Shown here: positions 1 to 64,000 of the stretch, piece by piece
How positions within the stretch are numbered: the first letter of the stretch is position 1
How the letters are laid out: each line of letters starts with the position of its first letter
From: Mytilus trossulus
Lineage: Eukaryota
Length of the DNA stretch: 64,000 nucleotides
Assembly: GCF_036588685.1 (NCBI RefSeq)
Contig: NC_086375.1
Span: forward strand, 92,690,001-92,754,000
Direction: 5' to 3'
Program-made: the position numbers and the translations under genes
The notes under the pieces: model-generated
What the model was told of the DNA's origin: nothing
Seen by the model: only the letters and a program-made list of their open reading frames with translations
Databases searched by the model: none

Positions 1-357
1 AACAGGTGAACTAACTCGAACATTATTTCAGGAAGACTACAACTAAAATGACCACCAAACAAAACTTTACAGTCGCGGTCACAAAATGGTTGCCCGTTTA
101 ATTGAGTCCGACGCACCTTTTTCTCAACTTGCAGTTAATTGTTTTACTTCTATTTACTATGTTCTTTTTTTTTTTTTTTTTTTTTATAAATACTGATTTG
201 TCATGCTCAAATCTTTGGCAGTTACAACTGTATATGACATTACATGATTCTTGAAAGTATCGACGAAGATACTTGTTTGGAGTTCATGTGACCCAATATG
301 ACCTCATTAGACATAAGAACATACAATTATAATACATATTTATATTTCTGCTGATAG

Positions 358-1681
358 GATCTGTTTTTGCTGGTGTTGCTGCAGTAGAACTTCTATGTGC
401 TCTGGTTGGAGGACTGCTTATGAATGGTATCTATAAAGCAACAGTCGATATCTACAGAGGAATGGTGTTTTTAATATGGGCAGCTTTCAGTGTCGTAGGG
501 ATCATACTTTGTTTGTAAGTTTGCTATCAAGATTTAAAGCCCAACTATTTATTATTGCTATACAAGTCATGATCATTCACAGTCCTACATTCTGTTCACA
601 TAACATAGAAATAAGAAGATTTGGTATGATTGGCAATGAGTTTTCTCTCCACAAGAGAACATATGATATACGTTAAAACAATAGGTCACCAAAAGGCCTT
701 CAACAACCTATAGTTTGGCATTGCACACGATCGTGTATTTCTCAGAATGTTAATGACGTCTTGATAATAAACCCATTGGGTGTTACATGATTACTGATTG
801 ATTCTTAAGTTGAATATACAACAAGACGTGTATATTTTAAGTCCTAAACAATTACAGGTGTATAGCATAAGTTTTATACATAATGCTATCTTTAGATTGT
901 AACATAGAAAAAAAAAAGATTTGGTAAGATCGCCAATGAGACAACTCTCCACAAGAGAAAAATGGTACAGAAATTAACAAATATAGGTCACCGTACGTAC
1001 CGTACCTAAAACATGTTTTGTGGGAACTCAACCTCCCCTATATCGCTAACCAATATAGAATTTAAAAAAACCCACATATAGCAATACGCACAGTTAAACA
1101 AGTTTAAAAAAAGTCCGAGTCCAATGTCAGAATAGGTAACTAAAGAAACAGCAAAATGACAATGTAACAAATAAATTAATAAAGGACTACTAGCAGTTAC
1201 TGACATGCCAGCTCCAGACCTCAACCAAACTGATTGAAAGATTATGTCTTCATCATATGGCAATCAGACACAATCCCTTTCGTGAGGGGTCTGTTATCAT
1301 ACCATCCTAAAATATATGAGGAGAACATAATCATCCAACAACTGGATTTAGATAAATGTCTTTATATCCGATGCAAAGACCCTATGAGTAATTCAATATT
1401 GAAGCCAAAATATTCTATTTGTAACTGTGAATACTAATTCCCCTAAGAGTTCAACTGAATCGAAGTTTTATTTATTAAAAAGTATCAGTATTACAAAACT
1501 CTTTAAGAATCGAAAATCCCACTGCATTGACACGTTTTGATAATATTTAAAAACAGCTCTTGCATTGTTATCTTTTTACTTATACAGAATTCTAATAAAA
1601 GGAAAGCGGAAAGGAAACCTTGAATTCAAGCAGGAAGAAACAACTATAAAAGTAGAATTCACTGCCAGTGGAAAGAAGTAG
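358..1681 (+). CDS. SLC46-family MFS transporter, copy 1 (last two coding exons only: 358-514, 1588-1681)
   Basis: AG|358-514|GT (157 nt) translates as GSVFAGVAAVELLCALVGGLLMNGIYKATVDIYRGMVFLIWAAFSVVGIILCL. It has the same length and phase as the homologous exons of copies 2 and 3. The terminal exon reads ILIKGKRKGNLEFKQEETTIKVEFTASGKK* and AATAAA follows at 1820. The 5' part is outside the window. Confidence 0.85.
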
Positions 1682-1848
1682 AAACACGTGTTATGTGGAA
1701 AAGAGAAAGTCTTGACATACATGTACATAATGTCATACATTGAGTTTTTAAATACAATACAAAATGTTCACATATCTTTATAATGTCTTATTTACTTATT
1801 TCTATTAAATTTTGTCTATAATAAAAACCTTCTACTTAAATATAGAAA

Positions 1849-3026
1849 TGTTAGGAAACATATATTACCGGATAGGGTAACTATACGGAGTTTGACTTTT
1901 GTGCTTCTTTGGAGGCTGTAGAAAGTTTCCCCTTGCTTGAAAGGTATGCTTTATTGTTATGTAATAATTCTTAGGATTACTTCTCTTTTGTGTAACCGGG
2001 CGATCAATTGATCCGTATCTGAATAAATTAGGATTTCAAGTGTATAACAAAAGTTTTCACCACAACCAGTTGTCGTATTCAAAACAATCAACACATTCAT
2101 AAATGGATTCACTACGAAAAATATATACACAGCACAATGCACATAAATCAAAATGTAAGGTGAAGTATCTCATTCACAACGCATAAACAAACTGTATCAT
2201 AACAAAATGTATGTACACAATGTCTCTATGCAATCTTTATGCAACATGCATCAGACCGATTTATTCACAATGTCACTAATATGATTACTATTCAATCATG
2301 CATACGGGCTCTTTATTCCTCAATGTCACCAACAGATTACTTTGCAAAATGCATCAAGTATCTATTACACAAAACGTATGAACACAAAATCACATATATA
2401 CAACTTCTATTTACAACGTCCGCCATTATGTAGTATCACCTTGTTAGTCTGCAGATAACCATAATAACACAATGACACGATTACACCTGCACAATGTTTC
2501 AATTCACAAGGAATATATATATAAACACTATAAACACAGCTCAACTCACGCACTAACTAACTATCCTTATGAGTTCCCACACAATGAATATTCTCCAAAC
2601 TGGTAAGGTTTAACACAGTGCACTTTCACTTATACACTTCCACAATATTACAACTTGCAACACCAGCAAGTATAAACCTTGTATTCTCACTAATACAATA
2701 ACTACTTATATATGTAAGTTTCACTTTATACATTGTATCACAATCTCAATTACAATATCCACATATAAATCCGAACACTATTAATTATATATATCCTTTG
2801 AAATCACCAAATTCACTCTACTTACCAGTTGGAATATTTAATCCTGATGTTATCACTTCAACGGCCCACATAAAACTGACGAAGTTTCTCTGTCTTGAGC
2901 TGGTTTATATACTACCATATTGAACGGTCCATTATACTTGAAGGGTTGAATATCAAGATTATACCAACTTTAGGGTAGTTTTAAGTAACAGATGGTGCTC
3001 CGACTGTGGAGAGACTTATAAACACA
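1849..3026. mobile_element. Probable solo LTR (TG...CA ends, 6-bp TSD; BEL/Pao-like)
   Basis: Starts TGTTAGG at 1849 and ends AAACACA at 3026. Flanked by the direct repeat TAGAAA (1843-1848, 3027-3032). No credible ORF. Confidence 0.45.
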
Positions 3027-3051
3027 TAGAAACACAATTAATAAGAAAAGA

Positions 3052-4110
3052 CAAAGAGGGATGAAAGATACCAAAGGGACAGTCAAACTCATAAATTTAA
3101 AACAAACTGACAACGCCATGGCTAAAAATGAAAAAGACAAACAGACAAACAATAGTACACATGACACAACATAGAAAACCAAAGAATAAACAACACGTAC
3201 CCCACCAAAACCTAGGAGTGATCTCAGGTGCTCCGGAAGGGTAAGCAGATCCTGCTCCACATGTGGCACCCATCGTGTTGCTTATGTGATATCAAATCCG
3301 GTAAATAGTCTAATTCGATAGGTCACATTCATGAAAGGGTGGGGGATTGTAGTTACGACGTAAGGAACATATCCGATATCATTTGTGAAACGGTTATTCC
3401 ATAACGGTCAACCAAATCGTGATGGCGTCCGTAAAATTTACGAAGGGATGATTTCAACTTCACCATATGAAACTCTTGGTTTAATAGCTTCCTTGTGAGC
3501 AGCAACTCTCTATCAAGAAAATCATGATAGGAAATGCAAGCACGGAAATATCGTATCAATTGGGAGATATATACCCCGTATGCAGGTGCTGCTGGAATGT
3601 TTCTTCTTAGAAATGGAAAGTTCACAATTGGAAAGCTGAAATCATCTCTTTTGTCGTAAAGTTTTGTTTTCAACCGACCCTCAAGGTCAATTTCTAGATG
3701 TAGGTCAAGATATGAAGCCGACTTAACTGTATCTGTAGTATCCTTTATCTCTAGTTCAATGGGATAGATGTGTTCCACATAGTCACCAAATTAAAATTAT
3801 TTAGAGAAAGAACATCATCTATAGAGCGGAAAGTAGAGTTAAAGGATATTGCTAACTTCTTATCTTTCTTCATAAGAAGTTCCTGCATGAAGTAAGCCTC
3901 ATAATAATAAAGAAAAAAATCGGCAAGTAGAGGGGCACAGTTTGTTCCCATTGGAATGCCGACAGTCTGTTGAAAAACACGTCCTCCAAACGTAACAAAT
4001 ATATTGTCAATCAAAAAATCAAGCATCTTGATAATTTCAGTTTCAGAGAATATTTTGTTTGAATCAGAGTGATCCTTTACAAAGTAGTATTTATTCCTTC
4101 CTAAGACAAC
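3052..4110 (-). mobile_element. Penelope-like retroelement (Naiad-type, family 1), 5'-truncated and frameshifted
   Basis: ORFs 3751-4026 and 3353-3778 give the PLE RT motifs GIPMGTNCAP, RSIDD (mutated YIDD), SASYLDL and LYDKRDDF..IVNFP...NIP..PAYGVYISQLIRY. They are homologous to the C-terminus of the ORF at 42677-44911. The 3' UTR 3052-3352 is near-identical to 25027-25326. Confidence 0.85.
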
Positions 4111-5506
4111 TGGTATTTTACATCTAGATAAATGAACTGTGACCGATTTTCGTTACAGTACTATATATCATAAGCACACGTTTGGGAGAATTGTGTACAA
4201 ACGTTTTATAAAGACGCACGCCACCTATTCTGGGTCTACATTGATTTCTATGTTAAATTTCCAATTATTAAAACTTAACAGGGAGTCGTTCAATATACAG
4301 TTATTTATAAATCAGAGCTTTTCTTACGGGACATTTAGATATACGAACTCAGGGACTTCATATCTGAGAAACAGCCAGTACATGCCTTCCTTTAACATTT
4401 CGTTCATGTCATTTTATTATTCACTGTCAAAAGGTGTTCTATAAGGTGTCAACCCAAATATTATTCGCCCTATACATACGTTATTAACTGCCAATTTGTC
4501 TATAATATATATTTCGATGTGTCTTCTCCGGTGTGATTGCCGGGCTAAATTAAGACAGTGTAACGTGTCTGCGGTCTACCCGAATTGATTCTCCAGATCT
4601 GAGACTTGCATATATTGTATTCTACTTGTTTATAATTCCTGTCTTACGTTCTCTGCTAATTGAAGCTCCCCAGCTCAATTACTTTTCAGCCCAACTGGCT
4701 TACTGACTCTATGAGTCTAAATTATATAGCAACTGACTCAATATATATATTACTGACTCAATTATATAGCAAGATTTACTCGCTCACTAGCTCTGTAGCT
4801 CTTAGCTCAACAGACTCACTAGGGCTGTAGCTCAACTGGCTCACAATACTTCTATATACAATAGATAGCTCAACCGGTTCGCAATATTATCGCTCTTTCC
4901 GCTATCTTAACCAACGAAGCTCTCTTAGCTCTCTAGCTCTCTAGCTCTTCCGTTTCTCTCGATGCAGCTCACTTGTAGCTTAAGGTAATACTTCTGCTAA
5001 GTTTCAGTTATTGAAAAGACTTGAGTAGTGCATCCAATGTTTGGAACAATAATCAGGTATTTATCTTATCTCTTATAAGTGTGATCTGATCGTAGTGCCG
5101 ACCCTGACTGACTGCTGACGGCTGTTTATATACCCCTAGATGATTGTGATATACCACTATTGGACAATACCATAATCCTATATTGCCTAGTAACGAGGGT
5201 GTATCAACCCTGGATGAGTCCACCTTTATTGGACTGTGTCATGTTGAGCATATCATAGTAATAAGGGATGTCAAGTAATGAAACGATAATATCTTATCTC
5301 AAGGAAGATATTACGATACCCGATGACCATAAAAATACCATTTATATTGTTATTACATCTCACGCTGAAGATTCCTCATACAAGTTAACTCATTTGCCAG
5401 TTTATGAAATAGTCAGAGATATGCATAACTACTTGAATAGGAAAGTAGAATGTAGTCCGAAATAATGCAAGTTGACTGTCCCTTTGGTATCTTTCGTCCC
5501 TCTTTT

Positions 5507-6942
5507 AAGTAAGTAAAACTTTATTTGGATTCGGCATATTGACAAACAATACAAACATAAGCTCTAATGAGCTTTTCACCGAATATAAAAACATATGCAA
5601 TAACAAATAAAACAAGGCATGCAGCATGCAATAAATAATAAGAAGCAGTACCAAAAATTAACTCTAAGCAAATAGCATATACATGTATCTTGCAAAATAC
5701 CAAAACAAATATATGAAGCACTAAAATTTTTAAAAATTTTCTGTTTAAAAATTAATTTTTAACTAATTTATGATTTATAAAGTAAAAATTTCAAATATTT
5801 CAAATTTTAAAAGGTAAAAAACAAAAATTTCAGTTGCAACGCAGGCTGTTAATGCAACATAAAAAGCATAAATATTGTAACACAAAGTTATCTACAGGCA
5901 GAGCAAAAACATTCTGTTCCACTCCAGGACTGTACAAGACTCTTAAAATGTGAGAAACTGTTAACAGTCCTGAAGTGGTCAGGTAAGCTATTCCATAAAG
6001 TAGCAGCAGCAAAACTAAAAGATTTTTTTCCATATGAGGTAGTTCTTACCTGTGGTACATCCAAAATATTGCTGTATCTATAAAAGAATATTTAGTATGT
6101 TTAATTTTTATTAAATTTTGTAAACATACAGGAGCCAAATTATTTAAAATTTTATAAGTCTCAAGTCCCATTGTCCTGATGCGTCTTACTTGTAGGGTTG
6201 GAACCTTTGCGTTCTCAAGAAGAGTTTCAGAGGATGATAAATAGTCGTCGTATACAAATCGTAATGCTCTCTCTTGTATTTTTTCAAGTTTTTTAGAATT
6301 TTTCTCTGTACAAAAATGCCAAGCCAAAGGGCAAAAATTAAAATTACTCAAAATAAAAGTATGAAAAATTGTAAGTTTATTTAATCTGTTTAAAAATGAT
6401 CCAATTCTCTTGAGAACATTCAGCTGTTGTGATGCCTTTCTACACAAGTTACTTATATGTGCATCAAATTTTAGTTGGTAATCAATATCAATTCCAAGTA
6501 ATTTTACTGTTTCTTCACAAGATAAAATATTTTGCTGAATTTGTATAGATGGATTTTTTGCAAAGGTTCTTTTCCCTACAGCAATAACTTGGAATTTATC
6601 AGGATTTGCCTGCATCTTATTTTCTTTAAACCAATCAATAAGCACTTGAGACTCAGATTCTAATGTTGATATGAGATGGTCATAATCCGGACTACTAAAA
6701 GACAGAGTATTGTCGTCCGCATAATTATATAATGTACCATGTTTAACAAAATAAAAAATATCATTTATGAAGATATTAAATAAAAGGGGCCCCAATATAG
6801 AACCTTGGGGTACCCCTTTTTAGATGTCAGCCCAGCTACTCAGAACACCGTTTACTTTAATTTGATGTTTTCTATCAGAAAGATATGATTTTAATAAAGA
6901 TACTGAATGTGGAGAAACACCATATGCTAGTAATTTATCAAA
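5507..6942 (-). mobile_element. CR1/L2-group LINE, 3' fragment (RT C-terminal half)
   Basis: ORF 6046-6795 has (GVPQGSI)LGPLLFNIFIND, YADD and KLEKIQERALR. The 3' end reads AATAAAGTTTT(ACTT)2 on the minus strand at ~5507-5527. Confidence 0.85.
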
Positions 6943-7569
6943 TGATTAACCTCACTGTAACTTTAATAACATGTAACTTATTAATACGATAAAGTTTAAG
7001 GTAAGTATTAAGTCAGAGAGATAAAGACATTGTAACTGTACCTTTTAATTCCAATGTTTTGATGTTTATGGTTCAAATACGAAAGGGGACAGTAACGACT
7101 GACTCGTCTTTTTAATGCATAGTCGTCCCAAAGCCATTCGTCACAACAGTAAATAAAGGCAACAGTAGTATATCGCTGTTCCAAACTCATAAATCCATGG
7201 ACAAAAACCAAAACCGGGAAAACAAACTAAAACCGAGGGAAACGCATTAAATATAAGAGGGGAACAACGACTCAACACTAAAATGTAACACACAGAAACG
7301 GACCAAGCATCAGACAAAATTCCACGAGAATAACAAATATAACATCAAAACCAAATACATGAATTTGGGACAGACAAGTACCGTGACACGTAAACGATTG
7401 ATTGCATTGCCAGATTCATTTTTATTAATATATTTCTATGTCAAGAGGGCACTTATATATATATATATGAATACGATAAAGTTCCTTTCGACTTTACTGC
7501 TCAGATTGAAATGCATTTAACGAAAGGGACGAAAAATAACAAACCTACAATATGGTGACGAAACACATA

Positions 7570-7890
7570 TAACAAATACAAAACCAAACAACACAATGAC
7601 AACAAAAACAATTAAAGAAGATGAACAAAAATATACCCAAACAAACAACATGGCGAAAAATGGCAGACATCAAAAACAGTTAAAAGAGGATGGATGAAAA
7701 AAAAATACCCAAACCAACAAGATGGCTAAGAAACACAGACACTTAATGATAAATCAAAAGAGGAAGGACAAAAATATACCCAAACCAACAACATGACGAA
7801 GAAACATCGACAACAAAAACAATTAAAAGAGGAAGGACAGAAATATACCCAAACCAACAACATGGCGAAGAAACACAGACATCAAATCCA
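7570..7890. repeat. Degenerate ~68-bp tandem repeat (~4-5 units)
   Basis: Recurring aaatatacccaaaccaacaacatggcgaagaaacacagac...ttaaaagaggaaggac units. Confidence 0.6.
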
Positions 7891-9850
7891 TAACCGACGC
7901 AACGCAACAATCAAACGTATGTATGATCAGGACGAAAAACAGTAAACATGACAACTCAATGACAACAAAAACACCAGCAAAAGAAGGATGGATAAAAATT
8001 AAACTGTTAATTAAATTGATTCATTACATCATTTGGTGGAATACGATATTGTGTTAACCTATTCTTTTAACTTGCTATCATATGTGCAACGATTTATGCA
8101 TTTTTTTTTTAGAATTCATCGCAAAAATATCTCAAAAAAGGAATGAAGAGAAACAACAACAAAAACCGCAGGAAAAAAACAAACACAAAGCCCAAAAGAA
8201 TTTGATAAAAAAAAACCCGCGGATTTGATGACGTCGGTCTTAATTAAGCACTTTTAAAAGTATCTATTCAACTATATATGTATTGTGCATATCTATCTCC
8301 GTAAGTAAATTATCATTTACATATACATTAGATAGCTTTGTGTAACGGTACACGATATCAGGTCATATGTAATGATATCAAATCACATGACCATGATGAA
8401 TCTCCAAGGGGACAAACCACAACAGTAAGCTTTTCTCTTTATACTTTTTAAAATTCTTATAACTGGACAGATTACATTTTAAGACACTTTTAATAGGGCT
8501 GACACACTTGTCCTGAAATGTGAAATTAGGTTATAGTTAGATACAATCTATATATATATATATATATATACTACTTGAGTCTCTGTTTTGCAAAATGGTA
8601 GTAATTAGATATAAGAAGATGTGGTATGAGTGCCAATGAGACTTACAATTGTCCAAGTCACAATTTATAAAAAGTAAACCATTATAATTCAAAGTACGTT
8701 CTTCAACACGGAGCCTTGGCTCAAACCCAATAGTAAACTATAAAGGGCCCCAAAAAATGCTAGTGTAAAACCATTCAAACTTGAAAACCAACGGTTTAAT
8801 CCATATAAAAAAAAACAAGAAACGAGAAACACTTATGAACCATATCAACACCCGACAATATTCTTGGTACTCGATGGAGTTTTGGCACTGTCAAGTTATC
8901 TATATAGATGGTTTGTGCATATTTTGAGTGGGAAATTTTTTGGCAAATTTTCTTTTCTAATTTTGTTTTTTGGCAAACTTGTCGTTGTTTCTTTTGTGTT
9001 TTTTTTCATATCCGGGTGTAGGTATATTGTCTAGGGCGGAATGTTATTTACAGAAATCAGAATGTAACATTCTTGCTTCGCAAGAAATAAGTACTTATAT
9101 ACCTTTATATAACACACATTATATATAAAGGCATATTTCTATATGAAGTGTTCAAAGGAGTTTTACTCTGGAAAATAATTCGACCAAAATCAAGCTTACA
9201 TCAAGGAAATCAACTGTATGTTAGTTTTTATGATGTACCAAATGTATTTAGATGAAATACACTTTGTAAAGATTGTCTTTCGTGTGCTAAAATCCGATTA
9301 AAAAAAAACACAAAACATAATCCGCTTAATTTCTCGATTTAATTGGTTATTGTTTTACATTTTGTCATGTCTGTTATAGCTTGTTATGCGGTATGGGTAT
9401 TGTCATTATTGAAGTCTGTATAGTGACCAATAGGTGCTAACATCTACGTCATTTGGTATATGGTGGATACTCATTGCCAATCATACCACACCTCCTTATT
9501 TTTTTTTTTATATAATACGGTATCCTTTAAAACATATGTCACCTCTATGAACATAGCAAAAGAAAAACCAAAGTAATTTATAGTCCAAAACAGTTGGAAG
9601 GAGATTAAAAAATTGTATAAACTTAAAAAAGGCAAAAGAAACAAAAAAAAAGAACCAAAAAAAAACCCAAACAAACAAATCAAGAAAAAAAAACCCACAT
9701 TAGATACTGTTGACGGTTTCGTCTTTAAAATAACGCCAACAATGTATAAACATAAATAAATGGTTTAACAGCGAATTTATCTTTAATCGAAGGAGGATGA
9801 AACAGTGCTGTTAGAACAAATTGAAGAATTCATGTCATCAATCGTTTATA

Positions 9851-12800
9851 ATGAAAGGTAATGAAGACTTTATTGAAAAGAGGCCACTTTTGGAAGACGA
9901 AAACTGTAAACAACAGCACAATGAACATTCAAAGAAAACTGCATTTCCAAGATGGCTGACGTTGTCTCTTGGAATAATTGTTGTCTTCCTACATTTTGTT
10001 TCCTATCTTCTGAACTTGTATGTCATGAATCAGTATTCATATAAGGCATATTATGAAAAAACGTTTCCAAACTCCTCACACAAGTCATCAGGAAATACAT
10101 CCGCGTGTGAACAAAACACCAATACCACAGAATATAAGCAACAGATTGTTATACAGAAACTAACTTCCGAATGGGGGATTTATTGTACACTTGCCAGTAA
10201 CATTCCTGGTATTATCTTTACAATCAATATTGGATCATTAAGTGATGCTTACGGAAGAAAACTATTCTTCGTGGCACCTCTACTTGGGACCGTTCTTAAA
10301 AATGGTCTTTGTTGTGTAGGGATTTACTATGGTTTCAATATAGAACTTTTTATTATATTTTACGGTATAGAAGGGTGTACCGGAAACTGGATATCCACCA
10401 TGTTGATGGTGTATTGCTATATTGCCGACCTTACAGAGCCTGGAAAACCCAGATCGCTTATTTATGGTATCTTAGAAGGAATTATTGGAATAGCAGCATT
10501 TATTTCTTCAACATTTTCAGGCTATCTTATTAAATGGACAGATGGATTCTTTTACCCGGAAGTAACATCTGTTGGTTTTGTTCTACTTGGTCTGATGATC
10601 GCTGTTTTCGTACTTCCGGAGTCACTTCCGCCGTCAAAAAGGAGAGATAAGGTTTCCTTTTTGGAGAACATAGGAAGAGCAACCGAATGTTACAGGCCAA
10701 ATTTCTCCCCTCACGGAAAACAGTGGATGTTCATAAATCTTCTATTCATTTTTATTTTGTCTGGATTTGCGAATTTAGGGCGAATCCAAGTAGAAACGCT
10801 GTATGAACTGAATTCTCCTTTCTGTTGGGATTCAGTCAAAATCGGTTGGTATGGCGCTTTAAAAATAGGAATGTTATCTATCGGGGGAATGATAATGATC
10901 AAGACTTTCCACTTTTGTGTGAACGATGAATACATTGCACTGACTGGTTTTGTAACTTCAGTGATTTCTGCCATCGTATTCGGACTTTCAACTACAGATA
11001 CCATGCTTTATATAGGTATGTTTCTATAAACTATATTATTGTCTTGGTCGGGATCACTTATTCCTGCATTCCTCAAATTTTAAGAGCATTTTCTTTGTCT
11101 TAAAAATGACGTTCATTCCGTATGATATTCTCATGAAAATGATTTTATTTTCAAACATTTCTGAAAATAGATTTTTTTTATTCTGTACATAGCTTATTTC
11201 AGTATTTTATAACTTAAATCTTTCGTCTTTAATATAGTTCTTTTGCTTTTGAACCGCATCATGCTATATTTTCTATTTTTTAGTTGATCCTTATATTCTT
11301 TATTTATTCAGACACTGCTACACACATCATTTTTAGCATACTAGTATGTTCATATAATGGATTTTTTTATGTTTTTTTTGGTGTAACTTTACATAAAAGT
11401 GTATGCTAAACGATAACGATCACCATTTCATTAAAAAAATACATGTATGAAGTTTGAGGAAATATATTTGTTTTGTATTCTCAGCTGCAGTGCTGAATTT
11501 TGGGAATACAGTGACTATGCCAATTGTTAGATCAATAATGTCACGTATGTTTTGTAATCTCAGCTGTAGTGCTAAATTTTGGGAATACAGTGACTATGCC
11601 AATTGTTAGATCAATAATGTCACGTATGTTTTGTATTCTCAGCTCCAGTGCTGAATTTTGGGAATACAGTGACTATGCCAATTGTAAGATCAATAATGTC
11701 ACGTATGTTTTGTATTCTCAGCTGCAGTGCTGAATTTTGGGAATACAGTGACTATGCCAATTGTTAGATCAATAATGTCACGTATGTTTTGTAATCTCAG
11801 CTCCAGTGCTGAATTTTGGGAATACAGTGACTATGCCAATTGTTAGATCAATAATGTCACGTATGTTTTGTAATCTCAGCTGCAGTGCTGAATTTTGGGA
11901 ATACAGTGACTATGCCAATTGTTAGATCAATAATATCACGTATGTTTTGTAATCTCAGCTGCAGTGCTGAATTTTGGGAATACAGTGACTATGCCAATTG
12001 TAATATCAATAATGTCACGTATGTTTTGTATTCTCAGCTGCAGTGCTGAATTTTGGGAATACAGTGACTATGCCAATTGTAAGATCAATAATGTCGCGTA
12101 TGACTCCAGCTCATAAAATAGGTGAGTATATATTTTATCCATACAAATGCTCAAGATTCTTTTTCTCGATCCGTGTTATGTTTTCTACGAATGGTGGAAT
12201 AAAAAGAAAAAGCGAACAGTATTGTGAAAAAATACAGATTTGATGTTCAATTCTCGTATTCAATAAAGCTTGGTCTTACTTTCCTATTTGAACTTTTAAA
12301 TTTCTGTCATATATCTGAAGTTTCGCAAACTAAAGTGATACTGACACTAGCAATGGAACACAGAAAAAAATGTTATATATATTATTAGAACGCAATATGA
12401 AAAAGAAGTCTTTTAAATATTTGTGATGAGGTATGTGATACAGACTACATTTGTTAGCTTCACTCGATCAAATGCAAAACGAAGCCAAATAATTCGTAAA
12501 ACTTTGACATAATATTTTGTTAATCAAAAGTATAATAGCAAAAATACCGAGCTACATGCAAGAAATATGACGTCTCGTCCCCGAGGGTATCACCAGCCCA
12601 GTAGTCAACATTTCGGTGTTGACATGAATATCAATAATGTGGTCATTTTTATAAATTTCCTGTTTATAAAACATTGAATTTTACAAAAAACTAAGGATTT
12701 TCTTATCCCAGGTATAAATTACCTAGGCCGTATTTGGCACAATTTTTTGGAATTTTGGATCCTCAATGCTCTTCAACTTTGATTTTGTTTGGCTTTATAA

Positions 12801-14748
12801 ATGTTTTGATATGAGCGTCACTGAGAGTCTTATGTAGACGAAACGCGCGTCTGGCGTACTAAATTACAATCCTGGTACCTTTGATAACTATTCGATACGG
12901 AAAAACTCGCAACAAATGCCAAAAGCAAAACGAGCAGAAAACAACTGTCATATTCCTGACTTGGTTATACATCATACAAGCAAAAATTAAAGACAGGAGT
13001 ACGAAAACTTACAAAAGTACAATAACACAATTGCGGGATGTATAAAAACTGAGATAAGCCAAGAGGCATAATACCTAAAGTCATGTAACAAAGGTTAAAA
13101 ATATACAAATATACAAAGACATATAAACAGAACACTATAACACGCAATTAAGTCAAAAATGGACCACGATTCTAAATTAAAAAAGATTCATGCGGCGTCA
13201 CATGATAATCTTTAACTGTTTTGTAACAGTTTTGTCTGCAGCAATCCAAGTATTCTGGAGAACTTTTGTCACAGAACGTCACTTAAACTCAACCAAAGGA
13301 ATATTGGAAATAATAAGTCGAAAATAAACGCCATAGCAAAAGATAAAAGAAAAAAGGCAAACAATAAATACAAAGCACAACAAAGAAAACTGCAAATGAA
13401 CAACATGTACCACTCCAAAACCCGATAGTGATCTCAGCAGGTCTGTACGTACGTATGCAGATATTGCTTCATATGTTGCACCTGTCGTGTTGCTAATGTA
13501 AATATAACCTCGAGAAACGTAAAATTGGTAGGTTACATTCGACAAAAAAGAGGATGGGATTATAGCTATTCAATCAAATCTGTCGTCATCTATGAAACAG
13601 ATAATCCATAACGGTCAACCAACTTGTGATGGCATCCGTAAAATTGTCGAAGAGATGATTACAACTTCACCACTTGAAACCCTTGGTATAACAATATTTT
13701 GATTTTCTTTTGATGATAGTTGTATTGTTTATTTGTACATTATGTAATGTATTTGTGGTATATTTTAGGTTCCGTTTTTGCTGGAATTGCCGCCATCGAG
13801 TTTATTTGCAACATGGCAAGTTCTCTTTTAGCTAATGCTGTGTATGACGCCACTGTAGAAATTTATAAAGGATTCACATTCTTTGTGATGGCTGGGTATG
13901 CTGTTATTGGTATTGTCTTGTGCTGGTAAGTATTAATCTGTGATTGCTGGGTATGCTGTTGTTGTAATTGTTTTATGTTGGCTTGATATGCTGCTGTTGT
14001 TTTTTTTTATGTTGGCTTGATATGATGTTGTTCGTTTTTTTTTATGTTGGTTGGATGTTTCTTGCTGGTATTGTTTTTATGAAGTAAGAATTGCTTGGGG
14101 GGGGGGGGGGGGGGGGGGTTTGATATGCTTTTGTAAGTGAAATTGTTCTTTAAAGGTAGATATTATTCTATCATATAGATATAGAAAGATGTGGTGTGAG
14201 TGCCAATCAGACAACTCTCCATCCAAAAAAACAATTTATAAAAGTAAACTTTTATAGGTCAATGTACGGCCTTCAATACGGAGCATTGGCTTACACCGAA
14301 CAATCAGCTACAAAGGGCCCCAACATTACTAGTGTTAAACAATGCAAACGGGAATACCAACGGTCTAATTTATATAAAAAACGAGAAACGAAAAATATGT
14401 GTGTATGCTGTTCGAGGAATTGTTTCGTAAAGGAAGATACTGCTAAGTCATCCTCATTTTAGTTAAACGTGCAATTCTACAACTTGAAAGGCGACTTCTT
14501 CTATTTGTCAATCAAACAATGTTAATAGATGCGTTGCAATTCACTAATCATAATATATTAAGATAAAACAAAACTAAGCAAAAAACGGAAACCTCACAAT
14601 CCCCAACACACGTAAAAACAATTAAGGCAACTATACTGACTAATTTTCATATCTATATTACAGTGTTCATATAGTAGGACAGAAGAGGCACGAAGAAAAA
14701 ACGTATTTGATTTCAACGACAGAAAAAGCTTCAAGCCAATATTCATAA
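9851..14748 (+). CDS. SLC46-family (PCFT/SLC46A3-like) MFS transporter, copy 2, ~496 aa; exons 9851-11015, 12038-12121, 13769-13925, 14664-14748
   Basis: Hydrophobic multi-TM protein with the MFS motif GSLSDAYGRK, plus YCYIADLT, VLPESLP, LYELNSPFCWD, RSIMSR and GSVFAG. All introns are GT-AG with consistent phases, and the exon total of 1491 nt is divisible by 3. N-terminal EKRPLL dileucine motif. AATAAA at 14781. Confidence 0.9.
11466..12121 (+). repeat. 79-bp minisatellite (8 units) built from the splice acceptor and first 60 nt of SLC46 copy 2 exon 2
   Basis: Units start at 11485, 11564, 11643, 11722, 11801, 11880, 11959 and 12038. Only the last continues into the full 84-nt exon ending G|GTGAGT. 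Confidence 0.95.
12568..12893 (+). mobile_element. Hammerhead retrozyme copy (non-autonomous retroelement); ribozyme core lacks N7
   Basis: gcgtca CTGA-GA gtct tatgt agac GAAAC gcgc GTC tggcgt at 12815-12857. The body is homologous to 19112-20070 and 30520-30750. Confidence 0.8.
14097..14118 (+). repeat. G22 homopolymer (potential G-quadruplex) in the last intron of SLC46 copy 2
   Basis: 22 consecutive G in an AT-rich background. Confidence 0.9.
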
Positions 14749-14922
14749 TATACTCATAACTGTATTACATCTTAGGAGTTAATAAAACTGTTTCCAATTT
14801 GGCAGTTTTGGAAGAATCGGGTATGATCCAATGTTCAGTTGATACTATCAAACTTTGTTTAGGTTACTCATGTAGTCAGTCAAAATTCACTCATTAAAAA
14901 TCGTAAAACTTTTGCTATATAT

Positions 14923-17900
14923 CTTCTTCTTTTTCTTCCAGGTAAGGAACCAGATTCATTGCTGAATGTTAATGGTTCCGCGCGAAAACTTTACGCAGTG
15001 TCGGGCAACACAGAAAGATTTCTCTTGGCTATTTACAAATTACATTTAAAACGTTCGCAAAAAAAATATACAATTAAAATTATTTACAACTGGTTTTCCT
15101 ACTTCCTTTCAGAGCATGCCTTCAGGGCAGCTCTGAATCCCTCAACGGTGTTGGTTGCTGTAACTGTTGTTGGTAGGTTGTTCCAGTCCCTGATTGTCCT
15201 CGGGAAGAAAGATTGGCCGTAGGTGTCTGTACTTGTTCTTTCTTGGAAGAAGCGGTTTTAACCTCTGGTCCGGTTATCATTCGGCGTCAAATATTGGTGA
15301 CGGTCTATATCTATAAGTTCATGCTGGATCTTGAATAGCATGCACAATCTATTTGTTTTCCTCCGTTCTTCGAGGCTTTCCCACTTTAGATTTTTAACCA
15401 TATTTGTGACACAGCCAGGTGTTCGGTCTGTGTAGTTGTTATTCACAAATCTTGCAGCTCTTTTCTGAACCTGTTCAATTGCCTTGATTTTATTTTGAGC
15501 GGTTGGGTCCCATACTGTGCTTGCATATTCCACTGCAGGTCTTACCATGGACACATATGCAGCTGCCTTTACAGGTTTTGTACAGCCTTTGAGGTTTCTA
15601 CGTATAAACCCCAAAGTTCTGTTTCCTTTGCCTACTGTATTGTCTATGTGTTTATCCCATGTTAGGTTGTTACTGATGGTTACTCCAAGATATTTACTTG
15701 CTTCCTCTGTGTCTAGAGTATGACCGTGAAGATGGTACGATGTTTGTATCACTGGTCTATTTTTGGGGGATATTCTAATGACAAGGCATTTTTTGGCATT
15801 AAAACTCATCTGCCATTTGTTTTCCCAGTCTTCCAATGCTGTTAAGTCCTTTTGGAGAAGTTCACTGTCAGCTTGGTTGGTGATGGTACGAAAGAGAAGG
15901 CTGTCATCCGCGAACAATTTGGTCTCTGATGTAGATGCTGTTTCTGGCATGTCATTAATGTAGGCCAGGAACAGTAATGGACCAAGGACTGTGCCTTGGG
16001 GTACACCAGAGAGTACTGGTACTTGTGAAGAGACGGCACCCTCTAATATCACGCTCTGCTTTCTGTTATGTAGGAAAGAGCGAATCCATTTATTGGTTTT
16101 GGGGTTGACGCCGTAGTATTCCAACTTGTGTAGGAGGCGGTGATGTTGTACCTTGTCAAATGCTTTTGCAAAGTCAAGCAGGATGATGTCTACTTGGCCG
16201 CTACTTTTTAATTTCGATGCAATGTCGTTGATGGTTACAACTAGTTGGGATTCGCATGATCGTCTTTTGCGGAATCCGTGTTGTGCATCAGTTAGTATTT
16301 TATTTTTGTCAAAGTGGTCCATGATGTTGCTATGTACAATATGTTCTAAGACCTTACATGTGATGGAAGTTAGAGATACTGGTCTGTAGTTAGATGCTAG
16401 GTGCCTTTCGTCTTTTTTAAAAAGTGGAACTACATTGGCATCTCTCCAATCTTGCGGGACTTCACCAGTGTTCAATGTTGTTTGATATAGGTCTGTGAGT
16501 ATAGGAGCAAGTTGTTCTGCTGCTGCTTTCAGTATAAAGGCTGGTATTGAATCGGGACCAGTAGCTTTATGCGGTTTCAGGTTTTTTAATAATTTGTGGA
16601 CTCCGTTGGTACTAATTGTTATGTCCTTCATGGTGGAGTATGGACTTTTTCCTTTATCCGGAAAGTTATTTAGGTTTTCTTTGGTAAATACTGACTGGAA
16701 TTGGTCGTTTAAAATGTCAGTTTTACTCTTGTTGTCACTTTGCAGAAATCCCATTTTGTTTTTTAGTGGTGCCACTCCTGTCCACTCCTGACCTTTGCTC
16801 TTGATATAAGACCAGAATTTCTTTGCATTATCTCTATAGTCGGAACTGACCTCTTCCATATACTTCTTGTTGGCTTGCCGGACCTCCCACTGCACTTCTT
16901 GTTGTAGTCTTTTATACCTGTCCTTGTCTCTTTTCTTTTTAGTTTTTCTCGCCTTCTTGTGTGCTTTCTGCTTTTGGTTTATTTTGCGTCTAATGGTTGT
17001 ATTGATCCATGGATGAGTGTTTCTTCCAAGGGTCATTTTCGTTGGTACTCTTTTCTCTATGGTGGTTTGTACAGTTGTTTTAAATGCCTGCCATAAAGAC
17101 TCAACGCTTCTATCTTTGATGTTTTTGAAGGTAGTTATAAAGTTTTGTAGATCTTCCTTTATATTATGTATTTCAGCTTTTTTCCATAGAAATATTTTTC
17201 TTCTGACTGGTTTAGGTTTAAGTGGTTTACAAGCCATATCTAGGAGGACGATGTCATGGTCGCTGTTTCCTATTGATGGTAATGGTTTGCATCTTAATTT
17301 AAATGAAGGATGAGATGTAAGCAATAAATCTAAGGTATTCTCTTTTCGTGTTGGAAAGTCCACAATTTGTTCTAGCCCGTTGTCAGCTACAAGTTCCAAG
17401 AATGCCTGGTTGGTTCTGGTGGGATACTGTCTATGGTCTATAGTTTGTTCTGCCCAGTTGATATCGGGTAAGTTGAAATCGCCACCAATAAGGAATATGT
17501 CTTTTTGATGTTTTGCTCTGATGTTATTTATTTCGTCTTTCATTTTATTCAAGTATGTGTCATCTGTTTTATCAGGTGGTCGATAAAAAGCGCCTATAAG
17601 CATTTTCTTTTTTCCTTCTAAGTTAATAGTGCCAGTTAGTAGTTCTATTTCTGTGCTTTTTATGATGTTACCCAGCTGTAATGTTTGTTTAGCTGCTATC
17701 AATACCCCTCCATGGGGGTCCTTTGGGCGATCTCGGCGTTCCGTGTCATAATGGAAGTAGTCTGGTATAATCTCGCTTGATTTGATGTTTGGATCAAGCC
17801 AGGTTTCCGTGCCTATTATTACATCTGGCTCAGTTGACTCAATGATTGCTTCGAGTAGTTTTCCTTTTTTTCTGAGACTTTGAAAATTGATGTTCAATAT

Positions 17901-17960
17901 TCTTAACTGTTTTTTAGTGACTGGTTTAGTTTTAGTTGGTTTTGGTGATGATGTCATGAT
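14923..17960 (-). mobile_element. Non-LTR retrotransposon (APE + RT ORF2, RTE-X-like), 5'-truncated, one premature stop
   Basis: 905-aa ORF. APE motifs: NINFQS, GTETWL, YRPP, GGDFNLP, SDHD. RT motifs: KATGPDSIP, NYRPVSLTS, DFAKAFD, GVPQGTVLGP, FADD. The frame continues past the TAA at 15258 as NRFFQ...SFFPRTIRDWNNLP. The 3' tail is GAAGAAAAAGAAGAAG at ~14923-14938. Clade assignment is tentative. Confidence 0.9.
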
Positions 17961-19111
17961 CGGTATAGCAAACAAAAAAAATCAATTCATAAAATTTTGG
18001 GACCATTTCATTTCAAAAAGGGTTATTGATAAAAGAGGAAACAAATTTAGAACCTTGAAGAAGAAATTTAATATGGAGAACTTTTAAAAATAAGATATCG
18101 ACAGAATTGATATTTTAAACTTTGTAAGAATAAGGATAAGTAATAGTGTCGTGGTGGTTTAAAAAGGCAGACATAAAAATATTGATTTAGAAAAAACAAA
18201 TTATGCGCCGTTATGGAAATGTGTAGTTGAAGATGAATAACACTTAACCATGTACCAAACTCAATGATTTGAGGACCTTTACCTCAGAATATTTTAGATA
18301 TTTTACCATGTTTTGATAATCTTTCAGACAATGACAAATTCTATCTATGACGAAATAATGATTATGATGTCAGTTGATATTGTATAAAAGGTATTAATGA
18401 GATTTACAAAATTAGATGTTCACTACCTTAAGTTATTTTATGCTATTGACAATATCAATCGTATTACTAGTATCTAAAACTGTACCTCCTCAGTCAGATA
18501 AAAAGAAGGGAGCAAAATTGAAAAATTACTAAATTTTATGTATCTCTAAATATTTTTTTGTTATGTTTTGTATTGTTATATAGTAATTGATTGTAATGAT
18601 TAAAATGTTTGTTCTTTGTTGTCTGTGTGTTGATAACAATCCAGATTTTGGATTTTATATCAATAACATTTTTGACTTTGACTTTAACAGTTGATTATTA
18701 GCAATTAAAGTTTATACTGTTTTGAGGGTAAATAAAATTCTGATGAGGATTAATTTTAACCTGATTTTTTTGGCGGCTGTGGTTGATGGTTAAAACATTC
18801 AACAACGTACGTACACTTTTCTATGATTATTTTTTTTTTATTAATTACAAAATCAAAAGCTCAAACACATCAAACGAATGCACAGCAAATATCATGTTCC
18901 TGACTTGGTAGAGGCATTTTCTTAGGTAGAAATGGTGTTTTAAACATGGTTTTATAGTTAGCTAAATTTCTGACTTGTATGACAGTCGTACAAAATTCCA
19001 CTATATTAAAAACGACGTTTGAACAAATTAAACAAACACAACGATGTAAAAATGTAAAAAAAAATGGAATACAACAATCAACATTGATTTATTACCTAGG
19101 TTAATCACTAT

Positions 19112-20070
19112 AATCAAAAGTACCAGGATTATAAATTAGTACGCCAGACGTGCGGTACGTCTACATAAGACTCATCAATGACGCTCATATCAAAATATTG
19201 ATAAAGCCAAATAAGTACAAAGTTGAAGAGCATTTGGGATAAAAAATTCCAAAAAATTGTGCCAAATACGGCTAAGGTAATCTATGCCTGGGATACACAG
19301 GCACTTGTTTCTGTCAATGTGGGGTTTACTATCCATACCAGTACAAAAAAAAACACAAGGTAGCTAACGGAAATTTTCAATTTGCCTTGTCTTGTTCACG
19401 AATAAAAGTACACCAGTCTTTCGGTAATTGACTTATCTTTACAATGAAACAACTTTCACGTACCTTGAGAATACCCCTCAAACAGAATAACACACTTGAG
19501 ATGAGAATTATTGACCTTTTTCCAGACCATTGAATTTGTAAGGACTAAACTTCCGGTTAACTTAGGAAGTGAATATAACTGTGCAATCCCAATGGTTACA
19601 TTTTTCTGGTTACTGGTAACTAGTATAAATAAACAGGTAACCAGATGAATTAAACCAATGAGATTGCACAGTTAAATTCACTTCCTAAGTTAACCGGAAG
19701 TTTAGTCCTTACAAATTCAATGGTCTGTAGTACTTTTATTCGTGAACAAGTAAAGGGAACATAAAAAAATATTGGTTGAAGCGAACAGATTGAAAATTTC
19801 CGTTAGCTACCTTGTATTTTTTTTGTACTGGTATGGATAGTAAACCCCACATTGACAGAAACAAGTGCCTGTGCTGGGATACGAAAATCCTTGGTTTTTC
19901 GTAAAATTTAAAGTTTTGTAAACAGAAAATTTATAAAAAAGACCACGTTATTGATATTCATGTCGACACTTCAGTGTTGACTACTGGGCTGGTGATACCA
20001 TCGGGGACGAAACGTCCACCAGCAGTGGCATCGACCCAGTGGTGTAAATAGTTATCACAAGTACCAGGAT
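19112..20070 (-). mobile_element. Full-length ~355-nt retrozyme monomer with terminal redundancy, interrupted by a MITE
   Basis: gtaccaggat recurs at 19120 and 20061 (941 apart). Removing the 578-bp MITE and 8-bp TSD leaves 355 nt. A degenerate hammerhead lies at 19141-19184 on the minus strand. Confidence 0.8.
19296..19873. mobile_element. Foldback MITE with 8-bp TSD (P/hAT-like termini CACAG...CTGTG)
   Basis: ~85-bp terminal inverted repeats, plus an inner inverted pair (~19523-19620 / ~19635-19727). TSD CTGGGATA at 19288-19295 and 19874-19881. Confidence 0.9.
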
Positions 20071-21248
20071 AAAACAAACAATTATGTATGTATGTGCCTT
20101 TCCCGATTCAGGAGCCTGTAATTCAGTTGTTGTCGATTGTTTATGCGTTTCATGTGCCTGTCCCAATTCAGGAGCCTGTAATTCAGTGGTTGTCGATTGT
20201 TTATGTGTTACATTAAAGAATTTATAGAAAGAAACTAAATGAGCAACACGTTGAATAGATGTGAAGCAGGATTGTTTTCCTCCGTGATGTCATCCCGGTC
20301 ATTTACGGGATTCATGTTGCTATGTTTTTAGTTTGTTTATGACGTGTTTTGTGGTCTGTTATTTTTTCTTTCTTTATCAATATGTTGACAGTCTCTATCC
20401 GATTTATGAGCTTTGGATGTCCCTTTGATGTCTTCTGTCTTAATTTTAAAGGAGAAATAAATCAAAACAGATGATGGAGTATTATTTGTCGAATGAAATA
20501 TACGATATCGGAATTGTTGCTTTCTACACAGGCCCTTGTCTCAGAATCCCCCCTTTATACAATAATGTTATATTAAGGTATAATGGAAAAGTATATCCCA
20601 GACATGTGCCTGTGGCATTTTAGTCTCAGATATTAAATAAAATTGAGAATGGAAATGGAAAATAAAAATGAAAAAAAGTATTCAATACAACGAGAAATCC
20701 CGCATGTTTGAAAATAACCTGATTTTATTTAGAAGATTGATTTATTTGCTGTGAAGCATTTTCGCTTTATTGAGAGGTGAAATTCTAAGGTTAGTTTATT
20801 GTCAAACCTTTAATTTTCAACTATTTGTGTGTTTCATTTACTATTTCTTTTGTAATTACGAAATATTATACTTTTCTTTTTCGTTTTGCAAAAATGGATA
20901 TTAAATCCCATTTTCATAAGGATATTGGAAATGGAACGAACAGTTATATCGTACTGAAAACACCCTGTATAACCCCGATACAGATGAAACCGGACGTTGA
21001 CGCGTTCGAATCGAACACACCGTGTAACACTGAGTTCAGACAGTAAGGAATTCATATTTTAAAGACAATCCAATATTTATTCTTCGGATATTTTGCTCCA
21101 ATATATTCTTTGCCATAATACTCATCAGCTACTAAAAAAGTTTTTCAAAAATGTGACATTTTTAAATACAAACATCAAAAAACGCACGACGATATATATG
21201 ATAAAATGTGCTTGGTATTTTTAAATATTCAAAATTTAATGTTTCTCG

Positions 21249-22790
21249 TACGGGGCGCCGAATGGGACTCTTGTGGTTTTGTACTCAAAATTCAATTTTG
21301 TACGGACAAAAGTGACTTTTGTTCAACAAAAATGAGTTCAGTTTAACAAAATTTGTATCATACTACAAATTTGAAATTTTGTATGTTATCAGCGGACAAA
21401 AGTCACTTTTGTCATGACAAAATTCATTTTTGTTACACAGACTTGACTTTTGTTACCTAATTTGAAAATTGAGCGACAAAAGTCAATTTTGTATTTAAAT
21501 TAGTTTAGTTTGGTTTCTGTGAACTAATTTGCATACAAAATCGACTTTTGTTACACAAAATTGACTTTTGTTACACAAAAATTACTTTTGTTACACAAAA
21601 TTGACTTTTGTTACACAAAATTGACTTTTGTTACACAAAATTGACTTTTGTTACACAAAATTGACTTTTGTTACACAAAATTGACTTTTGTCTCAACAAA
21701 ATTGACAAAATTGACTTTTGTCTCAACAAAATTGACAAAATTGAATTTTGTCTCAACAAAATTAACAAAATTGAATTTTGTCTCAACAAAATTGACAAAA
21801 TTGAATTTTGTCTCAACAAAATTAACAAAATTGAATTTTGTCTCAACAAAATTGACAAAATTGAATTTTGTTTCAACAAAATTGAATTTTGTCTCAACAA
21901 AATTAACAAAATTGAATTTTGTCTCAACAAAATTGATTTTTGTCTCACGAAAGTCAATTTTGTGTCACGAAAGTCAATTTTGTGTCACGAAAGTCAATTT
22001 TGTCTCATAAAAGTCAATTTTGTTGTTACAAAATTGAATTTTGTCATCACAAAAATGAATTTTGTCGTCACAAAATTGACTTTTGTCTCAACAAAATTGA
22101 CAAAATTGACTTTTGTCTCAACAAAATTAACAAAATTGACTTTTGTCTCAACAAAATTTACAAAATTGACTTTTGTCTCAACAAAATTAACAAAATTGAC
22201 TTTTGTCTCAACAAAAATGACAAGATTGAATTTTGTTTCAACAAAAATTACAAAATTGAATTTTGTCTCAACAAAAATGACAAAATTGAATTTTGTCTCA
22301 CAAAAGTGAATTTTGTCTCACAAAAGTCAATTTTGTCTCACAAAAGTCAATTTTGTCTCACAAAAGTCAATTTTGTCTCACAAAAGTCAATTTTGTCTCA
22401 CAAAAGTTAATTTTGTTTCACAAAAGTCAATTTTGTTTCACAAAAGTCAATTTTGTCTCACAAAATTGAATCTTACCGTACACAATTGACTTTTGTGATT
22501 TAATTTCCATATCAGGTAACAAAAGTCAATTTTGTATGCAAATATGTTTATATTTGCATACCTTTAAGACAAAATTGACTTTTGTCATGACAAATATGAA
22601 TTTTGTCTACAAAAATGAATTTTGTCATGACAAAAATGAATTTTGTCTACACAAATGAATTTTGTCATCACAAAATTGATGTTCTCACAAAACAAGTCTG
22701 TAGCACATAGTTTTGTAAGACAAAAATGATTTTGTTATGACAGAATTGAATTTTGTACAAAACCACAAGAGTCCCATTCGGCGCCCCGTA
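21249..22790. mobile_element. TIR element (TACGG...CCGTA termini, 5-bp TSD) filled with 20/30-bp minisatellite arrays
   Basis: 36-bp perfect TIRs tacggggcgccgaatgggactcttgtggttttgtac. TSD TCTCG at 21244-21248 and 22791-22795. The interior is arrays of ACAAAATTGA(C/A)TTTTGT variants. Confidence 0.9.
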
Positions 22791-25026
22791 TCTCGTACCT
22801 CATAGTTTTTAAAACATACATTTTTGAAAACTTCATAGTATGAATAAACAAACTTATAAAGATCGTTAGTTTATGTTGTGTCTAGAAACAAAAAAAATAC
22901 ACGTTTTGAAGTGTCTTTATTTTCATGGCGTGTACGCTTCGTTGTCATTACACCTTTTTATACTGTACGCTTCGTTGACACAATATAGCGTTTGTCAATG
23001 ATTTTCGCATGTATTAAATTATGCTTTGATATGATTATAACTAATATGCATGTTTGAAAATAATAATTTACCACCATTACATGCTGACAGCAACCCATAA
23101 TGTCCGTTGTAGTGTCGAAAAACTCTTGGAGGAAATTTTTACATGTAAAAAAAAATCCTCATGTATACGAAAGTGTGAATTGGAAGGAAAATACAATAAC
23201 TCGACAGGTGCAACTATGGCTAAGCATACAGATACACACGTCCGATTTCTAATTTGATAGCATTTTAAAGTGTTTACGATACGACAGTCAATGAATGGTT
23301 AGGTGGTGGGTTGGGTGCCGCTAACATGTTTTATCCCGCCATATTATGTATGTTCCTGTCCAAAGCCAGGAGCGTGTAATTTAGTAGTTATATATATTTT
23401 TTTGTTCACTATTTTGTGCATAAATTGTGCCGTTAGTTTTCTCGTATGAATTGTACTACATTTGTCATTTCGGTGTGTTTTATAGCGGTGTGGGCTTTGT
23501 TCATTGTTTAAGGCCGTACGGTAACCTATAGTTGTTCATTTTTGTTTCGTTTGGTTTCTTGCGAAGAGCTGTTTCAATACCACATCTTCTTTTTGATATA
23601 GAAAGCAATCAAAACAATCAATGGATTATAGGTTAAGTCTTTTGGCCTGAATCTCAGATGCTGGTCCTAGCGGGTCATAAATTACAATAGAGTTACATTA
23701 AGGCTATCGAATATGTGTATACAATGATCAAGTTACTGATAGTCATCAATAGTAATACAGTTACTTTAATGTGAAGAAATAAGGACGAAGAGACAATTCT
23801 TAATATTAACTGGTTTGCTTTCTTCAATTATGTTTTTGTGTTTGTTTAATTTTTAAGGTATAAAGATTATGCCTAAATTCCTCAAACATTTCAGTCTTTC
23901 TACTGTGGTGCAAACATCTAAATGATTGGTCAGGTCATTCTGGTTATTATAAGCACCTTAAAGTCTATACCCACCCATAATCATTTCATTCAAATTTCGC
24001 AGAAGACCACAGGGACCATCTTTATATACCCCAGTTACCCTTGTCGTCATCGGTAAATTATGGGTTGAGCAAAGCATCAATCATCAACCTAACCTTAGAC
24101 ATTTGCTGTGTTTCTTCTTGCATGTTGGTACTGAACAATTTATGAACCCTTTTATTTATTTATTACACGCGTACGTAATGGCTGATTGTTGGTTGCTTAA
24201 CGTTCACTTGCAAATATGTCATGCATGTTCAGGATAAGCACAAAGTAGAAACACATACTACATGTAAGTCCTGGAAGAAGGCCCTCCGGAATTACGTCAA
24301 TGACGTTTGAACTTCCACTGGATAAAATTATGTATATTGAATAAGGACACAAATGTTGCCTTTCAACAGGCTATGGACCTCTCTAAGAGTTTTTGCAGGG
24401 GTTCGTACAGTGTAGTTAGCGTGGTACTCTCTTTACACGAGACATTGGATTTTATATTCCCATTTGGACTGGACGTGACTGTGTACTTTTACATCTGACA
24501 CAACAAAACGGGTTGCCAACTTCGGTCAGTTTATACTGCCGGTCAGAAAAAGACCTAAGTGATCGATCATTTCTAATAGTATAATTCCCAGTTACCCTTC
24601 ACCAAATTCTTTCGTAAATAAAAAAAGTTTTGCTGTACCTGTTTAATCAAAACATAACTTAACATTATTACAATATATGCACACCTATGAGAACTCATAA
24701 TACCGTACATTCTCTCGATAATGTTTATATTTGGCATTGCACAAGTTCATGCGTTTTATTACGTCTTTACCTAAAAACGTAGGATATACTGATTTTAACA
24801 CTTTAGATACATGATTTACTTCCTAGTTGTAATTCGCTTTGAAATAACTATCAATTACTACAACTATGTATATGATTTTTGTGCATTGTTCCGACATTTT
24901 GAGTTTAGCTCCGACATGTATGTCTGCTTTCGTCTAGGCGAATTTGGACCAACATCGGCATTTGGAAGAGCCTCAAATTGTGAAAAGGAAGTCATTAAAG
25001 TTTTAACGACTGTACTATACTTTTTG

Positions 25027-25590
25027 AAAGAGGGACGAAAGATACCAAAGGGACAGTCAAACGCGTAAATCTAAAACAAACTGACAACGCCATGGCTAAA
25101 AATGAAAAAGACAAACAGAAAAACAATAGTACACATGACACAACATAGAAAACTAAAGAATAAACAACACGAACCCCACCAAAAACTAGGGGTGATCTCA
25201 GGTGCTCCGGAAGGGTAAGCAGATCCTGCTCCACATGCGGCACCCGTCGTGTTGCTTATGTGATTACAAATCCGGTAAAAAGTCTAATTCGGTAGGTCAA
25301 ATTCATGAAAGGGAAGGGGATTGTAGTTACGACGTAAGGAACATATCCGATATCATTTGTGAAACGGTTATTCCATAACGGTCAACCAACTCGTGATGGC
25401 GTCCGTAAAATATACGAAGGGATGATTTCAACTTCACCATTTGGAACTCTTGGTTTAATAGCTTCCTTGTGAGCAGTAACCCTCTATCAAGAAAATCATG
25501 ATAGGAAATGCAAGCACGGGAATATCGTATCAATTGGGAGATATATATCCCGTATGCAGGTGCTGCTTGAATGTTGCTACTTAGAAATGA
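25027..25590 (-). mobile_element. Naiad-type PLE family 1, 3' fragment
   Basis: Near-identical to 3052-3620. Encodes ...ISQLIRYSRACISYHDFLDRG...SDMFLTS*. Confidence 0.85.
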
Positions 25591-28500
25591 AATTTTTGAA
25601 ACTTTATTTCCTCTGGAATATATTAATCAACTGTTCATTTCATCTGGAGTAACATTGAAAGTCTCAATTTTCAATAGAAATATTCCAAGCAGATGTACGC
25701 TGGTTAAATATTTCAATTTTGGCTTTGTATGACAGATATTTTAAGTTCAACTACTTTGACTAAGTTAACAGATAAACATTTACAATAAAATACAGAAAAA
25801 GGTCGTTGACACGATCTTGAAAACCTTGACAAGAAAGTGATTTGTGACGATTTTTGTCAACGAACTGTACAGTGATTATTTCAAAACGCACAACGAACGC
25901 GACACATTTGATGGAACGAACAATACAGTAAGAGAAAATTTATTTTGTATGATATTGCGTTTATTCTAAGTTCCAGGGCACATTTGAAGGCACGTAGTAA
26001 TTCAATGTATAGTTATTTGGTATTGCTTAAGGTATTAATAAGCAAAAGTGTATGCACAAAAAGATATTCAGCATTGTTTATATCATAAACCGTATGAAAT
26101 TGCGCCATGTCTGTGCGTTTTGCATCTAGCAGTTTTATCAAACGTTTTATACTACATCTAAAACATACAATAACTGTTTAATTGAATAAATAAACTAATA
26201 AGCATATTGATTTATTTATATATACTCAAATAAGTTCCAGAGAGGCAATCGAAATTGTTGTCATCCCAAATGTTACACCCTGATTATCGCTTCGAACGCG
26301 TCAACGTCCGGATTCATTTGTATCGGGGTTATACGGGGTTATACGAGGTGTGTTCACATACTGACAAGATGCCACGATTGTCCAGCGAATTTGTTCAGTA
26401 CTTGAGTACTTTGTTTTAATAAAATGTGGTTACATTGATATTAATCTTCTAGTATCACATGGTCAGATTAAAAATAATATGCCCCTTGTTTGATTGTTAT
26501 TAGATAACAGAATATGCCCCATGTTTAATAGATATCAGATAACAGTATGCAATGTTACATGAATTCTGCGTCACGAGAGTAAATATTGATGTCCTCGTCG
26601 GTATGCTTCATCACAGCTGGGCAGGGGAAGAAAGAATTAAAGAAAAGAAGATGTCGATGCACTAAACAGAAACTAAGGGTTTGTTTGTATACAGTACTAG
26701 ATATTCTTAATGTTCCGTTTTAGTTCGGATATATTTCTCGTTGTATTGAATACTTTTTTCATTTTTATTTTCCATTTCCATTCTCAATTTTATTTAATAT
26801 CTGAGACTAAAATGCCACAGGCACATGTCTGGGATATACCATTTCTTTTACATTTCTTTTTATTAAGTAAAATTAATATGTTATACTTAATATAACTTCA
26901 AGAAGAGACAATATATTTTTTACGGATTTATAATAATAAATGACATTTTAATATTTCTACAGGAAGTTGAAATAAAATACATATCATTATAAAACAACAA
27001 AAAAATAATTTCTCAACACATATACGAAATGTATATAAACCTTATTTTCATTTTATCATATACAGAAACTATAAGTAATCTCTTAACATGAATGAATCTG
27101 AAGAAAAACCCCTTCTCCAAGCAAAGGAAACACAAAGGGATGCAGCGATTAACATTGGGATGCCAAGATGGCTAGCTTTAAGTTTCGCCATATTTGTCAC
27201 ATCACTTCACTCGAGTTCATTTGTTTTATCTATGTATGTAATTAACCAGTATTCATACCAAACTTATATGAAGGAAAAATATCCCAATTCATCTCACAAA
27301 TCAACCGGAAGTCAATCCGCATGTGAGCTGAACACCAGTACGATAGCATATAAAGAACAAGTCGTGGTACAAAAACTGACATCAGAACTAAATATTTATT
27401 GTAGTCTCGCTACCTACAACGTGATCGGAGTGATTTTTACTCTAAATTTAGCAACGTACAGTGATATTTACGGAAGAAAACTGTTCTTCATTGCGCCTAG
27501 GAACATTATTGAAAACGCTTCTTTGCACAATCACCATCTATTTCAATTTGAAGATAGAATGGATCATTTTATTTTTTTGTATAGAAGGATGTACAGGGAC
27601 CTGGGTTTCCACGTTGAGTATGGCATATAGCTTCATGGCAGATCTTACAGAACCAGGAAAACCACGAACGTTTGTTATAGGTTGTTTTGAAACGTCCTTG
27701 GGAATTGCTGCATTCATTGTTTCAATGTTGTCTGGATATCTTATAAAATGGACAGATGGTTTCTTTTATCCGTCCCTTATATCAACAGTTATGGTACTTC
27801 TAGGACTTCTGATAGTCATTTTTATACTACCAGAAACACTTCATGATTCAAAAAAGCGGTCGGATGTATCTTTTATTCAAAATATGGTACGTGTTACTGA
27901 TGTTTATAGAAAAGGGTTTTCCCCTGATGGAAAACAGTGGATGTTTATAATTTTAATCGTTATTTTTATGATGTCAAATTTAGCAAATATTGCTAGACCT
28001 CAGATTGAAACATTGTATCAACTGAATTCTCCGTTTTGTTGGAGTGCTGTTAAGATTGGCTGGTATGGTTCCATGAGAATAGGATTATTAAATATGGGAA
28101 ATCTTGCTATTATCTACCTGTTTCATCTGTGTACGACGGACGAATACATCGTTTTAGTCAGTATGCTGACTGCCGTGGTATCATTGACTATAGAGGGACT
28201 AGCCACAACCGACTACATGTTATACTTAGGTAATTGTTATTAAATTAATTTCATTTTTAACAAAGGAAACACTTGACGAACATTTGTTTTCCTGCTCATA
28301 CAAGTTTAAATGAATATATTTATTTATATCTAAGATAGAATATATATCCATTAGATTTCAATTCAGCAGCAAATTAAAGTTAACCTACATGGACAAATAA
28401 AAATTGTTGAACGGCACTCTTCAGTGGACAAATCCTTCATTTCATGTTATAAGATTTTACAGGATTAACATCGCGTTAGTCTAAATATGGCGAAGCTTCT

Positions 28501-30519
28501 GGCAGACCACATTGATCAAGTGATATTTTTATTTTGATAGCGATAGTGATTGATTCTTCATCTGTTCATTGTTTATTTTGTTTGAATATTGATGTTAAGT
28601 TTTCAACTAAACATTTTTTTGTATCTTTTCGTTGAAAGCCTTAGGCACGGGTGTTGGTAGTTCTCTTGGTATGGCGATGAGCAGAGCAATCATGTCTAGG
28701 ATAACTCCAGATAATAAACAAGGTAGGTTATACGGTACATGTTATTTAAGTACAATATTTCAAAGGGCTAATTCTAGACTAGGGTTATATATGATGGTAT
28801 AGTTAGTTGTGGTTTATGTTATCTTTAAGTGAAGGATAGTTTAGTGTAGCTATATATATATATATGTTTGGACGGCTTGAAGTAAACAAGAAGATGAAAA
28901 TCAAACAGATGTGACAGGATTGACCTAAGATGGTTGGGGTGTCTCTTCCTCCATCTTGGATTTTGATGTAGCAGATGGTCTAGATCTTTAATGAAATGTG
29001 CAAGTTTTGAGAGTAAAACGTAATCCATGTCGGCATGTGTAAGACTTTTCGTGTTGATATAGAAAATTATGTGTTTCATCATAATTGCGGCTGTATTTTA
29101 TAAAAAGAAACTATTTTCGTTTGATGCATTATTTTTTAACTTTACCATATATATAACGAAAGATAACTCGGATAGAAGGGAAGTTTACTCAGACAAGGTT
29201 TTTTTTCATAATATAAAGTGTTGTGTATTTACATGTCTTAAAATGTAGTTAGAAATCAGTCCGGACGGTGACACTATTCATTTGTCTATTTCTTATCGAA
29301 AAGCATGTTATAAGAGCTGTCCTCTCAAATTTTATCTTAAAAGTCTGTCGTGTAGTTTTCTGTTTATAACACCCAGTTGGATTCTTAATGTATAATCTAA
29401 ACAAAATCTGACAATTTTGAACCATCTATAGCGTGAGAAAAAGCCTTGTGACCTATAATTTTAATTTGTATATTTTAGAAAAAGCATGGAAAAAATTATA
29501 TTTTGACAAATATTTAAAAAAGCATTCTATGGGTTCGAATGGAGACACACACCCTGCCTGTCAGAAAAAGAGAACTATCTTGCTCGATTTATTTAACACA
29601 ATGTTTTGAACAATGCAATTTAAACCATATATACTTATAAAGTGTCTCTATATAAGTATTTTACATTTAGGTTCAGTTTTTGCTGGAGTAGCTGTACCTG
29701 AAATTGTATTTAGTTTAGTCAGTAGTCTAGGGGCGAATGCAATTTATGATGCTACCGTTTCAATATATAGAGGACTCACATTTTTCATCATGGCAGGATA
29801 TGGCTTCATAGGGATTATTTTATGTCTGTAAGTTATATATTGGTTATGTCGAGAATGAAAACAATAATAAATAAAACTCCCTGGAATAATCTTTAGTAAA
29901 CTTTAAATTTTAATGTGCGTGCCATCCTACAAATTCATGTAGCATATCTTCGAAACATGACTTGTCACATTCAGGAACACACACACATATCTTTGTTCAT
30001 CATTCTTTTTTACCGAGATTCTATCTGATGACTGATGTAGACCCAAGAAAACAGTAAATACGATTAATTACAGAATTTCCACTTACAATGAGAAAAAATG
30101 ATAAGTACAACTAGGGGTTCAGGATCTGTTTATATTTTCAGACGACCTAAGAAAGATTTTTGGTCGCATAAAAAAAATCGTTCTTACTTAAAACGCTATG
30201 TTAACCCAAAAATGCGGTTTATTAACCCTGAAAACAACACAAAGAGCAACGGATATATATCAGACAGAAACTTTATCCCCTTATATACATATACAAGAAA
30301 AGTAAAGAAAGATTTGTAAAGCTCTATTTCCTTCTGTATTGATTCAAATTTTAAAAAATCTGCAGTCTCTCTGGCATCTCGATGTCTAAATATTCGCAAT
30401 ATATATCGCAGAGGAGAAAGAAATTGTTCTTGGAATGAATTACATAATGATAAATGAATGACAAATCTTTTGAAAAAAAAACAACAGATATACTGATTTG
30501 TCTTTTTTCAACATATGTC

Positions 30520-30750
30520 TAATTTCCTAATTTTTTGAATTTTTCGAAAAAATAAAGATTTTGTCATCCCAGGCATAGATTACCTTAGTCATATTTGGCA
30601 TAATTTTGGGGAATTTTTGATCCTCAATGTTTTTCAACTTTGTACTTGTTTGGCTTTATAAATGTTTTGATATGAGCGTCACTGATGAGTCTTATGTAGA
30701 CGAAACGCGCGTTTGGCGTACTAAATTATAATGCTGGTACCTTTGATAAT
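30520..30750 (+). mobile_element. Retrozyme copy (5'-truncated) in the last intron of SLC46 copy 3
   Basis: Homologous to 12655-12893. Ends with ctggtacctttgataa. Confidence 0.8.
30676..30719 (+). ncRNA. Minimal type I hammerhead ribozyme (intact core)
   Basis: Stem I GCGUCA/UGGCGU, core CUGAUGA, stem II GUCU-UAUGU-AGAC, GAAA, palindromic stem III AC-GCGC-GU. Cleavage triplet GUU, cutting after 30713. Confidence 0.85.
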
Positions 30751-32018
30751 TCTCCCTAATAATTTCAAAAACAATTATTTTGTAGAATTCTAATCTGGGG
30801 ACAGAAAGGATATAAGATGTCGAAGGATACAAACGCAATAACAATACACGTGGCAGAAGATGACAAACAAGTGGTCAACGGTTATCAGATTCAGGACCAG
30901 AGTTATGAAAACAGTCACCATTTCTGAACAATTAAATCTTCACACACAAATAATATAAAAAAAACTTTTTGTATTGTTGTGCCGGAGTTGGAATAATCTA
31001 AAGCTGGGAGAAACCGCGTTACTTCAACATATATGCAATCTTCATAAGTTTAAAATCAAATTATCCCGGTATTTGTAAATACAAACCAGAGGCATATGAT
31101 GATATTGATATTCATCATACTGTAAAGTGGTATTTCATATTTTAGCACCAGGTCAATACCACTGCTAGTGGAATGCTTGCCATTGTCTGTTCTTTTGTAT
31201 TTTGTTAACATATTAAGTTGCCCGTCTTTAAAGTAAAAAAGTTTTAAGAAACTAAGGTTTAACTCCCTCTGTTAAAATCGACCTTAGCTTGAATAGATTC
31301 GTTTATGGTCATGTAGCTTTTCGTCCAACATTCATGTATTTATTTATGATGTTTCTGTTGTGGTTTCTGTTAGATATTGTGTTATGTCTTATCTTGTGTG
31401 ATTTGGATTCTATATTTTCGTTACATTTCACGTACGACGTATTTGTCAGTTTAGTCGAGTGAATTTCCATTTTCCATGGATAAAGAATTGTGTTAGAACA
31501 AATAATTATGAAGTCGTCACAGCTTTATTTTTAAATAGCTTTTCCATACCGCCTTAATCATGATAATTGTTTTGCGTCTTTTGACTAGTATTTAAAAAAA
31601 CAAACTTATATGAATTTTAAGATAATATATTCGTCACATAAATACGTCACTGATTGTATGGTCGTGTGCTGTCATTGATGGAAGATGCTCGTTTATATTC
31701 TGCGAACTTATACATCCCGTCATTGTATTATGTAATATGGTAAATTTTGGTATTGTTATTTTTCATTTTTGCTAATGTGCTTTGCGTATATGCCTTTTTG
31801 TGGATTTTTGGTCACATATGACGTAGCTCTGTACATATACATCATGTCATTGTATTATTGTGCAATGGTAAATTCTTGTATTCTTTTCCTTCATTTTTAC
31901 TAATGTGCCTCGTCTGTATGTCTTTTTGTTATTCTTTGTTACACATTTTTTTTTCTAGATTGATTAGACACAATGTTGACTACTGTATCCCAATTTTTTA
32001 CGTTTTTGTCTATTATAT

Positions 32019-32430
32019 AAAAAAGAAGATGTGGTATGATTGCCAATGAGACAACTATCCACAAAAGACCAAAAAGACACAAACATTTACAAGTATAAGT
32101 CACCGTACGGCCTTCAACAATGAGCAAAGCCCATACCGCATATAGTAAGCTATAAAAGGCCCCGATAAGACAATGTAAAACAATTCAAACGAGAAAACTA
32201 ACGGCCTTATTTTTGTAAAAAAAATGAACGAAAAACAAATATGTAACACATAAACAAACGACAACTACTGAATTACAGGCTCCTGACTTGGGACAGGCAT
32301 ATACATAAATAATGTGGCGGGGTTAAACATATTAGCGGGATCCCAACCCTCCCCTAACCTGGGACAGTGGTATAACAGTACAACATAAGAACGAACTATA
32401 AACATCAGTTGAAAAAGGCTCAACTCATCA
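32019..32430. repeat. Abundant SINE-like interspersed repeat (family A), longest copy
   Basis: aagaagatgtggtatgattgccaatgagacaact...ctgaattacaggctcctgacttgggacaggc. Related partial copies at ~606, 910, 8612, 9350-9510, 14185, 20085-20215, 23300-23600, 39435, 41053-41318, 46300, 56840, 59300 and 60650-61170. Confidence 0.8.
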
Positions 32431-32861
32431 AATAGATGTTCATCAGATAGATACTATGTCTGTTTGTTTTGTTTACACATCGTTTTCACTATAATGGAAT
32501 TTGATGCGACTTTCCTATAAGTGAGAGGTTAAGCTAGCTTTGAAACTATGTTTGATCCACCATTTTCTACATAAGAAAGTGACTGTACCAAGTTAGGAAA
32601 ATAACAGTTGTTATTCATTCGTTTGATGTGTTTGAGATTTTGATTTTGTCATTTGATGAGGGACTTTCCTTAACAATTTTTTTTCGGCGTTCGGTATTTT
32701 TTAGATTTAACTTTGTACATGTTGTAACGAATAGTATTTCATTTTTTAACGTCTTTTTTGTGCTGAGTGTTATGGCGTGTGTTAGTGTTATATGTGTGAT
32801 GTTGTCAGTTTAACATTGTCATACATGTTGGAGGTTTGGTAAGCCATTAAAGCAGGTCCAA

Positions 32862-32945
32862 AATAAACTCATCATAGATACCAGGATTAAATTAACGCCT
32901 GACGCCGGTTTCGTCTACAAAAGACTCATTAGGGACGCTCGAATC
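32862..32945 (-). mobile_element. Retrozyme fragment (second subfamily), degenerate hammerhead
   Basis: The minus strand reads gcgtcc CTAATGA gtct tttgt agac GAAAC cggc GTC aggcgt ... cctggtatctatgatgagttt. Confidence 0.65.
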
Positions 32946-34083
32946 AGCCAACTATTTTCTTCTTAAAATTTTCTATATCAAGTCAGGAAAATAGCAGTTG
33001 TTATCAAATAGTTCGTTTCTACGTTTATTGCTATGTTGCACGTCAGTGTATCTGTTGTTCCACTGTGTTCCTCTTATAGTTGCTGTGATTACTTCAGTTA
33101 AAGTTTTTAACCCGGATTTGTTTTCTCTCAATTGATTTATAACTTTTGAATAGTGGTATACTATTGTTGCCTTTGTTTACAGTTTTTACACATCATTTGA
33201 TGCAGTCTTCATGAAAATATACACAGTAAAGATCTCCAGACGAACTAAATTACTTGAGTGATGTTTTTAATTGCAATTTTTTTGTTCATTAATTCATTAC
33301 ACGGTGTATTAGGTATTTCATGTAAAAAAAAAAAAAAAGGGGAAAAAGGTTTGAAATGAATTTTCATCTTTTGTAAAATTTCGATAATGGTTTCTCCAAG
33401 AATTCGTTTATAATCAATGATTAGTAGTATATACTTTTACCAAAACTACTTACTTCTATGTGCAACACATAAGTACAACATTTCACAACAAGTTCCAAGT
33501 TGTAAATAGAAATAAAGGGTGAATTTGCTTCTCTTCTTACATACCGGTACGTTGTGTTCAAATCCAGTTCAATGATGTTAATAAGACGTCTTTGTGTAAA
33601 TGAAATTTTCGCTTAATTTTGGTTATATTATCTTAAGAATGTATAAACAAATACTTCTAGGAAGAAAACACTACTTATTTCCATTAATCTCACAAAAATG
33701 ATGAAAGATGAATGGTTTCTCTACAGAGATATATTATATATAATGGAAAAAAATAACAACGTTTATATTGTCTATATATCCCACTAAAATTGCTTATTAA
33801 TCATTTTATAGTATCCAGAGAATAGTTCCAAGTCAAACCATTATCTAAATACTATTAATCAAATAAAAACCAAACCTCGGGAATGGATTAAGGCGATATC
33901 ATATCTAGGAAATTATCAGGAAACTATGAAAAGAAGATATAAATACACTTCTTACTTCAATGTCAAGTATTGTAATGAAATATTCAGATACATTTTATAT
34001 AGAGTAAAAACAGCTCCACAATTATCTTACTTAACACCAGTTTACAATCCCGTTGTTCGTCTACATTACGGGAAGTATAAGTC

Positions 34084-37000
34084 TTAAAACTCTGTTTCAA
34101 ATCTCCCCGATTTTGTCCTGAAAGTGCGTGGAAATTCAGGTAAAGCATCACCTGATGTCAATGATACACTTCCATCATCGTCCTCAACTTCTTCTGTACA
34201 ATAGGGCAATGGTTCAGATATCATTACACCTTTTGTGTTTGGTCGTGTATCACCGCCATATTGTGAAACGGATGTTATGGCACCAAATCCAGTTGTGGTA
34301 GGTCTTGACATTAATCCAAAACTTAGACCTGTTATTCCTGTCATTCGCGTAATAACTCCATAGTTTCTTTGAAATTCAAACGGAGGAGGAAGTCTGCCTG
34401 GGATGAATATTATAACACCGACAGCAATCGTCTGCTTCATGTCACGGATTATAATTCTTCCAAGTGAAGGGTAATCAAAAAAACATTCAACGCATATCGG
34501 ACGAATAGGTTTTAAGTCAACAACACCCAATTCACCTGGACGCAGGCATGACGGATTTTCTTCTGCGCATTGGCCTGTTCGTCTATCACATCGTTCTTTT
34601 ATTTCTAAGAACTTGCAGGCGACCATTGACGTATGACAATGCAGAATAGGGGTGTAACCCTTCTTTATAGTACCCGGATGATTTAATATCATTATCTGAA
34701 AATATAAATGTGTTATGTGTATTTCATCTCGATTCATCACAGTGAACTATCTTCATCACAATCTATTGAAAAATAATAATTATGTTACCGTTCAAGTATC
34801 TCGAGAAATTCACAAAAATATATCTGATACTCAACTCATTTTCTAAAATATTTTACACGAGGAGGAGATGAACTTATATTGACTTGATATAACCCGTTCT
34901 GCTAATTTGTCTAACTAATGTGTATTCTTGATTATTTTTTTCTTTTCAAAAAGGGCAAATCATTCATTTACCAGTAATGCAAACTTTGACAGAATGTAGA
35001 TGATCGCCTCTGACAATCAGGTATTCAAACATTATTTGAGGGAGGTGATAAATATATTGAAGGGCACGCACACTATTTGACGGACGTTGTGCAAAGAATC
35101 ATTATGATGGTTACCAAATAAGAAACGGAGTTCAACTAAAAAATGATATTTCTATAAATATATACTTGAACACACCCGTGATATCGCGGGTCCGTGACTG
35201 AATTAAAATATATAACTATGCGTATGCCTTATTTTAGTATTGGTATTGTCATCTGATAAAGTCCCGCCATGCCGATTATAAGATGCACAGTTTTCTCTAC
35301 TTTCAAAATCTTTCTGTTTGAACCCGTCGACCTGGAACCTATCAATTATTGGTAATATTAATATTGGAAAACAAAACGGCTTGGAATGGAGTATCTTTTA
35401 CTCAACAGTATACAGCAAAATTCTAAATACACCGTTTGGTGGTGCGCCTGTCAGATGCGGAACGTACAGATGAGGTAATAGGTAACAGATGAATATACTA
35501 TTGGTATCGGTGTCGGATTCGATCCGGAACTTCTTAATTATTGGCAATATTAATTACGTGGAAAACAAAGGGACCTGGAGTGGTGTAATTTTTAATCAAC
35601 ATCATTGTACTATATTAGTTACATGTAAAGTTGAATTCTTTGATTCATCGTTTTTACGTGATGACGGCTGACAAATTGGACCTCGTAATTTTAGTATTAT
35701 AGATATGATCTACGCAGCGATGTTTGTAAAAATACTGAAATGAATCTCTAAGGTATTTCAACATAGAGCATATTTTTTAGGGGATGTCTATTGTTTTGTA
35801 ATTTACATGGACATTTATGGGGACTGTTTTATAAGTCGCATTGCTGAATATGACGGCGTGAGAATGATCGAAAATAACCGATTGAGTAGGGAATGTATTT
35901 ATACCTGAGCAGTAAACTGTGTGACGGCTTGTGGTGGATCGTCACAGGTATCCCCACACACATCACCTTTCCTGATGTCTTTAAGTGTATAATTCTCAAT
36001 CTGTATCCCCACATTGTCACCTGGCCTTGCTTCATCCATAACTTCTCGAAAAACTTGCACTGCCCGTACCTGTATGAACGAACAACTGATGATTATTCAA
36101 CAGGTTAACATACCACTTCGGAAAAAAAATCAGCTTTTGATTTCTGAACATCAAATTTAAGCAATACTGAAATGCCTCATCGTATTCCAAATTAAAAATG
36201 AAGTTGTTTTCATTTGATTATTTCCTTACAGTATAAATCAAACGTGTTTTTTATGTGGGTAGGGAATAGAAGGTCTCATACTTGCACTGCCCGGACCTAT
36301 ATGAACGAAACTCTGATGATTATTCAACAGGTTAACATACCACTTCGAAAAACAAAATCAGCTTTTGATTTCTAAACATCAATTTCAATCAATACCGAAA
36401 GGCCGCAACGTATTCCAAATTAAAAAAAATCAATTGAAGTTGATTTCATTTTATTACGTCCTTACAGTATAAATTAAATGGGTTTTTCATGTGGGTAGGG
36501 AATACAAGATCTCATAGAATGAACACAAATTATAGTTCAAATGATGTTCCTTAAAACAAATAATCTCAACTTTAAAATACGTATATCTAATACCAAGACA
36601 CATACTTCTTAATCTTGATTGAACTGTAAAATTCGATGGACTGTTTTCTAATATATGTTAACCCTTAACATTTGAAAAATAATTGAATTGTGGAATTCCA
36701 TGCAACTGTTATACAAGTGGGTGGTTTAGCTATCTATAAAAACAGGTTTAATCCACCGTTTTCTACCAAAAAAATGTCTGTATCAAGTCAGAAATATGAC
36801 AGCTGTTATACATTCGTTTGATGTTTGAGCCTTTGATGTTCCCATTTTATAAGAGACTTTCCGAATTGAATTTTCCTTGGAGTTCGACATCTTTGTTATT
36901 TTACTTTTTACTCCTCAAGTAATGGCCAGGCATAACAAACACAATTAAGGTGGTACCTAACACTACAGGGAGATAACTCTGTAATATCAGCTAAACGTTT

Positions 37001-40000
37001 TAATTACGTTGTGTTGTAAAAGGAATATTAACAGTTATCAAAGGTACCAGGATTATTAAGCTTCTCAATGATCAAAATAAGTGTTTGTCAAACTGCTATA
37101 TAACCAGTGTAATTTTTCTGATAAAACGGTTGGTTCAAATCTTTTGAAATTTTTATATTTTTGGCAAAGGGTCAAAGTAAATACTTTGTCAAAATTTTAA
37201 GAAAATTAAACGAGCCAAATGAATTGTAGTTAAAGTGTTAGGTACCACCTTAACAACTGGAAAGGTATTGTATTTATTTTCTTCTTCGAAGGAACGAGTT
37301 GGACAATTTGGAGTAAGATGTTTCAAACATTAACGAAAGCGGAACTTCGAAATAATTAATAATTTTCTGAAGCAAGTTTGGTTGAACAAAAGTGGCATAA
37401 GCAACTATGTTGACAGACAAATCTGAAGACAAACATCGCCTTTTAATAAAATTATTGGTTCTGATAAACCGTTATTTATCATATGAATCTTTTCTGAAAT
37501 TAAAATGTCCTGGTTCTTTTCTAACTTCGAAGGTATCAACAATAAGTTAGCGAATAGTTGTTGCCTATAATAACTCTTGTAGCTGATCAAATTGAAAGAC
37601 GTTTAATATAGCAAACATGTTCTAATTAAAGCCAAAATAAACTCATGTAATATCTACTTCTGTGTCAATCTGTATTTTATTGGTTGTTTATTGAATGTCA
37701 TTCGAACGTTTCCTCTTTGAAAGATGCACTGTAGTTTTTTTGACTTTAAAATGAAATATGATTGGGATGATTTTTTTTGGTTTTTTATTTTGTTTAAGTG
37801 ACATTTTCGAAAGAAATTTCTATAAAACTAAATTATACCACATTAAAAAAACAATTTGCACTCAACGTATCGTCTTCTGTGTTCCAAAATAAACATTAGC
37901 ACGATACTGCCAAACAGATTGATTGCATAACCTCCTGTATAGCAACAGAAAATTAACTTGCTAGAATACATTACTCTGTCGTGGTCATTTATTTTGATTC
38001 AAATTGAGAACGCTACTGTTTTGTAAATTCCTTTCATAATTAACGATGGTGACAGAGTCTTTCATCATGGTACAAAATACACAGAATTTAGATGAAAATT
38101 ACAGGAAGCTGTGTGAAAATCGATGGAGAGAAATTTTGTAGAGAAACAAGAAACACAATTATTAGGCCTGTAATTTGGTTTTCCACATCTGTTGCAACGA
38201 GATTGTAAATTTAGTTAACAAGTCAATACATACAAATTACCCGCAAAATTGAACACATACATTTCAATACAAACATAGTATTTATTCTTTATGCGAACGA
38301 TTTTTTGAGAAAATGATTCTTGCTTGAGAGCTTGAATTTACATTTACTTCAAACAATATTCAATAGGGCAGTGATTTAATACGTAGAAATTGCATCTTTT
38401 ATTCAAGAGAATATTTAAATGAAATTATGAACCTTTTGAAATTTGTCTAGTTTAGATTGGAATTCTTCAATTAAAAAGATTATCAAACTGTTTTCAATGA
38501 ATAAGCGAAATTACGTGATATAAACGTATGTTGTGTTAGCATGGTTATAAAGCTGCACTTATTTTACCATCATCAGTTCATTGAACTTGCACACAACTGT
38601 TTTTGGGAGCCAGCTGAAGCCCGCCTCTGGGTCCCGAAATTTTTCACTTTGTTGAAGACACATTGGTGGCCTCAGTCGTTTTTTTGCTCTCTGCTCAGTT
38701 TGTTTTCTTTTTGACATATTCCTCATTTCCATTCTAAATTTAAATAGGTTTTCGCAAATAATGGGTGTTAAGTAGCTTAATTAAAGCTCAATTTTAGATA
38801 TTTTGATTCAAGTTATCCTGTCATTCAAATTTAACCAATGATTCAATTTGCAATATTTTTTTTAAATATTATAAGCAAGAATGGTTGATATGGACATAAA
38901 GTTAAAACTTTTAATTTTCATTTTGCAGATGATATGCTTAAAGAACTATAGACAATATTATTTTCATACTTTGAACGACATCATTTTATATCTCTACCTG
39001 TGTGACATTAACATTCTGACATTATACGCGCGATTCAACATTAGAACAATATTGATCTGGCCATTCGGTCCACACATTTCAATCGTTTATGGGTGGATTT
39101 AACAAACATAAATAAAATTTAAAAAAAAAAGAAAGCAATGAATGAGATTGTTTCATTTGATATATGCATTTTGTGCATCTTTGTTATATATTTGTTTGTT
39201 TTTATTAGTATTAAGATACTTTTGGTACATGTAAATTTTGACATTTTTAAAATTGAGAGAGGAAATGGTGAATGTATCAAAGCGGCTACCACCCGACCAT
39301 AGAGAAGAGAACATACGAAGGCAACCAATGGGTTTTCTAATATGCTTTGTCTATATGTCTTCTGGTGTAACTTCGAAAACTTGTTTGTTGCTCGTCTTTC
39401 ATTTTTGCTATGTGCTTTGTCTATATAGATATAGGAAGATGTGGTGTGAGTGCCAATGAGACAACTCTCCATCCAAATAACAATTTAAAAATTAAACCAT
39501 TATAGGTTAAAGTACGGCCTTCAACACGGAGCCTTGGCTCACACCGAACAACAAGCTATAAAGGGCCCCAAAATTACTAGTGTAAAACCATTCAAACGGG
39601 AAAACCAACGGTCTAATCTATATAAAAAAAACGAGAAACGAGAAACACGTATATATTACATAAACAAACGACAACTACTGTACATCAGATTCCCTTTTTA
39701 TGTTTCTTCGTTACATATATGACGTAGATCTGTACTTATACATCCCGTCATTGTGTTATTGTACTATGGTTAATTTGTGTAATTTTTACTAATATGCTTG
39801 GTCTGTATGACGTTTTGTGCTCCTTTGTTACATGTTTATATGTGTTTTTAGTTATTATGATTAAAGCACAATGTTGACTGCTGTAATATGAACATTTTCA
39901 CCTATTATGTCTGTTTGTTGTGTTCACGCATCGATGTCAACATAATGGAATTTGATGTGACTGTCATACAATTGAGAGGTTAAGTTAGATACAACACCAG

Positions 40001-43000
40001 GTGCGATTAACAATTTTCCACATAAGAAAATGTCTGTACCAAGACAGGGATATGTCAGTAGTATCCATACGTTTGATGTGTTTGAGTTTTTGATTTTGCC
40101 ATTTGATAATGGACTTTCCGGTTTGATTTTTTGATTTTTTTTTTGATTTTGCTTTTTTCCAATACTGAATCATGTCATTAAAAATTAATACACAGGGAAC
40201 ACGTTATCATATTTCCTCCTTTCCTATTATATTACCCTTGGATGAATATTGATTGGAGCATAATTGACACCCGTGTCTTGGTGTATATAACCTGAGTTAT
40301 ATGTGAGTAACATAAACGCACAGGGGACCAGTTATTATATGTCCTCCTTACCTTAGGATGGATATTGTTTGGAGCATAATTGACACACGTGTCTTGTTGT
40401 ATATAACCTGAATCATATTTGAGTAATATAAACGCACAGGGGACTAGTTATTACATATCCTCCTTACCTTAGGATGAATATTATTTGGAGAATAACTGAC
40501 ACCCGTGTCGTGTTGTATATAACCTGAATCATATTTGAGTAATATAAACGCAAAGGGGACCAATTATGATATGTCGGCCTTACCTTAGAGTGAATATTGT
40601 TTGAAGCATAACTGACACCCGTGTCGTGTTGTATATAACCTGAATCATATTTGAGTAATATAAACGCAAAGGGGACCAATTATGATATGTCGGCCTTACC
40701 TTAGAGTGAATATTGTTTGAAGCATAACTGACACCCGTGTCGTGTTGTATATAACCTGAATCATAGCTGAGTAACATAAACGCAAAGGGGACCAAATATT
40801 ATATGTCGTCCTTATCTTAGAGTGAATATTGTTTGGAGCATAACTGACACCCGTGTCGTGTTGTATAACCTGAATCATATTTGAGTAATATAAACGCAAA
40901 GGGGACCAAATATTATATGTCGTCCTTACCTTAGAGTGAATATTGTTTGGAGCATAACTGACACCCATGTCTGGTCGGATATAACCACAGTGTATTCGTC
41001 CAGCTGTCACAATACCTATTTCTGAAATAGTATTACATCGATACATAACAGCAGGAGCCTGTAATTCAGTGGTTGTCGTTTGTTTATGTGTTACATATTT
41101 GTTTTTCGTTCATTTTTTTACATAAATAAGGCCGTTGGTTTTTTCGTTTGAATTGTTTTACATTGTTTTATCGGGGCCTTTTATAGCTGACTATGCGGTA
41201 TGGGCTTTGCTCATTGTTGAAGGCCGTACGGTGACCTATAGTTGTTAATGTTTTTGTCATTTTGGTCTTTTGTGGATAGTTGTCTCATTGGCAATCATAC
41301 CACATCTTCTTTTTTATATTATACCTATAAATGAAAACATATCTCTAACAAATAATATAATATATCTCATCGGACTTTGTCTAATGCTTAGTCTGTTTCT
41401 GTGTGTTTTACATTTTTAAGTTGTGTCGTTGTTCTCCTCTTATATTTTAAGCGTTTCCCTCAGTGTTAGTTTGTTACTCCGATTTTGTTTTTTGCCCATG
41501 GAATTACGAGTTTTGATGATGCCTTTATTTATAAAGCAATACAACTTCATATTAAAAAGTAAAAACACAAAAATACCGAACTCCGAGGAAAATTCAAAAA
41601 GGAAAATCAAAAATCAAAAGGCAAAATCAAAAGTCCAAACACATCAAACGAATGGGTAACAACTGTCATATTCCTGACTTGGTACAGGCATTTTCTAATG
41701 TAGAAAATGGTGGATTGAACCTGGTTTTATAGCTAGCTAAACCTCTCACTTATATGACAGTCGCATCAAATTCCATTAAATTGTCAACGATGCATGAACA
41801 AAACAAACATACTCAAAGAGTAAAAATGTCAAAATAGGGGTACAACAGTCAATATTGTGTTATCATCTTAATATCTCTACATAAACAACAAATGTAACAA
41901 AGAAGCACAAAAAGGCATACATTAATTTAACATTCTCATTTTGCTTTTCTTATACGGCTGAATTTATCTATGTAAAGTCTACCCATAATGATAGAAGGTT
42001 TCATTACTGGTTTAAAAATGCGCGTTTGAAATTCGCACAGGTAGACATAAAAATAATTTTGTCGTATGACGGCATACATAAATGAAGACTTACGTAAAGT
42101 TAATATAACAAAAACAGACTTAACAGTAAAAGTAATAATAATAAATAAAATAATGGTGTGGTTCAAAGTATGACGGGATACATAAGAACAGTTTCACGTC
42201 AAATACGGCTGCATTTATCTAGTATGTAAAGTCTACCCATAAATGATAGAAGGTTTTCATTACTGGTGTAAAATAGCGCGTTTGAAATTCGCACAGGTAG
42301 ACATAAAAAATAATTTTGTCGTATGTCGGCATACATAAATACAGACTCACGTAAAGTAGATATACCAAAAACCAGACTTAACAGTAAAAGTAATAATAAT
42401 AAATAAAATAATGGTTTGGTTCAAAGTATGACGGGATACATAAGTACAGTTTCACGTCAAATGTATATCATGAAAAACAGACTAAACAGAAAAAGTAGTA
42501 TTATTGAATAAAATAGTTTTGTCATTCATAGTATTCAAGATCCTTAAGTAAAAGTAATTTCAAAGTATGTGGTTTTACATTACCACTGAGTCACTTCAAA
42601 TGATTATCTAAAAAAGACTTATAAAAGAATTCTATAATACGTAATTAAGATGATAACAAACGTCAGTACGCAAAATCTATCCTTCAAGACCATCTTGTAT
42701 TATTTGTGAAGTTGATACGGAATATTTATCAACAAGTTCTGGGTATCTTCCGATGAACTTTTTTAGAAAAAGGACGAGACGTTCTTTGACATACCCCTGG
42801 TTCATCAACTTTCTGCTCAGACACTGGTGACGTTTTACAAAGTCTGAATAGGAGCTGCAAGCTCTTGAATACCTAATAAGTTGGGAAATGTATATTCCAT
42901 ATGCAGGTGAAGTTGGTATATTACTACTTAGGTGGGGAAAATTGATAATTTCAAAATTAAAATCGTCTCGTTTGTCATAGATTCTGGTACTGAGATGACT

Positions 43001-46000
43001 GTGTATGTCAAATTCGAGGTATAAGTCTAAAAATGAGGCGGAGGAAGCCGTGTCTGTGGTCTCTTTAATTTCTAGTTCTGGTGGGTATATTAATGGAATC
43101 CAATCAGAAAAGTTCGGATTGTTAATGGAAAGAACATCATCAATATATCTGAAAGTGAAATTAAATAACCTGGCTTCTTTGATCTTCTTGTTTTTGACAA
43201 GTGTCTGAAGGAACTCCGATTCATATGAAAATAAGAAGAGATCAGCAAGGAGAGGCGCACAGTTCGTTCCCATAGGAATGCCGACAATTTGTTGAAAAAG
43301 TCTACCTCCAAATTCAACAAATATGTTGTCAATAAGAAACTCCAGCATACTGATCACTTGTTCCTCTGTGTAGTATATTTTACCCTTTTGTTCCTTATTA
43401 ACAAAATATGCCTTATGGTATCCCAAAGTGATAAATTTATATCGTATGCTACCATTTTTATGATGAAAAGCATTGTGGATTATTTCTTTTAGACGGTTTT
43501 TCAATTTCACATGGGGAATGGTTGTATACAAGGTTGAAAAATCAAAAGTTTTAATAGAACTAATTTCAGAAAAAGACCGAGATTTAAAATTATCAAGAAG
43601 TTCTTTAGAGTTTTTCAGAATCCACATATGGTTAATACCACTACGAGAGTAAACAGTTTCACAGTATATCTGAAGACCCTCTTTAACTGCGGACAGAATT
43701 TTAGTCAGTCTAATGGACAATTCTTTAGTAGAACAAGCAGATGAGCCGGCAATGTACCGTTGTTTGTACGGAATTTTGTGAAGTTTAGGTATCCAATACA
43801 AACAAGGTAAGTCCTCCGATTTGTCGTTCAATGCAATGTTCATAGAAGCCATGAAGGACTTATGATTCGCCAAAATCTCATCCTTGTCAAATGATATGTT
43901 TTTGTATGTGGGATTACCAGAGTGTTCATTTATTCCTAATTCTTTTATAAGACACTCGTAGTAATACGATTTACATACAAACACAATATTATTTGAAGCT
44001 TTGTCCGCAGGAACAACAACATACTTATCTTGAAGAGATGATAGACATTTCACAGCCTCTTTGTCACTGAAAATGGACTTAGGTCGATCATTCACACAGT
44101 TTTTCAATTTATGAATGCGACGTTTTATCAGAGACCTGATTGTTTTGACCCATTCTGACAAGGTGTCCAGTTGAACTTCTTCTCGCTTAGCCCATGCTCT
44201 GGCGTAGTTCTCAATGGAATCCATAATTATTTTGAAGTTATGGTTCCAATTGATGTGTTGGGGTTCTCTAAACTTAGGACCACGAGAAATCACCTTTCGG
44301 AGATTATCATGTTGAATTATGTTTAGATCCCCAGTAATAACATGGCCAGAGGGGCTGTAATTGTAAGGCGAGTTGGAACAATCACATGTCAGAGGTTTTT
44401 TTAGGTATTGTTCTAAATCAAGGTCATGTAATGCTTGTTTATAGTTAAATATTTTGGATGCAATGGTTTTGGTGTAACTGTAGGATACAATAGGAACAGA
44501 CTGATTTTGAAAATAAATAGGAATTTTAGATGTTACCTCCTTGTTATGTAGAACGTTGCTGATGTTGATTGCATCAATTCCTCTATTGTTAAAGTGAACA
44601 GGAAGGAATTTTCTCTTTTCCTCATGTAAAGGTTCCGATCTTACTGGTTTAAAGAGACGGAAAAGAGCTACATCACAAATTATACTGACAAGTCTGTATA
44701 TTGGAGAAAATGTATTAGTACCTCCTTTGTCAAGTGCATAATCTCTCAAACATTTTAGAAAATTAACCGGCAGTGAAAAAAGAATAGTTCTAATGTAATG
44801 TAACCCTAACGGATGATGCAGATGAGAAAGAAGGTCATCAAAGCTTCCAGAGGCCGATCTAGATTTGTTTACTGTTCGAACCAGTGAAAGATTAAAGAGC
44901 AGCCAATGCATTGCTACAGAACGAAAGACATTTAAAGATTGAAAATCGTTTACTTATTATGTTTTATACGACTTTCACTGACCGAGTAATACAGTAATTT
45001 TATTTCAGAAAGGAATTTTTATTAATAAAAAATCGTTCCTTGGGCGCCTTTGATATTGAATGGTAGAATATGGAACATAGAAGTTCACACTGATAACCAT
45101 GATAACCATGGCGTCATTCTACTTTTAATCTATGAGTTTATATATCCTTCTGGTATATTTCGAACTATTTGATATAACTGAAGTAGTTGAATTCAGAAAT
45201 TGATGGCAACCTGTAAATATTTGAAATATTGCTACACTTAAATGGGAAATTATTATGAAACACAAGCAAAATTATCGGACTAAAAGCAAAACGGACCGAA
45301 AGCAACTGACGCAAGCAAAAGTGTCGAACCAAAAGCAATATAATCGGACAAAAAGCAAAACGTAACAAAAGCAACGGACAAAAATTAAAAATGTCGGACA
45401 AAAAGCAAACTTATTGGATAAAAGCTCTCTCATAACTCTTAAAATTTTTAATAATATCTAAATTTCTTCACATTAACAGAGTCTTCTTTACGACAGTATT
45501 GTTGGATCTGTACTGAATTATTCTTCCAAAATATGGGATTTTCACAACGCCATCGACAAAGAAATAATTCATCAACGGTTTGTTTTAAAAGTAGGTAAAA
45601 TTGCTCCTATTGTTTTCTAGCTTGGTCATGTATCTATGTATGTTATGACAAAACAATTTATCTTAATGTATTGGTAACGTATTAATATATATATATAAAC
45701 TTATAAAACGATGGGAATCAAGATAAAATCAATTGGGCATCTAATGTACGTGATTTGTTAGTCTTGAACATTTGGATATACCAGAATAATTTTGTTATAA
45801 CCTTTGACGTCATAAAGACACGCATTTAAGACCAATATCTACAAAATTGGTCAGCAGCTATATATATTCATTAGAAATAAAGTGTTTATAGATCTTTATA
45901 GAAATGTAAAGATTGATTTGTGTCTTGGAAATTATTTAAGCTACATTAGCAATGTTAAAATTCTTACAAAACTACGAAGTGGTAAATTGAACTAAATGTT

Positions 46001-49000
46001 GAAGTTGGTCGTTTCTCTGATAGACCAATTTATTTGCGTCTATGTGCATATTGTAATAATTATTGAGAAGGAATTTCATTTGATGTTGGTATTTCCAGCA
46101 TATAGAGTAATTAGAAATTATTAGTTTGCCACGTTATTATTTTTATTATAGGCCTTATACTTTAAAACTATCTTATTTGTTGAAAGCTACTTCTAGATCG
46201 CTTACAATTAAACTTTGTAACTATTTGAAGAAGGCATGGAAAGCTAGATCTAAAATCATTGGTTAATTATGTTATTAATGCATTGCTCTCTGATATCATA
46301 TAAAAAAGACGATGTGGTATTATTGCCAATGAGAAAACCCTCCACAAGAGACCATACTGTCACAGAAATTAACAACTATAAGTCAACGTACTTTTTTTTG
46401 CCACATTGTGTATATAGTATGTATTGTCATAACATGTCAAGTATTCTCTTGCAAATAAACAATCCCGTGAAATAATGCAAGTGAACCAATATTATATGAA
46501 ACAACGTGTGCTGTATCAAAGGATGATCGCTATTTACATAGAGCGTGACCAAAGTTTTGAATCTGCTATGATCATGGCAATAATGGTATCACTTGTCGCA
46601 ATGATACTGCACATGCAGTTAACACTTGACCAATTTTACCGATAATTTACCTCCAAGCTTGTAAACTGTATGTATAGGTACACGTAATGGCCGGTCCGTC
46701 ATGCGAAAGGGCATTTCTGAGCTGTCTATTGCATCTAAAAGTGTTTTTCCAGAAGCACCACCTGATCTTCGTTTTACCTTCCAAGATGAAAACCAGGGCA
46801 TTTTGGAGCTTGGTGTTATCAAATTGTCACCTTCCCAACCAGAAATAGGAATAAATGGTACAGTTTCCACGTCAAAACCAACTTTCTTTGCAAGAAGAGC
46901 AATATTATCTATACAGTATCGAAATCGAACCTAAAATAAATCAAAATTAAAATCATCTAAAAGTGATGAATTTCATAAACAAAACAAAAAGTTACAAGGC
47001 AATAAACCTATAACGCTTATTACGGTATAACAAATCCCAAGTCAGATGCATAATTTTGATTGTAGAATAACGAATTTTCAGTTGCACCTCACAAATTAAA
47101 AACGAAAAAAAGAGAGGAAAAAAATCTTTACAAAAAATTCCAGGACGTACTCTGCGTTAATACTTTTCTTTTCTGTCACTTTGAACTATTTGATAACGAT
47201 CATCAATTTTATTTATTTAAAACATAATGACAATATATTAACGTGAACCTACTTCATTATAAGCAGGATCAATAGAATCCATTTTGGAGATGACTACTAT
47301 GAGTTGTTTAATACCAGTATTATAAGCCAGTTGTAGATGTTCTCTCGTTTGTCCTCTCCTTTTAAGACCTGCTTCGAATTCTCCATGTTCTGCAGATGCA
47401 ACTAACAAAGCAACATCACCCTGTAAAGAAAACCAAACAGCATCTTCGTTCTATAATAGTCTTTATCTATTTCATGAAAAAAGATTCCATCACTGTTTCG
47501 AATGTTGTACTATAATTTTCCTTCGAGGCCTTCTATAAAAATAGAGAAATGCTGTATCGATCGAGATGGTGTTGCTCTAAAGGATTTTGCAGTGTGGCAC
47601 ATGTGGTACAGAATCTGCTTAACCTTCTGGATCTTATAGGTTTTGGTTGGGTTCGTGTTGCTCAATATTTAGTTTTCTATGTTGTGTTTTGTCAATGTGT
47701 AAAAAGTTATCAAAGGTACCAGGATTATAATTTAATTCGCCAGACGCGCGTTTCGTCTACATATGCGACGCTCAGATCAAATTAGCTATAAAGGCAAGAA
47801 GATGAAAGAGCATTGAGGACCCAAAAATTTCAAAAATTTGTGCCAAAGTTGTGTAAATTAACCTTTTTCAATTTGTCTTTATCTTTTTTATCCATGACTT
47901 TGTCAGTTTATTTTTCAACTTATGAGTTAGAACGTAATATTCCTTTTTATTATCTTTCGCCCCTCTTTTTAATGACAATCATCATTTTAACGTCATGATG
48001 TATTGTCTAATTTTGTCGCGTGAAATCAGAGGGAAGCGTGAACATTTAAATTATACCTATAAAGAACTGCGATCAAGCGAGCAACATGCGTGGCCATTAA
48101 AACACACATAAATGAAAATAAACCTTCGCATACAAACTAGGTATAAAACGAATATGGGCTTGCATTATCATATTGATTTTACCACGGGTTAACTCTTTAT
48201 GCTTATTGTTTTACAACGGGCGAAACGAGGAAAAAATATAGATATTACAATAACAAACTGAGACATTTTTGGATGAAGTCAATTGATTAACATACTATTT
48301 AATAGAAAAGTGGCTTTCAAAAAATTATTATCATCGTTTTTTTTAACTGTGCATGTTTTGACGGCATTTTCCAGTTGGGTGCTTATGTGATTACGTTATC
48401 TTTCATTGACACCGTCTGAACTCAGGGTACTCATTCATAAAAAGCATACGAGCCCGGTCAATCAATAAAGTTGAAGATCAGCCGACATATTGCTTGTAAG
48501 GACATCCCGTCAGAGTAATAATGTAACACATAACATGGACATGTTTATGACTAGTCAATTTGTTATGAAAACTTAGTAATGAAGATGTATATGAAATATT
48601 CATCAAATAATTTGTCACATATTAGGCGATTTATATTTGTTGAAAGTTTATTTTAATTAAATAGTTGTATGCACAATTGATTGTGTCGTTTTCTGCGAAA
48701 TTAGTTATACCTGTGTGGTCCCAGTAACCATATTATGTACATAATCTTTATGTCCAGGGACGTCAATCATATTAACATGAAATCGTCTGGAATCGAGTCG
48801 TCTTATTTTACTGTCAATAGTTACACCTCGCTGTCTCTCAGCTTTAAGTCGATCCATAACCCAGGCAAATTTAAACGACGATTTGCCGCACTGCAAATAT
48901 TTAAATAGATATATTACAGAACATATATTTCATATTCGATAAAACAAAATAGAATAGCTTAAGAGCACGATAGACAACAATAAAGCTCGAAATGGCCCAA

Positions 49001-52000
49001 AAAATGACATGCGAACTACAAGAAACGAATAACTAGAAATCCATTAAAATGTATCAGTTGAAAAAATAGACCACTCCTTAAATACTGTTATTCTTCTAAA
49101 ATCGCAACCTTCACATATACCAAAAACAAGCGTTCATCTTTATCATATAAGTTTAACATTATATATTTTTTTCAAGTTTTTGTACTCACACCCCTGGACA
49201 TTTCGTATTTTAACATTTGATTTTGTCATTTGATAAGGTAGTTTCAATTTTGAATTTTCCTCGGAGTTCAGTATTTTTGTAATTTTACTTTTTCCTAAAT
49301 ATTTTTTTAGCACATATCCCTTTTTTCAAAAACTCTACATTTTACGTATATGTATCTTTTTCTGTTCTAGAAGTTAAAACTACTTCAACATATCTCAAAA
49401 CAACTTATAAACTGAATGCACACAGACATAAATAATCATTACCATGTCAGATTCTTTTGCTAGTTGGTTGATAGTTTCGTTGTCAACAGCATCACATTTC
49501 TGAGCTAAATGACCAATCAACGTTGACTTTCCATGATCCACGTGACCGATGACGACTACATTTAAAAAGGTTTTGATGACATCCAGTCTACTTGATGGTT
49601 GACGCGGGAGACGAGGATTTTCAACAACGACATTTTCTCTAGGATAATCTTCATCATCTGACGATGAACTGAGCGAGACTGAATGAGAATCGTCTGAGGG
49701 AATGTCTATATCAGCTTCATCCTTAGGGTCATCCGAATCTGACAAATATTAAAGTATCTTCTTGTTTAAATCATTATAAAAGAAAAACGATTCAGTATAT
49801 AAAATGGCTAAAGAACAATAAAATATGAAATAGACCAGAAAAGATATCATTGTCTACCAATTACTCACCACATGTTGTAAGGTTTCAGGCAGCACCTGCT
49901 TAATAATTTAGAATGACTTTTTAATATATGAAAACATATTCAGATTCATATATATATATATATACAACTCGTCTAAACATCAACCCAACAATGTTAGATC
50001 TGTAAATTTGCTTTCGCAAATTTTTGGTTCTTCCCTCGTCGGGATTCGAACCCATGCTACTGTGATATCGTGACAACAAATCGCCTGCACTGCAGCCGTC
50101 CCGCTAGACCACACGACCACCTGGGCTCTCAAAAAAGAGCTTTCGGTGGCCATATGTTACCTTTCCACGTCAGTTTTAATCTATATATATTATTTTAGTT
50201 TGAAAGCCATTGATTTCATAATGTTTAGTTAGGAAAGGGGTAGTAGATGTAGAACTATTATCGATCGACAACACATTAAATAAGGCAAATAGTAAGACTA
50301 TTAACCAAACAACAGTCCTTAAAATAAAAGTATTAAAATGTGAACCAAATAACAAACTGGATGTGTATGCAGGTGCTCCGCTTAGAAATGATGCATGTTT
50401 CTACTCTTAACTTTATTAAAGACTAAAGAAATATTTTACGAACGAATACCTTGATATAATGGTTCGTCATTGCTATTTGTATATGGAAAATATGTCTTCT
50501 CTAATTCTGAAATTGAGAACAAACAAAAACATTAATAATAGATTATATATATTATTTATCATTTTAAGAAAAATCAAGTGTAATCACTGGAAGTCTTCAT
50601 TTGAATATAGATAACATTCCGTTTTTGGTATATATCATCCTTAGGAAAATCAACATTTCAAAACGCAGATGTTTTGCTTCCAGTAATTATCCAATATCTT
50701 CTTTAAAGGAAATACAACAATCATTGAGATAATAAGGACCCTTTAAATTATACGAAAAAAAAGTTGGTTTTCAGTATATAATTCACATGTTACTCATTTA
50801 AAGTACTTCATATATATGTATATTTGGTACATATTTTCGGGATAGTTACCATCGCATGTTGTTTTACACCCACCGATTTAACAAACTGATTCTTGGATGT
50901 ATAAAGATACTTATCGATTCCTATTTTATCTTTGAAATGTAATCACTCATTCTGATTTGTGCAATCTGAGAACATCCGATGTTTCCTAAGGCATGTCAAT
51001 ATTGGGAAACGTTGAAGCTAATAAGTGATATACTGCACATCTTAATAATTGAGCATTGAAGTACAAGGAGCTTCAATCTTTGTTTTTAAATCAAGTCTGG
51101 TTTTCCATCATCTTTATTCTTTTCATTTGTTATGAATCAGACACCACGAGTCATAGGGAATAGTCTATCCCGACGTATAAGGTTACTGTTAACATAAACA
51201 GTCCAGCACCATGTACTATGCCTTTGTATACATTAGTAGTATATCACCACATATAATGCCATTGTTTACGTTAATAGTGTAGTACCATGTTTGATATCAT
51301 TGTTTGCGTAAAAAAAAGCTAGTATTATGTATAGTGCAACTGTTTATGTAAAGTGGAGCAGTTATTACTTCTCTTAAAATCTACCTAAGCAGTTCTTATG
51401 ATGCCTAAAGAACAGTTTCTGACAAGAAATGCTTCTGTTAGAACAAGCATATTCTAGAACAAAACCTAAAATTTCGAATTTTACACAGTTCAACTCCATT
51501 GCAGATTCTTAAAGCTATATTATCTAGAACAGTTTTTGACAAATCTACAATAGAAAAGAAAAGAACAGTTTCCGGGAATTTTACCCTGGAACAGTTTTAT
51601 CCGTGCACAGTTTTGAGCAGTTCTACCACATTACAGGTACAAGAAGTTCTACTCTACAAGAGTGTTGGGCAGTTCTACACTGAACAGACAGAAATTTAAC
51701 TGAAATAAATTCTGACAGTTTTACACTTAACAATTTTGGGGCATTTTTTTCACTCGAACAGATTCACTATTTAATCAACACGACAGGTGCCACATGTGGA
51801 GCAGGATATGCTTACCTGTCCGGAGCACATGAGATCAACCCTAGTTTTTGGTGGAGTCCGTGTTGCTTATTATTATCATTATGCCGTGTCATGAGTTCTA
51901 TTGTTTGTCTGTTTGTCTTTTTTCATTTTTAGCCATGGCGTTGTCAGTTTATTTTCGATTTACGAGTTTGACTGTCCCTCTTTCATATTCTTTAGTTTCT

Positions 52001-53247
52001 AATTGCGTTCGTATTGTTTCCATGATTACAATAGTCGTGCTGCTTTTAAATTTTTCTTTATCTCTTAATTGTAAATTCAAAAGGAGAAGGGCCATTTTCC
52101 ACTGTAATTAATTAACGCACAGGTTCAAAATCTAAAATATGTTAAATTCTACTAGAAATGAATATCAGAGACTTATGTGATTGTGTATTTATAATAGTGG
52201 TAATCAATTTCACATATGTCTATACAGTTCCTGTTGAAGGCATTTTGATATAGAAAGGCAAATTATATATACATCGAATGACATCGGTAACACAATGAAC
52301 TAAATTAATAGAAAGACCATAGTTTTACTTCGTACACAACTTCAACCATAATTGATTTTATCTGCTGGAATTGTAATAGTTCATCCTATTATTGTCTTCG
52401 AAAAATTGTGTTATACACATACATAATTTTCCACTTAGTTTGGTAAATGATGTCTGCTTGTACTTTTTTTGGAGCATTTACCTAAAATTTGTTTTGAACA
52501 TTCATCGATTGTTTATTATTTGATATAAATAGAAATTAGCAAAAATATTGTTAGTACCTTATATCACACATGTTTGACTTGATTATACGCACTTCAGTAA
52601 AGACTGATAGACTCTTTGACGTGAAATAAATTTAGAGAATTGACCTTTTTTTTTTATAACATATCGTTGTTCTAATGGTTAACAATATACACACCTTCTG
52701 GAGTGGCGCCCCTAACCGTTTTCAGAATGGACGCTGATGGCACGTGTTTATGTTCTACTTCAACATTGGGTAAGCTATCGTCTGTACCTTCTGATGAAGG
52801 TGTACCCAACATTTGAACGCCACCAAACGACACATTAGCTGTTTTTGCTGACATTGGATATGGGGATTTCTTTATATTTGAAACTATTTCTCCCATCGCT
52901 CTCGCTGTAGACAATGCAGTTTTTTGTCTTTCAATGGAGGGTCTTCTCGCACCATTCATCTGTACTATAGGCGGTTTCTTGAAGCCATTATGTTCGATTG
53001 ATGGATTTTTTGTATCTTTTCCAGAAGTTGGTTTCTTTGTTAAATTTGCTCTGGATTGTTTCTTGTCGCCGTTTTGTACTGATGTCGAGTCTTTCTCAAT
53101 TTCAATTTTTGGAACTTCATCTTTCTTTTTTGAATGTGCAGAGTCCTGTTGATTTTCTATTGATCTCTTTCTAGGCCCTTTAGCAGTAGCAATTTCCACC
53201 CTTATTCTTGCAGTGTATAGATTCCTCTGTTTCTTTGCATTACTCAT
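34084..53247 (-). CDS. Divergent eEF1A-like translational GTPase, ~800 aa; exons 53247-52695, 50506-50450, 49738-49443, 48890-48711, 47420-47253, 46930-46651, 41021-40930, 36069-35905, 34695-34084
   Basis: All junctions are GT-AG with matching phases, and the total is 2403 nt. Motifs: NVVVIGHVDHGKST, KSSFKFAWVMDRLKAERQRGVTID, IDVPGHKDY, GEFEAG...GQTREH, SKMD, PISGWEGDN, PLRVPIHTVYKLG, ARPGDNVG, FTAQIMILNHPG, GYTPILHCHT, YPSLGR..IRDMKQTIAVGVI. The first two exons are linked by phase and splice-site logic only (lower confidence). Confidence 0.88.
35165..35703 (-). mobile_element. Non-autonomous Helitron
   Basis: Minus strand starts A|TCTATAATAC. It ends with the hairpin CCCGCGATATCACGGG then GTTCAAG|T (one mismatch from CTAG). 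Inserted between A and T with no TSD. Confidence 0.8.
36052..36517 (-). repeat. ~230-bp tandem duplication spanning the acceptor of eEF1A-like exon 8
   Basis: 36053-36279 is similar to 36280-36515. The upstream copy contains TAG|GTCCGGGCAGTGCAA|GTATGA. Confidence 0.9.
36949..37249. mobile_element. MITE with TTAA TSD (Kolobok-like)
   Basis: TTAA|GGTGGTACCTAACACT ... AGTGTTAGGTACCACC|TTAA. Confidence 0.85.
40231..40990 (-). repeat. 116-bp minisatellite (~6.5 units) derived from the 3' half and donor site of eEF1A-like exon 7
   Basis: Exon-like blocks end at 40930 (true exon), ~40816, 40700, 40584, 40468, 40352 and 40236, each followed by GTAAGG-like sequence. Confidence 0.95.
41550..44911 (-). 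mobile_element. Penelope-like retroelement, Naiad clade (family 2): 744-codon uninterrupted ORF (42677-44911) plus ~1.1-kb 3' UTR; N-terminal GIY-YIG domain missing
   Basis: CxC linker (LTCDCSNSP..GHVITGDL), GPKFREP, PADKASNN, LYWIPKLHK, TFDFSTLYTTIPH, GIPMGTNCAP, RYIDD, FLDL. The ORF stops after the RT thumb with no C-terminal endonuclease, as expected for N-terminal-EN PLEs. The 3' UTR has an internal ~250-bp tandem duplication (41952-42462). Confidence 0.88.
45900..46260 (+). mobile_element. Highly decayed LINE C-terminal remnant
   Basis: Broken frames give LRSG..NVEVGRF...RLCAYC...EKEFHLMLV.P.Y, typical of a LINE ORF2 C-terminal Cys/His region. Confidence 0.4.
47703..47850 (-). mobile_element. 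Retrozyme fragment with deleted hammerhead core, inserted in a Naiad family 1 3' remnant
   Basis: agttatcaaaggtaccaggattataatttaattcgccagacgcgcgtttcgtctacata|tgcgacgctc, with the CUGAUGA segment missing. The flanks 47594-47700 and 47865-47970 match the Naiad-1 3' UTR. Confidence 0.75.
49964..50181 (-). mobile_element. tRNA-derived (A/B box) element inserted in a (TA)n tract
   Basis: Minus strand GCCCAGGTGGTCGTGTGGTCTAGCG (A-box-like) ... GGTTCGAATCC (B box, 50042-50052). No acceptor stem. (TA)n on both sides. Confidence 0.7.
51776..51985 (+). mobile_element. Naiad family 1 3' UTR fragment
   Basis: Reverse-complement match to 3075-3280. Other decayed copies at ~13290-13690, 20240-20445, 58640-59240 and 63345-63505. 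Confidence 0.75.
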
Positions 53248-53689
53248 GTTTACTTTAGTGTACACAGCTTGTTAAACATGTTTATTGCAGAGCTATTATT
53301 TGAGTTTTTTTATCTTCTTCATGAACCTGTCAATCACCATACTATAAAACATCCATAATATATTAAAAAGTCCAATAGAATATTAAACAACATGAAAACA
53401 ATACCATAACATAGAAACTATATTAAACAACTTTTCATAAGACAACACCATAGAAGCAAAACTGTTATGATATTAAATTTGACAAGCCAATTGGAAATGT
53501 ATATCAAAAATATATGGCAAAAGTGAAAAAGTACACGCAGTTGTCGCTAAAATCTTAAACGATGCTGTATTTGTACAAAGAGTAACTGAATTCAATAATA
53601 TTCATGTATGATCACAAAGTTCCTGAATAATCCATTTTGGAATTTATACTAAGTTATCTTTAGAGTCCTTCATGCTTTGATTTAAATGA

Positions 53690-55323
53690 AAAATAAAATA
53701 TCAAGAAAAACTCAAAACGAAAAGTCAAATGACATAAATATAAAAGTCAAACACATTTAACGAATTCCTGACTTGGTGCAACCATTTTCTTATGTAGACA
53801 ATAGTGGATTAAACCTGATTTATAGCTAGACAAACCTCTCAATTGTATGACATTCACATACAATTACATTTATATTGACAACAATGTGTGGGCAAAACAA
53901 ACAGACTTTATATGTAAAATTGACAAAAAATGGGGTACAACAATCAACATTGAAAACGGATGGTTCCTACAACATTTACAATGACTTTAACTCTTTGTAA
54001 TGTGGGAAATGGGGTACAACAGTAAACATTGAAAACAGATGGTTCCTACAACATTTACAATGACTTTAACTCTTTGTAATGTAGGAAATGGGGTACAACA
54101 ATCAACATTGAAAACAGATGGTTCCTACAACATTTACAATGACTTTAACTCTTTGTAATGTGGGAAATTGGATACAGCAATCAACATTGAAAACAGATGG
54201 TTCCTACAACATTTACAATGACTTTAACTCTTTGTAATGTGGGAAATGGGGTACAACAATCAACATTGAAAACAGATGGTTCCTACAACATTTACAATGA
54301 CTTTAACTCTTTGTAATGTGGGAAATGGGGTACAACAATCAACATTGAAAACGGATGGTTCCTACAACATTTACAATGACTTTAACTCTTTGTAATGTGG
54401 GAAATGAGGTACAGCAATCAACATTGAAAACAGATGGTTCCTACAACATTTACAATGACTTTAACTCTTTGCAATGTGGGAAATGGGGTACAACAATCAA
54501 CATTGAAAACGGATGGTTCCTACAACATTTACAATGACTTTAACTCTTTGTAATGTGGGAAATGGGGTACAGCAATCAACATTGAAAACAGATGGTTCCT
54601 ACAACATTTACAATGACTTTAACTCTTTGTAATGTGGGAAATGGGGTACAACAATCAACATTGAAAACGGATGGTTCCTACAACATTTACAATGACTTTA
54701 ACTCTTTGTAATGTGGGAAATGGGGTACAGCAATCAACATTGAAAACAGATGGTTCCTACAACATTAACAATGACTTTAACTCTTTGTAATGTGGGAAAT
54801 GGGGTACAACAATCAACATTGAAAACAGATGGTTCCTACAACATTTACAATGACTTTAACTCTTTGTAATGTGGGAAATTGGATACAGCAATCAACATTG
54901 TGTTATAATCTTAAACAATACAAAACATAGAAAAATAAAATGGCAAAGTGACAGTCTCTCTAGACTAATTACATAATCAAAAATGATAATAAAACATCGA
55001 AACTGAAAGCACAATAACACAAAGTAGTGATTTATAGGTACCGAGATACGACAAAATTGTATTAGAAAATTAGACTAAAGAGTATTGGTTAAAATTATTC
55101 AAAAACAAATAAAATGAAAACCTTAACACGTGCACGTAACTATGATTAACAACGTCAGTAACTATTAATTTACACTTCAAGACCTGAATGTATTATTTTT
55201 GAAGTTAATACGGAATATTTATCAACAAGGTCTTGTGTATCATCCGATGAACTTTTTTTTGAAAAAGGACGAGACGTTCTTTGACATAACTCTGGTTCAT
55301 CAACTATCTGGACAGACACTGGT
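53690..55323 (-). mobile_element. Decayed Naiad family 2 3' fragment hosting a minisatellite
   Basis: 55150-55323 matches the ORF end at 42655-42830. 53690-53940 matches 41580-41850. Confidence 0.75.
53931..54900. repeat. 79-bp minisatellite, ~12 units
   Basis: Unit ggggtacaacaatcaacattgaaaacagatggttcctacaacatttacaatgactttaactctttgtaatgtgggaaat at 53932, 54011, ... 54801, with a partial unit at 54880. Confidence 0.95.
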
Positions 55324-57227
55324 AACAGTCGGTTTCGACATTTGCATTATTTTTTTTTGTAGTATTTGATATTCAATTTGATTTTTTGTGTCCTAACCAT
55401 TTCCAAATTTTCCGTATCGATTTTATAAAATTTTCGTATTCCCAATTGTTAATAGTGTCTAATCGTTCCACACACATCATATAAATACCATACACAATTG
55501 ATGTTGATATTTATATAGTATGGAAGCCCTATGTATGTTTATGTTCAACTTTGACAACAATAATACCCGGAATTATCTGTTACAGAAAAGTCAAGAAGCT
55601 CATATTGGAATACTACTGAGATTGAGACGCTTTGATATACAAGAAAATCAAACTGTCCTTACCTTTTTATATATTACTCTTGTGCTAAATATTTCATGTT
55701 TATTAGGATTAGTCTGTACTTTAATATATGTAAAGCTGATTAACCAGAATTATGAATGTTAATCCGTTCTGTTAAGGTCGGTTATTACACAGATAATTAA
55801 AGTATTACTGAGTGTATCGATAGAAATGGTTTATTTTAAGATCTACTTGTACATGTTATGTGTATGCTTACATGTATGTAATGATATACCACACTTTCTA
55901 TAAAGATTTAAAAAAAAGTATGTAAACTCATCAAAGATTCCATGCTTAAAATTTTGTACACCATAGTCTTCAAAAGACTCATCAAAATAAAAAAAGGTGC
56001 AAATGCCAATTAAAGTTCATAGTATAAGAGTATTGGATACAAAAATTTCGAAAGGGTTAGCCAATTACAGCTTACTAAGGAAATCTACATTTTGAGTAGA
56101 AAATACTAAGTATTTAAAACCCAATCAAAATATGTGGAATCCTACCCGAATAACATCTGAAATTAAAACTTTAAAAACAAAACATCATCATATTAGATAT
56201 GAATACACGTGATATCAACTGTACGTCATATAGAGGAATATACAAAGTTCAATAGGGTGTATTACTCTGAATTGATTGATAGTTATTCAAAATTTAATAT
56301 AATCCGTTCTCTCGCCAAATTTCTAGTATGGCTTGATACTTGAAAAAATCAATTTACTGAACGTTTATGGTTCTTTAAAACGACAAACAGTTACAGGGAG
56401 GTAATAACAAACAGTTACAGGGAGGTAATCACATTTCGAACTAATATCAAGTAGTTAAGTATGTCTGTCAAAGGGATAGAAATGTTTAAGAAACCAAAAT
56501 GGTATATACATGTCTATCGTAGCATTCAATACTAGTATTATAAATTGTATAAAACTTGATTTAAAGGTGTTTGTAGCAGATTGTTAACTTCTAAATAAAC
56601 ATTGTCAGCCTAGATTTGCCTCGGTTATAACAATTACTGTACATATAGACAACTAGAGGGTATGATTATGAGCATTTAAAAGAAAACCTCAGTTGGAAAA
56701 AAGTGTGACGAAATTTTATATCTTTCAAATTGACAATGTTTGGCACGTTCTCCATAAGAGCGCTATTGATTTTTTGTTCATTAGAAAACGTTCTGGTTAA
56801 TAGGAAATGAAACAAATAATAATTAATAAATAGTCTTGAAAAATAGAGATGCGGTACGATTGCCATTGAGACAACTATCCGCCAAAGTTCAAATGACGAA
56901 TACAGAATCAATTATAGTTTGCTGTATTCCAACAACGAGAAAGTCGGCTATAAAAGACCCCGATATTAAAAATATGAAACAATTCAAAGCGAAAAGACTA
57001 ACAGCCTTGTTGATGTCTTTAGTTTTTTCTTCCTTTGAAAAAATACAAAATACTGAACACAAAGTCAAATTATTTTTAATGGTTGTACACGTCACAATAA
57101 AAACACAAATGCTTGAACGTGTACTTAACCAAGGTACGAAGAAATACCTGCATAGTTAAAAACATACTAGTATACTGTAATACAAAGATAATCGAATAAG
57201 ATAAGTCAAATATTCAAAATACGTTCG

Positions 57228-58529
57228 AAAGGAGTAGGTTTGGTAAGGGCCGATTTGGCCTCAATTTCAGGTTCATCGAACGAAAGATTTCGGACACTTT
57301 TTGAACACTAAAGTGTCTATTTCAATTAGTTTAATTAAAACTTTTTAACTGCTTTAGTCATTAAAAACGCTCAGATTCAAACTTAAATATGAAAAATCTA
57401 TCAAATATGCCAAAAAACGTCTCTTTTCAGATGTTTTTTTTTTGTAAAAATGAAAGTGGCCGCATCCGTGTTCATCCGCAACCTTTATATATATATATAA
57501 GGTATTATCATCAAATACAACTAACATTTCAATATTATGAATGAACACGAATGCGGCCACTTTCATTTTAGTCGGAAACCGTCAGAAATTTCACTAAAAT
57601 GCTCATATTGTGAATATTTCAGTAATTAAGCATGACTTAAGGTAGCACCATACAAAGATTGTTTTACTTCCAATCACTAACCTTTGAAATGCTTCAACTT
57701 TCTTATAAATGCATAAAAAATAATAAAAGAGGTATATATAGATAGATAAAAGATTAATCTTTTAAATGAATGCAATATTTTTATTATGCAATCATTATGT
57801 AACCAATTATTATGTAATTATTAGCAAAATCTGGGTACGTTCACTTGAATTTAGCTCTATCGTCTCTTTAACTATACAGAAAATTAAAACTAAATCTTAA
57901 TCAACACATCATGGGCTTCAAAAGGGTGTCTCAAATTGTCTCTATGGTATTCCATTCTCTCATAAATCTCTAATTAGTGTAAACATCCTAACCACATAAA
58001 AGAAGATAATGTTTAATTAGGTGTACAATTTGTTCTATACATTCTATCTGAAATCGGAGACACCCTTTTGTAGATAATGGCCATAGGAACAACATATGAT
58101 GAAATCAACTCTCTAGGGTTACCTATGCAGAAGCTAATTTCGTTTGAAAGTGGAATTTTGGTAAAAATTATTTTAGACACAGTGAACATTATAATTATTT
58201 ACATAATTGTTGCATAATACTAACATTGCATTAATTTGAAAGAGTAATCTGTTAGCTATCCAAAACTACCACTATTATCAATTTTCAAGCATTATTAAGA
58301 AAGTTACAGCATTTTAAAACTTGGGAGTTGGAGTTATACAATCTTTGTATTGTCCTACCTTAATTATGTGAGTACCCGATATATGTGCATTGTACTGTAA
58401 AAAACTGCCCATATTTATGTAGCTGAAGCATTCTTCTTTCCAATAAATAACTAAAAGTTTACATTTTAACAATTTTGTAAAGATGCTATATTTGGGGTCA
58501 AAAAGGGATCTTAATGAACCTACTCCTTT
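57228..58529. mobile_element. Non-autonomous TIR DNA transposon (Kolobok-like)
   Basis: Inverted termini AAAGGAGTAGGTT / AACCTACTCCTTT. Internal inverted repeat aaaatgaaagtggccgcatccgtgttcat (57447-57475) / atgaacacgaatgcggccactttcatttt (57541-57569). TSD not clean. Confidence 0.6.
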
Positions 58530-61500
58530 GGTCACCGAGGCAATTTCAAAGGTATGTCACAAGTATATGATTTTTTTTATTATCGAAGAAAAGTGAGAAA
58601 TAACAATCTTCCTTTAGGGTTGGTACATGTTTGTGCTCAAATAGCATCTGGGATAATTTTATTTACATTACGTTTGTTTGATATGCTGCATTTGTTCCTA
58701 CGGGAACTAATCGTGCTCCTTTTTAACTTTTTTCTTTGGTTTTTAGAGGCAAACCTCATACAGGAGATTTTCAAACTAGCATTACTCTTAAACGTTACCT
58801 ACTTCTATATAGATGATGTCATCTCACTAAAGTAACGCATCTATCAAACAAATGTCTGAATACATATACTACAGATTACATCTAAAAATTGACAATAAGA
58901 TTTGGTCGGTAACAAAGGTTTTATAACAAAGGATAGTTTTAGCTTCCCTGTTTTGAACTTTCTATGTGGCAAAATCCCAGGATCTTCTGCATATGGATTA
59001 GGTACATTGTATTTCCCGAGCTTGCATTTCCTAATTTTTCTTTCATGATTTCCTAAATAATAGGTTGCTGCTGTAGAAAAAATATGGACGCCATCAATAG
59101 CTGATGGCTAAGAGTTTGTACTTCAGGATACCCTTTAGGACAAACCTTATAATTATATTACATGATGTTTAGGTAGGGTTCATGTTGCTCAGTCTTTAGT
59201 GTTATTTGTAGTGTTTTTTTTTTTATTTGTCTGTCTTTTCGTTGCATAATTAACAAGTTGTTATATCTTCCCTTGTTATGGTTTTATACGTTGTAATAAT
59301 GGGCCTTTGACGTGTAGCTTATACATGGCATGACATTTGCTCATTGTTGAAGGCCGTATATTGGTAACAGCTAGCTACTTGTATCTCTGGTAGATCATAA
59401 TTGCCTCATTGACAATCAAACAATTTCTTCTTATTCTTACAAAATATCAACTGTCAGTGAACTGAGATAATTCATATAAATTGCGGTTTAATCAATCCCG
59501 TTTATTATAGTATGATACCAATGTCAACAAATTATTGACTGTTGTCTTAATCGGAACAGGTTTGAAATGAATATACATATTCCTTTTGTCAGAATGATGA
59601 AAGAAACGTTTTTGCATATAGTTTTATCATTCAGTGTATTATCTAAAAACATTTGAGCGGCATTAATAACAATTTGCAATATGTTATCAGGACTAAACGG
59701 AAATCAAGATTGGTAGGAATTCGCTTTATTCATCCCAGAATTGAAAAAGTGTGTCTGGAAATCGTTATTGAATCCTTCTGATATAATAAGATATTCGACC
59801 TTTCCATTCTAACTCACAACAAAATCTAAATTTTATCTAGCAATCCAATTTACAAGCGATAACTAAGGAACGCTTTTCTAAACAACCTAATTATTGCACA
59901 AAATTCTTGGTTTCCGCCACAACTCTCTAGAGGAATACCACTTCTATAAATTCTGTCTATCAAATACATTCGATGCGTCTTCTTAGAATCAACAGACGCC
60001 ATTTGCGACATTTATTTTATATCTTGACATATCAGTACAATATTTATTTATTTTCTCCGATTAAAAATATAATCTAAGCTATTTCAGATTTGCTGTCTTT
60101 AGAGAGACTTGTTTCAATAATAAATTGAAAATCTAATAAGTACTGATGGTTTCTCTATTATCATAATAAGTACTGATGATTTCTCTATTATCATCTTCAA
60201 ATGAAAATAGTTTCTTTAAAAGCTTCTACATTAGGCAGTATGAGAATATAATCAAAACTATGATAGATATATCAATACTTACAACATAATGCATTTATTT
60301 CTTTTTGGATTTTTTTTTTTGCTTATGCTTAACCATGAAATAAGGGAGAAATGACAACCAAATCTATGAATTTGTGTTTCATGTTGTCAGTTAGGTACAC
60401 CATTCGAAATAACACTCTTTCTTTTAAATAATTGTTTTTATTTATCTATGCCGTAATTTGTGGTATAAAGATTCCCCACGAATTAATACACCAGAGATAC
60501 ACATATAGCGAGTATTGAAATCTAAACCATCACTACAGACAATGTCATAACAAACGAATAGGAGCAAAACAGATCAAATGTATTTGTTCATTGTATGTTC
60601 ACTTGCTTTTGTTTATATGTCTTTTTATATTGTATTAAACCTTGTCAATGGGTATTTCATAGTGTGTCTTTCTATGTTGTGATATTACACTATTGTTTCA
60701 GGTTAGGGTGAAGGTTGGCGCCTATCTTAACGTTTTTAAAATCCGCTGCATTTGTTTGCACTTGTCGGAAGCCTGATTTTCAGTGGTTATTATCTGTTGA
60801 TGTGTTTCATTAGTATATCTCGTTTCTCATTTTTATATTTATTAGACCACTGGATTTCCTGTTTGAAAGAAAATGGTTTTACACTAGTAATCTTTGAATC
60901 CAATTCATATTGTGTAAAAGTAAACAAATATATGGGTCAAAGTACGGTCTTCAACAGGGAGCCTAGGCAAATAAAACAGCAAACTATAAAGGGCCTCAAT
61001 ATGACTAGTGTTAAACACTTCATACAGGAAGACCAACGGTCTAATCTATATAAAAAAAGACGAGATGAAAAAACAACACTTCTGAACCACATCAACAAAC
61101 GAAAACCGTTGAACAACAGGTTCCTGACAGGTTCAAACAAATGTAGCGGGTATAAACGCTATAACGCCTCTTGACGCTAGATTTAGACAAAAATTAAAAC
61201 AGGCCAAGAACATCGTGACCTTCCAAAACTCAAAGTCAGAGGAAAGTAAATGATTATTAAATGTTTGAGACATTAAGCGCAACTTTATATTATTTTAATG
61301 GGAAAGTAACGACTAAGACAAGACCCTCAAAGGATTCAGAAATGACATATGTTGCAAAAAAAAAAGAGTTTCCTGTTTGTAAATGAGCCTAAGTTAACAA
61401 CTATATTATATTGTTGAGTTCATGAGCTTTTTGCATATGATGCAATTTTCAACCTAATTTGACGTTTTGTATTATTTCTGTTTACAATAGTATACGTCAT

Positions 61501-63123
61501 ATTTTTTTCAGATCAAAAAGGTCTATGCATTTACAAAAGACTATACTACACACATCTCCGAACAAGTAGCCTTTTGACATCTATAGTTTTGTCTTATTGT
61601 TTTTTATTCTTCTCAATTGGATGTTGCTTTCCGATCTTGGAGTGCTCGTGATTAGACGTCTTCTTCAAACAATGTACGAACGCCTATTAGGGTTACACAA
61701 GTGAAACTAAAATCAAAGTATTTGAGAAAAAAAAGCTCTCATAGTTATAAATTGTTTAATCCAAATTTACTGTGTAACAGGTGCGTGAAATAATTTATAT
61801 AAAATTTACCTCTTCTTAATTTTTTTCCAGCTTCAAATTTAAAAAAGATATAACAATAGCCCTACTGCTTTGATTATATAATTTATTTATTTAGTGGGCA
61901 ATATTTTATTTTTTTAAAGTAATGAAGGATGAAACTATGTGTACTATATAGGACCTAAACAGCCTTTGTCGGTTCTTCTCTTGATACAAAATAATAGCAG
62001 TCTTCTTGTATCACAGATCTAAATAAACAACTGCTTACATATCTGATATGTATACACTTCCACAAAGCAAGATTGAGAGGCTGACCATAGGATAATATAT
62101 TTACTGCGCATTTTAAAAAAAATCCCGGCTCAATATAAAAATTAGTAACTTTGAGTCTCGTCACTCATTTTATTTTTATTTGAGACACTACCAGAGACAT
62201 AATCTTATTCAGGATCTATCTAGTCATATAATAAATTAGAATATATTCTCCAAGCTTTGGACATTGGCCGTGTATGCCTATGTTTTGTATACTCTGTATG
62301 CGCAATACAGCATCAGCATGGTTTTGTTGTAACATTCATGTTGTTATAAATAAATAGCTGAAACTCTTATATATGATTACTTGTTAAACAAATCTTTCGA
62401 AATCTTTTCTTCAGTTTTCATGAACATTGATAGAATTATTTGAGTATGATTTGCATCAACTATAAAAAGAAATTGATTTTTGTATCTCTCCAGACAGACA
62501 ATATCTGTGTTGAGTCAGTTCTCTTATTATTTGATGTTTAGTTTTGACAGTTTTTCCTCTACGAAACATAGAAAATTAGCTGAGCATGCGTATTGTTGGT
62601 CGTCTGATTGGTATAGTTATGAAGGGTGTTCCAGACTGTCTCTGAAGAAAGTTTAGGAATTTGATTACTCTAATTCGGTAAGTACGTTATAGGTATTTAT
62701 TGCATCTTTGGCGTTAAATTATTGTTGATTTTTTTTTAATTCACATTTAAACATCCAAATATGGATATTCTTTTCATGTTTTTCTAGTTTATAAATATGA
62801 TTTAAAAGTATCTCACAAGAGTTATTACCATTTTTAACATTGAAACAATTGATTTATGATTACATCACATCAAGTAATAAAAACAGAGGAACCATCAATG
62901 CATTTTGTCAGCTCTGAGAAAATTATTAGTAAGATTTTTCAAATTGACAATACTGATGGTTCTTATATACATGTACTATCCAGAACTCGGGCAAGAATTT
63001 TTAAGGAGTGGCCCAAATAAATGTTTTAATACTTACAGAATCACGTGACCTGTTTTACAGATGACGATGTTAAGTTAAAAAATAGCTTTTTTTATTTTTT
63101 TTTGAATTTTTCGATATCTCACT

Positions 63124-63275
63124 GATAACAGACTGAAAATATTTAGATGGAAACTTATTCACTATATTCTGCCATGTAATGAACTATTAAAAAAGTGGAA
63201 AATTACTGAAGACAACTTATGTAAGCATTGTAAAGAAAAAGATAACTATGAACACTTTTTTTATCAACTGCTTAT
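63124..63275 (+). mobile_element. L1/Tx1-type LINE remnant (C-terminal zinc knuckle)
   Basis: Translates as DNRLKIFRWKLIHYILPCNELLKKWKITEDNLCKHCKEKDNYEHFF..C (CxxC...H....C), with a frameshift in the T run. Confidence 0.6.
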
Positions 63276-64000
63276 TTAATACAGACTTCCTAAAATTAGC
63301 AATGAAATTAATGAACTCCCTAGGTATGACAAAAATATGAGAAACACAACGGGTGCCATATGTAGAACAGGATCTGTATACCCCTTCCGGAGCACCTGAC
63401 AGAACCACCAGTTTGAGTTTGGGTTCGTGTTGCTCAGTCTTTAGTTTTCAATGTTGCGTTTTGTGTACTGTCTTTTGGTCTTTTTGATGGCGTTGTCAGA
63501 TTTCTCTTTAACACAGTCTTGGAAGTTACTCACAACTACTGCACAAAACTTGCCGTGAGCCAAGATAATCTATCAATAGAATAACAATCTAATTTCGTCT
63601 ACGATAATAATGTATTTTCAATAAGTGTGTATTTGTAAAGTGTTACTTAATGGAAAAAAATGTTGAATATGAACCAACGAGACAAAAAGCATATTATTTT
63701 GTAGTATCGGTGAATGCCAATTATCTTTATTTTTCATGTATGGCTTTGACATAGGAATATTTTCTATTGTATGTTTTTTTTATTATCATTTGATATGCGG
63801 TTATTTTCAAGTATATTTGAATGTTTTACGCTTTTCTTTAATAGATGGTTATTTTCAAGTGTATTTTATGTTCCATGAATGGCTCTGATATAATATGGTT
63901 ATTTTCGAGTGTATTTTAATGTTTCATGTTTTTCTTTGATTTGTGGTTATTTCCTTGTGTATCTGGATGTCTAAAATCGTTTATAACACTCATCCTTCAT

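Follow-up and report, generated by a model that had tools for sequence, protein, structure and literature searches.

Four tandem arrays in the 64,000-nucleotide stretch of Mytilus trossulus DNA that we analysed (the window) are very probably tandem DNA duplications of an exon edge together with its splice site, that is, mirage minisatellites that are likely removed with the intron. Removal is expected because every array still ends, on its exon side, in a complete exon that keeps its original sites, this being the last copy in acceptor-side arrays and the first in donor-side arrays. The copies are likely silent intronic duplications, and exon birth, the mechanism put forward in an initial annotation of this DNA, is not shown. 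The four arrays were recovered close to where that annotation had placed them, and each takes in a genuine splice junction of a gene that is intact; the two host genes are indeed unrelated (SLC46A3-like vs EF1-alpha-like), and the estimate of about 30 junctions agrees with the 31 that we counted (15 donors and 16 acceptors).

Host genes

Gene A (9851..14748, + strand) is an SLC46A3-like MFS transporter gene (Pfam MFS_1) with coding exons at 9851-11015, 12038-12121, 13769-13925 and 14664-14748. The joined, translated exons are identical to P0001, a protein named as M. trossulus SLC46A3-like, and the gene is intact, equalling the NCBI RefSeq-type protein with no extra blocks. Exon 2 (12038..12121, 84 nt, phase 1-1) is the last and sole complete copy of array 1, and is as long as the paralog exon at 28639-28722 (84 nt). 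The neighbouring paralog carries a frameshift near 27498 that could be an assembly error.

Gene B (34084..53247, - strand) is an EF1-alpha-like GTPase gene (Pfam GTP_EFTU and GTP_EFTU_D3) with nine coding exons, of which exons 1-5 lie at 53247-52695, 50506-50450, 49738-49443, 48890-48711 and 47420-47253, and exons 6-9 at 46930-46651, 41021-40930, 36069-35905 and 34695-34084. Joined, these equal P0035 exactly, and this gene too is intact, matching the NCBI RefSeq-type protein without extra blocks. Its interpretation as a pseudogene was rejected, since the exon that had seemed absent is present at 48890-48711 and the gene has an intact ORF.

Structure of the arrays

Each repeat unit combines the edge of an exon with intron sequence flanking it; at the breakpoints, just 1-2 bases are shared. 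Units that span a real exon boundary, as in mirage minisatellites, are clear in arrays 1, 3 and 4, while array 2 is a decayed form. Array 1 (11469..12102, + strand; 79 nt x 8, 96% matches) lies on the acceptor side, and its unit combines a 19-nt GT..AG spacer with the 60-nt start of exon 2. Decoy exon starts occur at 11485, 11564, 11643, 11722, 11801, 11880 and 11959, ahead of the real start at 12038, and AG is kept at all seven decoy acceptors. The resulting 60-nt blocks, which are symmetric and stop-free, end at CAC|GTATGT with 19-nt spacers between them, and the copies are 93.7-100% identical. For human exons, a steric limit of <50 nt between donor and branch point has been quoted (PMC5740500); because the 19-nt spacer falls under this limit, no block could be joined to its neighbour, nor the last block to the real exon. 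Two further runs have DNA contigs that accumulate on array 1, with depths of up to 115 vs 9-13 (X1) and 107 vs about 50 (X5), although depth here is no measure of copy number.

Array 2 (13885..14097, + strand) comprises decayed donor-side copies of the end of exon 3, whose real donor follows 13925. The copy of the exon end reached a local score of 47, matched by none of 2000 shuffles. The copy nearest the real donor is without GT, a donor-like GAA|GTAAGA follows 14083, and an exon-like block is absent from the array. An X1 DNA contig (13620-14201) spans it.

Array 3 (36053..36516, - strand) is an acceptor-side duplication of two ~230-nt copies that are 86% identical, with a decoy acceptor before 36296 and the real acceptor before 36069. 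A symmetric, stop-free 15-nt block (36296-36282, VRAVQ) lies between TAG and GTATGA. Array 4 (40191..40986, - strand; 116 nt x 6.5) is a donor-side mirage in which the unit joins a 60-nt GT..AG piece to the 56-nt end of exon 7, and the real donor follows 40930. It contains one 54-nt block with its donor mutated to AT (40869-40816, - strand) and 56-nt blocks at 40755-40700, 40639-40584, 40523-40468, 40407-40352 and 40291-40236 (- strand), with 60-nt spacers between them that end in TCAG. GT is kept in five of six copies (one weak), with AT in the copy nearest the real donor. Two inner units are 100% identical, compared with 85-89% for distal units and about 70% for the terminal one. An RNA-templated (back-splice) origin was rejected, as the array-4 junction retains intronic AG, the units retain intron sequence and the breakpoints share so few bases.

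All four arrays include a junction, as initially annotated, but automatic tools place only three across one: TRF misses array 3 and places array 2 at 13952-14050, adjoining the junction rather than crossing it, and self-BLAST recovers arrays 1, 3 and 4 among 11 clusters.

Splice sites and reading frame of the copies

None of the unit lengths (79, 56, 227 and 116 nt) is divisible by 3, and a decoy site used directly would therefore lead to a frameshift or stop. The initial annotation had the breakpoint supplying the missing splice site in three arrays. This is true of arrays 3 and 4, but the native exon of array 1 already contains GTATG (CGTATG), to which the breakpoint contributes just the +6 T. 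Partner sites score inside the range of the real sites in the window, with donor scores of 6.0 for CAC|GTATGT and 5.3 for CAA|GTATGA vs 3.3-10.4 for real donors (leave-one-out), on a matrix trained on just the window's own sites (15 and 16, respectively, for donors and acceptors).

Frame compatibility, claimed for three arrays, proved weaker than stated. The 60-nt and 15-nt blocks are symmetric, but the 56-nt block is not (56 mod 3 = 2): added to the transcript it gives a frameshift, and the only way it fits is in place of the 92-nt exon. Such a replacement loses E512-C523, of which 10 residues are invariant from mussel to scallops, and a working mutually exclusive exon in array 4 was rejected on this ground. 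As protein parts, the blocks of arrays 1 and 3 are in frame, that of array 4 is damaging and array 2 offers none. A plausible frame-fitting block was found in three of four arrays (chance P=0.004-0.09), while a strict test gave P=0.03-0.22, with symmetric blocks in two of four only; because the stricter thresholds were set after the observed scores were known, small P values are favoured. Simulated breakpoints yielded symmetric, stop-free blocks in 8-22% of cases. The frame test (P 0.004-0.22 by threshold) does not fully dismiss the exon-birth idea.

Differences between the copies and the real exon showed a mild synonymous excess (synonymous to nonsynonymous 11:14, P=0.02-0.05), which became 9:16 (P=0.12-0.18) once two changes were reclassified in their copy context. 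Amino-acid changes in the array copies were A>P, R>I, M>I, R>Q, P>H and M>T. Within array 4, substitutions affected 17/54 exon-derived and 16/60 intron positions (Fisher P=0.68).

Transcripts and gene models

In RNA contig X18 record 17, the 83 letters that separate exon 1 from exon 3 equal exactly one 84-nt exon 2. This is a single contig, from gene A, of a kind of assembly that loses rare forms, and it differs from the window by 49 letters over 9800-11013; its animal may lack array 1. No block-bearing transcript or model was found among the RNA contigs (gene A) and gene models examined, the contig comparison covering 4 of 24 listed runs; positions 11168-12022 are uncovered by RNA contigs X11 and X18, which is not evidence against inclusion. 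Read joints and loose ends at array 1 were swamped by interspersed repeats. Two metagenome scans for orthologous loci confirmed none of their 73 and 46 candidates, respectively.

Among SLC46 orthologue models reaching exon 2 or further, the 20-aa block occurred in none of eight, and a search for exon 2-3 variants among shorter proteins returned three matches, none with a duplicated block. The M. coruscus SLC46 model P0026 has an in-frame 14-aa duplication at the exon 2 junction on the donor side, which would correspond to 42 nt, and judging from this protein the duplication is apparently independent of array 1. Neither the 5-aa nor the 18-aa change was present in four Mytilus and three scallop EF1a-like models; a further 11 short EF1a-like cluster members span the last exon only and are uninformative for arrays 3-4. 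Exon birth therefore found no positive evidence: the RNA contig and the models are canonical, and the exon and intron parts of array 4 change equally fast.

Enrichment at splice junctions

The enrichment noted in the initial annotation depended on the null model. Contact with a junction was seen for four of 21 arrays vs 0.68 expected, where a unit-length null gives P=0.004 and a span null P=0.16, and inside gene spans for four of eight vs 0.86 expected (P=0.005, unit-length null). Automatic coordinates gave 3/21 (P=0.027 and 0.37, respectively), and span-null values ranged overall from P=0.14 to 0.38. These P values are to be read knowing that the window was selected for its junction pattern; at P=0.004-0.027, chance alone would pass ~1000-6750 of 250,000 windows. 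The null set is also mixed, because several of the arrays away from junctions come from interspersed repeats. Duplications that straddle junctions may plausibly be in local excess, but this is not established. The selective survival of frame-safe arrays that was also suggested is unneeded as an explanation, since a duplication across a junction always keeps an intact exon along with that exon's own sites.

Origin and fate of the copies

For silent duplications, we envisage a local duplication that would have been followed by amplification and partial homogenisation through unequal exchange or slippage. By amphioxus and human precedent and the one RNA contig, the spliceosome would choose the site adjoining the complete exon; rare decoy use would mostly yield frameshifts or stops, presumably cleared by nonsense-mediated decay, so that copies would drift close to neutrally. 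A mutation bias, whereby duplications start preferentially at exon edges genome-wide owing to recombination, transcription or chromatin, is compatible with this account and is a reasonable though somewhat doubtful addition to it. The unit-length results, for all arrays and inside gene spans alike, argue for such a bias, as does the apparently independent donor-side duplication on the same SLC46 exon 2 suggested by P0026; the span nulls, the lower automatic count, the choice of window and the mixed null set count against it.

We consider it unlikely that the mostly silent copies also undergo low-level, copy-number-dependent splicing (of the 60-nt SLC46 block and a 15-nt gene B microexon), with in-frame survival and raw material for exon birth. 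The partner sites of both blocks score like real sites, the blocks are symmetric and stop-free, array 1 blocks at least two units upstream would leave an intron of at least 98 nt, the strict frame test gives P=0.03-0.22, the M. coruscus model includes its 14-aa duplication, and pseudo-sites are used in human 6-16 and CBS in the available text of PMC1557585. However, neither block appeared in any transcript or model searched, the copies carry the substitutions listed above, and being in frame is not being harmless, as the 20-aa block would repeat a membrane region of the transporter, going by the MFS fold. The broadest version, in which Mytilus genome-wide has junction-preferring duplications with in-frame ones kept, polymorphic mirages that feed low-level, copy-number-dependent new exons of 15-60 nt, and an SLC46 exon hit twice independently, appears more improbable still. 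That the arrays are mis-assembled repeats is hardly credible: array 1 copies are near-identical (some 100%) and the paralog frameshift could be an assembly error, but copies carry private substitutions, those of arrays 3 and 4 diverge to 85-86%, and DNA contigs from other runs cover array 1 and span array 2.

Comparison with known systems

A literature search, with most subscription journals outside its reach, found no paper describing arrays of this kind for Mytilus, for molluscs or for oyster. The arrays show one route by which gene predictors may yield spurious in-frame exon repeats. Should genome-wide junction bias and RNA inclusion both hold, Mytilus would be a practical system for studying exon and intron gain by local duplication, which has been proposed in print with few cases caught in the act. 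Several chromosome-scale annotated Mytilus genomes exist.

Human VNTRs at exon/intron borders include the 37-bp repeat of F7 IVS7, 6-16, CBS, LMNB2 and PDGF; as described in the accessible portion of the source, the authentic donor alone is usually used, with the nearest pseudo-donors used in 6-16 and CBS (PMC1557585). Like arrays 2 and 4, these have a first monomer that spans the junction and a donor repeated into the intron; the cases covered there are donor-side only, whereas arrays 1 and 3 are acceptor-side (PMC1557585), and, unlike them, Mytilus units also introduce a partner site bracketing a small block. Gain of introns or exons by internal tandem duplication (the Rogers model, Gao & Lynch 2009 and Zhuo et al. 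2007, as cited in the available parts of PMC3087553 and PMC2809761) shares with the Mytilus arrays the principle that local duplication with AG/GT can make new splice units, but the cases outlined there report use of the new introns or exons, whereas no use of the Mytilus blocks was seen.

The arrays also closely resemble amphioxus 'mirage' minisatellites, which the available text of two reports places in Adh3, the globins BflGb6 and BflGb9, troponin C and PGBD5 (PMC3087553, PMC3902484). In the part available, host splicing is reported as normal, and intron gain with recruitment of the repeat's exonic part as an exon is proposed (PMC3087553); the idea of exon/intron gain is thus already published for these mirages. 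So far as those texts go, both systems have tandem boundary-spanning copies on acceptor and donor sides, with AG/GT kept in many but not all copies, and in array 4, too, inner copies resemble one another more than edge copies do. Amphioxus mirages are further described as having length polymorphism and somatic instability. In comparison with amphioxus, Mytilus is a mollusc, its two genes hold four arrays, with units measuring 56-230 nt, and it provides a clear mollusc case of a known repeat type.

Tandem arrays at splice junctions

The initial annotation observed that tandem arrays straddle splice junctions in two genes, and this proved largely right, as all four arrays could be described within intact gene models. 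In the SLC46A3-like transporter gene (gene A, 9851-14748, + strand), array 1 (11469-12102) comprises eight copies of 79 nt on the acceptor side of exon 2, with inter-copy identities of 93.7-100%. Each unit joins a 19-nt spacer (GTATGT..TCTCAG) to the initial 60 nt of exon 2, the two sides of the breakpoint have two bases in common, and only the last copy reaches the real donor at 12121. Array 2 (13885-14097) is a decayed copy of the end of exon 3 with no exon-like block, whose similarity score was reached by none of 2000 shuffles. In the EF1-alpha-like GTPase gene (gene B, 53247-34084, - strand), array 3 (36053-36516) consists of two copies of ~230 nt (86% identity) and holds a 15-nt block (VRAVQ) flanked by a TAG acceptor and GTATGA, while array 4 (40191-40986) contains 6.5 copies of a 116-nt unit, in which a 60-nt segment with TCAG at its end is combined with the terminal 56 nt of exon 7. 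The breakpoint supplied the missing splice site, as proposed, in arrays 3 and 4; in array 3 an exon codon provides the GT and the intron the remainder of GTATGA. In array 1, by contrast, the donor-like GTATG is native exon sequence and the breakpoint contributes only the +6 T.

In both donor-side arrays (2 and 4), GT is gone from the copy nearest the real donor and farther copies keep donor-like sites: the donor is lost in the nearest copies of array 2 (13941-13986) and GTAAGA persists at its far end, and the array 4 copy adjoining the real exon (40816-40869) is 54 nt long and reads AT at the donor position. This is as expected if decoy use were disfavoured, although two of two cases is anecdotal. 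Arrays 1 and 2 are unlikely to be mis-assembled, since contigs from two DNA sequencing runs (X1 and X5) pile up on array 1 and one X1 contig spans array 2.

Host genes and neighbouring repeats

Across the ORF at 9851-11014, identity to database protein P0001 (named Mytilus trossulus SLC46A3-like) is 100%, and the translation of the four-exon gene A model equals P0001 exactly. It belongs to a tandem cluster of SLC46 genes, including a paralog at 27088-30927 (+) with an exon 1 frameshift near 27498 relative to P0007 (a broken allele, pseudogene or assembly error) and a third represented by its last two exons at 358-1681 (+), whose exon 3 matches P0012 at 98%. For gene B, the product of the nine-exon model is likewise identical to P0035, M. 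trossulus EF1-alpha-2-like. This protein (34084-53247, -) carries a long extension at its N-terminus and a tail at its C-terminus, both common to scallop homologues, and is a putative divergent bivalve EF1-alpha paralog.

A non-LTR retrotransposon lies directly 3' of gene A, with an open 907-aa ORF (15258-17981, -) encoding endonuclease and reverse transcriptase (Pfam RVT_1, Exo_endo_phos). Gene B intron 6 carries an open 758-aa ORF (42677-44953, -) with a YIDD motif, resembling fragments at 3353-4152 and 25327-25626; by eye it looks like a reverse transcriptase, and a Pfam search gave no match at E<=0.001. A long inverted repeat spotted by eye at 19300-19875 has arms of several hundred bases that aligned, and a complex 20/30-nt satellite (21277-22762), with both copy orientations and inverted flanks, resembles a foldback or MITE-type element. 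A minisatellite at 53928-54900 (79 nt x 12.3, 96% matches) lies upstream of gene B, ~700 nt from its start codon, and starts within an interspersed-repeat fragment.

Tests of junction enrichment and frame compatibility

The window holds 31 splice junctions (15 donors and 16 acceptors, including those of the two further SLC46 paralogs), and arrays had been proposed to be enriched at them. Among 21 pooled TRF and self-BLAST arrays with units of at least 20 nt (array 2 by manual coordinates), four touched a junction, against 0.68 expected when one seed unit was placed randomly (P=0.004) and 2.2 when the whole array was placed (P=0.16). The corresponding unit and span values were P=0.027 and 0.37 with TRF's own array 2 coordinates (3/21), 0.011 and 0.27 for BLAST clusters alone (3/11), and 0.005 and 0.14 within gene spans (4/8). 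Of the two nulls, that of unit length suits the question better, because array growth comes after its seed. The enrichment stood under the unit null but not under the span null, in a window chosen for its junction-straddling pattern; among 250,000 windows, 1000-6750 would give such P values by chance. The local excess is a lead rather than a result, and a junction bias of duplications is possible but unproven.

The three blocks initially described as frame-compatible rest on two differing definitions. The 60-nt (array 1) and 15-nt (array 3) blocks are indeed symmetric, but the 56-nt block of array 4 causes a frameshift when added and, when replacing the 92-nt exon, deletes E512-C523, of which I513-H522 is invariant in four mussel and three scallop EF1a-like proteins. 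We simulated 20,000 duplications straddling junctions. Of these, 22-56% acquired a plausible partner site, 8-22% a symmetric block free of stops and 10-30% a block that was loosely compatible, giving P=0.03-0.22 for the strict test (2/4 arrays) and P=0.004-0.09 for the loose test (3/4). The frame signal is weak, because the low P values use thresholds fixed post hoc and a splice-site matrix built on 31 sites.

Evidence on use of the copies

Exon birth, as suggested initially, found no support among protein models: the 20-aa block of array 1 occurs in none of eight SLC46 orthologue models reaching exon 2 or beyond (12 cluster members aligned, four of them fragments), and the gene B blocks in none of seven full-length EF1a-like models. 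RNA evidence concerns gene A, with contigs from 4 of 24 listed runs compared with 9800-14900. One RNA contig (X18 record 17) spans 9800-11013 and 13766-13922 with 83 letters between, corresponding to a single 84-nt exon 2; contigs conceal rare transcript forms, and 49 differing letters in exon 1 mean that the source animal may be without array 1.

Direct use of a decoy identical to the real site is not frame-protected, since none of the unit lengths (79, 56, 227 and 116) is divisible by 3. Of the seven upstream acceptors in array 1, four run into a stop codon in 45 codons or fewer, two others cause a frameshift, and the seventh was read only in part. With the decoys of arrays 2 and 3, translation ends after a few codons, and continuing past the end of exon 7 brings a stop at 40696. 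Neighbouring array 1 blocks cannot be joined, because their 19-nt spacer falls short of the donor-to-branch-point steric limit of <50 nt that PMC5740500 quotes for human exons; blocks farther upstream could be.

Substitutions bear on whether the copies are silent duplications. Distinct changes in array 4 affect 17/54 exon-derived and 16/60 intron sites (P=0.68). Comparison of the copies with the real exons gave 11 synonymous to 14 non-synonymous differences (P=0.02-0.05), a ratio that counts against silence. When codons are read in the context of the copies, two of those 11 become non-synonymous and the ratio falls to 9:16 (P=0.12-0.18); substitutions arising in the real exons, which are under constraint, would shift the ratio too.

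Origin of the arrays and comparison with known systems

Wherever a tandem duplication crosses a junction, the exon-side end of the array retains a whole exon and its original sites, and the surplus copies lie inside the intron. Survival of an array therefore needs no frame safety, making the proposed selective survival of frame-safe arrays unnecessary. Local duplication followed by unequal exchange may have built the arrays, fitting the few shared breakpoint bases and the identical inner and divergent edge units of array 4, and splicing would pick the site beside the whole exon, as precedent and the one contig suggest. Exon 2 has likely been duplicated separately on its donor side: the M. coruscus SLC46A3 model P0026 has an in-frame 14-aa repeat (residues ~406-433, ending IGE), absent from its sister model P0020, that is what the exon-2 end and first five intron bases encode (window 12085-12126), so the protein points to an independent 42-nt duplication.

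According to the amphioxus report (PMC3087553), 5' or 3' exon-intron boundaries are tandemly duplicated in "mirages", many copies retain AG/GT, and RT-PCR shows normal splicing; its model already has the exonic part of the repeat turn into a real exon, and the exon-birth route is therefore not new. Further amphioxus cases are troponin C and PGBD5 (PMC3902484), use of human border VNTRs is limited to the first donor or first few (PMC1557585), and internal duplication is cited as an intron-gain route (PMC2809761). Our literature search for mirage-type arrays in Mytilus, molluscs or oyster found no report. The repeats are of a kind already known, to which the Mytilus arrays add new cases.
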